In this document: piece after piece, positions 1-64,000 of the stretch
Layout of the letters: each line of letters opens with the position of its first letter
Numbering within the stretch: the first letter of the stretch is position 1
NCBI GenBank assembly: GCA_004321885.1
Contig: SCQK01000014.1
Span: forward strand, 1 to 64,000
Length of the DNA stretch: 64,000 nucleotides
Source: Patescibacteria group bacterium
GTDB taxonomy: Bacteria > Patescibacteriota > Patescibacteriia > Magasanikbacterales > GWA2-37-8
Reading direction: 5' to 3'
Notes under the pieces: generated by a model
Database searches by the model: none
What the model was told of the DNA's origin: nothing
What the model saw: only the letters and a program-made list of their open reading frames with translations
Position numbers and translations under genes: made by a program

Positions 1-118
1 CGGCACTTGCGAACGGCTAAATCTTTAATTGTAAGGAGCGCCTGCTTAATTCGTATGCGTAAAACCATTGCCTGTAAACCAAAAGTTTTTCAACCGAATT
101 AATTTAATCATCCCTTAT

Positions 119-985
119 ATGGTACAAGCTTCAGATGTTGTTAAGCTCCGAGAACTTACGGGAGCAGGAATGATGGACTGCAAAAACGCGCTGGAAGAAA
201 CCGGCGGTGATATGGAAAAAGCCGCTGATTTATTGCGCAAAAAAGGCATTGTGAAAGCGGCTAAGCGGGCCGGCAAAGTGGCGGCCGAGGGACTGGTCCT
301 GGTGAAAACCGCCGGGAATTTCGGGGTCGTGATGGAACTGAATTGCGAGACTGATTTTGTGGCCAAAAACGACGGCTTCAAGCAAACCGCCGCAGAATTC
401 TTAGATTATCTTTTGGAAAAAAGGCCGGCTAATTTGGACCAGGCCCTGGGCCAGCCAATGGGTAGCGCCACTGTGCGCGAGAATCTGGAAAGCGCCACGG
501 CGAAAATCGGCGAGAAAATTTTCTTGCGCCGCTTCGCGGTATTGGAAAAAGGCGGCGGCGAGACTTTCGGTGAGTATATCCACATGGGCGGCAAAATCGC
601 AGTGTTGGTTTTGCTTTCCGGCGCCGATGCCGATTTGGCGCGCGAAATCGCCATGCAGGCGGCCGCGGCCAATCCGAGATATTTAGACAGAAGCGAAGTG
701 CCGGCCGCGGATTTGGAACGGGAAAAAGCCATCCACGCGGACCAGCTCAAAGCCCAGGGCAAACCCGAGAGCATGATAGAAAATATTTTGCGAGGCAAGC
801 TGGAAAAATTCTACGAGGAGAACTGCCTGATTGACCAAGTATATATAAAGGATGAAAGCAAAAAAGTGCGCGACCTGCTTGGTACGGCGACAATAAAAAA
901 ATTTATCCGTTTTGAACTGGGCGAGGGCATAGAAAAAGAACAGAAAAATTTTGCCGACGAAGTATCAGAACAGTTGGGCGGATAA
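119..985 (+). CDS. tsf: Translation elongation factor Ts
   Basis: Translation MVQASDVVKLRELTGAGMMDCKNALEETGGDMEKAADLLRKKG is the canonical EF-Ts N-terminal UBA-like region; the ORF track starts at 68 but the conserved N-terminus begins at the ATG at 119. Confidence 0.88.
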   Translation: MVQASDVVKLRELTGAGMMDCKNALEETGGDMEKAADLLRKKGIVKAAKRAGKVAAEGLVLVKTAGNFGVVMELNCETDFVAKNDGFKQTAAEFLDYLLEKRPANLDQALGQPMGSATVRENLESATAKIGEKIFLRRFAVLEKGGGETFGEYIHMGGKIAVLVLLSGADADLAREIAMQAAAANPRYLDRSEVPAADLEREKAIHADQLKAQGKPESMIENILRGKLEKFYEENCLIDQVYIKDESKKVRDLLGTATIKKFIRFELGEGIEKEQKNFADEVSEQLGG

Positions 986-1034
986 AAGTTATCCACAGGG
1001 TCATGCGATCCTGCGTGCCGGCCGCGAAAATTTG

Positions 1035-1178
1035 TGGTATAATAACATCAGCTTAATTCCACAACATTCAAGATGAGTGTGAAGCTTGTCTCACGCATCT
1101 ATAAATAGTTGGTTTGGAAATGCTTTTAGCGAAGCCAAAATTTTTTGTTAAAAATTTAATTTAAGGAGAAAAAAATAT
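1035..1178 (+). promoter_or_regulatory. Extended -10 promoter (TGgTATAAT at 1035..1043), ~130-nt leader and AAGGAG Shine-Dalgarno (1163..1168) for the giant surface-protein gene
   Basis: TGnTATAAT match; SD spaced 10 nt from the ATG at 1179. Confidence 0.5.
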
Positions 1179-4100
1179 ATGGCCAAGAAAATCGTGCGCC
1201 ATCTGGCGAGCAAAAAAAGAGCCTACCTGCTGTCGCTGGCGGCAGTGGTGTTGGGCATGGGTTTTTATTTAGCTTTTTTCTGGAGCAACGGGGCCAAGGC
1301 CCTCTCCGGCGTAACGCTTGCCGATACAGATACGAGTAGTTTTGGTTTGGATGGGCGCGACTTTACCGTAACCTGGGCCCCGGGCGCCACTCCGACGGCT
1401 TATATTTACACCCAGGTCTACATTGTTACCAGCACGGCTGTTCTTACCTCCAACACGCTTCAAACCGCCTGTAACGGCGTATGCCAGCCGGTTAGTTATT
1501 TTACCCAGTGGAGCATGAATACCGTCACCCTGCCGCAATACAGGAACACGGATAGCTCCAATGTGGCCTGGACAACCACCACCCAGTATGTGGCCTGGGT
1601 ATTTGCTTCCACCACTAACCCAGTCGATTCCCTAATGGTTTCTTCATCGCCGGTTTCCACCACTTATGACGTTGCCTCCGACGCCATGGCCCCGAACATA
1701 GATCACATGTCGGCGCACGCGGCCACGCAAAGCGCCAACGCCCTTCTTTATGCGTTTGCTTTTGACGAGCAGACCACGGCGTCCCAGTTCGCTTCCACCA
1801 CCGACGGCGGAGCTGAATTTTTTACCCTCTTTTACACGCCCACCAACACGGCCTGGGTCCCGGCCAATCAAGCGACCGCCACTTCGGTAGCCGGAGATTT
1901 ATTCTTGTTCACAGTGCCATCCGAGGCAGTGCCGGCGGCCGGGGGTTCGTTTAAGTATTATTTGTCGGCCAGAGACAGAGCCGGCAACACTAAATTTTTC
2001 TGCGCCAATCCCAGCGCCATATCCGCGGCTGATTGCCAATCCAATGCTTTTATTGTCAATACGGTAGCGGCTGGCTCGCGCCAGGTTTCCGGCAAGATTA
2101 CGTCCGGGGGCGCTAATTTGGCCGGCGCCACAGTGTTTGCCGGCGGTTATGCCAAGGCGGCTGTCGCATCCGACGCTAGCGGCGATTACACCATTACCGG
2201 TTTGCCTGATAATGATGGGTTTGATTTCACCGCGACCAAAGCCGGCTATTGCAAGAACATCCGTTTTGAAAATATCGGCGCTACCAATAAAACCGGCGTG
2301 GACATGTCGCTTAACTCCGGCACTTGCGGCGGATACTATGGCGGAGGCGGGAGCGGTGGCGGCACGCCCATGGTGGTGTTTTCGGGTCCGCCGGAAGGTA
2401 TGAATAACGTGTTTCTTGGTGAAACAATGCGCATGGGCGTAAATCAGCCCCTTGACCAGGCCACCATTAACAGCACAAATGTCTACCTCACGACCGATGA
2501 TGGCACGACTAAGATCCCCGGCAGTGTAACATTCTGTTCCAATAATGCTTCGCCCGGTTGTTCTTCTCTTTTCGCGATGGATAATAATGTCGTGTTGTTC
2601 GTGCCCACGTCGCCGCTATCTTCCAGCACCTTTTATACTTATGTCATCACCGAAGGCGTTAAAAGCGCGAGCGGCCAGTCTATTACCGGCAACCGCGCCG
2701 GCGGCGGCCACAAGGTCAGCTTTACCACCTCGGGCGGCAATTACAGCGGCGGCGGTTATACCATGGGCAGCAGCGGCCAGTTCATGCCCCCTTATGTGAA
2801 ATCAATGAGTCCGGCCGGCGGCATGAGCGTGGCCCCGAACGTTAAATTAATTCTGGAATTCAACAAGGCAATGAGCGCGAGTACGGTAAACACCTCCAAT
2901 GTTATTCTGTGGAACACGACTTTAAATTCGGCTGTTACTTTAAGCAGTGTTACCTTGGACAACGCGGAAAGCCGCTTTGCGGTTATCACGCCCAGCTCAA
3001 TGCCGGCCGGCAATGACTATGAACTGCGCGTCAAGGGCGGGGTGCAAGATGCGAGCGGCGTGGGCATGCGTTCGCCGGCCGAGGCCTCGCAAACAGCTTT
3101 CAGCTCGTTTTTTAGCGTGGCTGGTTCAAACGACAACACCGCGCCCACGACTTATCCAATGACTGCTTCTGGCACCACCGGCGTTGCCACCAATAATCTT
3201 TTTGAGTTTGGTTTTAATGAACGGCTGGATACCCAGACCGTCAATTCCACCAACATCACCATGAGCCGCGGGGGCACGTCAGTCAGCATTGACGCCAAAT
3301 ATGACGGCACCAAGAACAGTATTTTGATTGTTCCCAGCTCGGCCCTGGCGGCAAGCACGGTCTACACCATTACCTTATCCAGAATTAAGGATTTGGCCAA
3401 CAACCAAATTGCCACTTCCACCTATACCTATACTACCGGCGCGGCCGATATCGCGGCGCCGGCAGTACAGAATGTGAGATGCGATGATTATACCTGCCGC
3501 ATATCGTTCAGCGAGCCTATGAACCACGCGACCAAGGTTGATTCCACCTGGGCGAGCAGTACCTTGAATCATTTGAATTTGAGCCTGACCCAGGGTGGGG
3601 CCGACAAAATAGTCACCACCACGGCGCTATCCTACGATTCAGTGGCCAAAGAATTGGTTGCCGAGGGCGTGGCCCTTACTTTTGGCGGAGCCAACTTCGC
3701 ACTGACAATCACTGGTGTTACTGATATTACCGGCAACATTATGCCGGTCGTTGCTTGGACAGGAGCAGTGGAAGACAGTAGAAAGACGTTTGGTTTTGGT
3801 GAAATGGGCATGTTTGGCCCGCCCACTACTGATATGATGGGCGGCGGGTCCATTGGCGGCGGCGAGTTCAAGCCCATGGGCTTTGGCTCGTTTACAGCCG
3901 ACCAGTTTGCCATGGGTCAGGCTGATATGGCTTTCCCGTTCAACCCCACTGTCAGCCAGGACGTCAATGTCTTTCATGTGGAATTAAATCCCAACACGGC
4001 CCTGCAAAACAACGATCAGGTGGCATTAACATTCCCGGATGGAGTCAACATTACGAACGCCGCCATGGATACCCTGTCTCCGTTTTTCGCGGACATGAAC

Positions 4101-7100
4101 CAGTTTGGAGCCGGCACTGTGACAGCCACTATTGCCTCGGTGAATACCAGCACCAATAAGATTACTCTTAATTTAGGCATTGTCGGCGGGCCCACTGGTC
4201 CGGGCGATCGTTTGTTCATTGATTTGCGCAAAATAATCAATCAGTCAACCCCGAACAATCCGTCCATTGGCGGAAGCAAACTTAGTATTAGTATTCTAAG
4301 AAGCAACGCGGTTCTGGCCAGCAAGACCACCATGGAATATTATGTCATGGCCGGCGGCACCAATACCTTAAATGTGGCCGTCATTGCCGGCAGCGCCACT
4401 TCTTCGCCGCAAAGCGGAGCAAACGGAACAGTTTATTTGCACGGAGGCGGCCCGGGCGGTCCGATGGATAAAACCCTGGTGCTCTTGAATGGTTCAATTT
4501 CCACTGTTGACGGGACTTCGGCAAATTCAATTTCTTTCACCAGCTTAAATAACGGCTGTTATTTCGTTGGCACTGACCCGTTCGTTAGTTTGGGCGGGGC
4601 TGATTACTTTGGCCAGGGCATGCCCGAACCAGTCTGCTTGAATGGCAGTGCATCAAGTACCAAATATATCTTGCTCTCTCCGGCCGCTGGTTCGGGCTCG
4701 GTGACAACCACGGTTAAATTGGCTGGCATCGCGAACTTTGGCGGCGCTGACATAGACATCTTTGCCGGGGGTCCGGGCCGATTTGTGGTCAAGACACTCA
4801 CGGCTTTGGGTGCGCCCGATGCCAATGGCTATAATTTGCAACTGCCGGCCAATGGCAACTGGTTTATCGGCGTGGGTCCGGCCATGCCCAAGGGCAGTTC
4901 CATGACCATGCCAAAGACATTGCCGGGCGTGCCTCCGGCTCCGATTGATGTGGCTGTGAGCGGCGTTGGTTCTGGTTCCCCCTCTGTTACCCGCAACAGC
5001 TTCATGCCTCTGCCTTCCAGCGTCAGCTTCAATGATACCTCGGATACGATTACCTTTACCTTTGCCACGGCTGATAAAATGGTAACCGGCACAGTGAAAG
5101 ACGGCGCTGGAAACGGGTTGGCGAATATTCAGGTATTCTTGCACCAGCAGGGGTTTGGCGCGCCAACATTTGGGCAGACCAATGCCTCGGGCACGTTTAC
5201 ATTGTCTGTGTCGGATTATGGCAGTTATGAAATCGGCGCGTTTAGAGATGGCATGCCGCCGGTGTTCAAGAGCCTGGAGATTAGAACCGACGGCGACGAT
5301 GCCGACAGCTTGGCTGACATCTATTATCAGGGCAAGTTGATTACCCAGGCCAACCCGCTGGTGCTGACGATGAAAAAAGCGGCCTATACTATTTCCGGCA
5401 AGGTGCTTGACGCGAGCAACAACAGCATAGACGGGGCTCCGGTGTTCGCGGTGGACGAGAACGGCAATAGCGCCATGGGCATGACAGCCTCGGACGGCAG
5501 CGGCTATTCCATATTTGTGGACGCCGGCACCTGGACAGTGCGCGCTGAATTGCCTCCGGATAAATCTGACACCTGCGGGTCTTTCTCCAAGAGTGTCGTA
5601 GTCACCAACGCCAGCAAGTCATTGCAAAACATCAGCCCGTCCACAGCCACCTGTATCACGCTTAGCGGCACGGCCAGCGCCGGCGGCACGGCCATTGCCA
5701 ACGCCCCTTTGTTTATAGAGGAATGGGACAACACCAACAGCCGGCCGGTGCAGGGCGGGGTAAAACGCGGCACGGCTACGGACAGCAATGGCGCCTATTC
5801 GGTGAAATTGGCCGGCAATACCACTTATCGCGTAGGCACCTGGAATCCGACTTATGGCGAGCTTAGCGCGGTCAAGGCGGTGCTGGCAATAGATGCCACG
5901 CAAAATTTGACTCTTTCTTCAACCAGCACGGTTACATTCAATTTCACCGGCGGTACCGCCAACATGAAGGCTTTTGTTGAATTGAAGAATGCCACTGATA
6001 AAATGAAAAGAATCGGCAAACAGGTAGAGTCGCTGGCCAGCGCCGCCACTGTTTCTGTTGAAGGCGGAGCAACCTACAATTACTTCGTTGACGTGTTCGG
6101 ATTTGGCAAGTTCACGGGTTCAGTGGCCGCCGGCGCTTCAGCCACGGTAGACGTTTCCACGGTCGGCTTTATCACGGTTTCCGGCACCATATACAGCGGC
6201 GCCGGCACGACCACGCCTGTGTCCGGAGCCCTCGTCACCTTTACCAATACCAGCACCGGCATAGTGCAAAGCGCGTCCACTAATGCCAGCGGCACGTATA
6301 GCGTGAAAATTAAAGCCGGTGATTACGCGGTAAGCGCCGGTCTAAATGAATATCTGCCCGGGCAAACCGCCGCGGTAGTTTCTTTCGCTACCACCACTCT
6401 GAATTATGATTTCGGCGGCGCGGCTCCGGACCAGGTGGCCATGGTCAGAGCAAATCGCACTATTGAAGGATTTATTTCCACTTCGGCCAGCGCTTCCACT
6501 TCCCAGGGATACGTCTGGGCCACTAACGCGTCGGGCACTGTCATCAGTGCGCCTATCAACGCGAATGGCACGTATTCATTGTCTGTCAACGACGGGTCCT
6601 GGACCGTAAAAGCGACCGCGCCCAGGCACGCGGAAACCACCAAGAGCGCCGCCGTAACAGTCTCGGGAAGTAATTCCACGGGCAACAACTTTACCCTTAC
6701 CGCTGATGCCACGCGCGTGCCCACCTCAACCTCGGGCATTGTGGCGGCCAATAGCGGCGGCTCGGTAAACGACAGCAACAATACCGGCATAAAAGTAGTA
6801 GCCGGCCCGGGCGTGCTTGAAGCCGGTTCTACCAATAATGTTACGGTTAGTCTGGAAAAAACATACAGCGCCCCGGCTTCCAGCGAATTCAACGCCTTAG
6901 GCAACGCGACTTACAGCATCACGGCCAAGACCACTTCCCAGGTTAAAGATTTGGTAGGCAATGCCGATATTCAGCTTGATTACACCAGCATGGTCGCGCA
7001 ATTGCCCACCGGAGTGACGGAAGCAGACCTGAAACTGATGTACTTGTCTTCTGAAACCGGCAAATACGTGTCAGTGGAAGGCGGCTATACCATAGACGCG

Positions 7101-8309
7101 ACCAACAACACCATTACAGGCCAGGTTGACCACCTCACGGACTTTGTTATCGCTTACTCGCCTCCGGCCGCGGCGGCCGCGCCCGCCTCGCCGGCTGCCT
7201 CGCCGACCACTGGTAGCGCGCCTACCAGCGACACTACTCCGCCGACCAATACTTCGGTGGTGATAGCGGGCGGCGCCACTACCACGGCCAGCGCCTCGGT
7301 TACCCTTACCCTGGCCGCCACTGGCGCCAGCCACATGATGGTATCCAATGTCGCGGCCTTTACCGGAGCGGCTTGGGAAACTTATGCCACTTCCAAGTCT
7401 TGGACCCTGGCCTCCGGAGCCGGCGTGAAAACCGTGTACGCGCGGTTCAAGGATTCATCCGGCAACATTTCCACGGCCGTATCTGATACTATACAACTGA
7501 CCGGCACGCAGACTACCCCGACTACGGATATTGTTGTGCCGGGCGTGGAAAATCTGGTAACGGGCGCTCCGACGGCCCCGGTAGTGGCGGTAGCGTATCC
7601 GGATTCGCTGGTGGAAATCACAAATATCCTCAAGGGTTCGTTTCAGCCAAGTGAAACGCTCAAGTTCGCCTACAAGTTCACCAACGAAAGCGCCAAGACC
7701 TTGAAGATAAAAATAGTGCGCCAGCTCTTAAATAGCAAGGGCAAAGTGATAAGCACTGCTTCCACGGTAAAGACCATCAAGGCCGGGCAGGCCTTTAATG
7801 CCGGCGTGAAACAAGCGCTGAACAAGAAATGGCCGGCCGGAGTCTATACCATGCGCGTGCGCGTGTACAACGCGGCCACGAACAAACTGCTGGAGCAGAA
7901 TAGCTTCCAGATTACGATTGAAAAGCTGAAAAAGAAGGTGTTCAAGCTTGGCGCGGCTCTTAGCGCTGATTCGGATGTCCAGTTTGACCAGGCCAGTCTG
8001 GCCAAAGTCAAATCCGGCGGCGGTTTGCCGGTGATTATCAAGGCCAAATACAGCTACACCAATAATACGGGCGCAAAGCATGTGGTGAAAATGGTGCGCG
8101 AGTTGGTGAATGGCAGTGGCAAAGTAGTTTCCACTTCCAAGGGCAAATGGACAATGGCTGTGGATGAAAAGTCCAGTCAATCCTTTACCCAGCCCGTGGC
8201 CGCCAATCTGGCGGCGGGCTCGTACGCAATGCGCGTTAAGGCCTATGATTGGACCAGCAACGAATTGTTGGCGGAAAATAGCTTGGGATTTGAGGTGGCG
8301 CTAAAGTAA
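1179..8309 (+). CDS. Giant (2376 aa) secreted/cell-surface protein with N-terminal signal/TM anchor, many Thr/Ser/Gly-rich Ig-like and carboxypeptidase-regulatory-like beta-sandwich modules, and a conserved C-terminal module shared with the next gene
   Basis: Single uninterrupted ORF; hydrophobic N-terminus (LLSLAAVVLGMGFYLAFFW); recurring segments such as VSGKITSGGANLAGATVFAGGY...SGDYTITGLPDNDGFDF typical of CarboxypepD_reg-like domains; AAGGAG Shine-Dalgarno 10 nt upstream; all antisense ORFs inside are short. Confidence 0.85.
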   Translation: MAKKIVRHLASKKRAYLLSLAAVVLGMGFYLAFFWSNGAKALSGVTLADTDTSSFGLDGRDFTVTWAPGATPTAYIYTQVYIVTSTAVLTSNTLQTACNGVCQPVSYFTQWSMNTVTLPQYRNTDSSNVAWTTTTQYVAWVFASTTNPVDSLMVSSSPVSTTYDVASDAMAPNIDHMSAHAATQSANALLYAFAFDEQTTASQFASTTDGGAEFFTLFYTPTNTAWVPANQATATSVAGDLFLFTVPSEAVPAAGGSFKYYLSARDRAGNTKFFCANPSAISAADCQSNAFIVNTVAAGSRQVSGKITSGGANLAGATVFAGGYAKAAVASDASGDYTITGLPDNDGFDFTATKAGYCKNIRFENIGATNKTGVDMSLNSGTCGGYYGGGGSGGGTPMVVFSGPPEGMNNVFLGETMRMGVNQPLDQATINSTNVYLTTDDGTTKIPGSVTFCSNNASPGCSSLFAMDNNVVLFVPTSPLSSSTFYTYVITEGVKSASGQSITGNRAGGGHKVSFTTSGGNYSGGGYTMGSSGQFMPPYVKSMSPAGGMSVAPNVKLILEFNKAMSASTVNTSNVILWNTTLNSAVTLSSVTLDNAESRFAVITPSSMPAGNDYELRVKGGVQDASGVGMRSPAEASQTAFSSFFSVAGSNDNTAPTTYPMTASGTTGVATNNLFEFGFNERLDTQTVNSTNITMSRGGTSVSIDAKYDGTKNSILIVPSSALAASTVYTITLSRIKDLANNQIATSTYTYTTGAADIAAPAVQNVRCDDYTCRISFSEPMNHATKVDSTWASSTLNHLNLSLTQGGADKIVTTTALSYDSVAKELVAEGVALTFGGANFALTITGVTDITGNIMPVVAWTGAVEDSRKTFGFGEMGMFGPPTTDMMGGGSIGGGEFKPMGFGSFTADQFAMGQADMAFPFNPTVSQDVNVFHVELNPNTALQNNDQVALTFPDGVNITNAAMDTLSPFFADMNQFGAGTVTATIASVNTSTNKITLNLGIVGGPTGPGDRLFIDLRKIINQSTPNNPSIGGSKLSISILRSNAVLASKTTMEYYVMAGGTNTLNVAVIAGSATSSPQSGANGTVYLHGGGPGGPMDKTLVLLNGSISTVDGTSANSISFTSLNNGCYFVGTDPFVSLGGADYFGQGMPEPVCLNGSASSTKYILLSPAAGSGSVTTTVKLAGIANFGGADIDIFAGGPGRFVVKTLTALGAPDANGYNLQLPANGNWFIGVGPAMPKGSSMTMPKTLPGVPPAPIDVAVSGVGSGSPSVTRNSFMPLPSSVSFNDTSDTITFTFATADKMVTGTVKDGAGNGLANIQVFLHQQGFGAPTFGQTNASGTFTLSVSDYGSYEIGAFRDGMPPVFKSLEIRTDGDDADSLADIYYQGKLITQANPLVLTMKKAAYTISGKVLDASNNSIDGAPVFAVDENGNSAMGMTASDGSGYSIFVDAGTWTVRAELPPDKSDTCGSFSKSVVVTNASKSLQNISPSTATCITLSGTASAGGTAIANAPLFIEEWDNTNSRPVQGGVKRGTATDSNGAYSVKLAGNTTYRVGTWNPTYGELSAVKAVLAIDATQNLTLSSTSTVTFNFTGGTANMKAFVELKNATDKMKRIGKQVESLASAATVSVEGGATYNYFVDVFGFGKFTGSVAAGASATVDVSTVGFITVSGTIYSGAGTTTPVSGALVTFTNTSTGIVQSASTNASGTYSVKIKAGDYAVSAGLNEYLPGQTAAVVSFATTTLNYDFGGAAPDQVAMVRANRTIEGFISTSASASTSQGYVWATNASGTVISAPINANGTYSLSVNDGSWTVKATAPRHAETTKSAAVTVSGSNSTGNNFTLTADATRVPTSTSGIVAANSGGSVNDSNNTGIKVVAGPGVLEAGSTNNVTVSLEKTYSAPASSEFNALGNATYSITAKTTSQVKDLVGNADIQLDYTSMVAQLPTGVTEADLKLMYLSSETGKYVSVEGGYTIDATNNTITGQVDHLTDFVIAYSPPAAAAAPASPAASPTTGSAPTSDTTPPTNTSVVIAGGATTTASASVTLTLAATGASHMMVSNVAAFTGAAWETYATSKSWTLASGAGVKTVYARFKDSSGNISTAVSDTIQLTGTQTTPTTDIVVPGVENLVTGAPTAPVVAVAYPDSLVEITNILKGSFQPSETLKFAYKFTNESAKTLKIKIVRQLLNSKGKVISTASTVKTIKAGQAFNAGVKQALNKKWPAGVYTMRVRVYNAATNKLLEQNSFQITIEKLKKKVFKLGAALSADSDVQFDQASLAKVKSGGGLPVIIKAKYSYTNNTGAKHVVKMVRELVNGSGKVVSTSKGKWTMAVDEKSSQSFTQPVAANLAAGSYAMRVKAYDWTSNELLAENSLGFEVALK

Positions 8310-8321
8310 TAGATTATAGGG

Positions 8322-8348
8322 CCCCGTTTAGAGCATTCTCTAACGGGG
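8322..8348 (+). terminator. Terminator-like hairpin after the giant gene (CCCCGTTTAGAG-catt-CTCTAACGGGG)
   Basis: 11-bp stem with one bulge, 13 nt after the stop; a sequence-related copy follows the next gene. Confidence 0.5.
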
Positions 8349-8353
8349 CAGGA

Positions 8354-8384
8354 ATTTCCATCTAAATTTTTTTTGGATGGAAAT
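8354..8384. promoter_or_regulatory. Perfect 8-bp inverted repeat TTTCCATC-(T-rich 12 nt)-GATGGAAA between the two surface-protein genes
   Basis: Palindrome read directly from the sequence; ~30 nt upstream of the 8415 ATG. Confidence 0.35.
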
Positions 8385-8414
8385 TTTTGCGGAAATTTAT
8401 TTATTAAATATAGT

Positions 8415-10847
8415 ATGGCAAAAAATATCTTCAAGTTTACGCTGTTTGTCGCGTTAGCGGTCGTGGTTTTACTCATAAGCGCGCAAAACGCGAGCGCGGC
8501 AGTAAACGCGCCGACCACGCCCACTTCCACCAGCAACATAACAGCCTCATCTATTCGGTATAATTGGACCTGGGGCGGAGGCGAGGAAGACCGGTGGGTT
8601 TTAGAGCGCTCAACTAATGGTAGCGACTGGACATTTGTCGCCACCACCACAGCGACCACCACGGCAAATTATACCTACACTGGATTAGCGACCAATACCC
8701 TTTATTATTTCAGAGTAGGGGCCGCTACCTCCACTTCCGTTACGTCAACTTATGCCACCTCTTCGGCTGTTTATACAGCTGTCGAGCAGGTGTCGGCTCC
8801 GACAATAGGAACCGCCAATACTTCTTCCCTACCCATAACTATCAATATTGGAGGCAACCCGGCGGCCACCACCTATGCCCTATACAACACCACCACGGCC
8901 AATTACCTTAACTCGGCCGGAGCAGTCACCACCACCCCGGTCTGGCAAACTACTTCCACCTGGGGCGCCAGCTTCGCGGCCACTGGTTTGAGTTTGAACA
9001 CTCTTTATCAATTCGCGGTTATTTCACGAAACGGAGACAATACCGAGGCTGCCACTTCCACGGTCAGCACGGCTAAGTATACTTTGGCCAGCCAAGCCAG
9101 CACTCCCACTATTGGCACTCCCACTGTTTCCACTTTGCCCGTCACCATCAATATCAACTCCAATCCGGCGGCCACTACCTATGCCTTGTATAATTTTACG
9201 TCAGGTAATTATTTAGCTTCCAACGGTTCATCCACTACCACTCCTGTTTGGCAAACCACTTCCACCTGGGGAGCGGCCTTTGCCGCTACCGGCCTTTCGG
9301 TCAACAGCGCTTACCAGTTTAATGTCATTGCCAGAAACGGAGACAGCGTGGAGGCCGCCACTTCCACGACCAGCACGGCTAAATACACCTTAGCCAACGC
9401 CGCTTCCGCTCCTACTATTGGCACAGCCGCCACTTCCAGCTTGCCTATCACTATCAATATCAACTCCAACCCGGCGGCCACCACCTATGCCCTATACAAC
9501 ACCACCACGGCCAATTACCTTAACTCGGCCGGAGCAGCCACCACCACTCCGGTTTGGCAGACCACTTCCACCTGGGGCGCCAGCTTCGCGGCCACTGGTT
9601 TAAGTTTGAACACTCTTTATCAATTCGCGGTTATTTCACGAAACGGAGACAATACCGAGGCTGCCACTTCCACGGTCAGCACGGCCAAGTATACTTTGGC
9701 TACCGCGCCGACAATGGGAGAAACCACCAACGTTGGCTCTTCAAACGCGACAATGAATTGGACCGGCAATGGCACCCAGTATTACGCTGAAAATACCAAT
9801 AACGGGGCGAATTCCGGATGGATAAGCGGCGTATCCAGCGCTTTCACCGGCTTGTCTTGTAATGTATCGTATATCTTTCGCGTAAAATCAAGAAATGGCG
9901 ACTCTACCGAAACCGACTGGAGCGCTTCTACCACAGTGTCTCTTACCAATTGCGGGGGCAGTTCGCCCGGTGGCGGCAGTCCCAGCCCCACTGTTACAAC
10001 GCCGGTTACCACCGTGGTAACTTCCACTATAGTCGCGCCAATTACAACGCCCGCTCCGGTTTCAGCGCCGGTTACGGCAACCACGCCGGTTTCGTCGGTG
10101 ATAACACCTGTTGCCACCGTGTCGGAAACCGCGGTACAAAATCCAGACTCCCTGGTGGTGATAGAAAATATCGCGAAGGTTTCATTCCAGCCCGGCGAGC
10201 CGCTTAAATTTACGTATAATTTTACCAACGACAATGACGCGTCCCTCAAAATCAAGATTGTCCGTCAGCTCTTAAGCAGCAAAGGCAAGGTCCTAAAGTC
10301 GGCTTCAGCGTTCAGAGTCTTGAAGTCCGGACAGACGGCGGTTGTTAAAGTGAACGAAACCATAGCCAAAAAACAAAGCCCGGGCAACTACACGGTGAAA
10401 GTGGCTGTCTACAACAGCCAGACCAGCAAACTGATTGACAGCAACAGTTTTGGCATCACAGTGGAAAAACTCAAGAAAAAGTTTTTGGTTCTGGGTGAAA
10501 ACATCTCCAGCGAGTACGCGGCCATTAAATTTGATTTGTCCGGCGTGAAAATCAGCGCTGGTCTGCCGGCAATGATAAAGGGAAAATACAACTACACCAA
10601 TCAGAGCGCGGACAGTCAGGCGATTAGAATGGTCAGAGAGTTGCAGGGTCCGGATGGCAAGGTTATCGCGAAAAAAATCGGCAAATGGACAATGACCGCG
10701 GGCGAGAGCTATTGGCAGGGCTTTACCCAGGCGGTGGGCGGCAATTTGGCCGCCGGTCCATATCTGATTTCCGTGAAAGCGTATGATTACGCCACGGGCG
10801 ACCTGTTGGAACAGAACAGTTTCGGCTTCAACGTGGTATTGAAATAG
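8415..10847 (+). CDS. Cell-surface protein with signal peptide, five fibronectin-type-III-like domains (three near-identical) and the same C-terminal module as the giant protein
   Basis: Signal peptide MAKNIFKFTLFVALAVVVLLISAQNASA; the W..Y..Y.FRV Fn3 pattern repeats every ~101 aa; C-terminal ~235 aa align with the C-terminus of the 1179..8309 product. The ATG at 8415 is preferred over the track start 8373. Confidence 0.8.
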   Translation: MAKNIFKFTLFVALAVVVLLISAQNASAAVNAPTTPTSTSNITASSIRYNWTWGGGEEDRWVLERSTNGSDWTFVATTTATTTANYTYTGLATNTLYYFRVGAATSTSVTSTYATSSAVYTAVEQVSAPTIGTANTSSLPITINIGGNPAATTYALYNTTTANYLNSAGAVTTTPVWQTTSTWGASFAATGLSLNTLYQFAVISRNGDNTEAATSTVSTAKYTLASQASTPTIGTPTVSTLPVTININSNPAATTYALYNFTSGNYLASNGSSTTTPVWQTTSTWGAAFAATGLSVNSAYQFNVIARNGDSVEAATSTTSTAKYTLANAASAPTIGTAATSSLPITININSNPAATTYALYNTTTANYLNSAGAATTTPVWQTTSTWGASFAATGLSLNTLYQFAVISRNGDNTEAATSTVSTAKYTLATAPTMGETTNVGSSNATMNWTGNGTQYYAENTNNGANSGWISGVSSAFTGLSCNVSYIFRVKSRNGDSTETDWSASTTVSLTNCGGSSPGGGSPSPTVTTPVTTVVTSTIVAPITTPAPVSAPVTATTPVSSVITPVATVSETAVQNPDSLVVIENIAKVSFQPGEPLKFTYNFTNDNDASLKIKIVRQLLSSKGKVLKSASAFRVLKSGQTAVVKVNETIAKKQSPGNYTVKVAVYNSQTSKLIDSNSFGITVEKLKKKFLVLGENISSEYAAIKFDLSGVKISAGLPAMIKGKYNYTNQSADSQAIRMVRELQGPDGKVIAKKIGKWTMTAGESYWQGFTQAVGGNLAAGPYLISVKAYDYATGDLLEQNSFGFNVVLK
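8793..9707 (+). repeat. Three tandem ~303-bp coding repeats (Fn3-like units); units 1 and 3 are nearly identical at nucleotide level
   Basis: Compare 8860..9090 with 9470..9700: only a few substitutions over ~230 nt. Confidence 0.85.
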
Positions 10848-10871
10848 GATAGGCCGTCAACGTTGAACTTG

Positions 10872-10908
10872 CCCCGTTAGAGAGCTTCTCTAACTGGGCT
10901 TGTTTTTT
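10872..10908 (+). terminator. Rho-independent terminator (CCCCGTTAGAGA-gctt-CTCTAACTGGG followed by TTGTTTTTT)
   Basis: Stem-loop plus U-tract; the stem sequence is homologous to the hairpin at 8322..8348. Confidence 0.65.
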
Positions 10909-10987
10909 GCCGGAAATTTGGGTATAATTTTAATACGCAAGCAATTTAACTTCCTAATTCGCTATTCTTAATTCTTTATTCTCGTAT

Positions 10988-11983
10988 ATGAACATCGCAA
11001 TCAACGGTTTTGGCCGCATTGGGCGGCAGGCGTTTAAGGTGGCTGTAACAAAGAAAAACATAAAGGTGGTCGCGCTCAATGATTTAACCGACACCAAGAC
11101 CATGGCGCATTTGTTAAAATACGACACGTCTTACGGCTCGTTTGATTTGCCCCTTTCCTTTGATGAGAAAAATTTAATCGTGAAAGGCAAAAAGATTCCG
11201 GTGCTGGCGGAAAAAGACCCGAGCAAACTGCCCTGGGGTGAAATGAAAGTGGCCGTGGTTTTGGAGTGCACGGGCCGGTTTACCAAAAAAGAAGACGCGG
11301 CTTTGCATTTGCAAGCGGGCGCGAAAAAAGTGATTATTTCGGCGCCGGCCAAGGGCGGCGGAGTGCCGACTTATGTGCGCGGGGTAAATTGCGGCCAGGT
11401 GGGCAAAGAGAAAGAAGCGATTATCAACAACGCCTCATGCACCACCAATTGCATCGCGCCGGTGATGGCGGTGCTGGATGAAAAGTTCGGCATAGAAAAG
11501 GCGTTTATGAGCACGGCGCACGGCTACACGGCCGACCAGAATCTGCAAGACGGCCCGCACAAGGATTTGCGCCGGGCGCGCGCGGCCGCCTGCAACATCA
11601 TTCCTACTACCACGGGCGCGGCCAAGGCCGTGGGCGAGGTGATTCCCAAATTAAAGGGTATTTTTGACGGGGTGGCTTTCCGGGTGCCGGTGCCGACTGT
11701 TTCTTTGTCCGATATTACCGCTGTCTTGAAAAAGAACGCGACTAAAGAAGAGGTGAATAAAGCGATTTTGGCGGCCGCGGGTACTTCGCGCTTCAAGGGT
11801 ATTTTGGCCGCCACCAGCGAGCCGCTGGTGTCTGCGGATTTTATCGGCAACACGCATTCCTCGTTTGTGGATTTGAGCTTGACCAGCGTGGTGGGAGGGA
11901 ATATGGTGAAAGTGGTGGCTTGGTACGACAATGAAGTTGGCTACGCCAATCGCCTGGTGGAACTGGCCGAGTTATTCGCGTAA
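10988..11983 (+). CDS. gap: Glyceraldehyde-3-phosphate dehydrogenase
   Basis: NGFGRIGR N-terminal NAD-binding motif and the active-site ASCTTNCIAPV. Confidence 0.9.
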   Translation: MNIAINGFGRIGRQAFKVAVTKKNIKVVALNDLTDTKTMAHLLKYDTSYGSFDLPLSFDEKNLIVKGKKIPVLAEKDPSKLPWGEMKVAVVLECTGRFTKKEDAALHLQAGAKKVIISAPAKGGGVPTYVRGVNCGQVGKEKEAIINNASCTTNCIAPVMAVLDEKFGIEKAFMSTAHGYTADQNLQDGPHKDLRRARAAACNIIPTTTGAAKAVGEVIPKLKGIFDGVAFRVPVPTVSLSDITAVLKKNATKEEVNKAILAAAGTSRFKGILAATSEPLVSADFIGNTHSSFVDLSLTSVVGGNMVKVVAWYDNEVGYANRLVELAELFA

Positions 11984-11987
11984 AATT

Positions 11988-12021
11988 TCTCTCCCCCTTT
12001 TTAAGGAGGAGACGAAGAGGG
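11988..12021. repeat. C-run/G-run palindromic intergenic element (family A), copy after gap
   Basis: TCTCTCCCCC-tttttaa-GGAGGAGACGAAGAGGG; the G arm provides AGGAGG before the next ATG. Confidence 0.45.
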
Positions 12022-12027
12022 TAAACA

Positions 12028-12618
12028 ATGCTTATGCTAAAAATTAAGAATGATGAACTGATAAAAGAATTAGTCGGTTCCGAGGCGGAATTTCCCAAAT
12101 ACGCTACCCAACTGATCAATCTTGCCAATCAAAACGCCCAGGGTACGAGACCAAAAGTTGTTGGTCAATTGTCCGAGTTGATTAATGAGTGCCCTAAGAA
12201 GACGTATGAGGGTTGGCGCGACTGGTACCTCGCCAAACATCCGGACGCGATCAAAAATGCCGTGGTAAAGATAAATCAGATGATGGAGAATTTTAAGTTG
12301 GCCATCAAATCCATCAATAAAAAAATGATTGAAAAATGGGTTAGGGATTTAGTACTGGAAAAAACTTATGTGGGGTTGAGATTCCAGGAAGCCATATTAA
12401 AAAAAGTGGCGCAAATCAAAAAAATAAGCTATCAATTATCAACCGCCCAAGAAGAATCCTGCGGGATAGACGGATATGTCGGCGGTGAAGCCGTCTCTGT
12501 TAAGCCTATGTCGTACAAGACAAAGGCCGCTTTGGGAGAAACATTAGGAGGAAAAATAATTTTTTACGAAAAGAAAAAAGACGGCTTAAACATAGACGCG
12601 GATTTGATATTAAAATAA
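12028..12618 (+). CDS. Candidate type II restriction endonuclease, partner of the adjacent methyltransferase
   Basis: 196-aa ORF ending 4 nt before the MTase start and co-oriented with it; no recognisable housekeeping domain. Assignment is by operon context only. Confidence 0.4.
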   Translation: MLMLKIKNDELIKELVGSEAEFPKYATQLINLANQNAQGTRPKVVGQLSELINECPKKTYEGWRDWYLAKHPDAIKNAVVKINQMMENFKLAIKSINKKMIEKWVRDLVLEKTYVGLRFQEAILKKVAQIKKISYQLSTAQEESCGIDGYVGGEAVSVKPMSYKTKAALGETLGGKIIFYEKKKDGLNIDADLILK

Positions 12619-12622
12619 TAAC

Positions 12623-13576
12623 ATGGGCACGAATCATAGAATAATTATTGGCGATTCGCGGCAGATGTCGGAGCTTAGCGACAAATCTGTCCATCTTATT
12701 ATAACCTCACCGCCTTATTGGCAGATAAAGGATTATGGCAGTGCCGATCAGATAGGTTTTAACGATACCTACGAGGAATACATAAAAAATTTGAATCAGG
12801 TGTGGTCCGAATGCGCGCGCGTTTTGCATGATGGTTGCCGCATGGTGATAAATATCGGCGATCAATTTGCCAGGGCCGTTACATACGGGAGGTATAAAGT
12901 GATACCCATTCGCGAAGAGATAATCAAATTTTGCGAATCAATCGGCTTTGATTATATGGGCGCGATTATTTGGCAGAAAGTGACGACGATGCACACTACC
13001 GGCGGCGCCTCAATTATGGGTTCTTTTCCGTACCCGAGGAACGGCATGATAGCGATAGATTATGAGTTCATATTGCTTTTCAAAAAGCTGGGCAAGGCGC
13101 CCAATAATGTGACTGCGGATATAAAAAAGAAATCAGAGATGACGAAAGAAGAATGGAGAGAATACTTTACCGGACATTGGAATTTTGTTGGCGAGAAGCA
13201 AAACGGCGGGCATATCGCGATGTTTCCCGAAGAGCTACCCAAGCGCATTATAAAAATGTTTAGTTTTTTTGGGGAAACGGTGCTTGATCCGTTTTTGGGC
13301 AGTGGCACGACAACAAAGACAGCCCGGGAGTTAGGCCGCAATTCTGTTGGGTACGAAATCAATAATGATTTTTTGTCGGTTATTAAGGAAAAAGTCGGCA
13401 TTAATAAAATGTCGCTCTTCAATCGCGATACGAAGTATGACGTCGTAAATCAGCAGAAAAATTACGGGCTGAAACAAAAAGGTATTGAAAAAAAAGATTC
13501 CATAATTAAAAATAGAGTTAACGATCCGAATTTTTGGAAATTATTAAAAGAGAAAAGATGCAAGGTCGTCACTTAA
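12623..13576 (+). CDS. DNA methyltransferase, beta-class amino-MTase (N4-cytosine or N6-adenine; SPPY catalytic motif)
   Basis: Motif IV LIITSPPYW near the N-terminus and motif I FLGSGTT near the C-terminus (circular permutation typical of the N6_N4_Mtase family). Confidence 0.85.
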   Translation: MGTNHRIIIGDSRQMSELSDKSVHLIITSPPYWQIKDYGSADQIGFNDTYEEYIKNLNQVWSECARVLHDGCRMVINIGDQFARAVTYGRYKVIPIREEIIKFCESIGFDYMGAIIWQKVTTMHTTGGASIMGSFPYPRNGMIAIDYEFILLFKKLGKAPNNVTADIKKKSEMTKEEWREYFTGHWNFVGEKQNGGHIAMFPEELPKRIIKMFSFFGETVLDPFLGSGTTTKTARELGRNSVGYEINNDFLSVIKEKVGINKMSLFNRDTKYDVVNQQKNYGLKQKGIEKKDSIIKNRVNDPNFWKLLKEKRCKVVT

Positions 13577-13582
13577 AGAATT

Positions 13583-14023
13583 ATGCAAAACTGTTGTAAC
13601 ATTTGGGAAGTTTTTGACGAGGAAAATAATCTGATAAAAGAATATCAGCATTGGAAGTTGTTGATAAAAAATAGGGGACCGAGGACTTTGGGAAATTCTG
13701 TCGCTGTATTAAAAAGACACATTTTAAGATTTTCCGATATTACAGATGAAGAAATGTTGGATTTCGCCAAACTCGTGCGTGAAACAGAAAACGCTTTGAA
13801 AAAATCCTTCAATTACGACAAAATTCATTGGCTGATGTACATGACTAAAGACCCGCACGTTCATTTTCACATTTTTCCAAGATACAATGAGGACAAAAAT
13901 TTTGGTGGTATCCAGTGGATGGATGGACTGCGAGAGCCAGACCCTCTAAAAATGGAACAAAAAAATCTGTCTCAAGAACAATTAAACGAAATAAAAGAGG
14001 AAATAAAAAAGAATTTCTTTTAA
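13583..14023 (+). CDS. HIT-family (Fhit-like) nucleotide hydrolase
   Basis: Histidine triad HVHFHIFPR matches the HxHxHxx motif of Fhit/Hint. Confidence 0.55.
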   Translation: MQNCCNIWEVFDEENNLIKEYQHWKLLIKNRGPRTLGNSVAVLKRHILRFSDITDEEMLDFAKLVRETENALKKSFNYDKIHWLMYMTKDPHVHFHIFPRYNEDKNFGGIQWMDGLREPDPLKMEQKNLSQEQLNEIKEEIKKNFF

Positions 14024-14026
14024 TAT

Positions 14027-14062
14027 GCCCCCCTTTAGGGGGAGGACAGAGGAGGGGGTTTT
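14027..14062. repeat. Family A C/G palindromic element
   Basis: CCCCCCTTTAGGGGGAGGACAGAGGAGGGGGTTTT. Confidence 0.5.
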
Positions 14063-14068
14063 CACGAT

Positions 14069-14419
14069 ATGTCTGAAATAAAAATAATTGACACAAAAAT
14101 TTCAATAGCCGAATTGAAAGAAGCCGCCGAACAGGTTTTTGGTGATTTTGTGAAAGTGGTGGTAGATTTGGAAAGAGTAAAAATGGCGATTGGCGGAGAA
14201 CTGCATGCCGACGAGGAGGCCGTACTTTTAGGGAACGGCTCCAAACAGGAAAATTTGTGGGGGATAAATTTGTATCCGGCTAATTTCGGCGGCGAAGATT
14301 TTATTGAGTTTGATTCAATGGTAAACATTAAGCCGGGCCTGGGCAATTTTTCGCGAGCAATAAAGAGCGAAGAAGTCAGAAAGAAAATAAAAGAGGCGGT
14401 GGCGAAGCTGGTTGGATAA
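14069..14419 (+). CDS. Hypothetical small protein
   Basis: 116-aa ORF in the co-oriented gene array, flanked on both sides by C/G palindromic repeat elements. Confidence 0.5.
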   Translation: MSEIKIIDTKISIAELKEAAEQVFGDFVKVVVDLERVKMAIGGELHADEEAVLLGNGSKQENLWGINLYPANFGGEDFIEFDSMVNIKPGLGNFSRAIKSEEVRKKIKEAVAKLVG

Positions 14420-14420
14420 A

Positions 14421-14458
14421 TCCCCCTCTCCTTTATTAAGGGGAGGGCGGGGGAGGGG
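14421..14458. repeat. Family A C/G palindromic element
   Basis: TCCCCCTCTCC-tttattaa-GGGGAGGGCGGGGGAGGGG. Confidence 0.55.
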
Positions 14459-14468
14459 TAGTTAGTTT

Positions 14469-14807
14469 ATGGCTGAATACATCCACCAAAATTTATCTGT
14501 CGGCCGATGGTTTGAACTTAGTTTATGTGAACAATTGGGCAATGTGGGAAGCGAAGTCGGACGCGCGGCCAATTGGCGACGGAAAAATCAGGGCGAGCAA
14601 TCGGAAAAGGCGATAGAGCGGGGGATGGAATTGCTGGATTTGACGATTGCGGACGCGCGTTGGGCGGGCGCGCGCAGAAAAGAGCTATGTCGCGCGCGAG
14701 AATTGATTAAAGACGTGTTTTACGGCGACAATCAATATCACGATTCGCCGGAAGCGCTGGAAAAATATTTTTTCCAGTTCGCGTTGGCGGCGAGAAGAAA
14801 CAATTAA
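14469..14807 (+). CDS. Hypothetical small protein, possibly an all-alpha NTP-pyrophosphohydrolase (MazG-like) fold
   Basis: Segments EQLGNVGSEVGRAA and MELLDLTIADARW loosely resemble the paired EExxE/ELGD helices of MazG-like proteins; the match is weak. Confidence 0.35.
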   Translation: MAEYIHQNLSVGRWFELSLCEQLGNVGSEVGRAANWRRKNQGEQSEKAIERGMELLDLTIADARWAGARRKELCRARELIKDVFYGDNQYHDSPEALEKYFFQFALAARRNN

Positions 14808-14826
14808 ATTGCGGCTTAAAAGCAGT

Positions 14827-16674
14827 ATGACAGAAGGAACAACTCTCAACCGCGCTATCAAAAATCAAGAAATTTGGAAGTTTAATGTTGAAAAAGATGG
14901 TCTCTATTTGATTACAATTAACGCGCGATGCAAAAATTGGCTTCAGAGTTTTCGGCGTCTATTCAACGACGATGATTTGGCGGTTCAAATTGATGATCAT
15001 TTGCTTGCTGAATTGGCGGGGAAAAAACGTGAATTCAATCAGCCGGGCGCTTGGAATGGGAACGACTTGAAAAACAATTTCAAAACCGTTCTGATGTTGC
15101 TCCCCTTAAAATCCGGCACCCACGAAATCAAATTTTGGACAGACGGGGCGCCATACGTGGAAACGCCGAAGATAAAAGAAATCAAATTAACGCGAGAAAT
15201 ATTGATTGACGCGCCGGATGCTAAAGCAGCGGACTTAATCATTAAAAATATTTTAGCGGAAAATGTAGAAGTTATCGGCAAGGGAGCGACAAAAAAGATT
15301 GAAGTGGTCTACGCGCAAGATAAAATTTTCGCCTCTCCCTTAAAGAGAATAAAAGATCAACCGATTTCTTCCGTTAAAATCCGGCTCAAAAAAGAGGAAT
15401 TAAAATACAAAGTCGGAAAAATCAAATTATACAAAGATTTAGTTCTGTCAGATGAGGTAAATTTACGCGCAAGGCCCAATGATGGTTCAGAAATAATCGC
15501 GCGCATTCCTGATGGGGAAGAAGTAAATATTATTAATGAACGGGCGATGGAAGACGACCGTCAAAAATCCTATATAGCTTCATATTCTTATATTTGGCAT
15601 GAAGTTCTTTGGCAAGACAAATTCGGACAAGAGAAGAGCGGGTATGTGCTTTCTTCTTTTGTGGAAATACAGGGACAAGAGAGACAGACGATAATAAATC
15701 TCATAACAACCAAAAGTCGCGAACAAGGCGTGGACCCAAATATAATGTTGGCGATCGCTGGGCAAGAGTCGCGCTTCAAGCCATTTGCTGTGCCATCGAC
15801 GGGGCCGAAGGGCGTTTTTCAACTATCAGGCGATACAGCCGAGCGGGTGGGTGTGAAAGATCAATTTAATTTTTTTCAAAACGTGGAAGGTGGCGTAAAA
15901 TATTACAAAATAATTGAAAATCAATTCGCTGGTCGCGGGAATGTTTTGGAAAGAAGATTGTTGGCTTGGCATGACGGGCCAAGCAAGATACCCGAAAGAG
16001 GAAAGGTTGATCTAAGTAAGTTCTCTGCCGAGTCGCAAAAATTTGTGAAAAATGTTTTGCAAAACATTAAACGGAAGGACTGGTTCCATCTCTCTTCTTC
16101 CGTTATAGCGATTTTATTCGCTATCGCCGGTTCTTTTGTGGGTTATTTACAACACGATATATCAAAATTTGAGGAAAGCGCGGCTATATCTGTCGCCCAG
16201 GCGGCCGAAAGCGACAATTTTAGAAAATTTATTTTTCACGATGAAGCCGTGCCTTTGATTGTCGTCAAAAGCATCGGTACATTTCGTCCATTTCCGAATT
16301 TTCGCGCTGATTTTTATTATAGAAATAGCTGGGGCATGTCGTTTCATGAAACTTTAGACGGCTATTTAGACGATGCCGGATGGACATATTTGGGAAGACA
16401 AAAACTAATTTTTTGGGTGAGGCGCGAAGAGGGTCATTATCTGCCTACTTCATTTTTTATGTTTGATAATAGCACGGAAACTTTTAAAATGATAAAGTTT
16501 ATCGATCGTGATGGTAGAATTTACAATGATGTCAGCGCGCCTTATGATATTTCAACAGAAGGCGACGAGAGCTTTCTGAGCAAAGAAATTCGGCAAACTT
16601 GGGGTGACGTAGGCAAACCCGAAGTGAAGGAGTATAAGTATGATTGGGAGAAGAATGTGTTTAATGAGATATAG
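14827..16674 (+). CDS. Membrane-anchored lytic transglycosylase (SLT domain) with an unrecognised N-terminal domain, an SH3b-like segment and a C-terminal domain beyond one TM helix
   Basis: SLT catalytic region AIAGQESRFKPFAVPSTGPKGVFQLS; TM segment WFHLSSSVIAILFAIAGSFVGYL; N-terminal ~130 aa are shared with the 44340..46337 paralog. The track start 14809 is TTG; the first ATG is 14827. Confidence 0.7.
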   Translation: MTEGTTLNRAIKNQEIWKFNVEKDGLYLITINARCKNWLQSFRRLFNDDDLAVQIDDHLLAELAGKKREFNQPGAWNGNDLKNNFKTVLMLLPLKSGTHEIKFWTDGAPYVETPKIKEIKLTREILIDAPDAKAADLIIKNILAENVEVIGKGATKKIEVVYAQDKIFASPLKRIKDQPISSVKIRLKKEELKYKVGKIKLYKDLVLSDEVNLRARPNDGSEIIARIPDGEEVNIINERAMEDDRQKSYIASYSYIWHEVLWQDKFGQEKSGYVLSSFVEIQGQERQTIINLITTKSREQGVDPNIMLAIAGQESRFKPFAVPSTGPKGVFQLSGDTAERVGVKDQFNFFQNVEGGVKYYKIIENQFAGRGNVLERRLLAWHDGPSKIPERGKVDLSKFSAESQKFVKNVLQNIKRKDWFHLSSSVIAILFAIAGSFVGYLQHDISKFEESAAISVAQAAESDNFRKFIFHDEAVPLIVVKSIGTFRPFPNFRADFYYRNSWGMSFHETLDGYLDDAGWTYLGRQKLIFWVRREEGHYLPTSFFMFDNSTETFKMIKFIDRDGRIYNDVSAPYDISTEGDESFLSKEIRQTWGDVGKPEVKEYKYDWEKNVFNEI

Positions 16675-16676
16675 GT

Positions 16677-17075
16677 ATGTCCAAATTCGCGGAAAAATTT
16701 TGGGGGGTGATGTTGAGCAAAAGCGTGTTGATTATCCTACAAATTTTATTGTGGATAGTAGCATTTGTTTTAATTTATTCAAGGATCTCTGGTGAATTAA
16801 CGCAACCCCTCGTATCTTTGCAAGTTTTTGTAATTTTTGTTTATTTATATCCGCTTAGTATTTTAGTATTCTTCAGCATGTTCAGTGCTGATTTTTCGCA
16901 GGCATCTGTTCTTCTTTTACTGGCTTATTATTTTTTGATGGTCTATTCCTTAACGAAGATAAATAAAGAGACTAGGTACAAAAAATATTTTGCATTTGCT
17001 TATTTACTATTTATGGTTTTGAGTTTTATAGGAGTAATTATATCTTATTTATCTCTCAATTTTGTTAGTATTTAA
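16677..17075 (+). CDS. Small polytopic membrane protein, hypothetical
   Basis: Four hydrophobic helices; start overlaps the upstream stop by GTATG. Confidence 0.5.
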   Translation: MSKFAEKFWGVMLSKSVLIILQILLWIVAFVLIYSRISGELTQPLVSLQVFVIFVYLYPLSILVFFSMFSADFSQASVLLLLAYYFLMVYSLTKINKETRYKKYFAFAYLLFMVLSFIGVIISYLSLNFVSI

Positions 17076-17078
17076 AAT

Positions 17079-18413
17079 ATGAGAATTTTAACAACGGAAA
17101 CGACAAAGAAGGTGGGGGAGGAAGTAATGTTAAAGGGCTGGGTGAACGCGCGCCGAGACATGGGCAAGGTGACGTTTTTGGATTTGCGCGACCGCAGCGG
17201 CGTGGTGCAAATTGTTTGCTTTCCGGCGGACCTGGACGAGCAGTCGCTCGCCATCGCCAAAGAAGCGCGCGGTGAATGGGTGCTGGAAATCCGCGGTATT
17301 GTGAACAAGCGCGGGGTCAAACAAATCAATCCTAATCTCGCCACCGGCGAAGTAGAAGTGCTGGCTAAGGAAATACAGGTTTTGGCCAAAGCCGAGGCCC
17401 TGCCCTTGGATTTGGCGGAAGAAAAAATCGGTTTGGACGTGCATCTGGATAATCTGCCTTTAACTTTACGCGCGCCAAAGTGGAGAGCCCTATTCAAAAT
17501 CCAATCCGAAATCGTGGAAGCCTTTCGCGCGTTTTTGCGCGGACAAGGGTTTACCGAATTTCAATGCCCCAAAATCGTGGGCGGCTCCACCGAGGGCGGC
17601 GCCAATGTTTTTAACATTGATTACTTCGGCCACAAAGCGTTTCTGGCCCAAAGCCCGCAATTTTACAAACAAATAATGACGGGCGTGTTTGAGCGCGTGT
17701 TCACGGTCGGTAATGTTTATCGCGCCGAGGAGCACGCCACCACGCGCCACATCAACGAATACACCAGCATGGACTTGGAGATGGCCATGATTAAAGACCA
17801 TACAGATGTGATGAAATTGGAAACGGAATTTTTGCGCTATCTGCTTGAGTATTTGAAAAAGACCGTATCCGAAGAATTGAAAGCGTGTAATTACGAAGAG
17901 CCGCTCTTACCCAAAGAGATTCCGGTTTTTACTTTGCGCGAAGTACAGAAACTTATCAAAAAACACACCAAGGTTGACCACATCGCCGAGCCGGATTTGG
18001 AACCGAACGAAGAAAGATGGATTTGCGAGTACGCCAAAAAAGAATTGGCTTCGGATTTTGTTTTTGTCACGCATTATCCGACCGCCAAGCGCCCGATGTA
18101 CACCTATCCGGATGAAAAAGACCCGGAAACGACCAAAAGTTTTGATTTGCTTTTTAAGGGCGTGGAAATCACCACCGGCGGCCAGCGCATTCACGATTAC
18201 CAGCAGCTTTTGGGCAACATCAAAAAGTGGGGGCTGAAGCCGGAAAATTTTTCTTTCTATTTGGAAGCGTTCAAATACGGTATGCCGCCCGAGGGCGGGC
18301 TGGCTATCGGGCTGGAACGGCTCACCGCGCGATTACTGGGGGTAGAAAATGTAAAAGAGGCGACATTGTTTCCCAGAGATTTGAACAGAATTGACTTACC
18401 GTTATCGTCGTAA
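17079..18413 (+). CDS. aspS: Aspartyl-tRNA synthetase, short archaeal/eukaryotic-type form
   Basis: N-terminal OB-fold GWVNARRDMGKVTFLDLRDRSG and class II core motifs (FKGVEITTGGQRIHDY, GMPPEGGLAIGLERL); ~440 aa length. Confidence 0.85.
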   Translation: MRILTTETTKKVGEEVMLKGWVNARRDMGKVTFLDLRDRSGVVQIVCFPADLDEQSLAIAKEARGEWVLEIRGIVNKRGVKQINPNLATGEVEVLAKEIQVLAKAEALPLDLAEEKIGLDVHLDNLPLTLRAPKWRALFKIQSEIVEAFRAFLRGQGFTEFQCPKIVGGSTEGGANVFNIDYFGHKAFLAQSPQFYKQIMTGVFERVFTVGNVYRAEEHATTRHINEYTSMDLEMAMIKDHTDVMKLETEFLRYLLEYLKKTVSEELKACNYEEPLLPKEIPVFTLREVQKLIKKHTKVDHIAEPDLEPNEERWICEYAKKELASDFVFVTHYPTAKRPMYTYPDEKDPETTKSFDLLFKGVEITTGGQRIHDYQQLLGNIKKWGLKPENFSFYLEAFKYGMPPEGGLAIGLERLTARLLGVENVKEATLFPRDLNRIDLPLSS

Positions 18414-18447
18414 TTGGAAATTGGTCATTGGAAATTTTAAATGTATG
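18414..18447 (+). promoter_or_regulatory. Family C motif TTGGAAATTGGTCATTGGAAATTTTAAATGTATG (direct repeats of TTGGAAATT flanking GGTCA), ending in ATGTATGTTT
   Basis: Shares the TTGGTCATTG core and the ATGTATGTTT start context with 43187..43228. Confidence 0.4.
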
Positions 18448-18729
18448 TTTTCCTCCTTGCAAAGAAATATTTTGAGAGAATGTTGCGGCGCCCCGAAGGG
18501 GGCCCTTCGGGCCAAGGGGGCGAAAGTTGACCGCAAAGTTTTTGACAAGCTCCGGCCGGTAAAAATTGTCACTAAAAGTTTGGAGCGGCTGATAGACAGG
18601 GGAGACCTGGTGGGCTATGGCGTGCGCACGCCGAAGAAATGGTTTATTAAAGAAGTGAAAGCGACCAGGCAGGGCTTGAAGGACTGGGTCAAGTTCATGG
18701 CCAGCAGACAAAAGAGATTGCCGTTGTGA
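18445..18729 (+). CDS. Hypothetical small basic protein (uncertain)
   Basis: Lys/Arg-rich ORF between aspS and scpA; the first ATG is 18445 and the track start 18391 is TTG. It overlaps GC hairpins at 18481..18520, so it may be non-coding. Confidence 0.3.
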   Translation: MFSSLQRNILRECCGAPKGALRAKGAKVDRKVFDKLRPVKIVTKSLERLIDRGDLVGYGVRTPKKWFIKEVKATRQGLKDWVKFMASRQKRLPL

Positions 18730-18731
18730 TT

Positions 18732-19460
18732 ATGCTGGAATTTAGACTGCCCCGACGTAAAGTCGGGGTCCCGACCGAAGCGTCGGGAGAAAAATTTGAA
18801 GGGCCGCTGGATTTGCTTTTGCAGTTGATTGAACAGGAAGAAATGAACATCAGCGAAGTGTCGCTGTCAAAAATTACCGAACAATTTTTTGTTTATCTGG
18901 ACAAGCTGGAGCAGGGGCGCTCGGAAGAATTGGCGGATTTTTTGGTTATCGGCGCCAAGCTGGTTTACTTGAAATCCAGACAGCTCTTGCCGGTTTTGCA
19001 TCCGGAAGAAGACGACGGCCCGTCCTTGGCCGACCAGCTCAAAATGTACAAGCAGTATGTTGAAGCGAGCAAGAAAATAAACGAGCTGTGGGAAGCGGGT
19101 AAAGTATCTTATGGGCGAATGGAGCCGCCGGTAAAGGCCCAAGGGTTTACGCTTCCGGCCAATGGCTGGCAAGACGACCTGTATCACGCGATGCATGAAC
19201 TGGTAAAGCGCTTGAAGCCCATAGACCCTTTGCCGGCCGCTACCATTGATTACAACGTGTCGGTAAAGCAGAAGATAGACAGCCTACGTTCGCTGTTAAA
19301 AAAAGGAAACGGCGTAAATTTTGTCCGGCTTTTGTCCGACGCCAAGAACAAAACCGAAGTGATAGTAAGTTTTTTGGCCGTGCTGGAATTAGTGAAAGAA
19401 AAATGGGCAAGCGTGAAGCAAAAAAACGCGTTTGGGGAAATGGTGGTTGAAAAAGTATGA
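18732..19460 (+). CDS. scpA: Segregation and condensation protein A (kleisin)
   Basis: LDLLLQLIEQEEMNISEVSLSKITEQF is the characteristic ScpA N-terminus; a GTG start at 18726 is also possible. Confidence 0.8.
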   Translation: MLEFRLPRRKVGVPTEASGEKFEGPLDLLLQLIEQEEMNISEVSLSKITEQFFVYLDKLEQGRSEELADFLVIGAKLVYLKSRQLLPVLHPEEDDGPSLADQLKMYKQYVEASKKINELWEAGKVSYGRMEPPVKAQGFTLPANGWQDDLYHAMHELVKRLKPIDPLPAATIDYNVSVKQKIDSLRSLLKKGNGVNFVRLLSDAKNKTEVIVSFLAVLELVKEKWASVKQKNAFGEMVVEKV

Positions 19461-19990
19461 TTGCAAAAATAGAAACAATTTTATTTGTCGCCTCCAAGCC
19501 GCTGGCGGTAAAAAAAATCGCCAAGGTTTTGGGCGCCAAAGAAGCGGAGATAAAGCGGGCGCTGGAGGAGCTTTGTTCAAAATACAATCATCCGGCGTCC
19601 GGCATAGCCATTTTGCGCAACAACGACGAATGGCAGATGGTTTCCAATCCGGATAATCGCGAAGCGGCCGAGGAATTTTTAAAAGCCGAGGTCTCGGGCG
19701 AGCTGACGCGGCCGCAGTTGGAGACCCTTACCGTCATCACTTACTGCGGGCCCATCACCAAGCCCGAGCTGGAGCAAATCAGGGGAGTCAACTGCGGCAT
19801 AATTTTGCGCAACCTGATGATACGCGGACTGGTGAAAGAAACCGAAGACAGCGCGAATCTCTTGCCGTCTTATGAAGTAACAATGGACTATTTGCGGCAT
19901 TTGGGCGTGGTTAGCGCGGCCGAGTTGCCGGACTATGAAATTTTACACAAGCATGAAAATGTAAGCGGAATTTTGAATCAAGAAATGTGA
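19457..19990 (+). CDS. scpB: Segregation and condensation protein B
   Basis: IETILFVASKPL...GPITKPELEQIRGVN winged-helix pair; ATGA overlap with scpA. Confidence 0.8.
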   Translation: MIAKIETILFVASKPLAVKKIAKVLGAKEAEIKRALEELCSKYNHPASGIAILRNNDEWQMVSNPDNREAAEEFLKAEVSGELTRPQLETLTVITYCGPITKPELEQIRGVNCGIILRNLMIRGLVKETEDSANLLPSYEVTMDYLRHLGVVSAAELPDYEILHKHENVSGILNQEM

Positions 19991-20979
19991 AACAAAAACT
20001 AAAAGAATTCTTGTTTTCCTATGGCCTGATAATCGCAGGCGTTTTTTTGCTTTTCGTCAGCACGCTCACTCTCGCCATTCCTTCCGAAGAAAATGAAAAT
20101 CTATCGCTGTTTAAGTTTCCACCCTACTCGGTCGCTTCCATCGGCGGCGATTTTTTCTCCCAAAAACCGCCTGTGCCCTTAGCGATGAATTCTTCCACCT
20201 TTGACGCGACCATGACGGCGTTTTCGGCTGTGGCCATGGATTTTGACAGCAAAGCCGTGCTGTTTTCCAAAAACGCGCGCGAAGCCCGCCCCCTGGCCAG
20301 TGTCACGAAACTCATGACCATGATGACTCTTTTGGATTTGCCCATTGACTTCTCGCGCACGGAAACAATTACCGAAGCGGATTCTGCCGGCGGCGACCAT
20401 CATTTGCAAACAGGCGAAAAATATTCTTTGGAGCAATTGTGGCAAGTGGCGCTGGTCGGTTCGTCAAACGTGGCCATCAACGCGTTGGTGCGCGCCAGCG
20501 GATTGAGCACGGAAGAATTTGTGGCAAAAATGAACAAAAAAGCCGGGGATTACAAATTGTCATCCGCTGTTTTCGTGGAGCCGACCGGATTGTCGGCGCA
20601 AAACATAGCCAGCGCTTTTGACGCGGCCAAGCTTCTGCGCGAATCATTGCGCTACGAGAAAATTTATCAAACTCTGCGCCTGCCCGAATACGCCGGGCGC
20701 ACCAAAGAAAAGGTTTGGAGCACCAACTGGCTTTTAACCGGCTGGATTCCGAATGATTTCGCCAGGGGAGATATTATCGGCAAGACCGGTTATATCCCGG
20801 GCTCGCGCTATAATTTCGCGGGCAATTTTATAGATGAAAAAGGGCGTTCACTTGTGACTGTGGTTTTGGGCGCCGATGCCAATGAAAGTCGTTTTACCGA
20901 GGCGCGCGATTTGGCGGATTGGGTTTTTGCCAATTATTTATGGCCGCGAGACGCGGGGTACGATGAGTTGGCGCGATGA
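19987..20979 (+). CDS. D-alanyl-D-alanine carboxypeptidase (S11 PBP5-like)
   Basis: SxxK active site in ASVTKLMTMMT; N-terminal TM anchor; GTG start overlapping the scpB stop. Confidence 0.75.
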   Translation: MKQKLKEFLFSYGLIIAGVFLLFVSTLTLAIPSEENENLSLFKFPPYSVASIGGDFFSQKPPVPLAMNSSTFDATMTAFSAVAMDFDSKAVLFSKNAREARPLASVTKLMTMMTLLDLPIDFSRTETITEADSAGGDHHLQTGEKYSLEQLWQVALVGSSNVAINALVRASGLSTEEFVAKMNKKAGDYKLSSAVFVEPTGLSAQNIASAFDAAKLLRESLRYEKIYQTLRLPEYAGRTKEKVWSTNWLLTGWIPNDFARGDIIGKTGYIPGSRYNFAGNFIDEKGRSLVTVVLGADANESRFTEARDLADWVFANYLWPRDAGYDELAR

Positions 20980-21210
20980 GGAGAAAAGTGATATAATATA
21001 TTGGAGATTTGCTATACAAATTTATGCTCAAATCCGTCCAGCTCAAACTGGCAAAGATAAAATACAGCGGCGATTCTATCGGAGATGACATTAGCGCGGC
21101 TGCATGACTATTATTGAAGTCAAGCGCTGGATGGAAATTTATGACGCTCTTATCAAAGCGCGCAAGGGCGATTTTATGAGCGTCGGCGTGCTGGAAATTG
21201 TGGATTAAGT

Positions 21211-21738
21211 ATGAGTTTTGTACGGCGTCACAGAGCTAAAGCGGTTTTTGCGCTTCTCGTGGCTATCATTGCCGGCGTCGGCATTTTTATTTGGCAAAAA
21301 TATCCTTTTGGCGTGAAGCAATACTATACCATTAAACTTGGAATGCCGGCCGCGGAAGGAGCCGGGAGCCGTACTCTTTGGAAGGAGCCGCTTTTTAATA
21401 AGGTATGGGAATCACAGTTTTATGTGTACGTGATTAATGACATTCCAAAGTGTATTGGTTCAAGTTGTGAACTTGGAGGAAAGTTTATTGAATGTCTCGG
21501 CGGCTGGATTTCGGCTTATAATATCGTAACAGAAGAATTTGATTATGGTCTTCGTGACGCTGGAGCTGACATGAGAAAATCCGTTATCACTATTGCCGAC
21601 AAAGACGCTAAGATAGTCGGCATTTATCCGGGCGCGCGTGTCAAAAATCTGCCGTATATTATGCGTAATCATCGTGACCTCGTGTCGGAGGAAGTATTTA
21701 ATGGGTGTTCGGGTGAATTGCCAGGGAGGTGGAAATGA
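21211..21738 (+). CDS. Hypothetical membrane-anchored protein
   Basis: N-terminal TM (AVFALLVAIIAGVGIFIW) followed by a Cys-containing soluble domain. Confidence 0.5.
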   Translation: MSFVRRHRAKAVFALLVAIIAGVGIFIWQKYPFGVKQYYTIKLGMPAAEGAGSRTLWKEPLFNKVWESQFYVYVINDIPKCIGSSCELGGKFIECLGGWISAYNIVTEEFDYGLRDAGADMRKSVITIADKDAKIVGIYPGARVKNLPYIMRNHRDLVSEEVFNGCSGELPGRWK

Positions 21739-21741
21739 AAT

Positions 21742-22920
21742 ATGCGCACTGTTAGGGACATCAAAAATTGGCGTGGGAAAAGAGCGCTCTTGCGGGCGGA
21801 TTTTAACGTACCCGTGGAAAAAGGGAAAGTAAAAGACGATTTCAAGATTCGCAAGAGCCTGCCCACTATAAAATATCTGCTTGCGCAGGGCGCCAAAGTT
21901 GTTTTGGTTTCCCATCTCGGCCGGCCAGGTGGCGTGGATAGAAAATTTACGCTTGAACCGGTGCGAAAAAGCCTGGAAGCCTTGCTTCAAGAAAAAGTCG
22001 GCTTGATAAAAATGAAAAAGCCGGAAAATTATTTTCGCGAGGCGGCCGCTGAAATTGATAAATTAAAAAACGGCAGGGCGCTTTTGCTGGAAAACATTCG
22101 CTTTTCCAAAAGTGAAGAAGAAAACAAAAATGATTTCAGCCGCAAGCTTTCCGAGTTGGCCGATATTTTTGTTTTAGACGGTTTCGCCGTGGCGCATCGG
22201 GACGCCTCTTCGGTATCGGGAGTGGCGCGCTATTTACCGGCCTACGCCGGCCTGCTTTTGGAAGAAGAAACGCGCGGATTGAGCCGGGTGGTGGAGGGCG
22301 CTGTTAAACCTTTTGTGCTGGTACTAGGCGGTGCAAAAATGGAAACCAAAATTCCGGTGCTAAAAAATTTAATGAGCCAGGCCGACCATATTCTTATCGG
22401 CGGGGGCATTGCCAACACCTATTTTTGGGCCAGGGGCTATGGCGTAGGCGCGTCTTTAGTTGATAAAAAATTCAAAGAAGAAATTTTGCGTTTGGGCGCC
22501 AGGGAAAAAGTGGTTATGCCAATAGACGCTGTGATTGGTTTAGAAAACGGCAAAAACGCGCAAGTTGTCAAAATGGCTCAGGGTGTTAAAATAAAAAATA
22601 GCGAAGGCATTTTTGATATCGGGCCAGCCACCATTCGCCTGTACGCGCGCTTTATAAAAAGCGCCAATACATTGGTCTGGAACGGGGCTATGGGCTATTT
22701 TGAAAAGCATCCGTATCAATACGGCACCGATGCCATCGCGCGACTGGTGGCGTCTCGCAGCAAAGGCAAAGCGTTTGGGGTGGCTGGCGGCGGTGAAACA
22801 GTGGAAGTGATAAGAAAGCTGGATTTGGCGCGCGACATTGACTTGGTTTCCACCGGCGGCGGAGCCATGCTGGAATTTCTGGCCGGCAAACAGTTGCCGG
22901 GCTTGAAAGCATTGAAATAA
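21742..22920 (+). CDS. pgk: Phosphoglycerate kinase
   Basis: RADFNVP...VLVSHLGRP N-terminal signature; GGGAGGTGG Shine-Dalgarno upstream. Confidence 0.9.
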   Translation: MRTVRDIKNWRGKRALLRADFNVPVEKGKVKDDFKIRKSLPTIKYLLAQGAKVVLVSHLGRPGGVDRKFTLEPVRKSLEALLQEKVGLIKMKKPENYFREAAAEIDKLKNGRALLLENIRFSKSEEENKNDFSRKLSELADIFVLDGFAVAHRDASSVSGVARYLPAYAGLLLEEETRGLSRVVEGAVKPFVLVLGGAKMETKIPVLKNLMSQADHILIGGGIANTYFWARGYGVGASLVDKKFKEEILRLGAREKVVMPIDAVIGLENGKNAQVVKMAQGVKIKNSEGIFDIGPATIRLYARFIKSANTLVWNGAMGYFEKHPYQYGTDAIARLVASRSKGKAFGVAGGGETVEVIRKLDLARDIDLVSTGGGAMLEFLAGKQLPGLKALK

Positions 22921-22926
22921 TATTTT

Positions 22927-23667
22927 ATGTTAGACAGTCTGATTCTAAATAAAAAGTCCATAGAGAGTATTTATAAAACTGTCAAAGATTTTCACGAAAA
23001 ATATTTGAAGAAGTTTGGCGTAAAATTGCCAAAACTATACAATTCCGGCGGAAAATTTTCTAAAGACGCGCTCGTTCTGGTTTATTTGACGTATGATTAT
23101 CCAAAAACAAGAAAAGTTTCAAAAGAAGAACTGACAAAATTCATAAGAAGCCACTATCCGGACACAAATGACGTACAGCAGGCCAGACATTTGGGGGCGC
23201 AAGCTGGCTGGTGGATAGTGGCCGGCGGGCGAGATAATATCGTTTTGGATATAAAGCGAGGATATTATCAACTTTATACCCTGGAGCAGCCTTACCCGGG
23301 ATTTAAGAAAGGCCATAGAATTTTAGAAACCGATAATTGGGCCGAAATAAAAGAAAAATACAATTTCCGTTGCGCCACTTGCGGTTCGCAGGAAGGGAAA
23401 CCCCATTTTCATTGGCCGGCGACAAAAACAATTTTGCAAAAAGCGCATATGGACCCAAACAAGCCGTTTGTTGCCGGAAATATAATCCCGCAATGTCAAA
23501 AGTGTAATATGGGCGATAGAAACAGGTGGGTTTATGATGATAAAGGAAGGGTTATAAAATTAGCAGATGCAAATTTTGTTAAAAATTTTGATAAGGATGT
23601 AAGGCAAAAAATTTACAAGATTTTATACAACGAATTTAACGGAAAAAAACCTAATTCCAAAAGATAA
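22927..23667 (+). CDS. Candidate HNH-family type II restriction endonuclease
   Basis: C-terminal CATCGS...HFHW...QKAHMDPNK...NIIPQCQKCN is a CxxC/H/N/CxxC HNH (beta-beta-alpha-Me) pattern; it sits immediately upstream of and co-oriented with a DNA MTase. Confidence 0.5.
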   Translation: MLDSLILNKKSIESIYKTVKDFHEKYLKKFGVKLPKLYNSGGKFSKDALVLVYLTYDYPKTRKVSKEELTKFIRSHYPDTNDVQQARHLGAQAGWWIVAGGRDNIVLDIKRGYYQLYTLEQPYPGFKKGHRILETDNWAEIKEKYNFRCATCGSQEGKPHFHWPATKTILQKAHMDPNKPFVAGNIIPQCQKCNMGDRNRWVYDDKGRVIKLADANFVKNFDKDVRQKIYKILYNEFNGKKPNSKR

Positions 23668-23670
23668 TTT

Positions 23671-24669
23671 ATGAAAAATAATAAGTTCATAAATAAAATT
23701 ATTTGTGCGGATACGTTAGAATTACTTCCCCAAATTGAGGATAATTCTATTGACGTTGTTTTGACCGACCCGCCGTATTTTTTGGACAAGCTGGATAATA
23801 ACTGGGATTACGAAAAAGTCTCCAATCAAAACAATCAATATGCTATAAAATCTTTGCCTGCCGGCATGAAATTTGACAGAGAGCAGGGGAAAAGATTTTA
23901 TGCTTGGTATTTAGATATTTCAAAAGAAATTTTTAGGATTTTAAAACCGGGTGGATTTTTCTTTTCATTTTCCAGTCCTCGGCTTTACCACCGAATGGCT
24001 TCGGCAATAGATGACGCAGGTTTTGAAATAAGAGACGCGTTTATGTGGCTTTATACTCAAAATCAAGCCAAAGCGATGGGCGTTGATCATTTTATTAAAA
24101 AAATGAATATAGACGAAAAGGCCAAAGAAAAAATCAAGGAAAAACTGAATGGCTGGAAAACCCCGCAAATAAAATCCTGTTTTGAACCAATCGCAATGGC
24201 GCAAAAACCCGCCGACCAGACATATTTAAGTAATATGTTGAAGCACGAAGTGGGTTTGTTTAACACAAACGTGCGGATTGGCGATAATATGTATCCGGCA
24301 AATGTTTTTACGATAGAAAGCATCAACGAACTAGTAGATAAAGCGTTTTTATTGCCAAAACCGACAAAGAAAGAAAAGGGAGAATACAACGACCACAAAA
24401 CCGTGAAGCCGTTGGCTATTTGCGAATATTTAATTAAACTTTCCGCTTTTGCAAAAAACGCGGTTGTCCTTGATCCGTTTGTCGGCAGCGGGACAACCGC
24501 GGTGGCGGCAAAAAAATTGGGTAAGAATTATATTGGCATTGACGCGAACGAGAAATACGTGGAACTTTCCGAGCGCCGGCTGAAAGATTTGGATGAAAAA
24601 CAGGATTTATTCCAGATTGTTGAGAGAGAGAAAATAAAAAATTTACAAATGGAATTACAAGTTTTATAA
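23671..24669 (+). CDS. DNA methyltransferase, beta-class amino-MTase (DPPY)
   Basis: Motif IV VVLTDPPYF near the N-terminus and motif I FVGSGTT near the C-terminus. Confidence 0.85.
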   Translation: MKNNKFINKIICADTLELLPQIEDNSIDVVLTDPPYFLDKLDNNWDYEKVSNQNNQYAIKSLPAGMKFDREQGKRFYAWYLDISKEIFRILKPGGFFFSFSSPRLYHRMASAIDDAGFEIRDAFMWLYTQNQAKAMGVDHFIKKMNIDEKAKEKIKEKLNGWKTPQIKSCFEPIAMAQKPADQTYLSNMLKHEVGLFNTNVRIGDNMYPANVFTIESINELVDKAFLLPKPTKKEKGEYNDHKTVKPLAICEYLIKLSAFAKNAVVLDPFVGSGTTAVAAKKLGKNYIGIDANEKYVELSERRLKDLDEKQDLFQIVEREKIKNLQMELQVL

Positions 24670-24685
24670 ATTAATTTTTAACTAT

Positions 24686-25522
24686 ATGCCAAAAATAAAA
24701 ACAGGGGCGGCGGAGGCGCCGGAAGAAATTAGAGAAATTTCGGCGCGAGAGCGCCAGCATTATTGTTGCGGCGCCGGCTTTGGAAAAAAAATAATCATGA
24801 CCCTGCTGGGCGTGCTCATCGTGTACGCGATATTTTTCCTGGGCACGGTGGTGCGCAACAACATACGAAAATATAATTTTATCGGCAAGGCCGATAAGAT
24901 GGAGCGCACTATTTCGGTGAACGGTTATGGAAAAGTAACGGGAAGCAACAATTTGGCCGTGACGACAATCGGTTTTTCCAACGCCGATAAAGATATTGCC
25001 CTGGCCCAGCAAGCCAATAAAAAAGTGATGGACGCGGCGCTCGCCGAGCTCAAAAAATTGGGCGTGGATGAAAAAGATTTGCAGAGCGATTACTCGGTTT
25101 ATCCGGAATATGATTATACCGAGAAGGTGAAGCAATTTAAGGGCTATCGCGTGTCGCATAATGTGACAGTCAAGATTAGAGACCTGACTAAAGTGGATAA
25201 AGTTTTGGGACTGGCCGGAAAATACGGCGTCAACGAGATTAGCGGTTTGACGTTCACCATAGACGATGTGGAAAGCTTAAAAGACCAGGCGCGCTCCAAA
25301 GCCGTGGCTGACGCGCAAAAGAGGGCGCAAGTATTGGCGCAAAGCCTGGGCGTGAAGCTGGTAGCCATGATTTCCTACTATGAATCTTCCGGCGATTATC
25401 TGCCGCTGATGAAGTACGGCGCCGAAGGAATGGGAGGAGGGGGAATGATGCCCGAAGTGGCCAGCGGCAGCAAAGACGTGGTCGTAAATGCCAGCGTTAC
25501 TTACGAGATTGCCCCACGATAA
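24686..25522 (+). CDS. SIMPL-domain (BP26/OMP28-like, DUF541) membrane-anchored protein
   Basis: The TM anchor is followed by ISVNGYGKV...DIALAQQANKK...VSHNVTVKIRDL...ARSKAVADAQKRAQVLAQSLGVKL, typical of the SIMPL family. Confidence 0.65.
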   Translation: MPKIKTGAAEAPEEIREISARERQHYCCGAGFGKKIIMTLLGVLIVYAIFFLGTVVRNNIRKYNFIGKADKMERTISVNGYGKVTGSNNLAVTTIGFSNADKDIALAQQANKKVMDAALAELKKLGVDEKDLQSDYSVYPEYDYTEKVKQFKGYRVSHNVTVKIRDLTKVDKVLGLAGKYGVNEISGLTFTIDDVESLKDQARSKAVADAQKRAQVLAQSLGVKLVAMISYYESSGDYLPLMKYGAEGMGGGGMMPEVASGSKDVVVNASVTYEIAPR

Positions 25523-25526
25523 AAAT

Positions 25527-26774
25527 ATGCGAATAAAAAATATTCAGGCGCGGGAAATTTTGGACTCAAGGGGTAATCCGACTGTTGAGGCCAAGGTAAT
25601 ATTGGAGAATGGAATAATTGGTTCGGCCAAGGCGCCATCGGGCGCTTCCACGGGCTCGCACGAAGCCCTGGAGCTTCGCGACGGCGGCAAGCGCTATGGC
25701 GGCAAGGGTGTGCTCAAAGCCGTAAAAAATGTGAGCGCCGAAATCGCGCCGGCTTTGCGCGGCGCGCCAGTTTTTGATTTGCCGGCGCTGGACAAAAAAA
25801 TAATAGAGTTGGACGGCACGCAAAATAAATCGCGGTTGGGAGCAAACGCAATGTTACCGGTTTCCATGGCGGCTGCGCGCGCCGGCGCTCTTTGCGCCAA
25901 GGCGCCGCTTTACAAATACCTCCGCCAGATATACAAAATTTCCGAGCGCGGGTACAGACTGCCGATTCCGACCATGAATATCCTAAACGGCGGGCGCCAC
26001 GCGGACAATGGCTTGTCGGTGCAAGAGTTCATGATTATTCCCCGGCATAAGCTTTTTCGCGAACGGGTGCGCATGGGCTCGCAAATTTTTCATGCCCTGG
26101 CCAGTTTGCTTAGTCAGAAAGGCTATGCCACGTCGGTGGGCGATGAGGGTGGCTACGCGCCCGAACTGCTCAACAACGAGCGCGCCCTAACGGTGATAAT
26201 GGAAGCAATAAAGTATTGCGGCTGGGAGCCTGGCAAACACGTATGGCTGGGGTTGGATGTGGCCGCATCGGAATTTTACCAGCGCGGCCAATATTATTTT
26301 ATCGGCAAAAAACAGGGCTGGCGTCCGGAAAAGATGCTCGCCACTTTAGCCCAGTGGGTAAAAAAATATCCGATTATTTCCATAGAAGACGGTTTAGCCG
26401 AAGATGATTGGGCGAATTGGCAAGAGCTGACGCGGCAGTTGGGCAGGAAAATCACGCTCATTGGCGACGACCTGTTTGTCACAAACAGCACGCGCCTGGA
26501 AAAGGGCATTCGGCTGGGCGTGGCCAACGCCATACTGATAAAATTAAATCAAATCGGCACCGTGAGCGAAACCATTGAAACAATAAAGCTGGCCAAGAAG
26601 CATAGCTACCAAATTTCCGTTTCGCACCGCAGCGGCGAAACTTCGGATACTTTTATTTCGGATTTAGCCGTGGCCGTAAACGCGGAATTTATCAAGGCCG
26701 GTTCGCTTTCACGTTCTGAAAGGGTGGAGAAATATAATAGGCTTATGGAAATAGAAGCCGAGTTGGGAATTTAA
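25527..26774 (+). CDS. eno: Enolase
   Basis: MRIKNIQAREILDSRGNPTVEA N-terminus and the SHRSGETSDTFI active-site region; the internal ATG at 25527 is preferred over the track start. Confidence 0.9.
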   Translation: MRIKNIQAREILDSRGNPTVEAKVILENGIIGSAKAPSGASTGSHEALELRDGGKRYGGKGVLKAVKNVSAEIAPALRGAPVFDLPALDKKIIELDGTQNKSRLGANAMLPVSMAAARAGALCAKAPLYKYLRQIYKISERGYRLPIPTMNILNGGRHADNGLSVQEFMIIPRHKLFRERVRMGSQIFHALASLLSQKGYATSVGDEGGYAPELLNNERALTVIMEAIKYCGWEPGKHVWLGLDVAASEFYQRGQYYFIGKKQGWRPEKMLATLAQWVKKYPIISIEDGLAEDDWANWQELTRQLGRKITLIGDDLFVTNSTRLEKGIRLGVANAILIKLNQIGTVSETIETIKLAKKHSYQISVSHRSGETSDTFISDLAVAVNAEFIKAGSLSRSERVEKYNRLMEIEAELGI

Positions 26775-26786
26775 TTTAAAAAATTC

Positions 26787-28331
26787 ATGCAGAAAAATAA
26801 AAAAACTACGTTACTTGTCATCATGGACGGCTGGGGGATAGCTGACCCAAAAAATAAAGGCAATCCCGTAACGCCCAAAACCGCGCCCAATTATTTTGCC
26901 TGGTTGAAAAAATATCCCAATACAAAATTGGACGCCAGCGGCGCTTCGGTGGGCCTGTTCAAAGGCGAAGAAGGAAACAGCGAAGCCGGCCATCTCAATT
27001 TGGGCGGGGGCCGCGTGGTAAGGCAAGACGCGCTGTATATTTCCGACGCCATTTCTGACGGCACTTTTTTCAAAAACAACGCCTTTGCCCAGGGCCTGCA
27101 CCATGTAAAAAAATACAATACCGCGGTTCACTTAATGGGTTTGCTTTCCAATCACAACAGCGCCCACTCCTCGCCCGAGCATTTGCTCGCGCTTTTAGAA
27201 TTATTCAGGCGGGAGAAAATAAAAAATGTATATTTGCATCTGTTCACCGACGGTCGCGACAGCGGCCAGCACGACGCGCCGGCGCATTTTGCCAAACTGG
27301 AAAAGCATTTGGGCCAGGCAGTCGTGGCCACGGTAATGGGCCGGTTTTATTCAATGGACAGAAACAAAAAATGGGAGCGCACGAAATTGGCGTATGAAGC
27401 GATGGCGCTCGGCAGGGGCCGGCCGGCCAAAAGCGCCCAAGACGCCATCGCCCAGGCGTACAATTTAGGCGAAACCGATGAATTCATAAAACCCACGGTC
27501 ATTATGTGCGGAGACAAGCCGCTCGCGACAATAAAAGACAATGACGTGGTCTTTTTTTTCAACTTGCGCAGCGACCGGGCGCGTCAAATCACCAAAACTT
27601 TTGTTCAGCCTAATTTCAAGCAGGCCAACCCGGGCGCTTTCGTCCGCGCCAATTTTCCCGGAAACACGCGCTTTGTGGCCATGACTGATTTTGGTCCGGA
27701 CTTGCCGGGAATTTTTACCGCCTTTCCCAGCCGCGATGTGGAAAACAGCCTTACGCAAATTCTTTGTCCCAGGCGTCAGCTTTACATCGCCGAATCGGAA
27801 AAATTTGCCCACATCACCTACTTTTTCAATGGCGGCTATGCCCAGCATTTTTGCGACGAGCGCTGGGTAAAAATAGAATCGCCCGAGGTGAACAGCTATG
27901 CTCAAAAACCCGAGATGAGCGCTAAAATCGTGGGCGATTATGTGGTCGGCGCTTTGGAATCCGGGGAATTTGAATTTATCGCGGTCAATTTTGCCAATCC
28001 GGATATGGTGGGCCACACCGGCAATTTTGAAGCCGGACAAATCGCCGTCAGTACAGTTGACAAAGAGGTGGCGCGGCTGGTAAAAATAGTAGAGAAAAAC
28101 CGGGGGCAAGCCCTGATAACGTCCGACCATGGTAACATAGAAGAGATGATTGATTTGGAGACTGGCGAAGTGGACACTGAACATTCCACCAATCCGGTGC
28201 CGGTTATTCTGGCCGGAACGCGCGCCCAGCGCAAATTGCCCAGGGGTAAATTGGCGAACGTGGCGCCGACAATTTTAAGAATGATGGACATAGATAAACC
28301 CGCCGAGATGAGCGGCAAGAGTTTAATTTAA
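26787..28331 (+). CDS. gpmI: 2,3-bisphosphoglycerate-independent phosphoglycerate mutase, copy 1
   Basis: LLVIMDGWGIADP...NSEAGHLNLGGGRVV and C-terminal ITSDHGN...EHSTNPVP metal-binding motifs. Confidence 0.85.
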   Translation: MQKNKKTTLLVIMDGWGIADPKNKGNPVTPKTAPNYFAWLKKYPNTKLDASGASVGLFKGEEGNSEAGHLNLGGGRVVRQDALYISDAISDGTFFKNNAFAQGLHHVKKYNTAVHLMGLLSNHNSAHSSPEHLLALLELFRREKIKNVYLHLFTDGRDSGQHDAPAHFAKLEKHLGQAVVATVMGRFYSMDRNKKWERTKLAYEAMALGRGRPAKSAQDAIAQAYNLGETDEFIKPTVIMCGDKPLATIKDNDVVFFFNLRSDRARQITKTFVQPNFKQANPGAFVRANFPGNTRFVAMTDFGPDLPGIFTAFPSRDVENSLTQILCPRRQLYIAESEKFAHITYFFNGGYAQHFCDERWVKIESPEVNSYAQKPEMSAKIVGDYVVGALESGEFEFIAVNFANPDMVGHTGNFEAGQIAVSTVDKEVARLVKIVEKNRGQALITSDHGNIEEMIDLETGEVDTEHSTNPVPVILAGTRAQRKLPRGKLANVAPTILRMMDIDKPAEMSGKSLI

Positions 28332-28335
28332 TTTA

Positions 28336-28379
28336 CCCCCTCCTGTCCCCCCCTTATTAAGGGGGAGGGAGGTTAGGGG
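28336..28379. repeat. Family A C/G palindromic element between the two gpmI copies
   Basis: CCCCCTCCTGTCCCCCCC-ttattaa-GGGGGAGGGAGGTTAGGGG. Confidence 0.55.
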
Positions 28380-28387
28380 TATATATT

Positions 28388-29965
28388 ATGTCTCGTCCAG
28401 TAGTATTGGCGATTTTAGACGGCTGGGGCGTGGCTCCGGCCAGCGAAGGCAACGCGGTAACGCGGGCGAACGCGCCCAATTTTTTGAAATACTTGAAGGA
28501 TTACCCCACCATGACCATTTACGCCGCCGGCAACGAGGTCGGTTTGCTTTTCGGCGAGATGGGCAATTCGGAAGTGGGGCATTTGAACATCGGCGCCGGC
28601 CGCGTTTATTATCAAACTTGCCCCCGCATCAACAAAGAAATAGCCGAGGGCGGTTTTTTTGAAAACCGCGCCTTTATGGCGGCCATAGAAAAAGTAAAAC
28701 AAACCAACGGGCGCCTGCACCTTATCGGCCTGGTTTCTTCGGGCAATGTTCATTCCAGCAACGAGCATTTGTACGCGCTTTTGGAATTGTGCCGTAGGCA
28801 AAAATTGGAGCAGACCCGGGTCGCGATTCACGTAATTTTGGACGGCCGCGATTGCACGTATAATTCTGGCAAGGATTTTGTGGCCGAGCTTAATAAAAAA
28901 ATGAAAGAGCTTAAAGTCGGTGTCATTGCCTCGGTCTGCGGCCGTTTTTTCGCCATGGACAGGGACAACCGCTGGGACAGGGTGGAAAAGGCCTACAAAG
29001 CGATGGCGAGCGGCGAGGCCGAAAGATATTCCGAAGACCCGCTGGAAGCGATAAAAATTTCTTATGAGCAAAAGAATTTTGACGAAGAATTCACGCCGAC
29101 CGTCATCGTGAAAAACGGCGAGCCGGCGGCGCCGGCGCGCGGCGGCGACGCGGCGATTTTTTTCAACTTTCGCGCCGACCGCGCGCGCCAACTCACGCAG
29201 GCTTTTGTGGTGCCGTCGTTTAACAAATTTCCCAAAAAACCCCTCAATGATTTTTTGTTTGTGACCATGAGCGAGTATGAAAAAGAAACGCCGGTGCTGG
29301 TGGCCTATGCCCCGCAGATAGTGCCGAATTGCCTGGCTGAGGTTATAAGTCGTGCCGGACTAAAACAATTTCATATAGCTGAAACCGAAAAGTACGCGCA
29401 CGTTACTTTTTTTCTGAACGGCACGGTGGAACAGCCCTTTCCGGGCGAAGAGCGTTTGCTGGTGCCGTCGCCGCATGTTTCCAGCTATGCCGAGGTGCCG
29501 CAGATGTCGGCCGTGGAAGTAGCCAAAGAAACAATAAAAGCCATTGCGAGCAAAAAGTATGATTTTATCGTGGTGAATCTGGCGAACCCTGATATGGTGG
29601 GGCACACTGGGGTGTTGGATGCCGGCATCAGGGCTTGCGAGGTGAGCGACAAGTGCTTGGGGGAAATCGCGGACCAGGCGCTGGCGCAAGACGGGATGCT
29701 TTTAATAACGGCGGACCACGGCAATGTGGAGGAGATGCTCAACTTGCAGACTGGGGAGATAGACAAAGAACATTCCACCAATCCGGTGCCGTTTATAGTG
29801 GTGGCCAAAGAATTTTTGGGCCAGGCCGGCTCATCCGGCGACGCGCCTGAGGGCGATTTGAGTCTAATGCATCCGGTGGGGGTCTTGGCCGATGTGGCGC
29901 CAACGATTTTGAAATTGATGGGGTTGCCCCAGCCGCCCGAGATGACTGGCCAGCCGTTAATCTAG
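28388..29965 (+). CDS. gpmI: 2,3-bisphosphoglycerate-independent phosphoglycerate mutase, copy 2 (divergent tandem paralog)
   Basis: VLAILDGWGVAP...NSEVGHLNIGAGRV and ITADHGN...EHSTNPVP; the same iPGM motifs as the preceding gene with clearly different sequence. Confidence 0.85.
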   Translation: MSRPVVLAILDGWGVAPASEGNAVTRANAPNFLKYLKDYPTMTIYAAGNEVGLLFGEMGNSEVGHLNIGAGRVYYQTCPRINKEIAEGGFFENRAFMAAIEKVKQTNGRLHLIGLVSSGNVHSSNEHLYALLELCRRQKLEQTRVAIHVILDGRDCTYNSGKDFVAELNKKMKELKVGVIASVCGRFFAMDRDNRWDRVEKAYKAMASGEAERYSEDPLEAIKISYEQKNFDEEFTPTVIVKNGEPAAPARGGDAAIFFNFRADRARQLTQAFVVPSFNKFPKKPLNDFLFVTMSEYEKETPVLVAYAPQIVPNCLAEVISRAGLKQFHIAETEKYAHVTFFLNGTVEQPFPGEERLLVPSPHVSSYAEVPQMSAVEVAKETIKAIASKKYDFIVVNLANPDMVGHTGVLDAGIRACEVSDKCLGEIADQALAQDGMLLITADHGNVEEMLNLQTGEIDKEHSTNPVPFIVVAKEFLGQAGSSGDAPEGDLSLMHPVGVLADVAPTILKLMGLPQPPEMTGQPLI

Positions 29966-29967
29966 AA

Positions 29968-29995
29968 TCCCTCCCAAGGGGAGAGAGGGTGGGGT
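29968..29995. repeat. Family A C/G palindromic element in the convergent gap between gpmI-2 and the DHH gene (probable bidirectional terminator)
   Basis: TCCCTCCC-aa-GGGGAGAGGGTGGGGTTTATT. Confidence 0.5.
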
Positions 29996-31141
29996 TTATT
30001 CAGCGGCTATTTGCCTTCTAATCGTTTCCATCACCTCTCTTTCCACCTCTTTCAACGTCTTGTTTTTGATAAAAAAGGAGGCGGTTTTATTGTTGCCGTC
30101 GGGCTTAAACGGCGCCAGGAGCTGTTTGGCGTTATACTGTTTGTCGGCGGTTAACGTCACTTTGTATTTGCCCACGCTTTCAGGCTCTTCGTAAATTATC
30201 AGAATCAGCCGCGCTTCGGGCGAGTTGGCGATGAGGTCCTCGGTTAGGCCGGTCAGCTCGTCGGGTGTGGCGCCCGAGCGGATAAATTCTTCGCGCGTGA
30301 CGTTGGTCCAGACCAACCCCAGGCGGCTGTCATTTTCCAGGTGCGACAAAGCTTGCCCCCACAGTTTGAGAGAGGAAAGCGGCTTGGCCAGATACAAAAA
30401 GCGGATAATTTTTTCCCGGTCCGCGCCCATATCTATCAGCTTGCTGGCCAAGCTTAAAGTATAGGGGGTAACGTTGGATGATTTGAAGCTTTGCGTGTGG
30501 GAAATCATTCCGGTAAGAAGGGCCGTGGCGATGTTCTCGTCTATGTAGGCTTCGCCCAATTTTTCCAAGGATTTATAGATGACTTCGCAGGTGGAAGTGG
30601 CGGTGATTTCCACGAAGTTCAGCTGGCCGAAGTGTTCGTTGGACGGGTGGTGGTCAAAGTTGACAATGGGCGCGGCGTAGAATAGGTCGGTGTTGCTAAA
30701 AAAAATCGAACCCAAAGATTCCAAGTCCTGGGCGCTGACCGCTATAATGGCGTCATATTTGAAAGCTGATTGCGCGGTACGCAGTTCGTTTTTGGTGATG
30801 ACGCCAGTTTTTGGCGTGAGGTAAATGGAAAGCCATTCGTCTTTTACGTCGTAGCTTATGGTGTCTATCTTGGCCTTGGAAACATCCACTTTGATGATAA
30901 ATTTTTGTAGGTTGGTGATTTCGTCCTTGATTTGTTCTATGCCGTGCAAAAAGCGCAAATTTTTGGGCGCGCTAAAATCCGAGGCCACTATGTCGGCCTG
31001 CTTGTTTTGTTTTTGCAGAAAATATTTCCAGGCCAGGGCGCCGCAAACAGCGTCGGTATTGTTTTTAGCGTTAAAAACAATCAGGAAGTGTTTGCTGTTG
31101 TTTATCAGCTGGTGTAGTTGTTGGATTTCATCAAAAGCCAT
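29996..31141 (-). CDS. DHH-family phosphoesterase (NrnA-like nanoRNase / pAp phosphatase)
   Basis: NFDHHPSN DHH motif with typical flanking architecture; it is convergent with gpmI copy 2. Confidence 0.65.
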   Translation of the reverse strand: MAFDEIQQLHQLINNSKHFLIVFNAKNNTDAVCGALAWKYFLQKQNKQADIVASDFSAPKNLRFLHGIEQIKDEITNLQKFIIKVDVSKAKIDTISYDVKDEWLSIYLTPKTGVITKNELRTAQSAFKYDAIIAVSAQDLESLGSIFFSNTDLFYAAPIVNFDHHPSNEHFGQLNFVEITATSTCEVIYKSLEKLGEAYIDENIATALLTGMISHTQSFKSSNVTPYTLSLASKLIDMGADREKIIRFLYLAKPLSSLKLWGQALSHLENDSRLGLVWTNVTREEFIRSGATPDELTGLTEDLIANSPEARLILIIYEEPESVGKYKVTLTADKQYNAKQLLAPFKPDGNNKTASFFIKNKTLKEVEREVMETIRRQIAAE

Positions 31142-31240
31142 GTATTTTTTAGCTAACTTAACACAAACTTCCCGCGCAAAGGCGAGAGAATATAGAAGTT
31201 TATCATAATAGAGCCAAAAGTCAACCTTGACACGATGTCG

Positions 31241-31342
31241 CTGGCTCCATGCTGTGCGTGGAGCCAGAGTGCATTACGGCTCCATAGTCCCCGACTTAGT
31301 CGGGGCTGTGGAGCCAGCGAAGAATGGCGCCCTGGGCGCCAT
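31241..31342. repeat. Cluster of three GC-rich hairpins with reused stem sequence (CTGGCTCCA/TGGAGCCAG twice; nested CCCCGAC/GTCGGGG; ATGGCGCC/GGCGCCAT)
   Basis: Perfect inverted repeats read from the sequence in the 330-nt gap between the minus-strand DHH gene start and the truncated MTase. Confidence 0.5.
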
Positions 31343-31471
31343 AAGCCGCTGCGAACACATCCAGTCCGCGCGAGCGCCGTTCAAATTTCTTCAGCCCGGC
31401 AATCACTAAGCATTTGCTTTTTTCCCTTTTTTTTAGTAAAATAAAGCCTACGAAATACAGTAATTCAACCT

Positions 31472-31861
31472 ATGGGAAAGGAAAATATTAAACCAAAAGC
31501 AGACAGGAATCGCACAATAACGTTAAATGATTTAGATGTCTGCTATCTTAAGAAGCGGTTAATAAAGCTGGATAAGCCCGTGTCTTTTTCGGAAATAGAA
31601 AATAAGACTATCCATCAAGATATATTTGAAGCCCTTGATTATCTGCCTGAAAAATTTGTCGATTTGGTTTTTGTTGATCCGCCATACAATCTCAATAAGA
31701 CTTTTAATTTTACCTCGTTTAAGGCGATGGATTCGGAAAAATACGAAGAATGGCTTGATTCTTGGTTAAAAAAAATTGTTCGTTTATTAAAACCGCACGC
31801 GTCGGTTTATATCTGTGGCGACTGGAAATCTTCGGGGGCGATTTTTAATGTGGCGAATTAA
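31472..31861 (+). pseudogene. Truncated N-terminal fragment of a beta-class DNA amino-methyltransferase
   Basis: Contains motif IV FVDPPYNL and the following helix, then stops after 129 aa; no FxGSGTT motif I occurs downstream in any frame. Confidence 0.6.
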
Positions 31862-31865
31862 AATT

Positions 31866-32537
31866 ATGAATAGTACAAACAAAAAATTGAGTTATACTGA
31901 TGCCGCGTACGAAATTCTCAAACAGACCAATGAAGCATTATCGTCAGTAGAATTAGTGGATATTGCCTTAACGAAAGGCACACTCGAAACAAAAGGGAAG
32001 ACGCCTGAAGCGACAATGGGTGCGTCTCTATATTTGGAGTGCCAAAGAAGAAACAATGAATCACGATTTGTTAAGGTGGGGAGAGATAAATGGGCTTTGT
32101 CGGAATGGGGTAAAAAAGCTATCCAAGTTGAAATTGAAAAATACGATAAGGCGACTCAAGAAATTCAATTAAAAATTCGTAAAACAATTGTTGGCGATCC
32201 GTTAAATTTTGACGGGCTACAATACGCGCCCATAAATGAACAAGGTGTGGTTTTTCTTTTTGGGAAGTTGCATAAGGAGTTGGGGATAATAGTTGAGGCG
32301 ATACAAACAGGATTCCCAGATGCAAAGGGACGTAAGAAAATACGAGCCGGTTGGCAAGAGATAGCAATTGAGTTTGAGTATCGCAGTTCTAATTTTTTGT
32401 CTCATAAGCACGAGATTCAACACTGTGATTTGATTGTATGTTGGATGCACGATTGGAAAGAGTGCCCGTTAGAAGTAGTTGAGTTGAAGTCAATTATTGA
32501 AAAGAAATTAAAAAATGGAGATGAACAAAATTTTTGA
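31866..32537 (+). CDS. HARE-HTH domain protein; likely the N-terminal part of a frameshifted restriction endonuclease
   Basis: N-terminus LSYTDAAYEILKQTNEALSSVELV...GKTPEATMGASLY...RFVKVGRDKWALSEW matches the HARE-HTH fold; its C-terminus overlaps the next ORF in another frame at an A6 run. Confidence 0.5.
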   Translation: MNSTNKKLSYTDAAYEILKQTNEALSSVELVDIALTKGTLETKGKTPEATMGASLYLECQRRNNESRFVKVGRDKWALSEWGKKAIQVEIEKYDKATQEIQLKIRKTIVGDPLNFDGLQYAPINEQGVVFLFGKLHKELGIIVEAIQTGFPDAKGRKKIRAGWQEIAIEFEYRSSNFLSHKHEIQHCDLIVCWMHDWKECPLEVVELKSIIEKKLKNGDEQNF

Positions 32538-33156
32538 AGAAAAATATAGGAAAAGAATTGAAGGAAATATCAAAAGGTTGCTTAATATTAATTTTAGTAT
32601 TCTCAAAATTGAACGACCATGGGCTGTTGGAGATTTTTTTGGAAATGACTTTGAAAAAATTTTTGGCAATTTAGGATTAAATTATTCGTTGTCTTTCGCC
32701 CGTCGCGCCATGGCCGATTTGGCGTTTACGGATAAAAACGGATTTTATTATGTCGTTGACGTAAAAACGCACCGGCTTGACACAAAATTCAATATGCCCA
32801 ATCTGACTTCGGTAGAACGGCTGGCGCGATTTTACGAGGAAGATGCCAATTATTTTTCTATCCTTAAGGTTGATTACCTTGCCAATGGAACGCGGGCTGA
32901 AATTAAAAAAGTCACTTTCGCGCCGATTGAATTTTTTGATTGGAGTTGTCTGACTATCGGCACGTTGGGATGGGGCCAAATTCAAATCGCGAACGCGAAT
33001 GTCGTAAAAATAGCACACAAAAACAGTCGGAAAAAATGGATGCTGGATTTATGCGATACGATGTTGGATTTTTATCCAAAGGAGATAGGAAAAATACATG
33101 AGAGGGTAGAACATTTCAAGAAAGTGAGGAAATTTTGGGAGAAGAAGACGAGTTAA
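32515..33156 (+). CDS. PD-(D/E)xK-type restriction-endonuclease-like protein (possible C-terminal part of a split gene)
   Basis: FTDKNGFYYVVDVKTH fits a PD...(D/E)xK core; the ORF overlaps the HARE-HTH ORF by 23 nt in a different frame. Confidence 0.45.
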   Translation: MEMNKIFEEKYRKRIEGNIKRLLNINFSILKIERPWAVGDFFGNDFEKIFGNLGLNYSLSFARRAMADLAFTDKNGFYYVVDVKTHRLDTKFNMPNLTSVERLARFYEEDANYFSILKVDYLANGTRAEIKKVTFAPIEFFDWSCLTIGTLGWGQIQIANANVVKIAHKNSRKKWMLDLCDTMLDFYPKEIGKIHERVEHFKKVRKFWEKKTS

Positions 33157-33172
33157 AAACGGAAATGCCAGT

Positions 33173-35869
33173 ATGAAAGAACTTCCAAAGGCCTACGAGC
33201 CGCGAAAATACGAGGATAAGATATATGAACGTTGGGAAAAGAGCGGGTTGTTCAACCCCGATGTTTGTGTGGAAAAAGGCGTTGCCGATAAGAAGGCGAA
33301 GCCGTTTTCCATTGTCCTGCCTCCGCCCAACGTGACCGGCACCTTGCATTTGGGCCAGGCCTTGATGCTGTCGGTGCAGGATTTGCTGGTTCGTTATCAC
33401 CGCATGAAGAGCGACAAGACCTTGTGGGTGCCGGGCACTGACCACGCGGCAATTGCCACGCAGACCAAAGTGGAGAAATTGCTGATTCAGCAGGGGGTGA
33501 AAGACCCGCGCGCTGAATTGGGCCGGGAAAAATTTTTGAAAGAAGTAAACAAATTCGCGCAGGAATCGCACGATATCATCGTGAACCAGTGCCGCAAAAT
33601 GGGCGCGTCCTTGGATTGGACGCGTGAGGCCTTTACTTTGGACGAGCAAAGAAATCTGGCCGTGCGCACGATGTTCAAGATGATGTACGACGACGGCCTT
33701 ATTTACCGCGGCCATCGCATTGTAAACTGGTGCCCGCGTTGTCATTCCACTCTGGCCGACGACGAGGTGGAGTACAAAGCCCAGGCCGGCAAACTTTACA
33801 CTTTTAGATACGCCGATGATTTTCCTTTTGCCATTTCCACCACCAGGCCCGAAACCAAGCTGGGCGATACGGCCGTGGCCGTAAACCCGAACGACGAGCG
33901 CTATAAAAAATATATCGGCAAAGTTTTTGAAGTAAAAAAATTCGCGGGCGGACCGGATTTGAAAATAAAAGTGATTGCCAGCGAAGACGTGGACACAGAC
34001 TTTGGCACGGGCGCGCTTGGCGTTACTCCGGCGCACAGCTTTGCTGACTATGAAATGGCGCAAAAAAATAAATTGCTGGTGATTAAAGTGATTGATGAAG
34101 ACGGGAAAATTACCAAAGAGGCCGGCAAGCATTATAAGGGGTTCACGGTTTTGGAAGCGCGGGCGCGGGTGCTGGAAAACCTGCGCGAATTGAATTTGCT
34201 GGAAAAAGAGGAAGATGTTTCCAATAATTTATCTGTTTGCTATCGCTGTGAAAGTCCGGTGGAGCCTATTCCCTCCAAGCAGTGGTTCATAGACGTGAAC
34301 AAGAAATTCAGAATCAAGAATGAAGAATTAAGAATAAAGGGATTGAAAGTGAACAGCGAAGTGACGTTGAAACAATTGATGTCGGTCGCGGTGAAAAATG
34401 GACAGATAGAAATTATTCCGGACCGCTTCAACAAAACTTATTTTCATTGGATAGACAATTTGCGCGACTGGTGTATCAGCCGGCAAATTTGGTACGGCCA
34501 CCAGATTCCGGTGTGGTACAAAGGCGAGGAAATTTTCGTGGACGTAGAGGCGCCAAAGGGCGATGGCTGGGCTCAAGACCCAGATACGCTGGATACCTGG
34601 TTCAGCTCTGGCCTGTGGACTTTTTCCACACTTGGCTGGCCCGACAAGACCGATGACTTGAAAAATTTTCATCCCACCTCGGTGATGGAAACCGGTTATG
34701 ATATTTTATTTTTTTGGGTGGCGCGCATGATTTTGATGACGACTTACGCGTTGGGCGATATTCCTTTTGAAAAGGTTTATCTGCACGGTTTGGTGCGCGA
34801 CGAGCAGGGGCGCAAAATGAGCAAATCGTTGGGTAACGCGATTGACCCGCTGGACATGATAAGAGAGTATGGAGCCGACGCCGTCCGCCTGTCGTTGCTT
34901 ATTGGCACCAGCCCGGGCAATGATATGAAGCTGTCGGTGGAAAAAATCGCTGGTTTTCGCAATTTCACCAACAAGCTGTGGAATATCTGCCGGTTTATGC
35001 TGATGAACATCGGCAAGGATGTCATTCTGACCCCGACTCAGTCGGGGGAAGAATCCCTTTCAAAAACCCTGGCCGACAAGTGGATTTTGAATCGGTTGCG
35101 CGCAGTAATTAATATTGTCACAGAAAATATTGAAAAGTTTAATTTTTCTTACGCCGGAGAGCGTCTGCGCGATTTCACCTGGGGCGATTTGGCGGATTGG
35201 TATTTGGAGGTCGCAAAAATAGAAGGTGATAAGTCGGAAATCTTAAATTACATTTTAAGCGTGATTTTGAGACTTTGGCACCCGTTCATGCCCTTTGTCA
35301 CCGAACAAATTTGGCAGGATATTTATGGGAAAGAAAAAATGTTGATGGTGGAAAAATGGCCGGAAAAAATTAAATCGTTAGTTGATTCTTCACTCATCGG
35401 GATGACTGATTTTGATTATGCGAGAAATATAATTTTTCAACTTCGCTCATTGCGAGCTGAATATAAAATTGAACCGACAAAAAAAATAAATGTCGCAATC
35501 AGCGCGGGCGCTAAAGAACAAATTTTGAAGGATAACAAGGAGATGATCGTTAAAATGGCTAAAATTGATAATTTGATAATTGGAAAAGAGGTAAAAAAAC
35601 CGATAAACGCAGTTACATTTTTTGAACCGCCATGTGTTACTGTTTTTATGGACCTGGCTGGTTCGGTGGATTTGGTCAAGGAAAAAGAACGGCTGAAAAA
35701 AGAAATTGAGCAAACGGAAAAATATGTGGAAATACAAAAGAAAAAATTAGCCAACAAAGAATTCGTGGCAAACGCCCCCGCAGAAATCGTGGAAAAAGAA
35801 CAGCAGAAACTTTCTGAATGTGAAGCGAAGCTGGGGAAATTAAAAAATCAATTGAAGAGTCTAAAATGA
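33173..35869 (+). CDS. valS: Valyl-tRNA synthetase
   Basis: PPPNVTGTLHLGQAL (HIGH region), KMSKSLGN, and a C-terminal coiled-coil. Confidence 0.9.
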   Translation: MKELPKAYEPRKYEDKIYERWEKSGLFNPDVCVEKGVADKKAKPFSIVLPPPNVTGTLHLGQALMLSVQDLLVRYHRMKSDKTLWVPGTDHAAIATQTKVEKLLIQQGVKDPRAELGREKFLKEVNKFAQESHDIIVNQCRKMGASLDWTREAFTLDEQRNLAVRTMFKMMYDDGLIYRGHRIVNWCPRCHSTLADDEVEYKAQAGKLYTFRYADDFPFAISTTRPETKLGDTAVAVNPNDERYKKYIGKVFEVKKFAGGPDLKIKVIASEDVDTDFGTGALGVTPAHSFADYEMAQKNKLLVIKVIDEDGKITKEAGKHYKGFTVLEARARVLENLRELNLLEKEEDVSNNLSVCYRCESPVEPIPSKQWFIDVNKKFRIKNEELRIKGLKVNSEVTLKQLMSVAVKNGQIEIIPDRFNKTYFHWIDNLRDWCISRQIWYGHQIPVWYKGEEIFVDVEAPKGDGWAQDPDTLDTWFSSGLWTFSTLGWPDKTDDLKNFHPTSVMETGYDILFFWVARMILMTTYALGDIPFEKVYLHGLVRDEQGRKMSKSLGNAIDPLDMIREYGADAVRLSLLIGTSPGNDMKLSVEKIAGFRNFTNKLWNICRFMLMNIGKDVILTPTQSGEESLSKTLADKWILNRLRAVINIVTENIEKFNFSYAGERLRDFTWGDLADWYLEVAKIEGDKSEILNYILSVILRLWHPFMPFVTEQIWQDIYGKEKMLMVEKWPEKIKSLVDSSLIGMTDFDYARNIIFQLRSLRAEYKIEPTKKINVAISAGAKEQILKDNKEMIVKMAKIDNLIIGKEVKKPINAVTFFEPPCVTVFMDLAGSVDLVKEKERLKKEIEQTEKYVEIQKKKLANKEFVANAPAEIVEKEQQKLSECEAKLGKLKNQLKSLK

Positions 35870-35895
35870 TGGGTTTATAAGTTTGGATATTTTTT

Positions 35896-37086
35896 ATGAA
35901 AATCAACACAGACGCCAAAAAAATAGAAGAATTTTTAACGCGGGGAGTGGAGGCGCTCTATCCCAGCAAAGAGGAGTTTAGGAAAATACTTTCTTCCGGA
36001 AAACGATTGCGCGCTTATCAGGGTTTTGACCCGACCGGTCCATATTTGCATGTTGGCCATGCGATTGGCATCCGGGCGCTGCGTATTTTACAGGAGCTGG
36101 GACATGAAGTGATTTTTTTGGTAGGCGATTTTACGGCAACCATAGGAGACCCCGATAAGGATACGACAAGAGAAATGCTTACTGATGAGCAGATTGAAAA
36201 AAATATGTCCGGGTGGAAAAAGCAAGCTTCACAGTTGATTGATTTTAGAGGAAAGAATCCGGTACAATTCAAACGTAATTCGGAATGGCTCGAAAAATTG
36301 CGTTTGAGAGACGTTCTCCGGATGATGTCAAAAACAACTTTACAAAGAACCATGGAAAGAGATTTGTTTGATAGACGTTTGAAAGCTGCGGATCCGATCC
36401 GCTTGCATGAGGTGGCGTATCCCGCGATGCAAGGTTATGACGGAGTGGCGATGGACGTTGACATAGAGATTGGAGGAGCCGATCAGACTTTTAATATGTT
36501 GACTGGTCGTGTTTTGACCAAGGCATATTTAAATAAGGAAAAATTCGTGCGGGCTAATAGAATGATGAACGCGCCGGATAAAATTACAATGAGTAAAACC
36601 AAGGGTAACGGCATAAATTTATCCGATGAACCGAAGGATATGTACGGCAAGGCCATGTCTTATGCTGATAGTGAAATAATTAATGGTTTGGAATTGTTGA
36701 CTGAATTGCCAATGGCTAAAGTTGAAGAAATTAAACAATCTTTAGAAAGAGGAGAGAACCCCATTAAATACAAAAAACTGATGGCTTTTGAGATAGTAAA
36801 AATTATCAAGGGCGAGCAGACGGCTCTGAAAGCCCAGCAACATTTTGAAAGCGTTTTTCAAAGCAAGGCTAAACCGGAAGGGATGCCGGAAGTGAAGCCG
36901 AGCGTTTATGATATTATCGCGGTGCTCGTTGAATCAAAAATATGTCCGAGTAAAGGAGAAGCTCGGCGCGTCATCGCCCAGGGTGGAGTAAAAATAAACG
37001 ACAAAAAAGTTGAAGGGATTGAGGCGAGAGTGAAAGCGGGGGATGTGGTGCAGAAGGGGAGCCGGTGGTTTGTGAGAGTTCTATGA
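35896..37086 (+). CDS. tyrS: Tyrosyl-tRNA synthetase
   Basis: GFDPTGPYLHVGH, a KMSKS-like MSKTKG, and a C-terminal S4 domain (GEARRVIAQGGVKINDKKV). Confidence 0.85.
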   Translation: MKINTDAKKIEEFLTRGVEALYPSKEEFRKILSSGKRLRAYQGFDPTGPYLHVGHAIGIRALRILQELGHEVIFLVGDFTATIGDPDKDTTREMLTDEQIEKNMSGWKKQASQLIDFRGKNPVQFKRNSEWLEKLRLRDVLRMMSKTTLQRTMERDLFDRRLKAADPIRLHEVAYPAMQGYDGVAMDVDIEIGGADQTFNMLTGRVLTKAYLNKEKFVRANRMMNAPDKITMSKTKGNGINLSDEPKDMYGKAMSYADSEIINGLELLTELPMAKVEEIKQSLERGENPIKYKKLMAFEIVKIIKGEQTALKAQQHFESVFQSKAKPEGMPEVKPSVYDIIAVLVESKICPSKGEARRVIAQGGVKINDKKVEGIEARVKAGDVVQKGSRWFVRVL

Positions 37087-38822
37087 AGATAATTACAGAC
37101 AAAATTGAGAAGTTTTTAACGGAAGCCGGAATCGTCGGTGAAATTAAATTTAAAAAACCCGATCCAAAAATATTGGATGTTTTTGATTACGATATTGCTA
37201 TTCCTTGTTTTAATTTAAAAACGAGGGTGCAAGATAACGCGGAAGGGGTCATGGTTGCGCAAAGGATTGTTGGTAGTTTGAAAAGCGCAAGGACAGAGCT
37301 GCCGTTTTTAGATGAAGTTAAACAAGTAAGTTCATACGTTAATATTACGTTAAATGCAGGCGAAATAGCTAATTTAGTTTTGCGGCAAGCCACAAAAAAA
37401 GATTTTGGCGCCAGCAAAACGGGCAAAGGAAAGAAAGTAATGGTGGAGTTCGCGCATCCCAACACGCACAAGCAATTTCACATCGGCCATTTGCGCAATA
37501 TCTGCACCGGCGAAAGCGTGGCGCGTATTTTGGAAAACGCCGGCCACAAAGTTATCCGCGCGAACTATCAGGGCGATGTGGGGATGCACATTGCAAAATG
37601 CCTGTGGGGCATTTTGAAATTTCCAATTTCCAATTTTCAATTTCCAAAAGCGATTGACGAGCGGGTGAAATTGCTTGGCGAAGCGTACGCGAAAGGGGCG
37701 CTGGCTTACGAAGAAAGCGAACTGGCCAAAAAAGAAATTGAAGTCATCAATGAAAAAATTTATTCTAAAAAAGATAAAGATATAAATAAACTTTACAAAG
37801 AAACGCGCGAATGGAGCTTGGAATATTTTGGTAAAATTTACAAACGAGTCGGCAGTAAGTTTGACCGGCTGTATTTTGAATCAGAGACATTCGCGCCGGG
37901 CAAGGACATAGTGCTGGTCGGTTTGAACAAAGGGATTTTCAAGGAAAGCCAGGGCGCGGTAATTTTTGAGGGAGAAAAATACGGCTTGCACAATCGCGTG
38001 TTTTTGAACAGCCGCGGCTTGCCGGTTTACGAAGCCAAAGATTTGGCGCTGGCGAGACTGCAATTTCAGGAATACAAACCAGAATATATTTTACACGTCG
38101 TGGCCAAAGAACAGACAGATTATTTCAAGGTTGTTTTCAAAGCCATGGAGTTTACTTTGCCCGAGAGCAAAGGCCGGGAAAAGCATTTGGTCTATGGCTG
38201 GGTGAGTTTGAAAGAAGGCAAGATGAGTTCGCGTTCGGGCAACGTGGTTTTGGGCGAGTGGCTTTTGGATGAAGTAAAAAAGAAAGTGGCTGAAGCAATG
38301 AAAGAGCACAATGTGCGGGATAGGGAAGGGGTGCTGGAAAAAGTGGCTATGGCCGCGGTGAAGTATGCTTTCCTGCGAACAAGCATCAGCAACGATATTG
38401 TTTTTGATATAAACCAGTCGGTGAGTTTAACCGGGGACAGCGGGCCGTATCTGCAATACATTGTCGCGCGCATTAGTAGCATCCTCAAAAAAGCAGGCAG
38501 GGGTTCGTTTGGTCTCCCCTTTAGAAGGGGAGATGCCCCGCAAGGGCAGAGGGGTATTGAACCGGCAGAAAAATCACTCCTTCTTTCTCTTTCCGAATTT
38601 CCCGAGGTCGCCCAAAGCGCGGCCGAAGAAACAGACCCGTCCAAAATCGCGCATTATCTGCTGGGACTGGCGCAATCATTCAATAGTTTTTACGGCCAGT
38701 GTCCGGTATTACCGGCCGATGAAGAAATGAAAAAATTCAGATTAGCGATAATTAGGGCGGTAAAAAATGTAATGGAAAAAGGATTGCGTTTGCTCGGCAT
38801 TGAGAGCGTGGAAGAGATGTGA
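37083..38822 (+). CDS. argS: Arginyl-tRNA synthetase (carries an in-frame ~27-aa insertion derived from a repeat element)
   Basis: FHIGHLRN...NYQGDVG HIGH region and a C-terminal DALR anticodon-binding domain ending GLRLLGIESVEEM; ATGA overlap with tyrS. Confidence 0.85.
   Translation: MKIITDKIEKFLTEAGIVGEIKFKKPDPKILDVFDYDIAIPCFNLKTRVQDNAEGVMVAQRIVGSLKSARTELPFLDEVKQVSSYVNITLNAGEIANLVLRQATKKDFGASKTGKGKKVMVEFAHPNTHKQFHIGHLRNICTGESVARILENAGHKVIRANYQGDVGMHIAKCLWGILKFPISNFQFPKAIDERVKLLGEAYAKGALAYEESELAKKEIEVINEKIYSKKDKDINKLYKETREWSLEYFGKIYKRVGSKFDRLYFESETFAPGKDIVLVGLNKGIFKESQGAVIFEGEKYGLHNRVFLNSRGLPVYEAKDLALARLQFQEYKPEYILHVVAKEQTDYFKVVFKAMEFTLPESKGREKHLVYGWVSLKEGKMSSRSGNVVLGEWLLDEVKKKVAEAMKEHNVRDREGVLEKVAMAAVKYAFLRTSISNDIVFDINQSVSLTGDSGPYLQYIVARISSILKKAGRGSFGLPFRRGDAPQGQRGIEPAEKSLLLSLSEFPEVAQSAAEETDPSKIAHYLLGLAQSFNSFYGQCPVLPADEEMKKFRLAIIRAVKNVMEKGLRLLGIESVEEM
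38514..38554 (+). repeat. Family A-like C/G palindromic element located inside the argS coding sequence, in frame
   Basis: CTCCCCTTTAGAAGGGGAG followed by GC-rich sequence; it encodes GRGSFGLPFRRGDAPQGQRGIEPAEKS at a position where ArgRS proteins normally have no such segment. Confidence 0.5.
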
Positions 38823-38837
38823 CATGCCATATAATAT

Positions 38838-38872
38838 TCCTCTCCCTCTTAGGAGGAGGATAGAATAGGGGG
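38838..38872. repeat. Family A C/G palindromic element after argS
   Basis: TTCCTCTCCCTC-tta-GGAGGAGGATAGAATAGGGGG. Confidence 0.5.
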
Positions 38873-38877
38873 TATTT

Positions 38878-38898
38878 GGGCAATCCACGCCCTTTTTT
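38878..38898 (+). terminator. Small intrinsic terminator (GGGC-aatccac-GCCC plus T6)
   Basis: 4-bp GC stem followed by TTTTTT, 56 nt after the argS stop. Confidence 0.4.
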
Positions 38899-38920
38899 AA
38901 TTTATCCGCAACTTATCAAC

Positions 38921-38957
38921 TGTACACCTTGACAGTACACCTAACGAGGTGTACTAT
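38921..38957 (+). promoter_or_regulatory. Sigma70-type promoter for the TA operon (TTGACA 38929..38934, 17-nt spacer, TACTAT 38952..38957) with an embedded operator palindrome AGTACACCT-aacg-AGGTGTACT plus direct repeat TGTACACCT
   Basis: Consensus -35, near-consensus -10 and a perfect 9-bp inverted repeat in the spacer; the antitoxin ATG lies 7 nt after the -10, so the mRNA is probably leaderless. Confidence 0.6.
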
Positions 38958-38963
38958 TTATCT

Positions 38964-39185
38964 ATGAAAATCACTATCCACGGTATGTCTAAGATAATAA
39001 AAGAAGAAGGCGTTGAGAGAGTGACTCTTAAACTACCAAAAAGCGTGGCAGTGTATTTTCGCAAAGCTTTTCCGCACGGGAAGCGCAGCGATTTTGTGGC
39101 GCGGCAAATTTTGCGATACAAGCACGAACGGGAAGTGGGCGAGATTGAAGAAAAATTGCGCGAGGCCAGCGCTGGAAGGCAATAA
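38964..39185 (+). CDS. Ribbon-helix-helix type antitoxin (MazE/PemI-like role)
   Basis: Beta-strand-like ERVTLKLPKS then a helix; it sits 7 nt upstream of the PemK/MazF toxin gene and is directly preceded by a promoter-operator palindrome. Confidence 0.55.
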   Translation: MKITIHGMSKIIKEEGVERVTLKLPKSVAVYFRKAFPHGKRSDFVARQILRYKHEREVGEIEEKLREASAGRQ

Positions 39186-39191
39186 TAATTT

Positions 39192-39563
39192 ATGACAAAT
39201 GAATCGGAAAATATGTATTGCGGGGCCATAAAAAGGGGCGAGGTTTTTATCTGCGACCTGGCCGGCAAAAAAGCGTGGGCGCTTGTTCTGCAAGACAATG
39301 TTCTAAACGGCTGTTTGCCCACCGTGGTTTGCGCGCCGATAGAGCCGAGAAAAAAGACAGACAGGTTGTATATCAACGAAGTGGTTTTGCCGGGCGTGGA
39401 GACCGGCTTGGGCAAAGACGGCATTTGCCTGCCTTATAAAATAATTAGTATTGACCGCCGGCGGATTATCGCGAAAAAAGGCGAAGTTTCCAAAGAAAAA
39501 ATGGCAGAGGTTTATCAAGCGCTGGATATTACGTTGGGAAGGTTTAGGGATAAAAAATTTTGA
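39192..39563 (+). CDS. PemK/MazF-family toxin (mRNA interferase)
   Basis: GEVFICDL...KAWALVLQDN...TVVCAPI...LPYKIISIDRRRI aligns with the MazF/PemK fold along its whole length. Confidence 0.7.
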   Translation: MTNESENMYCGAIKRGEVFICDLAGKKAWALVLQDNVLNGCLPTVVCAPIEPRKKTDRLYINEVVLPGVETGLGKDGICLPYKIISIDRRRIIAKKGEVSKEKMAEVYQALDITLGRFRDKKF

Positions 39564-39675
39564 CGTTCTTTCCAGTCGCTCCTTTGATTTTGAGGCTGAA
39601 ATTCGGCGTCAGAATTGAAGGAGCGATTTTTTCGCTCTTTGACAAGTTACACAAACCATCTGGAAGGATGAATAA

Positions 39676-40857
39676 ATGAACCGGGAAAAAAATCTGAAGA
39701 CCATGCCGCGTGCGATTTTCGTATCGCACGCATTGCTCCCCGACTACAAGTCGAGTGAGCTCATCAGCCGCCGGCTCAAAGAACTCGGCCAGGGGTGGCC
39801 GGAAAAGGGGAAAGAGCCGGGGTTTATCCACTGGCTAACCTTCCCGGTGGTTCCGCCCCAGGAGAGTGGCGGTCGGCCGATTCTCGTGGATTTTCTTATC
39901 ATTCCGCTTTTCGCCGACGCCTACTTCAGGGCTATCGCCAGCGGCAAGGCCTATGTTTGGGCCTGCGAGGCTGTGGAAAGGGCCGTTGAGAACGCGCTCT
40001 TGGACGGCGTGTCGCCTGACGATATCTGGGTTGGTTGGGGGGCGTTCACTAAGATAGCCACTCATCACGGGAAGCTATTTTTGGAGAACAACCCCAAGTT
40101 CTCCTCAAATTCAACCCATGGAGACGCTGGCACTGGCGCGTTGGTGATAGAAGCTATCCTAGAAGCCGGCTTCAAGCCTGGCTTTAAGGTAGCGGTAATC
40201 GGCGCCAATGGGGCCATTGGTGACGCGGTTAGTCGCGTTCTTCCTTCCCTATCCCCGGCGAGTATCATGCTTGTGGGCAGGGAAGACGCGCCCGGGCAGG
40301 ACCGCAATTTTCTGCGTCTGCGGGAATTGGGCGTGTGCGTGGCGCAGAAAGTGAACGGCGGCCAAACCAAAGTCACCACGCACCAGGACAAGCGCACGGC
40401 CTGTCTGGAACAGGGAAGCGACCTGGTCATAGTCGCGACAAGCGGCAGTACGGTCGTTCGTCCCACTGAAGTTCCACATGGCGCGCTGGTGCTGGACATC
40501 ACGACGCCGAGCGCGTGCGGAACAGATCCGCGCGGGTGGGAGGGCAAGATGGTAGTTTTGGCCGGTTGCGGACAGTTTCTTCCGGGTGTTCTCCCGCTGG
40601 TCTTCGGCGAGACTGGCGGCGAGCCCATACTTGACGTCGGCGCCGGCGGCGCACTCTGCTTGTGGGGTTGCACGGGCGAAACAATCTCCCGTGCGGTTTT
40701 TGGGGTTCGCGGTCATCTCGCCGGACCCGAGATCCCCTTGGAAGCGGTTACGCAATGCGCCGAGCACTTTAGGGGGCTCGGCTTTGCGCCCCAGCCTTTC
40801 ACGGCGTTCGGAAAGTCCGTCGCGACCGACGCCGTGCGCCAGTTCGTCGCCGCGTAG
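39676..40857 (+). CDS. NAD(P)-binding (GxxGxxG Rossmann) protein of unknown function; compositionally foreign (GC-rich)
   Basis: KVAVIGANGAIGDAVSRVL in mid-protein; AAGGA RBS upstream; strong intrinsic terminator downstream; GC content is visibly higher than the flanks, with many spurious overlapping ORFs on both strands. Confidence 0.5.
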   Translation: MNREKNLKTMPRAIFVSHALLPDYKSSELISRRLKELGQGWPEKGKEPGFIHWLTFPVVPPQESGGRPILVDFLIIPLFADAYFRAIASGKAYVWACEAVERAVENALLDGVSPDDIWVGWGAFTKIATHHGKLFLENNPKFSSNSTHGDAGTGALVIEAILEAGFKPGFKVAVIGANGAIGDAVSRVLPSLSPASIMLVGREDAPGQDRNFLRLRELGVCVAQKVNGGQTKVTTHQDKRTACLEQGSDLVIVATSGSTVVRPTEVPHGALVLDITTPSACGTDPRGWEGKMVVLAGCGQFLPGVLPLVFGETGGEPILDVGAGGALCLWGCTGETISRAVFGVRGHLAGPEIPLEAVTQCAEHFRGLGFAPQPFTAFGKSVATDAVRQFVAA

Positions 40858-40896
40858 CGGCAGAAAGGGGGGCATTGTCGTTCATTGTGAGAAATG

Positions 40897-40932
40897 GCCT
40901 TGCGACCGTCGTGTCGCAAGGCATTTTTTTTT
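40897..40932 (+). terminator. Strong rho-independent terminator (GCCTTGCGAC-cgtcgt-GTCGCAAGGC plus T9)
   Basis: Perfect 10-bp GC-rich stem followed by nine T, 40 nt after the stop of the GC-rich gene. Confidence 0.8.
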
Positions 40933-40960
40933 CAACAAAATTATGTTATAATATCCATGT

Positions 40961-42619
40961 ATGGTTATAGACTTCTATTCAATCCTGCCCCTCACCTGCG
41001 CTATCTTCGTTGCTTCATTCGGCCTTTTTATTTTAGTAAAAGATTTGCGCTCAAGAATGAACCAGTTGCTGTTTGGTTTTAGCATGAGCATGTTTTTCTG
41101 GATGTTTGGCACGTTTATGATGTTCGCGACAAGAGGCGATCTGGCCGCTTCTGTTTTTTGGGATCGTTTTGTTTACGCTGGGGTGGTTTTCATGCCGCCT
41201 TTCATGCATCACTTTAGCCTGCTTTTCACGAAAAAAATCGGTAAACAAAAATTTCTTTTATTTCTAAATTATTTTTTAGCTTTCGTTTTTCTTTTCGCTA
41301 GCAGGACAGAATATTTTGTTGATGGTCTTTATTATTATTCCTGGGGAGTTCATACGCAGGCCAGGATACTTCACCATTTATTTTTAGCGTGGTTTTTTTG
41401 GGGGACAGGTCTGTTCTTTGTGAACATGATGAATTTTTACCGGAAATCAGCCGATGCTTTGGCAAAATTGCAGACAAAATACGTGTTCGTGGCTTTTGGC
41501 TGTGTGATATTTGTCGGCGGCTCGGCCTATCTTTTTGCCTACGGCATAGATACGAAGTTTCCGTTTTCCTATGTTTCCGGCTTGGTATTTCCGATAATGC
41601 TTTTTTACACGGTGAGCAGGCACCATCTTTTAAACACTAAAGTCATTACGACTGAAGTATTGGTTGGTTTGACGGAATTTTTGCTCGTCATGCAGATATT
41701 TTTTTCCAAATCCGCGTTTGATATTTTTGTCAGGGTTGTTTTCTCCTTGATAGTGGCTTTGATAGGCGTGCTGTTGATACAATCGGTGCGTCGGGAAATA
41801 AAACGCCGCGAAGAAGTGGCCAGCCTGGCCTTCTCTCTGGAAAAAGCCAACATCCGCCTCAAAGAGCTGGACCAGCAAAAGACCGAGTTTCTTTCCATCG
41901 CCTCGCACCAGTTGCGCACCCCGCTCACCGTACTCAAGGGTTACGTTGAGTTGGTGATGGATGGCGCTTACGGCAAACCCACCGCCGGCATTAGAAAAGT
42001 GATGGGTGACATAGACACCAGCAATGAACACCTGGTGAAATTGATAGACGAGTTTTTGGATATTTCGCGCATAGAGCAGGGGCGCGCCAAATACAATTTT
42101 GTCGGCGCCGATATGGTCAAAATCGTGGGCGGCATTGTGAACGAACTGCAGGAAAAAGCCAAAGCCAAAAAATTGCGGCTGACCTGGGACCCGGACGGGG
42201 TGAAAGAAAAAATTTGCGTTGACGAGGAAAAAATCAGGCACGTTATCTTTAATTTTGTGGACAACGCCATCAAGTATTCGGACAAGGGAGCAATACAAGT
42301 ATTGCTGGAGCGCGATGACGGCGGCTTGACGGTGAGGGTGCGAGACAGCGGCATCGGTTTCGGCAAAATAGACGAGGCCAGCTTTTTTCAAAAATTTTAT
42401 CGCGGCGAAAACGTGAAAGCTAAAAACGTTACCGGCACCGGCCTGGGCCTCTATGTTTGTCGCAAGTTCATAGAAGCGCACGGCGGCCGCATTTGGGCCG
42501 CGAGCCAAGGGCTGGGCGCGGGTAGCGAGTTCGGGTTCTGGGTTCCGAACAAACGAAAACCCGAAGCACCCGGTCTTAATCCGCAAAATGTAAATGTCAG
42601 TTGCGGTGTCGGCCGGTAG
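40961..42619 (+). CDS. Sensor histidine kinase with a polytopic N-terminal membrane domain
   Basis: H-box LSIASHQLRTPLT and HATPase_c G-box GTGLGLYVCRKFIEAHGG; ~7 predicted TM helices; no response regulator adjacent. Confidence 0.8.
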   Translation: MVIDFYSILPLTCAIFVASFGLFILVKDLRSRMNQLLFGFSMSMFFWMFGTFMMFATRGDLAASVFWDRFVYAGVVFMPPFMHHFSLLFTKKIGKQKFLLFLNYFLAFVFLFASRTEYFVDGLYYYSWGVHTQARILHHLFLAWFFWGTGLFFVNMMNFYRKSADALAKLQTKYVFVAFGCVIFVGGSAYLFAYGIDTKFPFSYVSGLVFPIMLFYTVSRHHLLNTKVITTEVLVGLTEFLLVMQIFFSKSAFDIFVRVVFSLIVALIGVLLIQSVRREIKRREEVASLAFSLEKANIRLKELDQQKTEFLSIASHQLRTPLTVLKGYVELVMDGAYGKPTAGIRKVMGDIDTSNEHLVKLIDEFLDISRIEQGRAKYNFVGADMVKIVGGIVNELQEKAKAKKLRLTWDPDGVKEKICVDEEKIRHVIFNFVDNAIKYSDKGAIQVLLERDDGGLTVRVRDSGIGFGKIDEASFFQKFYRGENVKAKNVTGTGLGLYVCRKFIEAHGGRIWAASQGLGAGSEFGFWVPNKRKPEAPGLNPQNVNVSCGVGR

Positions 42620-42665
42620 AGCCCGTCCAGTAGCTTTTTTTCAAAAAATGTTGTAAAATATATTA

Positions 42666-42689
42666 GATTCCAGCGTTCGCTGGAATGAC
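42666..42689. repeat. Family B hairpin (inverse orientation): GATTCCAGCG-ttc-GCTGGAATGAC, overlapping the bactofilin start codon
   Basis: Its reverse complement GTCATTCCAGCGAACGCTGGAATC matches the consensus of the 62324 and 63209 copies; the ATG at 42685 lies in the 3' arm. Confidence 0.5.
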
Positions 42690-43179
42690 AAGTAAAAATA
42701 TTATGATTTTTCAAAGAACTCCCAAATATCAGGAAGCCGAGGAAAGTTTTCAAAACGAAGAGGCGGCCGCGGGCGCCGATAACGTGGAAACCGTGGTGGG
42801 GCCATCGGTAAACGTGGAGGGCGATTTTTCATCCGAGGGCAATATCGTGGTGAAAGGCACGGTGGCCGGCAGTGTGCACACCAGCAAGCATTTGTCCGTG
42901 GAAGAGGGCGCCAAGATAATGGCCAACGTCAAAGCCGGCAGCGCGCGCGTTGCGGGCGAGGTAAAGGGCAATATGAAAATAAAAGAAACTTTGGAGCTGA
43001 CCGCCTCGGCCCGGGTGCTGGGCGATATTGAGGTGAAGACCATACAGATAGAATCTGGCGCCTTGCTTTACGGGCGAATAATCATGCCCGGCCTGGAGGG
43101 AATGGAACCGAAAACTTCGCGTCAAAAATACACGACCCGCAAGAACGATTCCTTGCCGGCAGAGAGTTTGCTGAATTAA
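42685..43179 (+). CDS. Bactofilin-like (beta-helical cytoskeletal) protein
   Basis: Repetitive V/G-rich beta-strand repeats (NIVVKGTVAGSVHTSKHLSVEEGAKIMANVKAGSARVAGEVKGNMKI) typical of the bactofilin DUF583 core. Confidence 0.65.
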   Translation: MTSKNIMIFQRTPKYQEAEESFQNEEAAAGADNVETVVGPSVNVEGDFSSEGNIVVKGTVAGSVHTSKHLSVEEGAKIMANVKAGSARVAGEVKGNMKIKETLELTASARVLGDIEVKTIQIESGALLYGRIIMPGLEGMEPKTSRQKYTTRKNDSLPAESLLN

Positions 43180-43186
43180 AAAGTTT

Positions 43187-43228
43187 TTGGAATTTGGTCA
43201 TTGAATTTTGGGGCTTTTCAGTTTTATG
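43187..43228 (+). promoter_or_regulatory. Family C motif TTGGAATTTGGTCATTGAATTTTGG...TTTTATGTATGTTT upstream of and including the start of the DAGK-like gene
   Basis: TTGGTCATTG core and identical ATGTATGTTT start context. Confidence 0.4.
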
Positions 43229-43987
43229 TATGTTTACTTGTACGACAACTTTTTGCGCAAAGATAAATTTTCTTCCACAGTCAAAGCCATGGAAGTGCGG
43301 CTGACGGACTATGGCATTGCTGGCAAAATTTTGCGCCTGAACAATTATATAGACGCCAAGCAGGTGGTGGATGACGAAATCAAAAGAGGCGCCAAGACAG
43401 TGGTGATAGCGGGCAACGACGCCACTTTCGGCCAGATACTTTCGCGCAGCGCCACGTGCGACTGTATTTTCGGTTTTTTGCCGGTTGGCCCGGGCAACAC
43501 CATCGCCGAGGTTTTGGGCATCCCAGCCGGAGTAGAAGCCTGCGCAGTACTTTCGCGCCGCCTGAAAGAACGGCTGGACGTGGGCTGGGTAAACAGCCGT
43601 TATTTTGTCTCGCAATTGCACGTGCCGCCGGCCAAAATAGAAGTGATTTACGATGAAAAATTTAAGGTCTCCAGCGTTGATAAGATGGAAGTGGTAGTTT
43701 GCAATTTACAGCCGTATTTTTGGCAAGACGGCAAAAACGCGCCGCGCCGGGTGGTGCATCCGCAAGACGGCAAGTTAGAAGCCTTTTTGCGGCCGTTGAC
43801 AAAAAAGGGCTGGTGGGGGTATAAGTACGAGGAACCGAGCGTTTTTCCCTTTGAGGAAATGGAAATTGTGGGGCGCGAGGCCTTTGCCGTGCGGGCCGAC
43901 GGCAAGGTTTCCAAAGAAGTAAAGGTAAAAATCAAGCTGGCGCGCAACAAGGTGCGGATGATAGTGGGAAGGGAGAGAAAATTTTGA
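43226..43987 (+). CDS. Diacylglycerol-kinase-catalytic-domain-like lipid kinase (YegS/BmrU family), divergent
   Basis: VIAGNDATFGQIL (degenerate GGDGT) and LPVGPGNTIAEVLGIP (equivalent to PLGTGNDFAR). Confidence 0.5.
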   Translation: MYVYLYDNFLRKDKFSSTVKAMEVRLTDYGIAGKILRLNNYIDAKQVVDDEIKRGAKTVVIAGNDATFGQILSRSATCDCIFGFLPVGPGNTIAEVLGIPAGVEACAVLSRRLKERLDVGWVNSRYFVSQLHVPPAKIEVIYDEKFKVSSVDKMEVVVCNLQPYFWQDGKNAPRRVVHPQDGKLEAFLRPLTKKGWWGYKYEEPSVFPFEEMEIVGREAFAVRADGKVSKEVKVKIKLARNKVRMIVGRERKF

Positions 43988-43996
43988 AATAGAGAA

Positions 43997-44083
43997 GCCC
44001 GGGTGGCGAAACTGGAAGACGCATATCCTTGAGGTGGATACGGCCGCAAGGCCTTGGAGGTTCGAGTCCTCTCCCGGGCACCA
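43997..44083 (+). tRNA. tRNA-Leu (anticodon GAG), class II with long variable arm, CCA encoded
   Basis: Acceptor stem GCCCGGG/CCCGGGC, anticodon stem TATCC/GGATA with loop TTGAGGT, variable arm CGGCCGCAAGGCCTTG, T-arm GGAGGTTCGAGTCCTCT, and 3' ACCA. Confidence 0.85.
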
Positions 44084-44092
44084 AATAAACTT

Positions 44093-44335
44093 ATGCGCAT
44101 CATTATTGGCATCATCATGGCGCTCGCGGGCGTGCTCGTGATAATAAAATCCGAGTGGTTTATCGCGAACTTCGGCGCCAGCGCCTGGGCCGAAGAAAAG
44201 CTGGGCACGAGCGGCGGCACGCGCCTAATGTACAAGCTGTTGGGGCTATCTTTTATTTTTATCGGCTTCCTTTTGATTACAAATTTAATCGGCGGATTTT
44301 TGATGGCGACAGTGGGCAGATTGTTTATCAGATAG
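44093..44335 (+). CDS. Small two-TM membrane protein, hypothetical
   Basis: MRIIIGIIMALAGVLVII...; the track start 44054 lies inside the tRNA, so the first ATG after the tRNA is used. Confidence 0.4.
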   Translation: MRIIIGIIMALAGVLVIIKSEWFIANFGASAWAEEKLGTSGGTRLMYKLLGLSFIFIGFLLITNLIGGFLMATVGRLFIR

Positions 44336-44339
44336 TAAT

Positions 44340-46337
44340 ATGATTCTGATAAAAAAAGACGACGAACTTGACATCGCGATAAGGAAAAGTCACAGTTACG
44401 CATTTTCAACGCCCCATAGCGGGTTGCATTTAATTGAAATCGTCGCGAAAGCCAATAGTTGGTGGCAAAATTTGAAAAGTTTTAAGTCATTTTTAAACGA
44501 CGATGATTTGGTGGTGAAAATAGATGAAACGGAATTTCCAAAATTAAGCGGCCGGAAGGGGTTATTCAATGGAGAGGCGGCGTGGAACGGCGACAACCTG
44601 AAAGGAAATCTAAAGACGGGAATATTTTTGGTTAGTTTGGCATCGGGCGCTCACGTGATAAATTTTTTCGCCGATCAAAAGCCGGTGTTAAAAGGTGTAA
44701 GAATTTATAAAATCGAGCAGGGAGAACCGTATGTGCCGGAAAAAAATAATCCGCCACAAGACGGAGACAGGCGGCAGTGGATGACAATCGCCCTGATTGA
44801 TTTGAGTTTGAAAAGTTTGTTTATCAGCGCTGTCGTTGGCGCTCATCAGAGAGATGACAGCGATATCAAGTTGATTGTTGACGGAAAAATTATACAAAAT
44901 GAGCAAAAAAATTCACACAAGAATTGGTTTTGGTGTGGTAATTTATCAAAAGGAGAACCAAGGGAACTCAACAAAGAGTTGAATCTGCCGAAAGGGTTGC
45001 ATTATGTGGAATTATGGGCGGACAAGACGCCAAAGTTATTGGAATTAAGAATCAATGTCGATAAAGATGATTCCAGAATTAAAGCCAAAATTATTTGGCA
45101 AACCGCCGCGTTAAGGAGAGAGCCAAATCAAAAGGCAGATACTGTAGCTGAGATTTCCGAAGGCAAACAAGTAATAATATTAGAAAAGGCGGTTTTGGGG
45201 AAAAGACCCGCGAACGTAAATGGCGTGTTACTTTCTTCCGACCGTTGGCACAAGGTTGAGTATGAAAACAATGTCGGGTATATTTATTCGGAGGCGGTAG
45301 AGATTGAGGGAGAGGATCCAAAAACGATTGAAAAATTTATTTTGAGCAAAGCCGAAGAAGTGGGAGCAGACGGATGCCTGATGGCGGCGATTGCCAAACG
45401 TGAATCGCATTTTTTCCCCTATGCGGTTTCCGGCGCTGACGCGAAGGGTTTGTTTCAAATGGTAAAAACGTCCCTGACCGATGTAAACGATATTTTTGAC
45501 AAAAAAATTGATAATCTTTTTAATATCGCGCAATCTACAGAAGCGGCAATTTTGTATTTTACAATAATTAGAGAAAGATATAAAAATAAGAACGATTTCC
45601 TTAGAAGATGCTTAGCCGCATGGAATTGGGGCAAAGGAAACGTTGATCCAGGTAATTCATTTTTAATGAAAAAATTGCCTGGCGAAACCCGGATATTTAT
45701 CAACGAGGTTCTAAAAAATTATAATGATTGCAAAAGTAGGTCTGTTTTAAAAGGAAAAATAAATTTATTATTCTTATTGATGAGCGGTTTTTTTATTTCC
45801 GCGATATTATTATCGTTTGCCATTTTTTTTGCTTTCGATGACAAAAATTATAAAGAGCCGCCGTCATATTATGGCGACAATTTTGTTTTAGCCGAGCATG
45901 AAATAGACGTGGATGGCGATGGAACAAAAGAAAAACTGGTCGTCATTAGAGACAAATTAAACTCAACATTTGGCATGACAAGAAACATTTTAGTGAGAAG
46001 TAACGGAAGGTTGCGTGAGTTGTCAAAAGAGGAGGGAAATTTTCTTTGGTGGAAGGTGGGCGATTTCAACGATAACGGCAAAGTTGATATCGCAATTCAT
46101 TATGGATATACCGGTAGCGGTGAGTTTGGAAAGTTTTATTTACAAGAGTGGAACGGAAAAGATTTTACGACTGTATTTATCAGAGAAGATGTTGACAATA
46201 AAGTAAATTTTGTTGATTTGAATCACGATGGAATGGAAGAGATTATTTATACTTATCGGCTGTCAAAGTGGAAGCCAGATAGGTATGATATTTATCAGTG
46301 GAATGCTTTTTCTTCCAAATTAATCCTATATAAGTAA
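44340..46337 (+). CDS. Membrane-anchored lytic transglycosylase (SLT domain), paralog of 14827..16674, with FG-GAP-like C-terminal repeats
   Basis: SLT region MAAIAKRESHFFPYAVSGADAKGLFQM; TM LLFLLMSGFFISAILLSFAIFFAF; C-terminal DVDGDG, DFNDNGKVD and DLNHDGMEE motifs; N-terminal domain shared with the paralog. Confidence 0.7.
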   Translation: MILIKKDDELDIAIRKSHSYAFSTPHSGLHLIEIVAKANSWWQNLKSFKSFLNDDDLVVKIDETEFPKLSGRKGLFNGEAAWNGDNLKGNLKTGIFLVSLASGAHVINFFADQKPVLKGVRIYKIEQGEPYVPEKNNPPQDGDRRQWMTIALIDLSLKSLFISAVVGAHQRDDSDIKLIVDGKIIQNEQKNSHKNWFWCGNLSKGEPRELNKELNLPKGLHYVELWADKTPKLLELRINVDKDDSRIKAKIIWQTAALRREPNQKADTVAEISEGKQVIILEKAVLGKRPANVNGVLLSSDRWHKVEYENNVGYIYSEAVEIEGEDPKTIEKFILSKAEEVGADGCLMAAIAKRESHFFPYAVSGADAKGLFQMVKTSLTDVNDIFDKKIDNLFNIAQSTEAAILYFTIIRERYKNKNDFLRRCLAAWNWGKGNVDPGNSFLMKKLPGETRIFINEVLKNYNDCKSRSVLKGKINLLFLLMSGFFISAILLSFAIFFAFDDKNYKEPPSYYGDNFVLAEHEIDVDGDGTKEKLVVIRDKLNSTFGMTRNILVRSNGRLRELSKEEGNFLWWKVGDFNDNGKVDIAIHYGYTGSGEFGKFYLQEWNGKDFTTVFIREDVDNKVNFVDLNHDGMEEIIYTYRLSKWKPDRYDIYQWNAFSSKLILYK

Positions 46338-46338
46338 T

Positions 46339-46887
46339 ATGTCTCACTCCGGCACGGCGCTTCTCAATCCATACAAGATTTTCGCGGACATCAAATTGGC
46401 CAAGGGCATGCGCGTGGCTGATTTGGGTTGCGGCCGCACCGGTCATTTTGTTTTTCCGGCGGCCAAGACCGTGGGCGACACCGGCATTGTTTATGGAGTG
46501 GACGTGATGAAGGATGTCCTGGAAAATATTAAGAGCACGGCGCGCGCCGAGGGTTGCGCCAACGTGCAAACTGTCTGGTCCGACCTGGAGCGCGCGGGCA
46601 AGACGCCTCTGCCTCCGGCCAGCGTGGATGCGTGTTTTTTCGTCAATGTTCTGTTCCAGGTAAAAGACAAACGTTCCGCCATTGCCGAAGCGGCCCGCTT
46701 GCTCAAAAAACAGGGCCATCTGGTGATAATTGACTGGCAAAAAAAATTGGGGATGTTGGGTCCCGCGCCAGGGCAAATGTTAATTATTGACACGCTCGTT
46801 GACTTGGCCGGCCAGAGCATGTTAAAATTGGCCAAACAATTTCAGGCCAGCGATTATCATTTCGGCTTAATTTTCGCAAAGGAATAA
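46339..46887 (+). CDS. Class I SAM-dependent methyltransferase
   Basis: Motif I VADLGCGRTG and motif post-I VYGVDV. Confidence 0.7.
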   Translation: MSHSGTALLNPYKIFADIKLAKGMRVADLGCGRTGHFVFPAAKTVGDTGIVYGVDVMKDVLENIKSTARAEGCANVQTVWSDLERAGKTPLPPASVDACFFVNVLFQVKDKRSAIAEAARLLKKQGHLVIIDWQKKLGMLGPAPGQMLIIDTLVDLAGQSMLKLAKQFQASDYHFGLIFAKE

Positions 46888-46893
46888 AACCTC

Positions 46894-46932
46894 GCCCCAC
46901 CCCTCTTAATCAAGGGGAGTGAGGGGGAGGAG
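46894..46932. repeat. Family A C/G palindromic element
   Basis: CGCCCCACCCCTC-ttaatcaa-GGGGAGTGAGGGGGAGGAG; a GGAGG lies 9 nt before the downstream ATG. Confidence 0.55.
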
Positions 46933-46939
46933 TAAAAAC

Positions 46940-47338
46940 ATGTCTTGGAAAAATTTATTTGATACTCATTATTGGTTCAGCCAGCCTTATATCGCGCATG
47001 GAAAAGCGCTGTGGTTGCTGGTGGGTTTGTGCCTACTACATATTGTAGTAGGCCTATTTTTACGGGCTTTTTCATACTACCAAAAAGATAAAGTCAACGC
47101 TTCTATTTGCAAACGTTTCAGTTCACTGCTCGCGACAACGGGCGTTTTGGGCGTAATCTGGCTGTTTTTACGTCAGGAGCGCATTCCTTTTTTGGCCTGG
47201 CGTTTTTGGCTGCTGATTTTGGCCGGCATATACGTCTGGTGGCTGTCGTCGGTTGTACGTTTTGCTGTAAAAAGAGCGCCGCAAATACGGCAGGAGCAAG
47301 AGCAGCGGGCGCGGTTGGGGAAGTATTTGCCTAATTAG
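46940..47338 (+). CDS. Membrane protein, hypothetical
   Basis: Three hydrophobic helices; a GGAGG from the upstream repeat element sits 9 nt before the ATG. Confidence 0.45.
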   Translation: MSWKNLFDTHYWFSQPYIAHGKALWLLVGLCLLHIVVGLFLRAFSYYQKDKVNASICKRFSSLLATTGVLGVIWLFLRQERIPFLAWRFWLLILAGIYVWWLSSVVRFAVKRAPQIRQEQEQRARLGKYLPN

Positions 47339-47340
47339 CT

Positions 47341-47697
47341 ATGCCGTCAAGAAATCAGAAACTGGGTCAGTGGGGAGAAGAGCAGGCCTGCGCTTTCCTG
47401 CGCCGAAACGGATTCAGAATCATTGAAAGAAATTTTCACGCCACGGTCGGAGAAATAGACGTCGTCGCCGCGCAGGGCGGCGATTATTATTTTATAGAAG
47501 TAAAGACGCGCGAGACACCGGAGATGGCCACGGATTTGGCGGTGACGGAGCTGAAAAAGCACAAGCTGGAGAAGACCATGCGCCATTATTGCTATCGCCG
47601 CGACATCAAAAATGTTTCGCTCATCATGGCCGGCTTGCTCGTGGAAATCAGGCGGCCGGAAAAGAAGCTGTTTTTTCGTTTTTGCGTGTATTATTGA
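47341..47697 (+). CDS. YraN-family (UPF0102) endonuclease
   Basis: LGQWGEEQACAFLRRNGFRIIERNFHATVGEIDVVA...YYFIEVKTR is the YraN signature. Confidence 0.75.
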   Translation: MPSRNQKLGQWGEEQACAFLRRNGFRIIERNFHATVGEIDVVAAQGGDYYFIEVKTRETPEMATDLAVTELKKHKLEKTMRHYCYRRDIKNVSLIMAGLLVEIRRPEKKLFFRFCVYY

Positions 47698-47753
47698 CGA
47701 AAAAAGTTTTTTCTGTTATGATGGCGTCAAATAATTAAAATAACTTTTTACGT

Positions 47754-48332
47754 ATGGATTTCAAAAAAGAAAAAACATTCGTGATGATAAAACCAGACGG
47801 CGTGAAGAAAGGTCTGATTGGAGAAATAATCGGACGTTTTGAACAGCGCGATTTGAAGGTAGTGGCTTTGGAGATGTTTCAGCCCACGACCGAGCAAATA
47901 GACGAACACTATCCAAAAGAGGAAGCCTGGATAAGGCGTCTGGGCCAAAAAACCTTGAGCACCTATGAAAAATACGGCCTTGACCCGATGAATGATTTGG
48001 GCACGGCCGATGATTTGGCCATCGGCCAAATGGTGCGCAAGTGGGTGATAGACTATATGACTTCGGCCCCGCTCGTGCGCCTGGTGGTGGAAGGCGTGCA
48101 CGCGGTGGATATGGTGCGCAAAATTTGCGGCGTCACTTTGCCGAACTTGGCTGACGCCGGCACTATCCGCGGCGATTACTCGGTGGATTCTCCGGCCGTG
48201 GCCAACATGGAAAAACGCGCGGTCATGAACCTGGTGCACGCGTCCGAAACCGCGGCCGAGGCCGAGCACGAGATAGGGCATTGGTTTGGGAGCAGGGAAG
48301 TGATATTTGACTACAAGAGATTTACCGACTAA
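47754..48332 (+). CDS. ndk: Nucleoside diphosphate kinase (long form with insertion)
   Basis: TFVMIKPDGVKKGLIGEIIGRFE...GTIRGDYS...H at the expected position; ~40 aa longer than canonical NDK. Confidence 0.75.
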   Translation: MDFKKEKTFVMIKPDGVKKGLIGEIIGRFEQRDLKVVALEMFQPTTEQIDEHYPKEEAWIRRLGQKTLSTYEKYGLDPMNDLGTADDLAIGQMVRKWVIDYMTSAPLVRLVVEGVHAVDMVRKICGVTLPNLADAGTIRGDYSVDSPAVANMEKRAVMNLVHASETAAEAEHEIGHWFGSREVIFDYKRFTD

Positions 48333-48337
48333 AAAAA

Positions 48338-48361
48338 CGGCGCCCAAAGCGCCGCTTTTTT
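48338..48361. terminator. Bidirectional-type intrinsic terminator (A7-CGGCGC-ccaaa-GCGCCG-T6) after ndk
   Basis: Perfect 6-bp GC stem flanked by an A-run and a T-run, 6 nt after the stop; a TATAAT at ~48384 then precedes gpsA. Confidence 0.7.
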
Positions 48362-48417
48362 AATTGAAAATAAATAAAGAAGAGAGTATAATGTTTTCAT
48401 AACAGTAACATACGGGT

Positions 48418-49419
48418 ATGCCAAAAAAAGCAAAAATCGCGGTGTTGGGGGCCGGCAATATGGGCACGGCCATGGCCCAGGTGCTGGCCAAAAATGGCCA
48501 TCAAGTGTATCTGTGGAATCACGAGGGCGACCGGGAGCCGCTGGAGCAGATAAAGCGCTGGCGCGAGAACAAAAAATATTCTCCTGGTATAAAGCTGTCG
48601 CCAAAGATTGTGCCGGAGAAAGATTTGCGCGCCGCGGTCGCGGACGCGGAAATTATTTTTTTCGCGGTGCCCAGCAATTTTATGTCGGCTGTGGTCAGGC
48701 GCTCTGTCGCGTTTTTAAAAAAAGACGCGGTTTGCGTGGATGTTTCCAAGGGCCTGGACGAAAAGACCATGACGATAATTCCCCGGGTCATGCAAGGTTG
48801 TTTGCCAAAAAATTTGAATGCCAAAGTGGTTTCTATTTCCGGCCCGGCCATTGCCAACGAGCTCGCCGCGGGCGGGTTCACGGCCATGAATATCGCGGGC
48901 GCGGACAAAGCGGCCGTGGCCAAAGTCAAGCGCGCCATGGAAAGCAAAAATTTGCGCCTGCGCGCCTGCGCGGATATTCTCGGCGTGGAAATCACCGGCT
49001 CTTTCAAGAATGTTTACGCCATTGCCATGGGCGTCTGCGACGGCCTGAAAATGCCGCTCAACACCAAGGCCGCTCTTTTGGTGCTGGCGCTTAAAGAAAT
49101 CGGCCGGCTGATAAAAAAGATGGGCGGCCGGGCCGAGACGGTTTACGATTTGGCGGGCCTGGGCGACGTGGTGGGCACGGGTTTGTCTTACATCAGCCGC
49201 AACCGCAGATTTGGAGAATATCTGGCGCGCGGCTTAGCGGCCAAAAGCGCCCTCAAAAAAGTGGGCCAGACGGTTGAAGGCCTGGGCGCCAGCCGGGCTT
49301 TGATTTGTTTGGCCGGAAAATACCGGTTGAAAATGCCTTTTGCCGAGACAATTTTTCAAATTACCGAGGGCAAGGCGAAAGCGAAAGCGGCAATGGCAAA
49401 ACTGCTGGCGCATTATTGA
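48418..49419 (+). CDS. gpsA: NAD(P)H-dependent glycerol-3-phosphate dehydrogenase
   Basis: KIAVLGAGNMGTAMAQVLA N-terminal Rossmann motif and a GpsA-like C-terminal domain. Confidence 0.85.
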   Translation: MPKKAKIAVLGAGNMGTAMAQVLAKNGHQVYLWNHEGDREPLEQIKRWRENKKYSPGIKLSPKIVPEKDLRAAVADAEIIFFAVPSNFMSAVVRRSVAFLKKDAVCVDVSKGLDEKTMTIIPRVMQGCLPKNLNAKVVSISGPAIANELAAGGFTAMNIAGADKAAVAKVKRAMESKNLRLRACADILGVEITGSFKNVYAIAMGVCDGLKMPLNTKAALLVLALKEIGRLIKKMGGRAETVYDLAGLGDVVGTGLSYISRNRRFGEYLARGLAAKSALKKVGQTVEGLGASRALICLAGKYRLKMPFAETIFQITEGKAKAKAAMAKLLAHY

Positions 49420-49432
49420 AAACGTTAAAGCT

Positions 49433-51151
49433 ATGCTCGCAAGGAAAGAAGACCGCTCGTTAAAAATTATTTCCGGTCTTTTGGTTTTGGCGGCCTTGCT
49501 AATTGTTTGGAAGCTCTTTTTACTGCAGATTTTAAGCAATGATTTTTACGCGGCCTTGGCCCAAAACACGCACGAGATTTACCGCCAGCTCAATCCCAAG
49601 CGCGGCAACATTTATTTTTCCGACGCGCGCGGCCGGGCCGAATATCCGGCCGCCATCAGCCGGCTCTATTATCTGGTTTACGGGGTGCCGCGCGATATTT
49701 CCAGAGCCGACGTCGCTTCCACCGCGGTATATTTAGCCGGCTTGCTCAAATTTGACCCCGACGAAGCCAAAGAGCTGGAGGGTAAATTGAAAAAGGCCGA
49801 CGACCCCTACGAACCGATCGCCTCCAAAGTGGAGATGGATGTGGTAGATAAAATTAAAGACGCGAATTTGAAAGGAATTAATTTTGCCGGCCGCGAGTAT
49901 CGCTATTATCCGGAAAAAAACAGCGCGGCGCATGTGCTTGGGTTTGTGGGCGCAAACGATGTCGGCGATTTGACGGGGCGTTATGGCTTGGAGGGCGCGT
50001 GGGACAGCGAGCTGGCCGGAAGGAGCGGATTTTTGGCCGGTAGCGCCGGAGCCCTGGGCGGCTGGATACCCCTGGCCGGCCGCACCTTAAGAAAGGCGGT
50101 CAACGGCACGGATTTTGTTTTAACGGTTGACCGCGCCCTGCAGTATCGCGCCTGCGATAAATTGCGCGCCGGCTTGGAAGAGTTTAAGGCCAAAAGCGCG
50201 GCTTTGGTACTCATGGAAGCGAAAAGCGGGGCCGTGCTGGCCATGTGCAGTTTGCCGGATTTTGACCCGAACGATTATGGCAGCGTGAAAGATGTTTCTT
50301 ATTTTAACAACACGGCGATTTTCACGGCCTATGAACCGGGTTCGGTTTTCAAGCCCGTTACCATGGCCATTGGATTGGAACTGGGCCTGGTGGAGCCGGA
50401 AACGGTTTTTACGGACCCGGGCGAGCGGGTGATAAATGATTTTAAGATACACAACGCCCTGAACAAGAAATACGGCACGGTAAGCATGACAAAAGTTTTG
50501 GAAAATTCCATCAATACAGGCATGATTTGGGTGGAAGAAAAAATTGGCCCGCTCCGGTTCAAGGAATATGTGGAAAAATTCGGCTTTGGCGCGAAGACCG
50601 GCGTAAACCTGGACACCGAGTCGGCCGGCGATATTTCGTCGTTTGACAAGAAGGCCCCGATTTACAATGCCAACGCCTCGTTTGGCCAGGGATTTACGGC
50701 CACGCCCATTCAGTTGGCCGCGGCTTACGCGGCGCTGGCCACCGGCCGTTTGCCCCGACCCAACGTGCTCAAAGAAACGCGGGCCGAGAACGGCAAGATT
50801 GACCGGCCGGAAAGAGAGAGCGCAGCCGTTATATCGGCGCGCACGCAAAAACTCATTACGGCCATGCTGATTTCCGTGGTGGAAAACGGCAGTGGCTACA
50901 AAAAAGCCAAACTAAACGATTATTTCGCGGCCGGCAAAACCGGCACGGCCCAGATAGCGCGTCAGGGCAAATACGGCGAGGAGAGCAACCATACTTTCGC
51001 CGGTTATTTTCCGGCCACTGACCCCCGTTTTGTGCTGGTGGTAAAATACGAAGCCCCGCAAAGGCAATGGGCCGAATCCACCGCCGCGCCGGTCTTTCGC
51101 GAGGTGGCCAAACTCACGCTTGAATATTTCGGAATCGCGCGCGATAAATAA
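49433..51151 (+). CDS. Class B penicillin-binding protein (PBP2/FtsI transpeptidase)
   Basis: SVFK (SxxK), SIN (SxN) and KTGTA (KTG) in the correct order; N-terminal TM. The ATG at 49433 is preferred because the track start overlaps gpsA. Confidence 0.85.
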   Translation: MLARKEDRSLKIISGLLVLAALLIVWKLFLLQILSNDFYAALAQNTHEIYRQLNPKRGNIYFSDARGRAEYPAAISRLYYLVYGVPRDISRADVASTAVYLAGLLKFDPDEAKELEGKLKKADDPYEPIASKVEMDVVDKIKDANLKGINFAGREYRYYPEKNSAAHVLGFVGANDVGDLTGRYGLEGAWDSELAGRSGFLAGSAGALGGWIPLAGRTLRKAVNGTDFVLTVDRALQYRACDKLRAGLEEFKAKSAALVLMEAKSGAVLAMCSLPDFDPNDYGSVKDVSYFNNTAIFTAYEPGSVFKPVTMAIGLELGLVEPETVFTDPGERVINDFKIHNALNKKYGTVSMTKVLENSINTGMIWVEEKIGPLRFKEYVEKFGFGAKTGVNLDTESAGDISSFDKKAPIYNANASFGQGFTATPIQLAAAYAALATGRLPRPNVLKETRAENGKIDRPERESAAVISARTQKLITAMLISVVENGSGYKKAKLNDYFAAGKTGTAQIARQGKYGEESNHTFAGYFPATDPRFVLVVKYEAPQRQWAESTAAPVFREVAKLTLEYFGIARDK

Positions 51152-51162
51152 TTTTATAACTT

Positions 51163-52458
51163 ATGCTCCGTTCCATTGTTCAATATCTTTTACGTTGGTT
51201 CGCCAAGAAAATCGTAAAAAAATACAAACCCGATATCGTCGGCATTACCGGCTCGGTGGGTAAGACCTCGGCCAAGGAAGCGGCCGCGGCCGTGCTGGCG
51301 CGGCGGTTTTCCGTGCGCCGCACTGTCAAAAATTACAACAATGAGATCGGCGTGCCGCTCACGATTTTAGGTTTTGACAAAACCCCGGGCGCTTCGGTTT
51401 GGGGCTGGTTGAAAGTTTTTAGTCGGGCACTGGCCTTGCTTTTCGCGCGCGACAAAAATTATCCGGATATTTTAGTTTTGGAAATGGGCGCGGACAAGCC
51501 GGGCGACGTGCAGTATCTGGTGGACATGGCCCCGTGCAAAGTGGGCGTGCTGACTTTTATTTCCCACGCGCACACCGAGTTTTTTAAGACCATCAAGAAA
51601 ATCGCCCAGGAAAAGAGGATCATTATTTCGCATTTGAACCGCGACGGTTTCGCCGTGCTGAATTTTGACAGCGAACTCGTCATGCAAAACGCCTCCGCCA
51701 CCAAAGCGGAAATTGTCACCTATGGCTACAAAGAAGGGGCGGATTTGCGCGTGACGGATGTAAATTTGATTAAGGATGAAATTACCGGCTGGCCCACAGG
51801 CATGAATTTCAAGGTCATTTTCAAGGGCAGCGTCATTCCGGTTTTTCTGCCGCGCGCCATTGCCAAAAGTCCGCTCATTTCGGCCGCGGCCTGCGGGCTG
51901 GCCATTGGCACGGTGTTTGGGGTGAATTTGATAGAGGGCTCGCAGGCTTTAAGCGAGCTGGAGCCCCTGGCCGGACACATGTGTCTGCTTCCCGGAATCA
52001 AGGAGACTTTGATTGTTGATGATACGTATAATTCCAGCCCCGAGGCCGTCAAAGCCGCGCTGGAATCCTTGGCCCAGATAAGCATTGGGCTGGAAGGGGC
52101 GCGTTATGCTGTTTTAGGCGATATGCTGGAACTGGGCGCGGAAACCGAAAACGCGCACCGCGAACTGGGCTTTCTGGCGGCCGGGTTGGGGATAGACCAT
52201 TTGTTAACAGTCGGCGTGGCGGCCAAGCATATGGCCGCGGCTGCGCGCGAGGCCGGTCTGAACACGGATAAAATTTTCAGTTTTGACCAATCCGGCGAGG
52301 CTGGCAAATTTTTGCAGGAACGGATGAAAAGAGGAGACGTGATTTTAGTCAAGGGTTCGCAAAGCATGCGCATGGAGCGTATTGTTAAAGAAATCATGGC
52401 CGAGCCGGCCCAGGCCGAGAAGCTTTTGGTGCGCCAGGGCAAAGAATGGCAAAATTGA
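51163..52458 (+). CDS. murF: UDP-N-acetylmuramoyl-tripeptide--D-alanyl-D-alanine ligase
   Basis: GITGSVGKTS P-loop and YNNEIGVPLT motif. Confidence 0.8.
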   Translation: MLRSIVQYLLRWFAKKIVKKYKPDIVGITGSVGKTSAKEAAAAVLARRFSVRRTVKNYNNEIGVPLTILGFDKTPGASVWGWLKVFSRALALLFARDKNYPDILVLEMGADKPGDVQYLVDMAPCKVGVLTFISHAHTEFFKTIKKIAQEKRIIISHLNRDGFAVLNFDSELVMQNASATKAEIVTYGYKEGADLRVTDVNLIKDEITGWPTGMNFKVIFKGSVIPVFLPRAIAKSPLISAAACGLAIGTVFGVNLIEGSQALSELEPLAGHMCLLPGIKETLIVDDTYNSSPEAVKAALESLAQISIGLEGARYAVLGDMLELGAETENAHRELGFLAAGLGIDHLLTVGVAAKHMAAAAREAGLNTDKIFSFDQSGEAGKFLQERMKRGDVILVKGSQSMRMERIVKEIMAEPAQAEKLLVRQGKEWQN

Positions 52459-52504
52459 CTTTTGCGCTTCCTTAATATAACATTATCTCCATAACATTTC
52501 CCGT

Positions 52505-54589
52505 ATGCAAAAAACATTAACTGGCGCGGTAAAATTTTTTATTTATCTCACTTTTTTCGTGCCGCTCGTGGTCGTGCCCGGTTCGTTTATCTTTCCCTTT
52601 ATCGTGCCCAAGATTTTGCTCTTGCGCTCGCTCATTATTTTGATGCTGGCGGGCTATATGCTGCTTCTGGCCGTGAATTGGTCAGAATTTCGTCCGCGCC
52701 TCACCGTGCTTAACATCGCCCTGTTGGCTTTTTTCATCAGTTTCGCGATTTCCACTTTCACGGGCGCCGACCCCTACCACAGTTTTTGGGACAATCACGA
52801 GCGCATGCTCGGGTTGTTTACTATTTTTCATTATTTCGCCTACTATTATATTTGCTCCGGCGCGTTAAAGTCGTGGACCGATTGGAAATGGGCCATGAGA
52901 ATTTTCTTACTCGCCGGGTCCATTGTGATGATTGTGGGCCTGGTGCAGACCCAGAATCCCAATTTATTGCTTAACCAGGGTTCGGACCGCGTGGCCAGCA
53001 CCCTGGGTAACCCCATCTATGTCAGCGGCTATGGATTGTTTCTGGCCTTTTTGGCTTTTCTGCTTTTGATGAGGGAAAAAAATAAAATTTGGCAATGGAT
53101 AAATTCCGTTCTGCTGGTTATTTCAATATTGGGCATGTTTTACGGCGGCTCGCGCGGCGCAGTGCTCGGCCTGCTGGTCGGCATTGGGGCCGCGGTGCTG
53201 GGCTATATTATTGTGCTGAAAGAATACAAAAAAACGCGCATTAGTTTGGCGGCCATTGGGCTGGCTGTCGTGCTGGCCGTCGTTGTTTTGTACTTAAACC
53301 GGCAGAGCGCGTTTGTGCAAAAAATTCCAGCCGTGGGTAGAACAGTGAACACGACCTTTACTGTGTTGAAAGACACTCCGCGCTGGCTGGCCTGGGAGCT
53401 GGCCATAGAGAGTTTTTTGGACCGCCCGGTGTTCGGCTGGGGGCCCAATAATTTTTTCTACGCTTTCAACTGGCACTTCCGCGCCCGTTCTTTGGAGTAT
53501 GGCTATGGCGAAACCTGGTTTGACAACGCCCACAATATTATCGTCAACACATTGGCTGTGCAGGGCGCTTTCGGCCTGGCCTCTTACTTGTTTATTTTCG
53601 CTGGCGGCTGGTGGACTTTGTGGCGCGCCTACAAGAAAAATAATCTGAACAAGCACGTGGCGGTCGTGGGCTCGGCCTTTTTGGTGGCGCATCTGGTGCA
53701 AAACATCACGGTGTTTGAAAACCCGACCTCGTATTTGTATTTTATGTTTTGGCTGGCCATGCTCAATAGCCTATCCCTTTCAGCCGCGCCGGCCCTGCAG
53801 TCGGCCAAAGCAGCTGCTGGCAGAACTATCGGCATCGGCGCCCTGTCCGCGGCCGGCGTCGCGGTTTTTATCGTCATTTTTATTTTCAACATCCAGCCGG
53901 CGCGCGCCAACACGAGAACCCTAAACGCGCTGAAAGCGATGAGCATGCTGCAAGACGCCAGGCTTTCGGGGGCGCAGATGACCCAGGTGGCGGAGCGGGT
54001 AATAGAAGCGATGGAGAGCGCGTTGTCCTTTCGTTCGCCGCACATAGACGACATCAGAAGCGACATCGGGCGCACGGCCGGCCAGATACTGGGTTCGCAA
54101 TACCAAAAATTGGACAGGTTATCGGCTACCAGGATTTTTGAACTGGCGTATTCCGAGACCGGAAAAAATTTGAACCTGCACCCGCTGGACATTCGCAATC
54201 ATTTGATTATGTCCCAGCTGGCCCAGACCGGCGCGATGATTTACAATGACGGCTCGTATTTTATCCAGGCTGAAAAGGTTTTGGAAGACGCACTGGCCAA
54301 TTCGCCAAAGCGCCAGCAGATAGCATACAATCTCGCCAACATTAAATTTCAAATTGGGAAAAAAGAAGAAGCGGAGGCATTGTTGCGGCAAACAATAACA
54401 GATGACCCAAAAATCGGGGAGGGTTATTGGCGCCTGGCTTATTTATACAAGCTGTCGGGTGAAATGAAAAAAGCTAAGGCTGTGTTCGCGGAAGCCGAGA
54501 AAAATAACGCCATCGGCGAAGGCGACCGCAACGGCATTTGGTCGCAGATATTGGCCGAAGAGAAAAAACCGGCCGCGATAAAGAAATGA
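52505..54589 (+). CDS. O-antigen-ligase-like (Wzy_C) polytopic membrane protein with C-terminal TPR repeats
   Basis: More than 10 TM helices, [14 protein letters not shown] Wzy_C motif, and a TPR-like C-terminus. Confidence 0.6.
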
Positions 54590-54593
54590 CCCT

Positions 54594-55619
54594 ATGAAAA
54601 AAGCGCTTATTACCGGCATTACGGGCCAAGACGGCTCGTATCTGGCGGAATTGCTTTTGGAAAAAGGCTATGAGGCGCACGGCATTATCCGCCGTTCCAG
54701 TTCTTTTAATACCGGGCGCCTGGACCATATTTATCAAGACCCGCATGAAAAAGGAGCGCGTCTTTTTTTGCATTACGGCGACCTTACCGACGGCAGCAAC
54801 ATCAGCCGGATATTGGACAAGGTGCGGCCCGATGAAATTTATAATCTGGGCGCGCAAAGCCATGTGCGCGTCAGTTTTGAGACCCCGGTTTCCACGGCCA
54901 ACGCCGACGCCCTGGGCCCCTTGCGCCTGCTGGACGCCATCAAAGAGGAGGGCCTGAACGTAAAATTTTATCAGGCCGGTTCATCGGAAATGTTCGGCAA
55001 GGTTTTGGAAACCCCGCAGAGAGAAACCACGCCGTTTTATCCGCGCAGTCCGTACGGCTGCGCCAAGGTTTTTGCCCACCATGTCGCCGTGAATTATCGC
55101 GAGTCGTATGGTATGTTTGTGTGCAACGGCATTTTGTTCAACCACGAAAGTCCCCGCCGCGGCGGCACTTTTGTGACCAAAAAAATCACCAACGGTTTGG
55201 CGAATATAAAAGCGGGCCAACAGGAAAAGCTGTATGTCGGTAACCTGGAAGCCCGGCGCGACTGGGGTTTTGCCAAGGAATACGTGGAGGCGATGTGGCT
55301 GATGCTGCAGCAGGAAAAACCGGATGATTTTGTGATTGCCACCGGCGAATCCCACAGCGTGCGCGAGTTTGCCGAAGAGGCGGCGCGTTATTTTGGCATG
55401 GAATTGGAATGGAGCGGCTCGGGTTTGGCCGAAAAAGGCGTGGACAAAAAAACGGGCCAGACCATAATTGAAATTGACCCGCGTTATTTCCGTCCGGCCG
55501 AGGTGGATTTTCTTCTGGGCGATGCCGCCAAGGCCAAAAGAATTTTGGGCTGGGAGCCGAAAGTCAGGTTCAAGGATTTGGTGAAATTGATGTGCGAAGC
55601 CGAGGTTAGCTCACACTAA
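54594..55619 (+). CDS. gmd: GDP-mannose 4,6-dehydratase
   Basis: [28 protein letters not shown]...[15 protein letters not shown] is a near-consensus Gmd N-terminus. Confidence 0.9.
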
Positions 55620-55631
55620 GCATGTTCGCCA

Positions 55632-55907
55632 TTAGGCGACAATACTAACGTATTTCGCCATCTTTAAGTTGCCGTCAAAACGGCGCCTTTTATGAGCGCT
55701 GAATTTTACTTTGCCGGCGGACAAAGCAAAGAGCGTATCGTCTTTGCCTTGGCCCACGTTTTTGCCTGCGTGAAAGCGCGTGCCGCGCTGGCGTACGATA
55801 ATCATGCCCGGTTTGATAGCCTGGCCGTCGTGCATTTTCACGCCCAGCCGCTGGGCGTTTGAGTCGCGGCCCAGCCGCGTGGAGCCGCCCGCTTTTTTAT
55901 GAGACAT
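55632..55907 (-). CDS. rpmA: 50S ribosomal protein L27
   Basis: [24 protein letters not shown]...[17 protein letters not shown]; it is the only clear minus-strand housekeeping gene in this half of the window. Confidence 0.9.
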
Positions 55908-55935
55908 ACAAAGTTATTAAAGTTAATTTTGACTT

Positions 55936-55964
55936 ATTGTAGATAAAAAAAGTGATATTGTCAA
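55936..55964 (-). promoter_or_regulatory. Sigma70-type promoter for rpmA on the minus strand (TTGACA, 17-nt spacer, TACAAT)
   Basis: Reverse complement of 55959..55964 is TTGACA and of 55936..55941 is TACAAT, ~30 nt upstream of the rpmA start at 55907. Confidence 0.55.
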
Positions 55965-56022
55965 GGGGTCTAAAATTTGATAACATTAATAAATCCCCAA
56001 GTCTCAATGCCTAATGCCAATT

Positions 56023-56065
56023 CGTTTTGGTCATTGGGGTTTGGTCATTGTAATTTTAAGTTATG
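56023..56065 (+). promoter_or_regulatory. Family C motif, tandem: TTTTGGTCATTGGGGTTTGGTCATTGTAATTTTAAGTTATG
   Basis: Two direct copies of TTGGTCATTG spaced 14 bp apart, ending at the ATG of the 56063 membrane-protein gene. Confidence 0.4.
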
Positions 56066-56416
56066 TTTTACTCGCTCAAGCTTTACAGCCGCGACCCATG
56101 GATTTTTGTCCCGGCTGTTTTGCTCTTGGCCGCGCAGGCGCTGATTTGGTTTTTCCTGCTGACGAGCATCAAGCCCGATTCCGAGCAGATTTTTTTGCAT
56201 TATAATATAATTTTCGGCATTGACCTGGTGGGGGATTGGTGGAAAATATTTTATTTGCCGCTCGCGGGATTGGGGGCACTGGTGTTGAATTACTGCCTGT
56301 CGTTCGCGTTTTACGGCAAGGATAAATTCGTGGCGCGCCTGCTCGTTGGCTGGGCTGTTTTCATACACGTTTTTCTGCTGCTCGCGGCGATATTGCTGTC
56401 GCGGCTAAACGGCTAA
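56063..56416 (+). CDS. Membrane protein, hypothetical (3 TM)
   Basis: Hydrophobic 117-aa ORF immediately upstream of ftsW/rodA (1-nt gap). Confidence 0.45.
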   Translation: MFYSLKLYSRDPWIFVPAVLLLAAQALIWFFLLTSIKPDSEQIFLHYNIIFGIDLVGDWWKIFYLPLAGLGALVLNYCLSFAFYGKDKFVARLLVGWAVFIHVFLLLAAILLSRLNG

Positions 56417-56417
56417 T

Positions 56418-57506
56418 ATGCGTCAACGCACGGACCGTTTTTTTCTGGCTTCGGTATTTGTTTTGGTGATTTTCGGCTTGATGGCGCTTACCTCGGCCTC
56501 GGCGCCTTTGGGTTTTGCCAAATTCAACGACAGCTATTTTTTCATCAAAAAACAACTGTTGTTCGGCCTGGCTCCGGGCGTGTTGCTCTTTTTTTTATTG
56601 GCGCACGCGCGCTATGAGATTTGGAAAAAATTGGCCTGGCTCGTGTACGCGTTCTCTATTATATTATTGCTCTTGGTTTTTATTCCGGGCGTTGGTCTGG
56701 TAATCAATGGCGCGCACAGCTGGCTCGGAATTTTTGGTTATACTTTTCAGCCGGCCGAATTCGCCAAGCTGGCGATGATAATAATGCTGGCCGGTCTGCT
56801 GGCCGAGCCGCGTAAAGACTATGCGGATTTCAAAACCGGACTCCTGCCGATTTTAGCGGTTATCGCGCCCATTCCGCTGCTCATTTTGCTTCAGCCCGAC
56901 GTGGGCACCCTCTCCATTGTGGCGGTGATTATTTTTGGCATGCTGTTTGCGGGCGGCATCAGGCGGGCGCATCTCTTTGTTTTGGGCGTTGTGGCTGTTT
57001 TGGGTCTGGTGGCATTGCTGGTCGCGGCGCCCTACCGTGCCACGCGTCTCACCACCTTTTTGCATCCGGAGCTGGACCCAAAAGGCGTGGGCTACCAAAC
57101 AAACCAGGCGCACCTGGCCATCGGCTCCGGCGGCTGGTGGGGTTTGGGGCTGGGGCATTCGCGGCAAAAGTTCCAATATCTGCCTGAGGTGCACGCTGAT
57201 TCCATTTTCGCCATTATCGGCGAAGAGATGGGTTTTATCGCCACCACGATTTTTGTGGTGTTGCTGGCGGTTATCGGTCTAAAAGGTCTTAAAATCGCCC
57301 AAAGGGCGCCCGACCCATTCGGCCGTTTACTTGTCTCGGGCATTATGGTATGGTTTATGTGGCAGTCTTTTTTGAATATTGGCGGCATGGTGGGGCTCTT
57401 GCCTATCACGGGCGTGCCCCTGCCTTTTGTCAGCAGTGGCGGTTCGGCGCTGGTCGTGGCCCTTGCGGCCATGGGCATTGTGGCGAGCGTCAGCAGAAAT
57501 TCGTAA
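56418..57506 (+). CDS. SEDS-family peptidoglycan glycosyltransferase (FtsW/RodA)
   Basis: Ten TM helices and the GSGGWWGLGLGHS...PEVHADSIFA signature. Confidence 0.8.
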   Translation: MRQRTDRFFLASVFVLVIFGLMALTSASAPLGFAKFNDSYFFIKKQLLFGLAPGVLLFFLLAHARYEIWKKLAWLVYAFSIILLLLVFIPGVGLVINGAHSWLGIFGYTFQPAEFAKLAMIIMLAGLLAEPRKDYADFKTGLLPILAVIAPIPLLILLQPDVGTLSIVAVIIFGMLFAGGIRRAHLFVLGVVAVLGLVALLVAAPYRATRLTTFLHPELDPKGVGYQTNQAHLAIGSGGWWGLGLGHSRQKFQYLPEVHADSIFAIIGEEMGFIATTIFVVLLAVIGLKGLKIAQRAPDPFGRLLVSGIMVWFMWQSFLNIGGMVGLLPITGVPLPFVSSGGSALVVALAAMGIVASVSRNS

Positions 57507-57508
57507 AT

Positions 57509-58513
57509 ATGCGCGTCTTAGTCACCGGCGGGGCAGGATTCATGGGTTCTCATTTCGTAAAATATTTGTTAAAAAATTACCCGGATTACAAGGTGGTGAA
57601 TTTTGATAAGCTGACCTACGCCGGCAACCCGGACAACTTAAAGGAAGTTGAAAAAAATCCCAATTACGTTTTTGTCAAAGGCGATATCTGCGACGCGGGC
57701 GTTTTGGAAAAGGCGATTAAGGACAATAAGATTGAAGCGATTGTAAATTACGCGGCCGAGACCCACGTGGATCGTTCCATCATGGACCCGACGGTTTTTT
57801 TACGCACCGACATCTTTGGCGTTTACAATTTGCTGGAAGCGGTCAGAAAATTCGGTTTGAAAAAAATGGTGCAGATTTCAACGGACGAAGTGTTTGGCAG
57901 CGCGCGCGAGGGGAGCTTCACCGAGGATTCGCCCTTCGCGCCCAACAGCCCCTACGCTTCTTCCAAGGCCGGCGGCGACCATCTGTGCCGCTCTTATTGG
58001 GTTACTTATCAAACGCCGGCGGTGGTCACCCACAGTTGTAATTTTTACGGTTCCAATCAATTCCCTGAAAAAGTGATTCCCTTGTTTATTACTAATCTTT
58101 TGGAGGGTAAAAAAGCGCCGCTTTACGGCGACGGCCAGAATGTGCGCGAATGGATACACACGAGCGATCATTGCGCGGCCGTGGACGCGGTTTTGCACCA
58201 GGCCGAAGCGGGCGCGGTGTACAACATCGGTTCAGGCGACGAAATCAAGAACATTGAATTGGTGGAAAAGATATTGAAAATAATGGGATTGGGAAAAACG
58301 ATGATTGAATACGTGAAAGATCGGCCGGGTCATGACAGACGCTATTCCATCAATCACAAAAAAATCAGCCAAGAGCTGGGCTGGAAGCCGAAGATGTCTT
58401 TTGATGAAGGGCTTAAAGCCACGATTGACTGGTATCGCGCCAATGAGTGGTGGTGGAAGAAATTGAAGAGCGGGGAGTATCTGGAATATTACAAGAAGCA
58501 ATATAGCGTATGA
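57509..58513 (+). CDS. rfbB: dTDP-glucose 4,6-dehydratase
   Basis: MRVLVTGGAGFMGSHF and the YASSKAGGDHL catalytic YxxxK; the ATG at 57509 follows the ftsW stop. Confidence 0.85.
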   Translation: MRVLVTGGAGFMGSHFVKYLLKNYPDYKVVNFDKLTYAGNPDNLKEVEKNPNYVFVKGDICDAGVLEKAIKDNKIEAIVNYAAETHVDRSIMDPTVFLRTDIFGVYNLLEAVRKFGLKKMVQISTDEVFGSAREGSFTEDSPFAPNSPYASSKAGGDHLCRSYWVTYQTPAVVTHSCNFYGSNQFPEKVIPLFITNLLEGKKAPLYGDGQNVREWIHTSDHCAAVDAVLHQAEAGAVYNIGSGDEIKNIELVEKILKIMGLGKTMIEYVKDRPGHDRRYSINHKKISQELGWKPKMSFDEGLKATIDWYRANEWWWKKLKSGEYLEYYKKQYSV

Positions 58514-59340
58514 AGATTTTAATCATCGGAAATGGATTTTTAGGAAAGCGATGCGCGCAGGAATGGCCCGACGCTTTTTTGTCCGACAAGTTTATAAAGA
58601 CCACGGAAGATGTTTTGACTTTGCTTGACGAGCACCAGCCCGACTCCGTGCTCAACGCGGCCGGAGTAGTAGGCAAGCCCAACGTGGATTGGTGCGAGAC
58701 GCATCAAACTGAGACCATCGCCGGAAACACTATTTTACCTTTGCTTATCGCCGAGGCCTGCCAGAAAAAAGTCGTGTATTTTTTGCATATGGGTACTGGT
58801 TGCGTGTTTTACGGTAAGTCGCCGAAAAGAGGCGGCTGGCGCGAAAATGACTATGCCAATCCAGTGGCTGTCTACACCCGCACCAAATACGCGGCTGATT
58901 TGGCGCTTTCCACTTTGCCCAACATCGGCATCGCGCGTATACGCATGCCCATAGACAGCGTTCCTTCACCGGCCAATCTCGTCACCAAATTGGCGTCGTT
59001 TGAGCAAGTGGTTGACGTGGAAAACAGCGTGACGGTGGTGGATGACATGATAAAAGCATTTCGCGCGTTGTTGGAAAAAAAAGCGGTCGGGATTTTTCAC
59101 GTTACCAATCCGGGCAGTATTAAACACAAAGAAATAATGGCGATGTATAAAGAATTTGTTGATTCGCGGCATACCAACGGGTGGATAAGCGAGCGTGATT
59201 TGGTAAAAACCGGCATCGCGAAAAAAATGCGTTCCAACAACATAATGGCGTCGGAGAATTTGGAGAAACTGGGGATAAAGATGAGGCCGATAAAAGAGGC
59301 GCTAAGGGATACGTTGAAAAAATATGCAAAAAATTTATAG
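58510..59340 (+). CDS. rfbD: dTDP-4-dehydrorhamnose reductase-like (RmlD family)
   Basis: MKILIIGNGFLG...VLNAAG...YTRTKYAADLA matches RmlD N-terminal and catalytic regions; ATGA overlap with rfbB. Confidence 0.65.
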   Translation: MKILIIGNGFLGKRCAQEWPDAFLSDKFIKTTEDVLTLLDEHQPDSVLNAAGVVGKPNVDWCETHQTETIAGNTILPLLIAEACQKKVVYFLHMGTGCVFYGKSPKRGGWRENDYANPVAVYTRTKYAADLALSTLPNIGIARIRMPIDSVPSPANLVTKLASFEQVVDVENSVTVVDDMIKAFRALLEKKAVGIFHVTNPGSIKHKEIMAMYKEFVDSRHTNGWISERDLVKTGIAKKMRSNNIMASENLEKLGIKMRPIKEALRDTLKKYAKNL

Positions 59341-59352
59341 ATTAATTTTTTT

Positions 59353-60426
59353 ATGCAAAATATTTTAGATAATCTGGAAGAAATAAAAAAAATAGACAGC
59401 CAGAATATGCTGGGGAGTTTGGAATTGTTGGGGAAACAGGTGGCGCAGATAGATGGACACGCCAAAGAGGTAAAGATGCCCAAAGCATACGGAGCAGTCA
59501 AAAATATTGTTATTTTGGGTATGGGTGGTTCGGCTTTGGGTGCTGACATAATAAAAAGCGTTTTTAATGATGAATTGAAAGTCCCACTGGAAGCCGCGCG
59601 CGATTATCATTTGCCGGGTTATGTTGACGCGAATTCGTTTGTAGTTGTTTCCAGCTATTCGGGGACAACGGAAGAATGTTTGGCGGGGCTATCCGAAGCA
59701 AAAAAGAAAAAAGCCAAGCTGGCGATAATTTGTTCCGGAGGGGTATTGGCGCAAGAAGCGAAGAAAAACAAAATACCGGCCCTGGTTTTTTCCACGGAAA
59801 ATAATCCCTGTGGCTCGCCGCGCATGGGTTTGGGCTATTCCATCGTCGGCTTGTTGGTTGTTCTTCATAAAGCCGGTCTGGTTGATCTGAAAAATAGCGA
59901 CATAAAAATGATGAAAGATGTGGTGGATAAATATCAAAAAAAATTCAGCGCCAGTTCGCCGGGTTCGTCCAATTTGGCCAAACAATTCGCCGAGAAAACC
60001 CAACGTAAAAGCGTCTGGTTCGTGGCTTCCGAGCATCTGGCCGGCAATGCCCATGTGGCAGCCAATCAGACCAATGAAAACACCAAACGTTTTGGCGGAT
60101 ACTTTCTTATTCCGGAGTTGAACCACCATCTGATGGAAGGAATGATGAACCCGGAAAGCAACAAAGACAATTTGCTGTTCGTATTTTTTGAATCGCTTTT
60201 GTATGACAAGCGCGTGCAAAAGCGCTACGAGGTGAGCAAAGAGGTATTGAACAAAAATAGTGTTCAATGGGTTTCATACGTTTGCGAGGAGAAAGACAGG
60301 TTGTCGCAGGCATGTGAACTTTTAGTATTCAGCGGTTATTTGAGTTTTTATAGCGCGATGCTGGCGGGCATAGACCCGACCGCCATACCGTTCGTGGATT
60401 ATTTTAAGGAGCAGTTGAAAAAGTAG
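59353..60426 (+). CDS. SIS-domain bifunctional phosphoglucose/phosphomannose isomerase (archaeal-type PGI/PMI)
   Basis: IVILGMGGSALGADI...VVVSSYSGTTEE SIS motifs; ~350 aa two-SIS architecture. Confidence 0.65.
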   Translation: MQNILDNLEEIKKIDSQNMLGSLELLGKQVAQIDGHAKEVKMPKAYGAVKNIVILGMGGSALGADIIKSVFNDELKVPLEAARDYHLPGYVDANSFVVVSSYSGTTEECLAGLSEAKKKKAKLAIICSGGVLAQEAKKNKIPALVFSTENNPCGSPRMGLGYSIVGLLVVLHKAGLVDLKNSDIKMMKDVVDKYQKKFSASSPGSSNLAKQFAEKTQRKSVWFVASEHLAGNAHVAANQTNENTKRFGGYFLIPELNHHLMEGMMNPESNKDNLLFVFFESLLYDKRVQKRYEVSKEVLNKNSVQWVSYVCEEKDRLSQACELLVFSGYLSFYSAMLAGIDPTAIPFVDYFKEQLKK

Positions 60427-60427
60427 T

Positions 60428-61273
60428 ATGGATTTATCGGTAATTACCGTTACCTGGAACGCGGAAAAAGAAATCGCCGAGCAAATTCGCTCGGTGTTTT
60501 CCGGCTGTGAGAAGAGCAGCGTGGAAGAAATTATCGCTGATAATGGTTCGGCCGACCAGACCATACGGCTTATTAAAGAAAATTTTCCGCAAGTAAAACT
60601 GATTGAGAATGGCGCCAATCTGGGTTTTGGCGCGGCCAACAACGCGGGCCTGCGCCTGGCTAACGGCGAGTTCGTGCTTTTTCTCAATCCGGATATGAAG
60701 GTTTTTCCGGGCTCGTTGGATAAAATGGTTGAATGGATGAAGGCGCGTCCGGAAGTCGGGCTGGCTGGATGCAGGTTGGTTGATGAAAACGGCGATTTGA
60801 ATCAAGAGGCCAAGCCGCGACGTTTTCCCGGATTGTGGGACCAACTGGCCTTGGTGTTAAAGATTCCTCATTTATTTCCTTCAATTTTGAACCGCTATCT
60901 GTGGAAAGATTTTAACGGCGACAAAGAACAAGAGGTTGATTCAGTGCGCGGGGCTTTTATGCTGGTGCGGCGCGAGGTCTGCCAGAAACTCGGCTGGGGT
61001 TTTGATCCGCGTTATTTTTTTTGGTTTGAAGATGTTGATTTGTGCCGCGAAGTGAAACGGCTGGGATATAAAGTGATATATACGCCGATCGTTTCTTGCC
61101 TTGACCGCGTGGGGCAGAGTTTCAAAAAACGCGCTTCTCTCTGGAAACAAAAACAATTCACCAAAAGCATGATTCAATATTTTCGCAAGTGGGAACCGTG
61201 GTATAAGTGGATTATAATTGCCGCGTTTAGACCGATTGGTATTGCTTTGGCGTGGTTAGCAAGTCTTGTATGA
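60428..61273 (+). CDS. Family 2 glycosyltransferase
   Basis: VITVTWNAEKEI...IIADNGSAD...NLGFGAANN. Confidence 0.75.
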   Translation: MDLSVITVTWNAEKEIAEQIRSVFSGCEKSSVEEIIADNGSADQTIRLIKENFPQVKLIENGANLGFGAANNAGLRLANGEFVLFLNPDMKVFPGSLDKMVEWMKARPEVGLAGCRLVDENGDLNQEAKPRRFPGLWDQLALVLKIPHLFPSILNRYLWKDFNGDKEQEVDSVRGAFMLVRREVCQKLGWGFDPRYFFWFEDVDLCREVKRLGYKVIYTPIVSCLDRVGQSFKKRASLWKQKQFTKSMIQYFRKWEPWYKWIIIAAFRPIGIALAWLASLV

Positions 61274-62316
61274 CGAAACTCTCCGTGCACCTGGTCGCCT
61301 GGAACGGCGCGAAATATATCCCGCATTTGTTTGAGTCCTTGAGAAAACAGACCTTCAAGGATTGGTTTTTGCTGGTTATAGACAACGGTTCGGAGGACAA
61401 CGCGGTTGAGTTAATTGAAAAAGAGTTGGCGAATTTTGCGCAACCGCACCGTTTGATAAAAAACAAAGAAAACATCGGCTTCGCGGCCGGTCATAATCAG
61501 GCGTTTCGCGAAACCGAGAGCGAATATTTTTTGCCTCTTAACGAAGATATGTATTTGGCGCCCGACTGTTTGGAAAAAATGGTGTTGTTTATGGAACAAA
61601 ACTCCGACGCCGCGGCCGTGGCCCCTCGTTTGATGAGATGGAATTTCCCCACGGCTTTTTCCACCCAAGTGGACGCTTTGGGCATGAAAATTTTGCGCAA
61701 TCACCGGGTGGTGGAGCAATACACACGTCGCGAATGGAGCGAAGCGTATGAATTGGTGAAAAATAAAATTATTAGCCGCGGCAACGAGCGCGTTTTGGAG
61801 GTCTTTGGCGTTTCCGGAGCGTTTCCGCTTTTGCGACGTAGCGCCATAAAAGAAATTTTGCTGGAAGGCCAGATTTTTGACGAAAGTTATCATTCTTATA
61901 AAGAAGACGTGGATTTTGCCTTGCGTTTGGCGTCGGCCGGGCACAAGTCGTTTGTTTTGCCCGATGCCGTGGCCTATCACGACCGTACCGGCGCCGGCCC
62001 GGCCGAGCTAAGCGACGCCGCGGCGCTGGCTAACAAGAAAAAACAGCCCCCCCACGTCCGTTATCACAGCTACAAGAACCATTTGATGTCCTTGTACAAA
62101 AATGAGTACTGGCAGAATTTCACCCTTGATTTTCCTTTCATTTTGTGGTATGAAATCAAGAAGTTCGTTTATTATCTTTTCGCTGAACCAAAGGTTTTAA
62201 CCGGTTTGGCCGAAATCTGGCGCGCCCGGCGCGGTTTGCGGCAGAAAAGGAAAATTATAAAGAGTTTAAGGAAAATTGACTGGCGCGAAATGAGGCGCTG
62301 GTGGACCAAAATGTAG
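61270..62316 (+). CDS. Family 2 glycosyltransferase
   Basis: LSVHLVAWNGAKYI...LVIDNGSED...NIGFAAGHN; ATGA overlap with the previous gene. Confidence 0.75.
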   Translation: MTKLSVHLVAWNGAKYIPHLFESLRKQTFKDWFLLVIDNGSEDNAVELIEKELANFAQPHRLIKNKENIGFAAGHNQAFRETESEYFLPLNEDMYLAPDCLEKMVLFMEQNSDAAAVAPRLMRWNFPTAFSTQVDALGMKILRNHRVVEQYTRREWSEAYELVKNKIISRGNERVLEVFGVSGAFPLLRRSAIKEILLEGQIFDESYHSYKEDVDFALRLASAGHKSFVLPDAVAYHDRTGAGPAELSDAAALANKKKQPPHVRYHSYKNHLMSLYKNEYWQNFTLDFPFILWYEIKKFVYYLFAEPKVLTGLAEIWRARRGLRQKRKIIKSLRKIDWREMRRWWTKM

Positions 62317-62323
62317 GATAAAT

Positions 62324-62350
62324 GTCATTCCAGTCCGGGAACTGGAATCC
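62324..62350. repeat. Family B hairpin GTCATTCCAGT-ccggga-ACTGGAATCC between GT2 genes
   Basis: 8-bp perfect stem; ends 10 nt before the ATG at 62360. Confidence 0.5.
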
Positions 62351-62359
62351 AGTCGCATT

Positions 62360-63202
62360 ATGAAGGACATCAACATTGTTTTCGTGAATTATCTGATGAA
62401 AGACGACATCTTGAATGCCGTTTCCAGTATCTTGAAAGATATCGCGGGCGCTTCTTGTGATGTCCAAATTACGGTTGCTGACAATTCGGAAAATAAAGAC
62501 GGAATCAAGGAAGAGTTGGCGACAAAATTTCCACAAATAAAATACGTGAATAGCGGTGGTAATGTCGGGTTTGGTAAGGGCAATGTCGTGGGATTTAAAG
62601 ATACTCCGGCCCGCTATTATTTCGCTCTTAATCCGGACACGGTTATTCCGGAAAATTCCCAAACAATAGAGCGGATAATTAAATTTATGGATGCCAACCC
62701 AAAAGTAGGTTGTATAGGCCCGAAGATGGTAAATGTCGAGGATAATTCCCTGCAACATTCGTGCTATCGTTTTGATTTGCCGTCCATACTGATAAAACCG
62801 CTCAAGCAGATGAATTTTGACAGAAAATATGAGTGGGTGAAAAAACACGCGGACCGTTTGCTGATGAAAGATTTTGACCACAACGAAACAATGCCCGTGG
62901 ATTGGGTGCTCGGCGCGGCCATGGTGGTGAGAAAAGAAGTGACCGACGCCATTGGCTGGTTTGACGAAAGATATTTCATGTACATGGAGGACTGCGACTG
63001 GTGCCGCGTCATGTGGGAAAATGGCTGGCCGGTTTATTATGTGCACGACATAGTAATCACCCATAAACACGAAAGGGCTTCGGCCAAAGTGCCCGGCGTT
63101 TTCAAGGCCTTTATAAAAAACAAGCTGGCCAGAATACATTTTTACAGCTGGCTCAAGTACATGTGGAAATGGCGCGGCAATCATAAATATTACGCCTATT
63201 AG
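62360..63202 (+). CDS. Family 2 glycosyltransferase
   Basis: NIVFVNYLMKDD...VADNSENKDG...NVGFGKGN. Confidence 0.75.
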   Translation: MKDINIVFVNYLMKDDILNAVSSILKDIAGASCDVQITVADNSENKDGIKEELATKFPQIKYVNSGGNVGFGKGNVVGFKDTPARYYFALNPDTVIPENSQTIERIIKFMDANPKVGCIGPKMVNVEDNSLQHSCYRFDLPSILIKPLKQMNFDRKYEWVKKHADRLLMKDFDHNETMPVDWVLGAAMVVRKEVTDAIGWFDERYFMYMEDCDWCRVMWENGWPVYYVHDIVITHKHERASAKVPGVFKAFIKNKLARIHFYSWLKYMWKWRGNHKYYAY

Positions 63203-63208
63203 TCAACC

Positions 63209-63233
63209 GTCATTCCCGCGAAGGCGGGAATCC
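63209..63233. repeat. Family B hairpin GTCATTCCCGC-gaag-GCGGGAATCC between GT2 genes
   Basis: Same flanks as 62324; the stem is changed by compensatory substitutions (AGT/ACT becomes CGC/GCG); ends 7 nt before the ATG at 63240. Confidence 0.5.
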
Positions 63234-63239
63234 AGGTTT

Positions 63240-64000
63240 ATGCCCAAAGTCGCTATAATATATTTGTCATTCCACTCCGAGCAGTATTTGGATGACGCGG
63301 TCTCGGCCTTGAAAAAAATGACATATCCCAGGGACCGGGCGGCCTTTGTGGTGGTTGACAACCCGCACCCGGAGTATGGTTCGTCCGTGCGCGCAGCGGA
63401 AGAGACCCTGTTGCCTTTGTCCGAGAAAGAAATCCCGCGTGTGGTGATTTTGCCGCAGGAAAAAAATCTTGGGTTCGCCGGGGGCAATAACGTTGGCATG
63501 CAGTGGGCGCTTGACAATGGTTTTGATTTTGTCTTTTTGCACAACGACGACGGTTTTATGGCTTCTGACTGTTTGGAGCGGTTGGTGGAAGTCATGGAAA
63601 AAGACAAAACAATCGGGGCGGCGCAGTCCTTGCTGTTGATGCATCCGGAAACCGAATTGATAAACAGCGACGGCAACTCTTTTCATTATTTGGGTTTTGG
63701 TTTTTGCAATCATTTGCGGGTTCCCAAAAGCGAGATTAAAATTGACTCAATCAAAGATATTGGTTACGCCAGCGGGGCCGCGGTTTTGATGAGGGCGGAT
63801 TTATTAAAACAACATGGCCTGTGGGATGATGATTTTTTCTTGTATCACGAGGACTTGGAATATTCCTTGCGCTTGAAACAACGGGGGTACCGCGTGGTTC
63901 TGGCGCCCGCGTCGGTTTTTTATCACAAATATAACTTCGGGCGAAACACCAGCAAGTATTATTACATGGAGCGCAATCGTTATGGCGTGATGCTGATGTA
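63240..64000 (+). CDS. Family 2 glycosyltransferase (3' partial, runs off the window)
   Basis: MPKVAIIYLSFHSEQYL...VVVDNPHPE...NLGFAGGNN with an open frame to the window end; absent from the ORF track because it has no stop. Confidence 0.7.
   Translation, partial: MPKVAIIYLSFHSEQYLDDAVSALKKMTYPRDRAAFVVVDNPHPEYGSSVRAAEETLLPLSEKEIPRVVILPQEKNLGFAGGNNVGMQWALDNGFDFVFLHNDDGFMASDCLERLVEVMEKDKTIGAAQSLLLMHPETELINSDGNSFHYLGFGFCNHLRVPKSEIKIDSIKDIGYASGAAVLMRADLLKQHGLWDDDFFLYHEDLEYSLRLKQRGYRVVLAPASVFYHKYNFGRNTSKYYYMERNRYGVMLM

Follow-up and report, generated by a model that had tools for sequence, protein, structure and literature searches.

A C-terminal Ig/FnIII-like tandem module as a candidate cell-envelope anchor of patescibacterial surface proteins, and a separate dispersed hairpin family at the same locus

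The window analyzed here comprises 64,000 nucleotides of a Patescibacteria group bacterium (assembly GCA_004321885.1, contig SCQK01000014.1, positions 1 to 64,000), in which two adjacent genes encode large proteins ending in a common module (Table 1). Gene 1, whose ATG is preceded by an AAGGAGA ribosome-binding site, encodes a protein with a long (~21 residues) N-terminal hydrophobic signal or anchor segment and an acidic body containing Big_5 and CarboxypepD_reg repeats identified with Pfam; judged from these features, it is a predicted secreted giant surface protein. The gene 2 product is an Fn3-repeat protein with three internal 306-nt repeats and a signal peptide that looks cleavable (...SAQNASA/AV). 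Over their last ~236-255 amino acids, the two proteins align end to end with 50% identity (E 3e-82), whereas no similarity was found between the bodies outside the module (best E 1.1), and tblastn located no module copies in the 64-kb window other than these two. The module of ~236 amino acids consists of two units of ~115 amino acids in tandem, A and B, which within one module share 32% identity over 87 amino acids; since they align at E 7e-16, the internal duplication is real. Both propositions of the first-pass annotation, a shared C-terminus of ~235 amino acids and its internal tandem duplication, thus hold.

Table 1. Positions of the genes, module units, linker and hairpins in the window.
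Feature	Position	Strand	Description
Gene 1	1179..8309	+	2376 aa; basis: ORF, translation, Pfam, charge, ribosome-binding site
Gene 1 module, unit A	7599..7937	+	aa 2141-2253; extends from PDSLV as far as the invariant EKLKKK linker; pI 10.3; AF2 beta-sandwich
Gene 1 module, unit B	7938..8306	+	aa 2254-2376; ...NSLGFEVALK, then stop codon; AF2 beta-sandwich
Hairpin 1	8322..8348	+	CCCCGTTTAGAGCATTCTCTAACGGGG; arms CCCCGTTTAGAG-CATT-CTCTAACGGGG, bulged T; 13 nt beyond the stop codon of gene 1
Gene 2	8415 (ATG, more likely start) or 8373 (TTG)..10847	+	810 or 824 aa
Gene 2 Pro/Thr/Val-rich low-complexity linker	9933..10142	+	joins the Fn3 body to the module
Gene 2 module, unit A	10143..10481	+	aa 577-689, counted from ATG 8415; pI 10.0
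Gene 2 module, unit B	10482..10844	+	aa 690-810; ...NSFGFNVVLK, then stop codon
Hairpin 2 with flanking 4-nt direct repeat	10868..10902	+	CTTG[CCCCGTTAGAGAGCTTCTCTAACTGGG]CTTG, then TTTTTT

The hairpins behind the two genes match at 26 of 30 positions (87%), with a local alignment score of 36 compared to 15.8 ± 2.3 for shuffled sequences, in agreement with the earlier observation that both genes are followed by the same hairpin. Both form stable stem-loops, with folding z-scores of -3.6 (hairpin 1) and -3.8 (hairpin 2). The arms of hairpin 1 are identical to those of the dominant palindrome found in metagenomes, its flanking 4-mers (AGGG/CAGG) form an imperfect repeat, and it has no adjacent U-run, the nearest beginning ~19 nt downstream. 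The stem-loop of hairpin 2 (CCCCGTTAGAGAGCTTCTCTAACTGGG, 10872-10898) starts 24 nt after the gene 2 stop codon and runs directly into a U-run (CTTGTTTTTTG). The combination of a GC-rich stem-loop and a direct U-run that marks Rho-independent terminators is therefore present in hairpin 2 and missing from hairpin 1; hairpin 2 has the canonical form of an intrinsic terminator and, at the same time, resembles a palindrome that was inserted there and is flanked by its target-site duplication. A simple terminator scanner listed neither hairpin because their stems are imperfect. Further copies were not found in the window by a perfect-stem scan, and the window matched no Rfam family.

The first-pass annotation had listed a matching terminator hairpin together with the module. 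On one account, module and hairpin would be one co-inherited unit, produced by segmental duplication of a gene 3' end together with its terminator, and the hairpin would play a part related to the module, as might be suggested by near-identical hairpins lying 13 and 24 nt past the two stop codons. We regard this as very improbable. The module-coding DNA beside the hairpins is only 60% identical between the genes and synonymous sites are saturated (40% identity at third codon positions), while the hairpins have remained 87% identical; module genes at four related loci (L001, L002, L003 and L007) end with other, unrelated hairpins; and, of the at least 120 metagenome loci in which the hairpin motif was located, not one carries a module gene. 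The hairpin is thus no part of the module unit.

Outside the window, 122 sites of the hairpin family were scored. Identical 4-nt flanks were present at 70 of them, compared to none in shifted controls, and the sites with a duplication represent 62 distinct flank contexts. Filled and empty sites could be paired in two cases (L124 with L062, and position 4805 with position 8042 of L038). Copies also lie in-frame inside AspRS-, ThrRS-, Ddl- and MurB-like genes and type IV pilin genes, where the palindrome of ~27-29 nt, extended to 33 nt by the 4-nt duplication and so equal to 11 codons, adds an 11-residue peptide (TPFRDKSLTG or NPVRDKSLNG). The family accordingly shows two properties of MITE-like mobile palindromes, namely multiple copies in unrelated contexts and target-site duplications with matching empty sites. 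A search for arms lying apart and flanked by a duplication yielded a few candidates, of which the one in L012 consists of two copies of a 246-nt multi-hairpin block flanking a toxin-antitoxin pair, and no transposase was found either by this search or on examination of the L012 candidate. The hairpin was absent from viral contigs, and a literature search with its sequence matched only unrelated primers. Window proteins are 45-55% identical to those of hairpin-bearing metagenome loci, a level that is taxonomically uninformative.

Because of the 4-nt flank duplications, the empty sites and the in-frame copies in housekeeping genes, the hairpin looks like a mobile palindrome of ~29 nt. In the window, copies would have inserted into 3' untranslated regions or simply persisted in them, and hairpin 2 at least could act there as an intrinsic terminator. 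The closest known parallels are small mobile palindromes of the bacterial MITE/REP type, namely the Rickettsia palindromic elements, which insert in-frame into genes, and SPRITE, a pneumococcal element that resembles terminators (PMC10969869); multiple copies with short direct repeats, filled and empty sites, intergenic and in-frame locations, and a terminator-like character are the shared features. In contrast, the Rickettsia elements measure ~150 bp as opposed to ~27-29 nt, and neither an autonomous partner nor a transposase was found for the hairpins. That these ultra-small palindromes are both truly mobile and previously undescribed is a tentative proposal, to which we assign somewhat less than an even chance.

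To define the module family, an exhaustive module HMM search was made among 1.84 billion proteins, which returned 209 representative clusters at E<=1e-3 and 148 at E<=1e-10. The last module match ends no more than 20 residues from the C-terminus in 133 of 149 scored proteins, and no more than five residues from it in 106. The bodies preceding it are diverse, falling into 13 unlinked groups with lengths of 200-2900 amino acids, some carrying Fn3 or CarboxypepD_reg and others no Pfam domain at all, and an N-terminal hydrophobic signal is found in 64 of 85 full-length members, in most cases, including gene 2, as a classical, cleavable-looking signal peptide of the AxA type. Across the family, the 60 amino acids preceding the module are rich in proline, at a fraction of 0.083 as opposed to 0.036 elsewhere in the body. 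In one relative (L007), an in-frame stop codon lies just ahead of the module; it may be an error or a sign that the body works without the module. As far as sampled, the module defines a domain family that has no curated model and is specific to Patescibacteria of the Magasanikbacteria-like type. The profile search advised in the first-pass annotation has recovered many C-terminal carriers in related genomes, and the outcomes that would have spoken against a C-terminal tag (a well-described domain occurring at arbitrary positions, or no related carriers) did not materialize. On sequence grounds, the module is a dedicated C-terminal element on otherwise unrelated, predicted secreted proteins.

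A diversity-generating retroelement (DGR), with the module as its variable region and the hairpin as the downstream cruciform, was considered and rejected. A DGR comprising bAvd, RT and a TR/VR pair does lie near the syntenic locus in L001, but its VR sits in a different gene; in the window, tblastx gave no match to the L001 RT, positions 1-12000 contain no TR/VR-like repeat, and the differences between the two modules are those of ordinary sequence divergence.

AF2 modeling of the module (pLDDT 90.2 and 92.4) shows two Ig/FnIII-like beta-sandwiches in tandem, with units A and B joined by the invariant EKLKKK strand. The best eight Foldseek matches were all Vibrio cholerae RbmA, aligned over both domains at E 2e-11 to 1e-9, and a profile search likewise matched RbmA across both domains (E 0.007). 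As modeled, the module is therefore a tandem FnIII-like fold resembling RbmA, and the structure prediction suggested earlier has revealed a fold that is not exotic. Against the RbmA-like FnIII family (PF22021), the window modules scored 18.5-22.2 bits, below the gathering score of 27, and 14 of 25 further modules matched below threshold (best E 5.4e-5). Big_13 (PF19077) matched the gene 1 module at 27.1-27.3 bits, right at its 27-bit gathering score, did not match that of gene 2, and matched five of the 25 further modules. The other weak Pfam matches were mostly to carbohydrate-associated Ig domains (Wzt_C, Mannosidase_ig, NPCBM_assoc). Thus, no curated Pfam or NCBIfam family matched the module convincingly above threshold, and a direct sequence search of the PDB with one module gave no match.

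The resemblance to RbmA raises the possibility that the module is a scaffold which, by binding a secreted polysaccharide or by self-association, assembles the proteins into a matrix between cells or a coat resembling an S-layer instead of tying them to the wall. RbmA (PDB 4kkp, 4be5) is also a secreted protein of two tandem FnIII-like sandwiches totaling ~230 amino acids, and this tandem-FnIII protein binds Vibrio exopolysaccharide directly (PMC5605196); it supplies the best structural and profile matches over both domains, and genes for polysaccharide synthesis are present in the window. However, identity to RbmA is 15-16%, the orientation of the two domains differs (TM 0.37-0.40), and RbmA, a matrix protein of a diderm, stands alone with its two domains, whereas the module is a C-terminal tag on giant proteins. 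The replacement of unit B by PG_binding_1 or poly-Lys sequences, described below, also points to a wall or polyanion rather than to a specific exopolysaccharide. We therefore consider a scaffolding role quite unlikely.

Known attachment and sorting signals were sought in both whole proteins, both modules and the 25 further modules. With Pfam at E<=1, none matched SLH, CWB1, CWB2, LysM, SH3b-GW, WxL or SPOR; WxLIP_HBD, the partner domain of the WxL system, matched two of the 25 modules below threshold (3e-4). A sortase-type C-terminus was not found among the 151 family proteins examined, none of which has LPxT[GAS] in its last 60 amino acids, and none a C-terminal hydrophobic 18-mer or membrane helix. 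PEP-CTERM is likewise contradicted by the lack of a C-terminal hydrophobic segment and of any NCBIfam sorting-domain match, both window proteins ending in ...V(A/V)LK. The module is thus unlike SLH, sortase and PEP-CTERM signals by Pfam, NCBIfam and motif scan, as initially supposed.

The module is strongly basic. In the window, the modules have pI values of 10.0 and 9.7 and the bodies 4.85 and 5.03; across the family, the median pI is 9.97 for the module (99% above 8.5) and 4.65 for the body, and the net charge of the module reaches +13 to +20. Unit B can, moreover, be exchanged. Four members (P0069, P0088, P0094, P0100) carry PG_binding_1 (PF01471; E 1e-14 to 2e-16) after unit A in place of unit B, a domain absent from both window proteins in the Pfam scan, and the P0088 locus is orthologous to giant genes of the AB type, with the same RlmI-like methyltransferase downstream. 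In addition, ~25 A-only members end in Pro/Val/Lys tails (e.g., PAPVVKKPVVK...KKK).

The first-pass annotation had left anchoring, sorting and secretion side by side. The basic charge, the substitution of PG_binding_1 or Lys-rich tails for unit B, and the lack of a conserved neighboring processing gene favor anchoring over sorting or secretion. A sorting or secretion signal would be a C-terminal sandwich recognized, and possibly removed, by dedicated machinery, as is the T9SS C-terminal domain of Bacteroidota, which is also an Ig-like beta-sandwich that large secreted proteins of diverse kinds carry only at their C-terminus, and one of the 25 further modules weakly matches Por_Secre_tail (E 5e-4, below the Pfam threshold). 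Yet the T9SS domain is a single domain of ~80-100 amino acids removed by a dedicated sortase-like system in diderms, whereas the 236-aa tandem is far larger than known sorting tags and no such machinery was seen nearby. The T9SS model TIGR04183 gave no NCBIfam match, Sec signals are already present, and the nine module-gene contexts contain no conserved neighbor, the flanks being housekeeping genes (tsf, gap, nusA, yidC, rpsP, trmD); the co-occurring processing or anchoring gene anticipated earlier was not seen in any of them. A sorting function is accordingly improbable.

We propose that the module is a non-covalent cell-envelope anchor and that the hairpins are a separate, dispersed palindromic element with mobile behavior elsewhere, a combined reading that we hold to be somewhat better than an even bet. 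The proteins would be exported via Sec and their signal peptide cleaved; the cationic module would bind an anionic component of the wall, be it peptidoglycan, a glycopolymer attached there or the outward-facing side of the membrane, the Pro/Thr-rich linker would span the wall, and the variable acidic body would project outward. The existence of the family, its C-terminal position, its fold, the charge contrast and the domain swaps are shown by the data; the anchoring function and the ligand are inferred. Since a PBP, a Mur ligase, FtsW, an O-antigen-ligase-like protein and sugar-nucleotide enzymes are encoded in the window, the genome makes a cell wall.

Established non-covalent wall-binding modules of monoderm surface proteins (SLH, CWB2, LysM, GW/SH3b, WxL, PG_binding_1 and the SLAP region of Lactobacillus; PMC5817068) are likewise terminal, often repeated and present on unrelated Sec-secreted surface proteins. 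The present module is strongly basic and joined to an acidic body, the C-terminal SLAP region of Lactobacillus S-layer proteins being basic as well (PMC5817068), and PG_binding_1 is interchangeable with unit B in orthologous proteins. In contrast, the module shares no sequence match with them, its Ig/FnIII tandem lies outside the listed folds, and, as far as sampled, it is confined to one lineage of Patescibacteria.

Several points weigh against an anchor. Members of the module family gave no match to known wall-binding families in Pfam or NCBIfam, a host surface, DNA or a matrix polysaccharide would be equally plausible ligands for such a basic Ig-like tandem, and the ~21-residue hydrophobic segment of gene 1 might stay embedded in the membrane, making the C-terminus the distal end. 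The last point leads to a different arrangement, in which the N-terminal segment, as an uncleaved signal anchor, would hold the protein while the cationic module at the tip would bind the envelope of the host cell on which the episymbiont lives. Extracellular patescibacterial proteins with peptidoglycan-binding domains have been proposed as mediators of host attachment (PMC10936435), a role with which PG_binding_1 standing in for unit B in some members would also agree. However, most signal peptides, including that of gene 2, are cleavable-looking and would therefore leave no link to the producing cell, and a conserved module on variable bodies is the usual pattern of an anchor with an exposed domain. 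We consider host adhesion through the module unlikely, although it is the foremost of the alternatives to the envelope anchor.

To our knowledge, almost nothing is known about how CPR bacteria attach proteins to their surface, though their lifestyle depends on surface contact with a host. If the hairpins are truly mobile, they would be among the smallest transposable-element-like sequences known, a ~29 nt sequence would be able to spread and be tolerated inside essential proteins, and the family would be a source of ready-made terminators. If the module is an anchor, this C-terminal tag would make it possible to predict from sequence which surface proteins the lineage displays, would provide a handle for wall-ligand pull-downs and for fluorescent labeling of uncultured cells, and would extend the small set of known wall-binding modules by an Ig-like tandem. 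The module may be an anchoring domain particular to this lineage, by which the surface proteins that Magasanikbacteria-type Patescibacteria display are defined, built on an Ig/FnIII tandem outside the known wall-binding folds.

The products of gene 1 and gene 2, two adjacent genes encoding large secreted surface proteins, are 50% identical over their final 255 residues (E 3e-82) without large gaps, and no similarity was detected between the remaining 2136 and 570 residues (best E 1.1). Each of the resulting C-terminal modules (~236 aa) is internally duplicated, comprising two ~115-residue units, A and B, which are 30-32% identical (E 7e-16). The module-coding DNA of the two genes is 60% identical overall and 40% at third codon positions, and tblastn against the whole window (64 kb) detected these two copies and no others. 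Recomputed alignments and stem-loops confirm the first-pass annotation in its description of a shared C-terminal module with internal tandem units and a hairpin after each gene. The Fn3-like body of gene 2 contains three tandem repeats of 306 nt (102 aa) each (8793-9700); copies 1 and 3 share 90% DNA identity and the middle copy 66%, which suggests recent exchange between repeats.

Positions in the window of the module genes and the stem-loops that follow them
Feature	Coordinates	Strand or location	Product or type
Gene 1	1179..8309	same strand as gene 2	2376 aa
Gene 2	8373/8415..10847	same strand as gene 1	824/810 aa
Hairpin 1	8322-8348	3' of gene 1	stem-loop
Hairpin 2	10872-10898 (10868-10902 with flanks)	3' of gene 2	stem-loop

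No Pfam or NCBIfam model matched the module at threshold; weak Ig/E-set matches were the sole return, and Big_13 scored 27.1 bits (cutoff 27) with gene 1 only. A word-indexed search retrieved six relatives, each carrying the module C-terminally, and an exhaustive HMMER search over 1.84 billion representatives yielded 209 clusters with E<=1e-3, of which 148 reached E<=1e-10. When 151 returned proteins were re-scored with a module-only HMM, the last module match ended within 5 residues of the C-terminus in 106 and within 20 residues in 133 of the 149 used for position counts. The AB tandem occurs in 58 proteins, unit A alone in 59, and A+A in 18; the EKLKKK strand joining A and B is invariant among the closest relatives. 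Family proteins range from ~200 to 2900 aa, and their bodies sort into 13 or more similarity groups with no links between them, in which Fn3 domains, CarboxypepD_reg domains, or nothing recognisable is present. The module represents a domain family that is new and uncurated and whose likely function is of a known kind, and its position, distribution, and composition support the earlier description of a C-terminal tag on unrelated surface proteins. In the related metagenomic locus L007, an in-frame TAA (6463-6465) interrupts the orthologous giant gene exactly where the module begins (...VVVMA*PNSKVGISS...), and gene calling therefore lists the module as a gene of its own (P0001, 226 aa); the stop may reflect a sequencing error or a pseudogene, or it may mark a variant freeing the body from its anchor.

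In the window, tsf lies upstream of the two genes, and the gap gene lies downstream, with pgk, eno, and aminoacyl-tRNA synthetase genes after it. Judged from the 80% identity between its GAPDH and the one encoded by a Candidatus Magasanikiibacteriota MAG (L003), from the same arrangement in L003 (giant gene with terminal module, then gap), from synteny with L001 and L007, and from peptidoglycan genes in the window (PBP, Mur ligase, FtsW), the source organism is a Magasanikbacteria-like, wall-making member of the Patescibacteria. The window also codes for an O-antigen-ligase-like protein and sugar-nucleotide enzymes. Two paralogous large proteins with SH3_3 and SLT lytic transglycosylase domains (14809-16674 and 44340-46337, the second with an additional FG-GAP-like repeat) are candidate enzymes against the organism's own wall or a host wall. 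Directly after the gap gene, the stretch encoding a restriction endonuclease of MjaI type and an N4/N6 DNA methylase (12028-13576) has a GC content of 0.40 versus 0.51-0.56 in the preceding 12 kb; since the pair is absent from this position in L003 and L007, the stretch is probably an inserted restriction-modification island. Two adjoining full-length cofactor-independent phosphoglycerate mutase genes (iPGM_N + Metalloenzyme; 26787-28331 and 28388-29965) are a tandem duplication, unusual for a reduced genome.

As to function, an N-terminal hydrophobic signal is present in 64 of 85 full-length members, many with an AxA-type cleavage site, and neither LPXTG nor a C-terminal membrane helix was found among the family proteins. 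The window modules have pI values of 10.0 and 9.7, with net charges of +20 and +13, and the bodies that carry them have pI values of 4.85 and 5.03; the family medians are 9.97 for the module (99% above 8.5) and 4.65 for the body. A Pro/Thr-rich linker precedes the module, as is likewise found in wall-spanning regions of Gram-positive surface proteins. The exceptions to strict C-terminality are informative: four proteins have a PG_binding_1 domain (E 1e-14 to 2e-16) after unit A; one of them, P0088, is encoded at a locus orthologous to those of AB-type giant genes and adjoins the same RlmI-like methyltransferase. Roughly 25 proteins with unit A only have C-terminal tails rich in Pro, Val, and Lys (e.g., PAPVVKKPVVK...KKK). 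The position after unit A is therefore taken either by unit B, or by a domain known to bind peptidoglycan, or by a polycationic tail.

The most economical model, which we consider slightly more likely than not, is a non-covalent cell-envelope anchor, in which the basic tandem would bind some anionic component of the wall and hold the acidic, repeat-rich body facing outward. In this role the module would resemble SLH, CWB2, GW, PG_binding_1, or the basic C-terminal part of S-layer proteins from Lactobacillus (reviewed in PMC5817068), but the window module belongs to none of these families. Alternatively, the module may be a distal tip binding the host (compare PMC10936435), or a matrix or lattice scaffold like RbmA, the V. 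cholerae tandem-FnIII protein that is the closest solved structure to the predicted fold. Of the anchoring, sorting, or secretion role suggested initially, anchoring is best supported, with a sorting signal as a less likely rival. No conserved neighbour gene was found in nine contexts of module genes.

The hairpins, originally described together with the module, are real but unrelated to it, since other module genes have different hairpins and the motif occurs at loci without the module. Hairpins 1 and 2 are identical at 26/30 positions, against 60% for the module-coding DNA. Stable hairpins of unrelated sequence follow the module gene in L001, L002, L003, and L007, and the window motif is absent from the ten related loci examined (L001-L010). 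A metagenome scan with CCCCGTT(N)AGAG..CTCTAACNGGG located it at at least 120 loci (L011-L130), with no module gene among those listed. Between hairpin 1 and the start of gene 2 there is a second inverted repeat, GGAATTTCCATC...GATGGAAATT(T), with the T-run in its loop (8351-8387), which may have a regulatory or promoter role; GGAAATTT recurs 3' of hairpin 2 as well (10908-10915).

In L001, the hairpin of the module gene is a 30-nt perfect palindrome distinct from the window motif, GTAGAGACG(G/A)GGCATGCC(C/T)CGTCTCTAC, and it recurs 8.3 kb away (2168-2208 and 10487-10527), one copy following the module gene and one an unrelated gene near the reverse transcriptase of a diversity-generating retroelement; given this recurrence, recurring lineage-specific hairpins seem common in these genomes. 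The retroelement (TR/VR pair 436-494 and 922-980, differing at adenine positions; bAvd 1014-1406; RT 1759-2277) is located upstream of the syntenic surface-protein genes at a distance of a few kb, and the module gene was rejected as its target because the variable region sits in a different small gene.

Among the metagenome matches listed, CCCCGTTTAGAGATAAATCTCTAACGGGG predominates, with 37 copies and a further 11 in which the loop is inverted; its arms and bulged T are those of hairpin 1. Palindromes of this dispersed family measure ~27-29 nt. Identical 4-nt flanks (TTTA, TTCG, TTCA, and others) border 70 of the 122 distinct sites listed, versus 0 in shifted controls, and these 70 sites represent 62 different flank contexts. 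An empty site could be reconstructed (L124 filled, TTTA[element]TTTA; L062 empty, TTTA), a second filled/empty pair is L038:4805 and L038:8042, and one palindrome is nested inside a related hairpin (L025). In 20 of 68 bulged-type copies, the element lies in-frame within a long ORF as an 11-codon insertion encoding TPFRDKSLTG or NPVRDKSLNG; the host proteins, judged from flanking motifs, include type IV pilins and proteins resembling AspRS, ThrRS, Ddl, and MurB, with the insert at the G|FT cleavage motif in at least two pilins (L050, L107). Hairpin 2 has the same duplication signature (CTTG[...]CTTG), and hairpin 1 an imperfect repeat only (AGGG/CAGG). The family thus looks like an ultra-small mobile element, and, given the flank duplications, empty sites, nesting, and in-frame inserts elsewhere together with the CTTG duplication, the most fitting reading of the two "matching terminators" is that a dispersed and apparently mobile micro-palindrome is present twice, each time in a 3' untranslated region. 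Hairpin 2 has a U-run and can thereby function in intrinsic termination.

Among known elements, the nearest counterparts are the Rickettsia palindromic elements, which are ~150 bp long and lie in-frame inside genes, and the terminator-like pneumococcal SPRITE (PMC10969869). A literature search found no description of the palindrome sequence, viral contigs contained no copy, and no autonomous partner was identified, L012 having been inspected as a candidate. In L012, a 246-nt block of several CCCCG...CGGGG hairpins, repeated 1250 nt apart (2759-3004 and 4009-4254), lies on both sides of a toxin-antitoxin pair resembling HigB/HigA. With a PEP-CTERM protein encoded on the contig, at least this one of the metagenome loci appears not to be patescibacterial. 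Related hairpins thus also form clustered composite repeats, probably outside the Patescibacteria. The hairpin family is an unexpected side finding that deserves separate study.

Follow-up and report, generated by a model that had tools for sequence, protein, structure and literature searches.

In a 64-kb window (the whole stretch of 64,000 nucleotides that was analysed) of a Patescibacteria (CPR) MAG whose kin are Magasanikbacteria, short C-rich/G-rich palindromes recur directly after stop codons, and five of seven lie immediately ahead of another start codon. The question raised by this locus is what such blocks are and what they do to the junctions in which they sit. The preliminary description had offered two answers: combined terminators and ribosome-binding modules whose Shine-Dalgarno (SD) sequence is occluded by the hairpin, or a small, mobile, REP-like repeat serving as a donor of SDs.

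All seven intergenic sites contained the parts originally claimed for them, a C-rich arm, a short AT loop, a G-rich arm and extra G-rich sequence, and could be described by one recurrent plan: a C-rich pyrimidine tract, an AT loop, a G-rich purine tract, a spacer of 1-7 nt, a second G-run and a T. The seven blocks in the window measured 27-44 nt; the last G was followed by T in every block and by TA in five. Copies inside genes, on either strand and without a link to stop codons had been named as evidence against the family, and the blocks were instead all intergenic, in one orientation and no more than 14 nt past a stop codon. The G excess lay on the + strand in each, including the two that have no downstream gene (W5 and W6). 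A start within a few nucleotides of the stop codon held for six copies (1-5 nt); W6 began 14 nt away.

Five blocks, all on the + strand like the other two, separate consecutive genes. W1 (11986-12021) lies between the GAPDH stop codon (11981-11983) and the ATG (12028) of an MjaI-type restriction endonuclease gene, and reads TTTCTCTCCCCC-TTTTTAA-GGAGGAGA-CGAAGA-GGG followed by TAAACA-ATG; its minimum free energy hairpin was -12.4 kcal/mol, and its GAGGG has its end 7 nt before the ATG. W2 (14028-14058; CCCCCC-TTTA-GGGGGAGGA-CAGA-GGAGGGGG, then TTTTCACGAT-ATG) follows the stop codon of a HIT-domain gene (14021-14023) and precedes a DUF5674 gene (ATG 14069), whose own stop codon (14417-14419) is separated by W3 (14421-14458; TCCCCCTCTCC-TTTATTAA-GGGGAGGG-C-GGGGGAGGGG) from the ATG (14469) of a conserved partner gene. 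W4 (28336-28379), between tandem iPGM paralogues (stop 28329-28331, ATG 28388), contains two tracts each of C and G and was predicted to form one long hairpin of -29 kcal/mol. In W7 (46890-46932; CCTCGCCCCACCCCTC-TTAATCAA-GGGGAG-TGA-GGGGGAGGAG), between a SAM-methyltransferase gene (stop 46885-46887) and a small membrane-protein gene (ATG 46940), a single predicted hairpin spanned the entire block (-25.8 kcal/mol, z = -3.4).

The remaining two blocks sit between convergent genes. W5 (29968-29994, + strand) occupies a 30-nt gap between the stop codons of iPGM-2 (29963-29965) and of a DHH gene on the - strand (29996-29998), and either strand shows the order stop, C arm, loop, G arm, with no gene downstream. 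W6 (38837-38872, + strand; TTCCTCTCCCTC-TTA-GGAGGAGGA-TAGAATA-GGGGG) lies at a convergent junction after the stop codon (38820-38822) of ArgRS (TAN32649.1) and is followed by a weak GGGC..GCCC-T6 hairpin. A candidate eighth copy, intragenic, was seen within ArgRS itself at 38513-38565 on the + strand (TCTCCCC-TTTAGAA-GGGGAGA, a small hairpin TGCCCCGCAAGGGCA, then GAGGGG-T). The linker that hosts it is hypervariable in length and about 8 aa longer than in most homologues, and would be too short once the copy was excised. W1, W2, W4 and W5 were identical in an independent Logan assembly of SRR8426592.

The blocks were enriched in intergenic DNA and in one order of arms. C-rich pyrimidine 8-mer tracts on the + strand fell in intergenic DNA in 7 of 12 cases (binomial p = 1.1e-7), intergenic DNA making up 2565 nt, or 4% of the window. 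Arm pairs with the C arm first numbered eight and those with the G arm first none, compared with about one in local block shuffles (maximum five). A regular expression for the full architecture recovered all seven blocks here and gave 18 matches in other Patescibacteria DNA (1.94 Mb), about 15 once tRNA-like and duplicate-locus matches were discounted. The literal consensus first proposed, CCCTCYCC-N2-8-GGGGAGGG, proved too strict: its single match was 14424-14447, inside W3, and the claim of near-identical arms was therefore overstated. An independent repeat search placed W2, W3, W4 and W7 in one family (D4) at 68-81% ungapped identity, no better than chance families from the same search. A C arm paired with whichever G arm was offered much as it did with its own partner (-13.9 vs -13.1 kcal/mol, permutation p = 0.17), and this arm-swap permutation gave no sign of copy-specific covariation among the seven blocks. 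Since similarity between copies was restricted to low-complexity C and G runs and the arms were interchangeable, these comparisons do not prove common descent of the copies.

Five of the blocks set a G-run 6-10 nt upstream of the next ATG, and the GGAGG earlier reported 9-17 nt before the ATG in five copies corresponded, roughly, to a proximal GGAGG at 9-18 nt. Strong SDs are indeed scarce elsewhere: the median best anti-SD duplex across 58 genes was -3.25 kcal/mol, and five of the nine genes with a duplex of -8 kcal/mol or better were block-linked. The native SDs of the window are of the AAGGAG type (genes at 1179 and 60428) and those of the blocks of the G-run type; orthologues of the block-linked genes in relatives had no SD. 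Because W5 and W6 lie between convergent genes, SD supply is not the sole property of the blocks.

Comparison with relatives revealed the same junctions without the blocks. At syntenic loci the genes were 0-14 nt apart or overlapping (ATGA), and in silico excision of the blocks brought the spacers back to this range, as AT-rich stretches of 3-14 nt. The iPGM1/iPGM2 junction that harbours W4 measured 1-14 nt and had no SD in 12 relative loci (L004, L005, L006, L014, L015, L016, L021, L022, L082, L083, L166 and L167). At the W5 site, iPGM2/DHH, the genes abutted (0 nt) or overlapped in L082, L083, L166 and L167; at the W1 site, GAPDH and its next gene were 9-13 nt apart; and at the W3 site, DUF5674 and its partner had a median spacing of -2.5 nt over 28 other loci, with an ATGA overlap in 13. 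No such element was found in about 20 kb each of the syntenic relatives L082, L083 and L084. Same-plan copies did occur on unrelated CPR contigs (L002, L020, L087, L128 and L164): L020 had two between iPGM1 and iPGM2, and L002, which is syntenic and has an iPGM-2 71% identical, had such elements at another junction, AspRS/ScpA. On this comparison of sequences, the blocks appear to be lineage-specific insertions into tight, SD-less junctions. Because protein identity to the nearest relatives is only 71-77%, gradual spacer growth is also compatible with the data, and stepwise elongation in situ may be an alternative to insertion.

The second of the original readings, a REP-like repeat that donates SDs, fitted these observations best, the blocks being absent from the junctions of every syntenic relative examined and providing an SD for genes whose counterparts there lack one. 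We therefore regard the seven sites as one lineage-specific family of very short palindromic intergenic repeats, REP-like or tiny MITE-like, with a built-in ribosome-binding site (RBS), a reading to which we give about an even chance. Its members presumably spread by copying or transposition, each as a discrete block that would have entered the AT-rich spacer, or the overlap, that ancestrally connected a stop codon with the gene after it. Once transcribed, the block would form a hairpin of -12 to -29 kcal/mol that begins inside the footprint of the terminating ribosome, and the surplus, distal G-run, 6-10 nt before the ATG, would probably serve as a strong SD, with the hairpin presumably modulating that use. 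The rest of the genome, like the relatives, would depend on tight or overlapping junctions without SDs; given a genome otherwise SD-less and tightly coupled, insertion would replace ancestral stop-start coupling, and an SD-led start, partly masked by the hairpin, would take over. With an RBS of its own and a structure that folds away, such a block could be tolerated within operons. In W5 and W6 the architecture is complete and there is no gene to serve, which argues that the architecture is borne by the element and not selected at the site.

Known mobile palindromes share part of this profile. Like the RAYT-mobilised REP/BIME elements of Enterobacteria and Pseudomonas, the blocks are short imperfect palindromes (~20-45 nt), intergenic, found at gene 3' ends in operons, and patchy and lineage-specific in distribution. 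They differ in lacking the 5' GTAG/CGTC tag, which stood beside no stem of the seven blocks (GTAG occurred only 3' of W3 and of one L002 copy, L002a), and in having no RAYT gene in the 64-kb window, where Pfam scans of the ORFs likewise found no transposase or integrase gene. Moreover, the seven blocks in the 64 kb are single and in one orientation, whereas REPs, which come in tens to hundreds of copies, often form inverted pairs (BIMEs). The arms of the blocks consist of homopolymer-like runs of C and G, and each block that precedes a gene holds an SD at a working spacing from its start codon. MITE-like repeats that donate expression signals include the Correia elements of Neisseria, pneumococcal BOX/RUP and the Rickettsia palindromic elements, which sit within genes. 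These too are small, non-autonomous palindromic insertions, otherwise found next to genes, that bring regulatory signals, but the blocks are only a third to a fifth as long, have no evident target duplication or terminal inverted repeats other than the stem, and donate an RBS and not a promoter or RNase site. No clear or consistent target-site duplication was found at the AT-rich block flanks, and the inverted repeats of the blocks are the arms themselves.

A different explanation is that the blocks are immobile hairpins for translational coupling that evolved in place, a strong SD and, just past the upstream stop codon, an anti-SD-like C tract having arisen independently at each junction. Translation of the downstream cistron would then occur mainly as a ribosome completing the upstream gene melts the stem. 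Coupling by SD-sequestering intercistronic hairpins is known from phage MS2 and from E. coli atpHA and rplJL, and the blocks resemble these in that an anti-SD-like pyrimidine stretch near the upstream stop codon pairs with the purine SD stretch of the next cistron. The C arm lies 1-5 nt past the stop codon in six of seven copies, within the footprint of a terminating ribosome, and the mechanism requires the C-first order seen here at 8:0. Of the proposed occlusion, one part stood, as the proximal GGAGG is within the hairpin; the G-run at working distance, however, is the second, distal one. In W4 and W7 the SD region was wholly buried (hairpins of -26 to -29 kcal/mol), and the modelled unpaired probability of the distal G-run ranged from 0.08 to 0.46. 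It was about 0.45 in W1 and W3 and 0.08-0.21 in W2, W4 and W7, where the run is thus mostly paired. When a ribosome was placed at the stop codon, in a constraint model that is thermodynamic only and has no kinetics, the distal G-run was clearly freed in W2 alone (0.18 to 0.66), and W4 and W7 re-paired. This modelling thus predicted partial masking, and neither a clean SD on/off switch nor general unmasking by the terminating ribosome; fold energies were similar for the + and - strands, which weighs against regarding RNA-level action as demonstrated. Both results count against the repeat-family reading as well. In addition, the arms lack the copy-specific covariation noted above, the relatives do without an SD at these junctions, with spacers of 0-14 nt, which leaves the need for a device unclear, and common loop/arm strings in W3, W4 and W7, for example TTATTAAGGGG(G)AGGG, suggest copying. 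The classical coupling hairpins also differ from a module repeated at seven junctions, two of them with no downstream gene, and missing from the junctions of relatives. We consider evolution in place as coupling devices unlikely.

Somewhat less probable still is a main role at mRNA 3' ends. The blocks could then be terminators or attenuators that are weak or have no U-tail, REP-like barriers against 3' exonucleases, or REP-like elements at which terminating ribosomes stall, with reduced expression of the upstream gene as the result; their SD-like G-runs would be incidental. E. coli REPs offer a precedent: according to PMC12306157, many REPs are found no further than 15 nt from a stop codon, where they affect translation and mRNA stability, such copies in E. 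coli stalling ribosomes and down-regulating translation (Liang et al. 2015, cited there) and REPs also stabilising upstream mRNA (Newbury et al. 1987, cited there). The position of all seven blocks, at most 14 nt past a stop codon, is consistent with such a role, as are the bidirectional hairpin of W5, which exactly fits its convergent junction and is followed by TTTATT on the + strand, and the TTTT after W2. The blocks share with intrinsic (Rho-independent) terminators a G+C-rich hairpin right past the stop codon, but have no U-tract, and the terminator half of the initial interpretation found no support: a stem-plus-T-run scan called none of the seven. Canonical U-tailed terminators are present elsewhere in the window (8310-8372, 10848-10987 and 40897-40922), and the scan did call the last of these. 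Five blocks, in apparent operons, have the next start 6-10 nt on, and a second G-run at SD spacing in every copy is difficult to regard as incidental. Rfam covariance models gave no match at gathering thresholds across the window, and around the blocks only chance-level matches at E values up to 5.

We consider it very improbable that the blocks act as DNA, whether as a site of recombination or protein binding, a cruciform, H-DNA from purine mirror repeats or a G-quadruplex, perhaps in connection with nearby gene insertions. In favour of this, a 5-kb insertion (12028-17075), evident by comparison with L082 and L083, has W1 at its left edge and W2 and W3 inside it, W6 follows an ArgRS of another type than that of syntenic relatives (35% identity vs 47-82% for neighbouring genes), several G parts (W2, W3 and W7) read as near-mirror repeats and both strands give similar fold energies. 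Against it, W4 and W5 flank a native, syntenic iPGM-2 (77% identity, no outlier), other inserted genes (21211-21738, 23671-25522 and 31235-33156) have no blocks at their edges, a canonical G3+ quadruplex motif occurs in just one of seven copies (W3), and there is no recombinase gene nearby.

The repeat-family reading could reach beyond this genome. We suggest, tentatively and with considerable doubt, that minimal "plug-in RBS" palindromes form a class, so far undescribed, in Patescibacteria: selfish hairpins of ~30-45 nt that enter stop-start junctions of SD-less, tightly coupled operons and persist there by bringing their own SD and folding out of the way, of which the copies in L002, L020, L087, L128 and L164 would be members. 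If so, these palindromes would spread via some single-strand or hairpin-specific mechanism and would shift translation initiation from coupling to hairpin-gated use of an SD.

The seven blocks share a single plan, in which a C-rich pyrimidine tract, a short A/T loop and a G-rich purine tract containing GGAG(G) are followed by a 1–7 nt spacer, a second G-run, and then T and A/T-rich sequence, as read from the seven sites. Regular-expression searching and site reading placed them on the + strand at 11986–12021 (W1, between the GAPDH and MjaI-type endonuclease genes), 14028–14058 (W2, HIT and DUF5674), 14421–14458 (W3, DUF5674 and its partner), 28336–28379 (W4, iPGM-1 and iPGM-2), 29968–29994 (W5, convergent iPGM-2 and DHH), 38837–38872 (W6, convergent, after ArgRS), and 46890–46932 (W7, a SAM-methyltransferase and a small membrane-protein gene). 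Strict perfect-stem scans missed most copies, so looser tract-based detectors were used; the full-architecture expression matched exactly these seven on the + strand of the window, and the symmetric W4 also on the − strand. The family proposed in the preliminary description held as a shared plan, but its literal formula, CCCTCYCC-N2-8-GGGGAGGG, matched only once, at 14424–14447. The distance from the stop codon to the block was 1–5 nt in six of the seven and 14 nt in W6.

The recurrence of the blocks exceeds chance. C-rich pyrimidine 8-mer tracts number 12 on the + strand of the window; seven of them fall in intergenic sequence, which amounts to 2565 nt (4%; binomial p = 1.1e-7), and tract pairs were C-first in eight cases and G-first in none, with about one expected from shuffles within 40- or 100-nt segments. 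A repeat search independently grouped W2, W3, W4, and W7 (family D4), at an ungapped identity of 68–81%, which did not exceed that of chance families from this search. W1, W2, W4, and W5 were identical in an independent Logan assembly of SRR8426592 (contigs of 3–5 kb). The Logan contig that spans GAPDH through HIT ended at window position 14089, about 30 nt beyond W2, and the DUF5674 gene between W2 and W3 was carried by no contig on record; the blocks may break short-read assembly. A candidate eighth copy (38513–38565) lies within ArgRS, in a linker of hypervariable length.

The source is a Patescibacteria (CPR) MAG whose iPGM-2 shares 70–77% identity with proteins labeled Magasanikbacteria or Patescibacteria, and whose ArgRS is NCBI TAN32649.1, encoded on a 159,463-bp contig. 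Nearly all genes of the window lie on the + strand, separated by tiny, A/T-rich spacers, and operon ends bear ordinary U-tailed terminators, with TATAAT boxes after them.

The key result comes from comparing the junctions with those of relatives. Two of these, L082 (77% iPGM-2 identity) and L083/L084 (72%), are syntenic with the window across GAPDH, AspRS, ScpA, ScpB, S11 peptidase, PGK, SIMPL, enolase, iPGM-1, iPGM-2, the convergent DHH gene, ValRS, TyrRS, and ArgRS, and neither contained any C/G element; their junctions were 0–14 nt of A/T without a Shine-Dalgarno (SD) sequence. The iPGM-1/iPGM-2 junction measured 1–14 nt in twelve loci compared with 56 nt with W4 in the window, the iPGM-2/DHH junction 0 nt or an overlap in four loci compared with 30 nt filled by W5, and the junction after GAPDH 9–13 nt in relatives compared with 44 nt with W1. 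DUF5674 and the following gene form a conserved pair, whose junction had a median of −2.5 nt over 28 loci, with an ATGA overlap in 13, compared with 49 nt with W3. When the blocks were excised in silico, spacers of 3–14 nt remained, matching the ancestral length; the blocks thus behave as discrete insertions, as judged against nearest relatives of 71–77% protein identity.

The distribution of the blocks among relatives is patchy. A syntenic locus of 71% identity (L002) carried same-plan hairpins, but at the AspRS/ScpA junction; L020 had two copies between its iPGM genes, and scattered copies occurred in L087, L128, L160, and L164. In other Patescibacteria DNA totaling 1.94 Mb, the regular expression gave 18 matches (about 15 without tRNA-like and duplicate-locus matches), compared with seven in the 64-kb window. 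The genome and metagenome collection scans were anchored on proteins. The tandem iPGM paralogues themselves (26787–29965) are 42% identical and stand in tandem in many Patescibacteria loci. Other Patescibacteria contigs have C/G-hairpin repeat families of their own: L128 bears a pair of nearly identical copies, about 40 nt in length (15887–15909 and 18143–18165), each ending in GGGGAGGAG 7–9 nt before an ATG, and L081 a longer nested-hairpin repeat in two copies (12443–12465 and 13985–14006).

Compared with L082 and L083, the window contains a 5-kb insertion between GAPDH and AspRS (12028–17075), with genes for an MjaI-type restriction endonuclease, an N4/N6 methylase, a HIT protein, DUF5674 and its conserved partner, an SLT/SH3 protein, and a 132-aa ORF. 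Two more restriction-modification-like insertions (22927–24669 and 31472–33156) are also absent from these relatives; one comprises an N6_N4 methylase beside an unassigned 246-aa protein, the other a split methylase together with a HARE-HTH protein and a weakly HincII-like ORF. The blocks do not mark cassette boundaries: W4 and W5 flank a native iPGM-2 (77% to L082, in line with its neighbors), and the edges of other inserted genes lack blocks. Nor do they travel with DUF5674, since none of 80 DUF5674 loci gave a detector match at the DUF5674 flank; the spacer to the next gene was short or overlapping in 24 of 28 measurable loci. AspRS (17079–18413) and ArgRS (37065–38822) were 33–35% identical to their L082 orthologues compared with 47–82% for neighboring genes, and ArgRS was 58–60% identical to other Magasanikbacteria-type enzymes; these identities suggest that members of the clade have exchanged two synthetase types. 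Elsewhere, a 2376-aa ORF and then an 824-aa FN3-domain protein with three tandem 306-nt repeats (8793–9700) occupy 1179–10847.

Genomes of CPR/Patescibacteria are small, belong to uncultivated organisms, and mostly lack SD sequences, and to our knowledge translation start inside their operons is poorly understood. The preliminary description had noted that strong SDs are scarce in the window, and this was borne out: the median best anti-SD duplex over 58 genes was −3.25 kcal/mol, and nine reached −8 kcal/mol, five of these being the genes 3′ of W1, W2, W3, W4, and W7. The few other SDs were of the AAGGAG type, those of the blocks of the G-run type. The G-run at working distance, 6–10 nt from the ATG, is the distal one; the in-stem GGAGG lies 9–18 nt away. 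The listed ORF 44054–44335 overlaps a tRNA-Leu(GAG) gene (43997–44083), and the strong SD that it seems to have is spurious. A second leader motif, unrelated to the blocks, is common to three junctions: the 10-mer TTGGTCATTG has four exact + strand copies (18421–18430, 43194–43203, 56027–56036, and 56041–56050; about 0.1 expected, as estimated from length and 4^10), each directly upstream of a start codon, and three downstream genes open ATG(TATG)TTT (repeat families D6/D7).

The best-supported reading, which we hold with roughly even confidence, takes the blocks as a family of very short palindromic repeats, specific to this lineage, that were inserted immediately behind stop codons. Such repeats would bring their own SD, and ancestral coupling by overlap or short spacer would be replaced by SD-led initiation, partly masked by the hairpin. 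From seven copies in 64 kb we infer mobility, SD use, and hairpin gating.

That the blocks are instead coupling hairpins evolved in situ seems unlikely. Each folds with a predicted MFE of −12 to −29 kcal/mol, and the occlusion of the SD proposed earlier proved partial, with a predicted unpaired probability of 0.08–0.46 for the distal G-run; both G tracts are buried in W4 and W7, which have two C tracts, and G is in surplus in W1, W2, W3, W5, and W6. When the stop codon and 5–12 downstream nt were forced single-stranded, as by a terminating ribosome, the G-run was clearly freed only in W2, so the thermodynamic model does not support a coupling switch. The arms were generic, a C arm pairing as stably with any G arm as with its own (−13.9 compared with −13.1 kcal/mol; permutation p = 0.17), and both strands folded about equally well, making strand asymmetry uninformative; covariation thus gives no evidence that an RNA structure was selected. 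From a MAFFT alignment, RNAalifold recovered a consensus of only 5 bp, the loops being out of register. Moreover, in W5 and W6, where the neighboring genes converge, the second G-run and trailing T are retained with no gene after them, which favors an intrinsic element architecture over site-by-site selection.

A role as 3′-end stabilizers or weak terminators is somewhat less probable still. All seven closely follow stop codons, but the terminator role raised in the preliminary description is not supported: no block has a T-run or was called by the terminator scan, while 40897–40922 was. G-quadruplex formation was rejected as a family feature, W3 alone qualifying, and Rfam gave no family matches. 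DNA-level sites are very improbable.

For the inserted-repeat reading, the REP element is the closest functional precedent. REPs are palindromes inside operons that stabilize upstream mRNA, and copies lying no more than 15 nt from a stop codon cause ribosome stalling and changes in expression (Liang et al. 2015, as summarized in PMC12306157). Unlike REPs, the blocks carry no 5′ GTAG tag, and no RAYT gene was seen among the window ORFs, so REP/RAYT membership is not established; Pfam scans of these ORFs detected neither a transposase nor a RAYT or an integrase, and no account of comparable elements in CPR turned up in the literature searched.

The locus provides a natural before/after comparison, with the overlaps or SD-less spacers of at most 14 nt in relatives on one side and a folded 30–45 nt block with a strong SD on the other. 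As local regulatory hairpins alone, the blocks would add modestly to the translational coupling devices already known. If they are mobile, they would indicate that a selfish repeat can be neutral, even useful, within an operon, and would offer both an example of SD usage gained piecemeal and a compact natural RBS-plus-hairpin part.

Follow-up and report, generated by a model that had tools for sequence, protein, structure and literature searches.

Do two short genes packed end to end in a Patescibacteria genome encode a working restriction–modification (R-M) system, and if so, which site would it recognize and which base would it protect? The genes lie in the window, the whole stretch of 64,000 nucleotides that was analysed, and the original prediction read them as a candidate nuclease followed after 4 nt by a methylase with an SPPY motif, vaguely reminiscent of the CTAG-cutting MjaI/MthZI enzymes. 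Altogether, our results argue strongly that the pair is a complete and apparently functional Type IIP R-M cassette of the MjaI/MthZI kind, predicted to act on CTAG with N4-methylcytosine (m4C) as the protecting mark, and horizontally mobile. Direct support for this reading comes from the families to which the two proteins belong, from their intact sequences, from the recurrent pairing of the genes, from the mobility of the cassette and from the avoidance of CTAG.

The two-gene layout, including strand, ATG starts and the TAAC spacer, reads from the sequence as originally proposed (Table 1). The nuclease start is ambiguous: the 194-residue protein used by NCBI (TAN32625.1) begins at a second ATG at 12034, in agreement with the N-termini of its homologs, and the ATG at 12028 is the one with GAGGG 6 nt upstream. 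The neighbor on the 5′ side, identified as GAPDH by Pfam Gp_dh_N and Gp_dh_C, ends at 11983, leaving 44 nt to the nuclease gene, and on the 3′ side only 6 nt separate the methylase stop codon from the start of a HIT-family gene. Because all four genes are co-directional and tightly packed, co-transcription of nuclease and methylase is a reasonable inference, and no terminator-like site was found on the plus strand inside the pair. Promoter-like matches in the 3′ end of the nuclease gene are weak (9 of 12 positions, in AT-rich DNA) and were not counted as evidence. No separate Shine-Dalgarno element is visible in the 4-nt spacer before the methylase gene, so the two genes are likely to be translationally coupled. 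The order of the genes, nuclease first with a 4-nt gap, suggests the same, together with the lack of a controller (C) protein or other regulator: there is no additional ORF or HTH gene between the GAPDH and HIT genes.

Table 1 Features of the candidate R-M cassette and its surroundings (positions in the window)
Feature	Position	Strand	Basis and remarks
GAGGG, Shine-Dalgarno-like (putative function)	12017..12021	+	Sequence; 6 nt 5′ of ATG 12028 and 12 nt 5′ of ATG 12034
Type II restriction endonuclease gene, MjaI family, predicted CTAG; 196 aa from ATG 12028	12028..12618	+	PF09568, PDLC03519, identity to MthZI, GenBank name
Predicted PD-(D/E)XK catalytic core: E119, E140/E141, D146, S155-V-K157 (194-aa numbering)	12388..12504	+	
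Spacer TAAC, 4 nt, from nuclease stop TAA (ends 12618) to methylase ATG (12623)	12619..12622	+	Sequence
Beta-class N6/N4 DNA methyltransferase gene, predicted m4C at CTAG; 317 aa, ATG	12623..13576	+	PF01555, PDLC03259, 2zie
Methylase motif IV TSPPY, catalytic, residues 28–32	12704..12718	+	Translation
Methylase motif I DPFLGSGTT, AdoMet binding, residues 222–230	13286..13312	+	Translation; conserved across clades A and B

The identity of the nuclease is clear. It matches the Pfam family RE_MjaI (PF09568) along the whole model (210.1 bits against a cut-off of 22.7, E=2.3e-62, model positions 1–164 of 164) as well as the PADLOC model REase_II PDLC03519 (E=6e-67), and a tblastn search of plasmids with the protein returned exactly three records, all of them copies of the Methanothermobacter plasmid pFZ1, in which the match is annotated as an MjaI-family restriction endonuclease. 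This plasmid-borne enzyme, MthZI, is 53% identical to the window nuclease over residues 9–186, or 91% of its length. The resemblance to the MjaI/MthZI family suggested in the original prediction is therefore correct. MjaI itself, the type member of PF09568 from Methanocaldococcus jannaschii (the MJ0984/MJ0985 system, with m4C at CTAG), belongs to the family that the window protein matches end to end; MjaI and M.MjaI are absent both from the 73 genome loci described below, for which the search patterns were too specific for the candidate phyla radiation (CPR), and from the 120 top-ranking MthZI relatives. The exact protein is already in GenBank as 'MjaI family restriction endonuclease' of a Patescibacteria group bacterium (TAN32625.1), its closest database match is 79% identical, and its homologs fall into more than 5,000 clusters, mostly from CPR.

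The methylase is equally recognizable. It matches PF01555 (N6_N4_Mtase; 151 bits, E=5.9e-44) and the PADLOC model MTase_II PDLC03259 (455 bits, E=4.7e-137), and its exact sequence is deposited as a 'site-specific DNA-methyltransferase' (TAN32626.1), on the same 159,463-bp contig as the nuclease. The SPPY motif IV of the original prediction is present in the form TSPPY and precedes motif I, an order that defines the beta class. Among solved structures the nearest is TTHA0409 of Thermus thermophilus HB8 (PDB 2zie; E=5e-50, residues 5–258), a putative beta-class DNA methylase that also carries TSPPYW at motif IV; the literature that we found on TTHA0409 reports no specificity, and it gives no guide to the site.

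Both proteins look intact. In an alignment of 59 divergent nucleases of the family, including MthZI and members from Poribacteria and DPANN archaea, 56 near-invariant positions (conserved at 95% or more) were scored, and the window nuclease departs at four of them, in each case conservatively (F112Y, I156V, T160S and I171L). The conserved set contains E119, E140/E141, D146 and S155-x-K157, all of which are kept, so that the predicted PD-(D/E)XK fold comes with its catalytic residues. For the methylase, the 104 positions conserved within its clade and the 53 conserved across both partner clades are all unchanged. These observations bear on a reading that we regard as highly unlikely, in which the cassette is non-functional in defense, either because the nuclease is silent or inactive and leaves an orphan-like methylase, or because the unit is mainly a selfish addiction module. 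Nuclease decay appears to occur in the family, as five homologous loci show truncated nucleases next to intact methylases, and cloning of MjaI and MthZI in E. coli under their own start codons gave poor expression or no activity (PMC2615612). Against such a fate here, the window nuclease is full length, starts with ATG, has only conservative changes and retains its catalytic residues, and the tight gene packing without a terminator inside the pair fits expression.

Evidence that the two genes work as a pair comes from their relatives. A scan of one genome per species gave 73 loci encoding relatives of the nuclease, drawn from Patescibacteria, DPANN archaea, Poribacteria, Nitrospirota and others, and a beta-class methylase adjoins the nuclease in 67 of them and in all seven viral contigs from IMG/VR. 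The genome and plasmid partners form two clades. Type A partners (39 loci) are 61–75% identical to the window methylase, and their genes follow the nuclease co-directionally in 33 loci and precede it in six. Type B partners (28 genome loci and pFZ1) share about 50% identity with M.MthZI and about 31% with the window methylase, and stand convergent to the nuclease gene in archaea and ahead of it in Poribacteria. On the PADLOC models, type B partners and M.MthZI score 496–630 bits against PDLC03283, to which the window methylase gives 180 bits, its best model being PDLC03259. In the viral contigs (L076–L082), a nuclease 39% identical to that of the window is followed by a third lineage of SPPY methylases. 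Across all these pairs (L001–L082), three gene arrangements occur.

The type of methylase is not reflected in the nuclease tree, where Pacearchaeota nucleases that have type B partners sit next to the CPR nuclease clade, a pattern that suggests partner replacement. What stays constant is the combination of an MjaI-family nuclease with an SPPY beta-class methylase, and the nucleases appear to have swapped partners among three or more lineages of such methylases, the one mildly new observation here. Five loci (L026, L030, L032, L051 and L073) have a truncated nuclease frame, near position 5000 of the locus, beside a full-length methylase; these frames could reflect nuclease decay or assembly errors. 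Two further loci, L056 (Desulfobacterales, 4788–5564) and L038 (2309–2908), have a full-length nuclease, and no beta-class methylase was detected in their fetched flanks.

The two-gene unit also moves as a unit. The HIT, DUF5674 and SLT genes that flank the window cassette recur in none of the 73 loci, and GAPDH recurs once, in a different position. We therefore rejected vertical inheritance with conserved synteny, and conclude that the pair is a mobile cassette. Its GC content of about 0.40–0.44, against 0.52–0.61 in the GAPDH gene, is consistent with horizontal acquisition. The CPR type A cassettes (e.g. L002–L027) are its nearest counterparts: they share the co-directional nuclease–methylase order with genes that overlap or lie a few nucleotides apart, their nucleases in the genome loci are 61–69% identical to that of the window, and their methylases, 66–75% identical to the window methylase, carry SPPY, while the genomic context differs at every locus. 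We found no experimental characterization of any of them.

Which site would the cassette recognize? The MjaI/MthZI-type Type II R-M family has been characterized since 1992. MthZI, encoded on pFZ1, cuts C^TAG, and experiments have shown MjaI (MJ0984) to be active on CTAG (PMC2615612, PMC11033074). The most conserved part of the nuclease is the N-terminal block FPxYxTQxxNLANQNAQGTRPxVVGQ, which is nearly the same in MthZI and the window protein. With 53% identity to MthZI and avoidance of CTAG in the surrounding DNA, CTAG is most likely also the site of the window nuclease.

The original prediction had proposed counting CTAG in the genome, and the count, made on the 64-kb window, bears out depletion in a form that is not specific to CTAG. 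The word occurs seven times where dinucleotide-preserving shuffles give 84 ± 10, its observed/expected ratio (O/E) under a second-order Markov model is 0.15, and the 1,549-bp cassette contains none where composition predicts 5.7. However, TCGA (14 occurrences, O/E 0.09) and GATC (43 occurrences, O/E 0.25) join CTAG as the three lowest of all 256 tetranucleotides in the window under the same model; their avoidance may stem from other R-M loci or from past or community R-M pressure. In 32 type A cassettes with their flanks, CTAG has an O/E of 0.40–0.46, and within the cassettes ACGT, GTAC, CATG and GGCC are depleted about as much. It is in type B loci alone that CTAG clearly tops the list of avoided words (O/E 0.11–0.12). 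Since control palindromes are equally depleted in the window and in type A loci, we do not take CTAG depletion as specific proof of the site and downgraded it to supportive evidence.

The modified base can be predicted from a consistent set of characterized enzymes. M.MjaI is listed as an m4C enzyme at CTAG (PMC11033074, PMC5867850); M.MthZI is a 4mC CTAG methylase, and Haloferax volcanii loses Cm4TAG when HVO_0794 is deleted (PMC5867850); and the Leptospira enzyme LomA, which shares 45% identity with M.MthZI, forms 4mC at CTAG (PMC7708080). All four, which are all the characterized CTAG methylases that we found in the literature, thus make m4C, and all four carry SPPY (PMC5867850), the active-site motif of the structurally characterized N4-cytosine enzyme N4CMT (PMC10406627). 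The window methylase likewise has serine first in motif IV (SPPY/SPPF), as in characterized m4C enzymes, which predicts m4C but does not prove it. Because the protein is only 33% identical to M.MthZI, the assignment leans on its nuclease partner and on motif IV, and on these grounds Cm4TAG is most likely its product.

The distance from the characterized enzymes deserves weight. Members of the M.MthZI/Zim (HVO_0794)/LomA clade share about 45% identity or more, and at 32.6% over residues 1–259, with its far better score on PDLC03259 than on PDLC03283, the window methylase falls outside that clade; it probably works like these enzymes nonetheless. We found no characterized member of its own, PDLC03259-type clade, and the metagenomic methylome literature reports CTAG motifs in other phyla and nothing for CPR or for this clade. 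It is thus conceivable, and we regard it as highly unlikely, that the pair is of the same type with a CPR-specific shift in specificity away from plain CTAG, or with CTm6AG in place of m4C. The separateness of the methylase clade, the lesser standing of CTAG among the avoided words of type A loci, and the adenine that CTAG holds open to an amino-methyltransferase would all suit such a shift. The nuclease, however, speaks for CTAG, both by its identity to MthZI, which reaches 57–59% in other CPR members, and by the near-identity of the N-terminal block. For the base, the uniformly m4C products of the cited CTAG methylases (PMC5867850, PMC11033074, PMC7708080) point the same way, as does the conservation of SPPY in all three partner lineages. 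In the 67 genome loci and pFZ1, 65 of 68 partner methylases have SPPY (type A, 37 of 39; type B, 28 of 29), in contrast to the DPPY of the window's two other methylases. Taken for the lineages as a whole, a departure of the CPR methylases and the CPR nuclease clade from Cm4TAG in either specificity or modified base is unlikely. In a weaker form of this idea, the methylase lineage would be an independently recruited CTAG m4C methylase and, if so, would illustrate how Type II systems can replace a partner as a module.

In our model of the MjaI/MthZI-type cassette, a mobile two-gene unit would have inserted between the GAPDH and HIT-family genes of a CPR genome. The nuclease, a small PD-(D/E)XK enzyme, would cleave unmethylated CTAG in incoming DNA, most likely leaving the C^TAG ends known from MthZI. 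The methylase, whose reading frame begins 4 nt further along the shared mRNA, would convert the cytosine of host CTAG sites to N4-methylcytosine and so protect the chromosome from the nuclease. The exact site, the position of the cut, the m4C mark, co-transcription and activity in vivo are in this model read from sequence and homology.

The closest characterized parallel is the MthZI/M.MthZI pair of pFZ1 (NC_001337.1). The two nucleases belong to the same Pfam family, both methylases are beta-class SPPY amino-methyltransferases, and both pairs are compact two-gene units on a mobile background. They differ in the lineage of the methylase, as set out above, and in the arrangement of the genes, which are convergent with overlapping 3′ ends on pFZ1 and co-directional, nuclease first, in the window. 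The start codon of MthZI is GTG (PMC2615612), that of the window nuclease ATG.

The cassette has company. The original prediction had counted three R-M loci in the window and called this unusually dense. The count is broadly right, comprising a probable pair at a second locus and a methylase remnant at a third; the density, in contrast, is not unusual for the lineage, because CPR bacteria are reported to have a higher density of defense systems than other phyla (PMC12259885), so that three R-M loci in 64 kb are typical. At locus 2 (22927..24669), a gap of 3 nt separates a 246-residue ORF from the DPPY beta-class methylase gene downstream of it (PF01555, E=2e-33). This ORF has no match in Pfam, PADLOC or NCBIfam, and its only plasmid homologs, 41% identical, are on two Thermus plasmids. 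On T. thermophilus pTthSNM1-7d the homolog, a 'hypothetical protein', also lies directly upstream of a DNA methylase gene, which suggests that locus 2 is probably a true R-M pair whose nuclease is unclassified. Locus 3 (31472..33156) retains only the N-terminal 129 residues of a DPPY methylase (PF01555 positions 1–57 of 221). Behind it come a HARE-HTH protein of 240 residues and a 213-residue ORF with a sub-threshold HincII-like match (E=0.005), consistent with a decayed R-M locus.

Low-GC stretches (0.29–0.43 on a background of about 0.50–0.55) lie at 12000..17100, 23000..25000, 31000..33000, 35000..38000 and 45000..46000, and coincide with the three R-M loci, the HIT gene, SLT+SH3 paralogs (14809..16674 and 44340..46337) and the TyrRS/ArgRS genes (35896..38822). 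Almost every long ORF of the window (1..64000) lies on the plus strand, and the cumulative GC skew climbs monotonically from one end to the other, which fits a single replichore whose genes are strongly co-oriented.

The cassette is intact but ordinary: both of its genes were already named in GenBank and, beyond their correct annotation, it matters little. With about 5,000 homolog clusters at 90% identity, such cassettes rank among the common defense modules of the CPR radiation. Attempts at transforming or culturing this Patescibacteria lineage should reckon with restriction at CTAG, and could use DNA that has been pre-methylated or freed of CTAG sites. The predicted Cm4TAG mark could also aid methylation-based binning or host linking in metagenomes.

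What the first reader, a model, noticed from the sequence alone, without database searches (positions are those of the whole stretch)
14469..17075. Paralogous membrane lytic-transglycosylase proteins with an unrecognised shared N-terminal domain, each preceded by a tiny membrane protein (second locus 44093..46337)
The two large proteins (14827..16674 and 44340..46337) share a four-part architecture. An N-terminal ~130-aa domain aligns clearly between them: NDDDLAVQIDDHLLAELAGKKREFNQPGAWNGNDLKNNFKT...SGTHEIKFWTDGAPYV versus NDDDLVVKIDETEFPKLSGRKGLFNGEAAWNGDNLKGNLKT...SGAHVINFFADQKPVL. This is followed by an SH3b-like stretch, an SLT catalytic domain with the ES motif retained, one TM helix and a large C-terminal domain (FG-GAP/VCBS-like in the second copy). 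I cannot assign the N-terminal domain to any family I know. Neither protein has a signal peptide, so with a single TM the SLT domain and the C-terminal domain are predicted on opposite sides of the membrane. That is odd for a peptidoglycan-cleaving enzyme. Each gene directly follows a small co-oriented ORF that I could not assign to any family (14469..14807; the two-TM protein at 44093..44335). The first also has a downstream small polytopic membrane protein (16677..17075). If the genome is of the small-celled, host-attached lineage its gene content suggests, such an enzyme could act on host or own wall. This could also be a conserved multi-gene module rather than a lone enzyme.
Basis: partly seen in the sequence, partly recalled or inferred. 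Interest (0 to 1): 0.65.

Follow-up and report, generated by a model that had tools for sequence, protein, structure and literature searches.

The report
Patescibacterial wall-cutting enzymes with wrong-side topology
Two genes in this candidate-phyla-radiation genome encode membrane-anchored peptidoglycan-cutting enzymes that carry an unclassified sugar-binding-type domain and, oddly, no export signal, and this build is conserved in about 340 related protein clusters, but the small neighbouring genes are not part of it.

Summary
The two proteins exist as described: A is 14827..16674 and B is 44340..46337. They are true paralogues (BLASTP E 6e-23 for the N-terminal domain, 2e-27 for SH3b+SLT).

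The odd layout holds across the family:
- No N-terminal hydrophobic segment in 78 of 80 long members.
- One TM helix after the catalytic domain.
- K/R bias on the enzyme side in 60 members against 4, which predicts the lytic part facing the cytoplasm.
- The catalytic Glu-Ser is nearly invariant.
- Some members carry a SleB-type hydrolase in place of SLT.
- The post-TM domains fall into at least four unrelated classes.

The multi-gene module idea fails. The ORF before A has no TM helix, and no small membrane ORF lies directly upstream in any of 54 loci.

The closest precedent for the topology is the Enc34/M4Lys phage endolysins. How the enzyme reaches the wall is unresolved.

The parts
14827..16674 (+). 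Protein A (615 aa). Family member with an A-type C-terminal domain. NCBI TAN32629.1, 'hypothetical protein'.
14827..15201 (+). A: first jelly-roll domain (aa 1-125), the unclassified N-terminal domain.
   Evidence: Profile match to HMM positions 5-141, E 1.9e-49. 40% identical to the B domain.
15202..15441 (+). A: shortened, degenerate region (aa 126-205) in the position of the second jelly-roll.
   Evidence: Only a marginal profile match. Aligned to JR2 of other members in A3/A4.
15454..15666 (+). A: SH3b domain (aa 210-280).
   Evidence: Pfam SH3_3, 28.4 bits against a cut-off of 27.
15700..15990 (+). A: SLT lytic transglycosylase domain (aa 292-388). Catalytic Glu314-Ser315 at 15766..15771.
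   Evidence: Pfam SLT, E 8.6e-11. E314, S315 and Q332 are nearly invariant in 71 members.
16081..16152 (+). A: single TM helix (aa 419-442). The K/R-rich flank is on the N-terminal (SLT) side.
16153..16671 (+). A: A-type C-terminal domain (aa 443-615). No known relatives. Predicted to lie outside the membrane.
44340..46337 (+). Protein B (665 aa). Family member with a B-type (FG-GAP-like) C-terminal domain. NCBI TAN32657.1, 'hypothetical protein'.
44340..44711 (+). B: jelly-roll domain 1 (aa 1-124).
44772..45059 (+). B: jelly-roll domain 2 (aa 145-240), a diverged tandem copy.
45105..45299 (+). B: SH3b-like domain (aa 256-320).
   Evidence: Pfam SH3_3, 22.6 bits (below the cut-off of 27). It aligns with the SH3b of A. 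40 of 71 family members match SH3_3.
45351..45647 (+). B: SLT domain (aa 338-436). Catalytic Glu355-Ser356 at 45402..45407.
   Evidence: Pfam SLT, E 1.9e-14. The nearest solved relative by sequence is MltC.
45753..45845 (+). B: single TM helix (within aa 472-502). The K/R-rich flank is on the SLT side.
45846..46334 (+). B: FG-GAP/VCBS-like C-terminal domain with three DxDxDG-type loops. Predicted to lie outside the membrane.
   Evidence: Pfam FG-GAP_3 weak match. A profile search against PDB hits FG-GAP proteins at E 6e-9.
14469..14807 (+). Adjacent 112-aa ORF. It is soluble with no TM helix. It is a real protein family but not a conserved partner of the enzyme.
44093..44335 (+). Adjacent 80-aa two-TM ORF, immediately after tRNA-Leu. 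It is annotated at NCBI but has no homologue in 62 related loci, so it is not a conserved partner.
16677..17075 (+). Adjacent 132-aa hydrophobic ORF filling the gap between A and aspS. It appears unannotated at NCBI and has no homologues in related loci. It is of uncertain reality and is not a conserved partner.

Best explanation
A and B are two anciently diverged paralogues of a Patescibacteria-restricted family of single-pass membrane peptidoglycan lytic transglycosylases.

Domain order:
- A tandem of a previously unclassified beta-jelly-roll domain. The second copy is degenerate in A.
- An SH3b domain.
- A family-1 SLT catalytic domain with an intact Glu-Ser.
- One TM helix.
- A lineage-variable domain of 170-280 aa. 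This is FG-GAP-like in B and of unknown type in A.

Shown here: the domain make-up, its conservation, the absence of any signal peptide, the conserved catalytic residues, and the stand-alone gene context.

Inferred mechanism:
1. The jelly-roll and SH3b modules bind the wall polymer and position the SLT domain, which cleaves MurNAc-GlcNAc bonds.
2. The protein inserts N-in/C-out. The variable C-terminal domain is displayed on the cell surface and the muralytic part is held at the cytoplasmic face.
3. The enzyme therefore behaves as a tethered, latent wall-cutter. It reaches peptidoglycan only by a non-Sec route, as the C-terminally anchored Enc34/M4Lys phage endolysins somehow do.

My estimates for the separate steps are about 0.85 for identity as a modular membrane LT family, about 0.6 for N-in/C-out, and about 0.35 for the latent, non-Sec access step. 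The small flanking ORFs are not partners.
For: Paralogy.

Domains: (SLT in 46 of 71 members, SH3_3 in 40 of 71, FG-GAP_3 in 18 of 71).

Catalytic residues: E314, S315 and Q332 are nearly invariant in 71 members.

Family size and position of the domain: 339 representatives at E<=1e-3 and 208 at E<=1e-10. The domain nearly always starts at residue 1-10 of proteins of 600-750 aa.

Taxonomy: all 22 genome loci are CPR MAGs.

Wall-targeting role: the same N-terminal tandem is fused to a different wall hydrolase (Hydrolase_2, SleB type) in L018, L020 and L021, with the same layout of no signal peptide, then a TM helix, then a C-terminal domain.

Topology:
- 78 of 80 long members have no N-terminal hydrophobic segment.
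- Among the 69 long members with a strong TM segment (KD at least 1.9), the K/R count is higher on the N-terminal flank in 60 and on the C-terminal flank in 4.
- The B-type C-terminal domain is related to extracellular Ca-binding FG-GAP proteins.
- The C-type and D-type C-terminal domains carry conserved paired cysteines.

Precedent: the Enc34 and M4Lys endolysins have an N-terminal catalytic domain, no signal peptide and a C-terminal TMD. M4Lys lyses cells without holin or Sec, and both need the TMD for toxicity. The mechanism is unknown (PMC8943055, PMC7143992).

Context: the gene follows MreC-PBP2 in L007 and MreB-MreC-M23 in L008.
Against: SLT, SH3b and CBM-like jelly rolls are all domains that normally work outside the cytoplasm. 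The jelly-roll domain also occurs in multiple copies in proteases that have an N-terminal signal or anchor (P0083, P0122). A cytoplasmic location for the N-terminal part is therefore functionally awkward.

The topology rests on the positive-inside rule and on domain homology. No dedicated topology predictor or experiment was used.

No full-length model could be made. The single-sequence run failed (pLDDT 32).

No enzymatic or binding data exist.

The Enc34/M4Lys analogy is architectural only. Those are small phage proteins with a two-helix C-terminal TMD and no ectodomain, and their mechanism is itself unknown.
Confidence: 0.5

Rival explanations
1. Conventional ecto-enzyme with N-out topology. 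The whole N-terminal muralytic part (jelly rolls, SH3b, SLT) lies outside the membrane and remodels the cell's own wall. It is anchored by the TM helix, and the variable C-terminal domain is cytoplasmic. Export uses an unrecognised route.
For: All three N-terminal domain types are normally extracytoplasmic. The jelly-roll domain occurs in secreted proteases. The gene follows mreBC/PBP2/M23 wall-growth genes in two loci. Enc34/M4Lys-type enzymes show that an N-terminal lytic domain can reach the wall without a signal peptide.
Against: The K/R bias is 60 to 4 in favour of the N-terminal flank facing the cytoplasm. No bacterial mechanism is known for translocating a folded N-terminal part of about 450 aa without a signal, as stated in PMC8943055. 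FG-GAP-like Ca-binding repeats and paired cysteines in the C-terminal domains argue that these domains are outside.
Confidence: 0.2
2. Host-directed weapon of an epibiont. The enzyme is aimed at the wall of the host bacterium at the contact site. The variable surface domain recognises the host, and the lytic part is delivered by T4SS, by pili or through a local membrane opening.
For: The family was recovered only from Patescibacteria loci. Genomes often hold several paralogues that differ mainly in the outer C-terminal domain. Reviews propose that patescibacterial lytic transglycosylases compromise host envelopes (PMC11665869).
Against: The immediate neighbours are housekeeping genes: aspS, trpS-like, rpoBC, mreBC and aldolase. 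Secretion genes were not looked for systematically. No recognisable secretion signal is present. Nothing ties the family to host contact.
Confidence: 0.15
3. The enzyme forms a holin/endolysin-like or type-10-secretion-like module with the small membrane proteins next to it. Alternatively it is a prophage lysis gene.
For: B is preceded by a 2-TM, 80-aa ORF, and A is followed by a small polytopic ORF. The SLT domain matches phage lytic-protein PHROGs.
Against: The ORF before A has no TM helix. The 2-TM and polytopic ORFs have no homologues in 62 loci. A small membrane ORF lies directly upstream in 0 of 54 loci and directly downstream in 1 of 52. Two viral-contig scans found no relatives. The neighbours are housekeeping genes. 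The PHROG matches cover only the generic SLT domain.
Confidence: 0.04
4. Signal-transducing or scaffold protein. The outer domain senses a ligand, and the cytoplasmic 'SLT' part has a role unrelated to the wall, for example acting on imported muropeptides or on precursors.
For: The predicted N-in topology. The outer domains are variable and receptor-like.
Against: The catalytic Glu-Ser and the other family-1 LT motifs are conserved. The enzyme is accompanied by two kinds of polymer-binding modules, which make little sense for soluble substrates. The catalytic domain is swapped for another wall hydrolase in some members.
Confidence: 0.06

Closest known systems
Family-1 lytic transglycosylases (Slt70, MltC, MltE; Pfam SLT PF01464)
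   Same: The catalytic domain matches the SLT HMM above its gathering score. The Glu-Ser catalytic motif and the downstream Gln and aromatic motifs are conserved. MltC is the nearest solved structure by sequence.
   Different: The known enzymes are exported by a signal peptide or lipobox. Here no export signal exists, and the TM helix follows the catalytic domain. The accessory domains (jelly-roll tandem, SH3b, post-TM domain) also differ.
Enc34 / M4Lys-type phage endolysins (N-terminal catalytic domain plus C-terminal TMD)
   Same: A wall-degrading domain at the N-terminus, no signal peptide, and a membrane segment C-terminal to the enzyme. These proteins are the only described precedent I found for this 'wrong-side' arrangement (PMC8943055, PMC7143992).
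   Different: Those are phage proteins of about 26 kDa, encoded in lysis cassettes. They have a PHA02564-type catalytic domain, a two-helix TMD at the extreme C-terminus and no ectodomain. A and B are 615-665-aa chromosomal proteins with an SLT domain, one TM helix and a large post-TM domain. No phage relatives were found.
CBM6/CBM35-type carbohydrate-binding modules and related jelly rolls (GH115 C-terminal domain, CDTb RBD1, collagen-binding domain)
   Same: The beta-jelly-roll fold. They sometimes occur in tandem. They are attached to enzymes that act on polysaccharides.
VirB1-like hydrolases of monoderm T4SS (PrgK, TraG of pIP501)
   Same: Membrane-anchored multidomain wall hydrolases that contain an SLT domain in monoderm-type envelopes (background given in PMC12102498).
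   Different: Those have an N-terminal TM anchor that places the enzyme outside, carry CHAP or LytM partner domains, and lie inside T4SS operons. None of these features applies here, as far as was examined.
SleB/CwlJ cortex-lytic enzymes (Pfam Hydrolase_2)
   Same: Some family members (L018, L020, L021) carry this catalytic domain in place of SLT. From my own knowledge, CwlJ also lacks a signal peptide.
   Different: A and B themselves carry SLT. Sporulation is not known in Patescibacteria.

Membership tests
Family-1 lytic transglycosylase (Pfam SLT PF01464) | Match to the SLT profile above the curated cut-off | tested here: met
   A scores 41.9 bits and B 53.7 bits against a cut-off of 21.3. 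46 of 71 family members match.
Family-1 lytic transglycosylase (Pfam SLT PF01464) | Catalytic Glu in the Glu-Ser motif, plus the downstream conserved Gln | tested here: met
   E314, S315 and Q332 (A numbering) are nearly invariant in 71 aligned members. In B these are E355-S356.
Family-1 lytic transglycosylase (Pfam SLT PF01464) | Extracytoplasmic placement through a signal peptide, lipobox or N-terminal anchor | tested here: not met
   There is no N-terminal hydrophobic segment in A or B, or in 78 of 80 long members. No upstream start is possible. The TM helix follows the SLT domain.
Family-1 lytic transglycosylase (Pfam SLT PF01464) | Cleavage of MurNAc-GlcNAc bonds with formation of 1,6-anhydro-MurNAc | not testable with these tools
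   This needs recombinant enzyme acting on sacculi, analysed by LC-MS.
Bacterial SH3 domain (Pfam SH3_3 PF08239) | Profile match above the cut-off | tested here: inconclusive
   A scores 28.4 bits against 27 (met). B scores 22.6 bits (below the cut-off) but aligns to the domain in A. 40 of 71 members match at E<=0.01.
CBM6/CBM35-like carbohydrate-binding modules | Beta-jelly-roll fold | tested here: met
CBM6/CBM35-like carbohydrate-binding modules | Sequence membership in a defined CBM family | tested here: not met
   There is no Pfam, NCBIfam or PDB-sequence match for residues 1-250. A few members give weak sub-threshold GH115_C or AMPK1_CBM hits.
CBM6/CBM35-like carbohydrate-binding modules | Demonstrated carbohydrate binding | not testable with these tools
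   This needs pull-down with sacculi or glycan arrays.
Enc34/M4Lys-type endolysins | N-terminal lytic domain, no signal peptide, TMD C-terminal to the enzyme | tested here: met
   The family is described in PMC8943055 and PMC7143992.
Enc34/M4Lys-type endolysins | PHA02564-type catalytic domain, two-helix TMD at the extreme C-terminus, phage lysis-cassette context | tested here: not met
   The catalytic domain is SLT. There is one TM helix followed by 170-280 aa. No phage relatives or phage neighbours were found.
Holin/endolysin or type-10-secretion-like module | A small membrane (holin-like) gene conserved next to the hydrolase gene | tested here: not met
   A small membrane ORF lies directly upstream in 0 of 54 loci and directly downstream in 1 of 52. 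There are no homologues of the window's small membrane ORFs in 62 loci.
VirB1-like T4SS hydrolases | Location in a T4SS gene cluster (virB4, virD4 and others) | tested here: inconclusive
   The immediate neighbours in the window and in 62 loci are housekeeping or unrelated genes. Neighbours were not systematically scanned with T4SS profiles.
FG-GAP/VCBS repeat domain (C-terminus of B) | Repeated DxDxDG Ca-binding-type loops matching FG-GAP profiles | tested here: inconclusive
   Pfam FG-GAP_3 scores 21.8 bits in B, below the cut-off of 26.9. A profile of 14 B-type domains hits FG-GAP proteins in PDB at E 6e-9 to 1e-5. Three Asp-rich loop positions (D31, D81, D136-G137-E140) are nearly invariant in that alignment.

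The most novel reading that the evidence does not exclude
Patescibacteria routinely make wall-cutting enzymes whose whole N-terminal lytic part of about 450 aa is synthesised without any export signal. It is either stored on the cytoplasmic face or moved across the membrane by its own downstream TM segment. That would be a chromosomal, housekeeping counterpart of the unexplained holin- and Sec-independent route of M4Lys/Enc34 endolysins. The interchangeable surface domain would decide where or when the wall (own or host) is opened.
Probability: 0.25. Interest if true: 0.8.

Novelty: new variant of a known kind. Interest (0 to 1): 0.52.

Why it matters
Patescibacteria make up a large share of bacterial diversity. 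They live attached to other cells, and it is not known how they remodel their own wall or breach a host wall.

This family is restricted to them in the genome loci recovered here. It is often present in several copies per genome, and it is annotated only as 'hypothetical protein'.

It offers three things:
- A new wall-associated beta-sandwich domain family with a confident model.
- A set of interchangeable surface domains that may encode specificity.
- A conserved architecture that conflicts with the usual rules for exporting wall hydrolases.

If the lytic part does cross the membrane without a signal, the family gives a tractable, non-phage system for studying the unexplained translocation seen in Enc34/M4Lys endolysins. 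If it stays inside, it would be a latent lysin whose trigger is worth finding.

Tried and rejected
No full-length model could be made, so contacts between domains were not examined.
- The word-index homology search with the A+B N-domain alignment returned only four fragments. The exhaustive profile search was needed to see the family.
- The afdb50 fold library was not available.
- The diverse 56-sequence alignment was too variable for pattern-based locus finding. Smaller alignments, A2 and A7, worked.
- Two scans of viral contigs found no relatives. BFVD fold matches were generic jelly rolls with TM-score at most 0.33. I rejected a phage origin.
- A-type, C-type and D-type C-terminal domains gave no Pfam or PDB matches. 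The A-type and B-type domains are unrelated by profile-profile comparison.
- The PliI and XAC2610 (lysozyme-inhibitor and immunity protein) similarity of the B-type C-terminus is weak: Pfam PliI E 0.63 in B and 6.6e-5 at best in two members; PDB 3od9 E 0.008; 4qtq E 1. It covers only about 40-50 residues of the repeat region. I did not adopt an 'inhibitor domain' reading.
- Literature searches found no description of this family.
Full report
**What is in the sequence.** The two ORFs are present as described: A at 14827..16674 (615 aa) and B at 44340..46337 (665 aa). They are identical to the NCBI models TAN32629.1 and TAN32657.1 of a 'Patescibacteria group bacterium' MAG, both named 'hypothetical protein'. 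BLASTP aligns them in two blocks. The N-terminal domain is 40% identical over 117 aa (E 6e-23), and the SH3b+SLT block is 30% identical over 233 aa (E 2e-27). Pfam finds SLT in both, well above its cut-off. SH3_3 is above its cut-off in A and just below it in B. FG-GAP_3 matches weakly in the C-terminus of B, and nothing matches the first ~200-250 residues. NCBIfam and PHROGs see only the SLT domain.

Neither protein has an N-terminal hydrophobic segment, and the reading frames exclude a hidden upstream start. Each has one strong TM segment after the SLT domain, at aa 419-442 in A and aa 472-502 in B. The post-TM domains of A and B are unrelated. B carries a second, diverged copy of the N-terminal domain, whereas A keeps only a shortened remnant.

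**The small flanking ORFs.** The ORF before A (14469..14807) has no TM segment, so the finding's title is wrong on that point. The ORF before B (44093..44335) has two TM segments and starts ten bases after a tRNA-Leu gene. The hydrophobic ORF 16677..17075 fills the gap between A and aspS. Its exact sequence is not in the protein collection, and A and aspS carry consecutive NCBI accessions, so it appears unannotated.

I fetched 22 loci from species-representative genomes and 40 from metagenomes. In these:
- The 2-TM ORF and the polytopic ORF have no homologue.
- The 112-aa ORF recurs twice (L020, L028) and is never adjacent to the enzyme gene.
- A small membrane ORF lies directly upstream in 0 of 54 cases and directly downstream in 1 of 52.
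- Neighbours differ from locus to locus and are mostly housekeeping genes.

**The N-terminal domain is a real family.** A word-index search found only four fragments. An exhaustive profile search over 1.84 billion representatives found 339 proteins at E<=1e-3 and 208 at E<=1e-10. The domain nearly always starts at residue 1-10 of proteins of 600-750 aa, and usually occurs as two tandem stretches. All 22 genome loci are CPR/Patescibacteria MAGs, labelled Paceibacterota, Parcubacteria, Moranbacteria, Magasanikbacteria and others; a few carry other automatic names.

**Evidence that it is a wall-targeting module.** In L018, L020 and L021 the same N-terminal tandem is joined to a Hydrolase_2 (SleB-type) domain instead of SLT. 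The layout is otherwise the same: no signal peptide, a TM helix near residue 410, and a C-terminal domain. Multiple copies also occur in two large proteases that do have an N-terminal hydrophobic signal or anchor: P0083 (Peptidase_C25) and P0122 (subtilase). Conserved Trp/Asn/Gly loops and Asp clusters recur at equivalent positions in both repeats. Binding to peptidoglycan or another wall polymer is inferred from these observations and has not been shown.

**The enzyme looks active.** In 71 aligned full-length members, Glu314, Ser315 and Gln332 (A numbering) are nearly invariant. MltC is the closest solved structure by sequence.

**The topological oddity is conserved.**
- Of 80 members of at least 550 aa, 78 lack any N-terminal hydrophobic segment. 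The two exceptions are the proteases.
- In the 69 with a strong TM segment (KD at least 1.9), that segment is typically near residue 420-500, followed by a median of about 200 residues.
- Among those 69, the K/R count in the 15 flanking residues is higher on the N-terminal (enzyme) side in 60 and on the C-terminal side in 4.

By the positive-inside rule this predicts N-in/C-out. The post-TM domains fall into at least four unrelated classes:
- The B type (48 sequences) is related to extracellular Ca-binding FG-GAP proteins, at E 6e-9 against a secreted esterase. It also hits PL11 lyases and integrin alpha.
- The C type has four conserved cysteines.
- The D type has a conserved Cys pair four alignment columns apart.

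Both observations fit an outside location for the C-terminal domain. Yet SLT, SH3b and CBM-like domains are also 'outside' domains, so both sides of one TM helix carry extracytoplasmic-type modules.

**Precedent.** Phage endolysins of the Enc34/M4Lys type have an N-terminal catalytic domain, no signal peptide and a C-terminal TMD. M4Lys lyses E. coli without holin and under Sec inhibition. For both proteins the TMD is required for toxicity. [quoted passage not shown] That is the closest functional analogue. Membership fails, however: the catalytic family differs, those proteins have a two-helix terminal TMD and no ectodomain, and they sit in phage lysis cassettes. The family described here has no relatives in two viral-contig scans.

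**Context and copy number.** A-type and B-type orthologues each have closer full-length relatives in other genomes than A has to B: 41% identity to L007 and 46% to L009, against 30-40% between A and B. The duplication is therefore old. Several genomes or contigs carry two or more copies, for example L012, L023, and the pairs L008/L014 and L011/L015. In L007 the gene follows MreC, a 4-TM ORF and a PBP2-type transpeptidase. In L008 it follows MreB, MreC and an M23 peptidase. This is a weak hint that the target is the cell's own wall.

**Verdict.** The two genes belong to a Patescibacteria-restricted family of modular, single-pass membrane lytic transglycosylases. The family has a newly delineated tandem jelly-roll domain and a conserved, unexplained 'no signal peptide, TM after the enzyme' plan. 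The small neighbouring ORFs are incidental.

My preferred mechanism is a surface-displayed variable domain with the lytic part tethered at the cytoplasmic face, reaching the wall by a non-Sec route. This is an inference with moderate confidence. An N-out ecto-enzyme and a host-directed role remain open. I found no published description of the family.

Noticed in passing
window 16677..17075: A 132-aa ORF with about four hydrophobic segments exactly fills the 400-bp gap between gene A and aspS. Its sequence is absent from the protein collection and A and aspS have consecutive NCBI accessions, so it appears unannotated. It has no homologue in 62 related loci. In L002, aspS follows the enzyme gene after 26 bp. 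It could be a lineage-specific small membrane protein or non-coding filler.
   Followed up: partly
window 43997..44083 and 44093..44335: A tRNA-Leu(GAG) gene lies ten bases upstream of the 80-aa two-TM ORF that precedes gene B. The ORF is annotated at NCBI (TAN32656.1) but has no relatives in the loci examined.
   Followed up: partly
window 14069..14419 and 14469..14807; L028 4141..4880: A DUF5674 protein (Pfam E 4e-33) and the 112-aa soluble ORF form a pair that is also adjacent in L028, about 1.1 kb upstream of that locus's family gene. The 112-aa protein recurs alone in L020. The function of both is unknown.
   Followed up: partly
L001, L004/L005, L010, L018, L019/L027, L044, L047: IS200-like Y1 transposase-type genes (motif YHxxNRG; Pfam Y1_Tnp in L004) lie next to the family gene in several unrelated loci, on either side. 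This may only reflect their abundance in CPR genomes.
   Followed up: no
L024/L026 (near-identical), L031 6094..6765, L046 5670..6347: A polytopic membrane protein of about 220 aa (weak, sub-threshold Acyl_transf_3 match) lies directly downstream of the family gene, with a gap of 0-34 bp or a 3-bp overlap, in three independent loci. It is unrelated to the window's downstream ORF.
   Followed up: partly
L007 2516..5901; L008 2532..5901: The family gene directly follows wall-elongation genes: MreC, a 4-TM ORF and a PBP2-type transpeptidase in L007, and MreB, MreC and an M23 peptidase in L008.
   Followed up: partly
P0083 (1332 aa), P0122 (1257 aa), P0112, P0103: The jelly-roll domain occurs in 4-5 copies in other proteins. 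These include a Peptidase_C25 protease and a subtilase, both with an N-terminal hydrophobic signal or anchor, so the domain is not confined to wall hydrolases.
   Followed up: partly
L018 5977..7746, L020 2252..4003, L021 5992..7746: Family members in which the SLT domain is replaced by a Hydrolase_2 (SleB/CwlJ-type) domain, while the N-terminal tandem, the TM helix and a C-terminal domain with a conserved Cys pair are kept.
   Followed up: partly
window 42685..43179: An ORF about 1.2 kb upstream of gene B looks like a bactofilin-type cytoskeletal protein by eye. It was not checked with Pfam.
   Followed up: no
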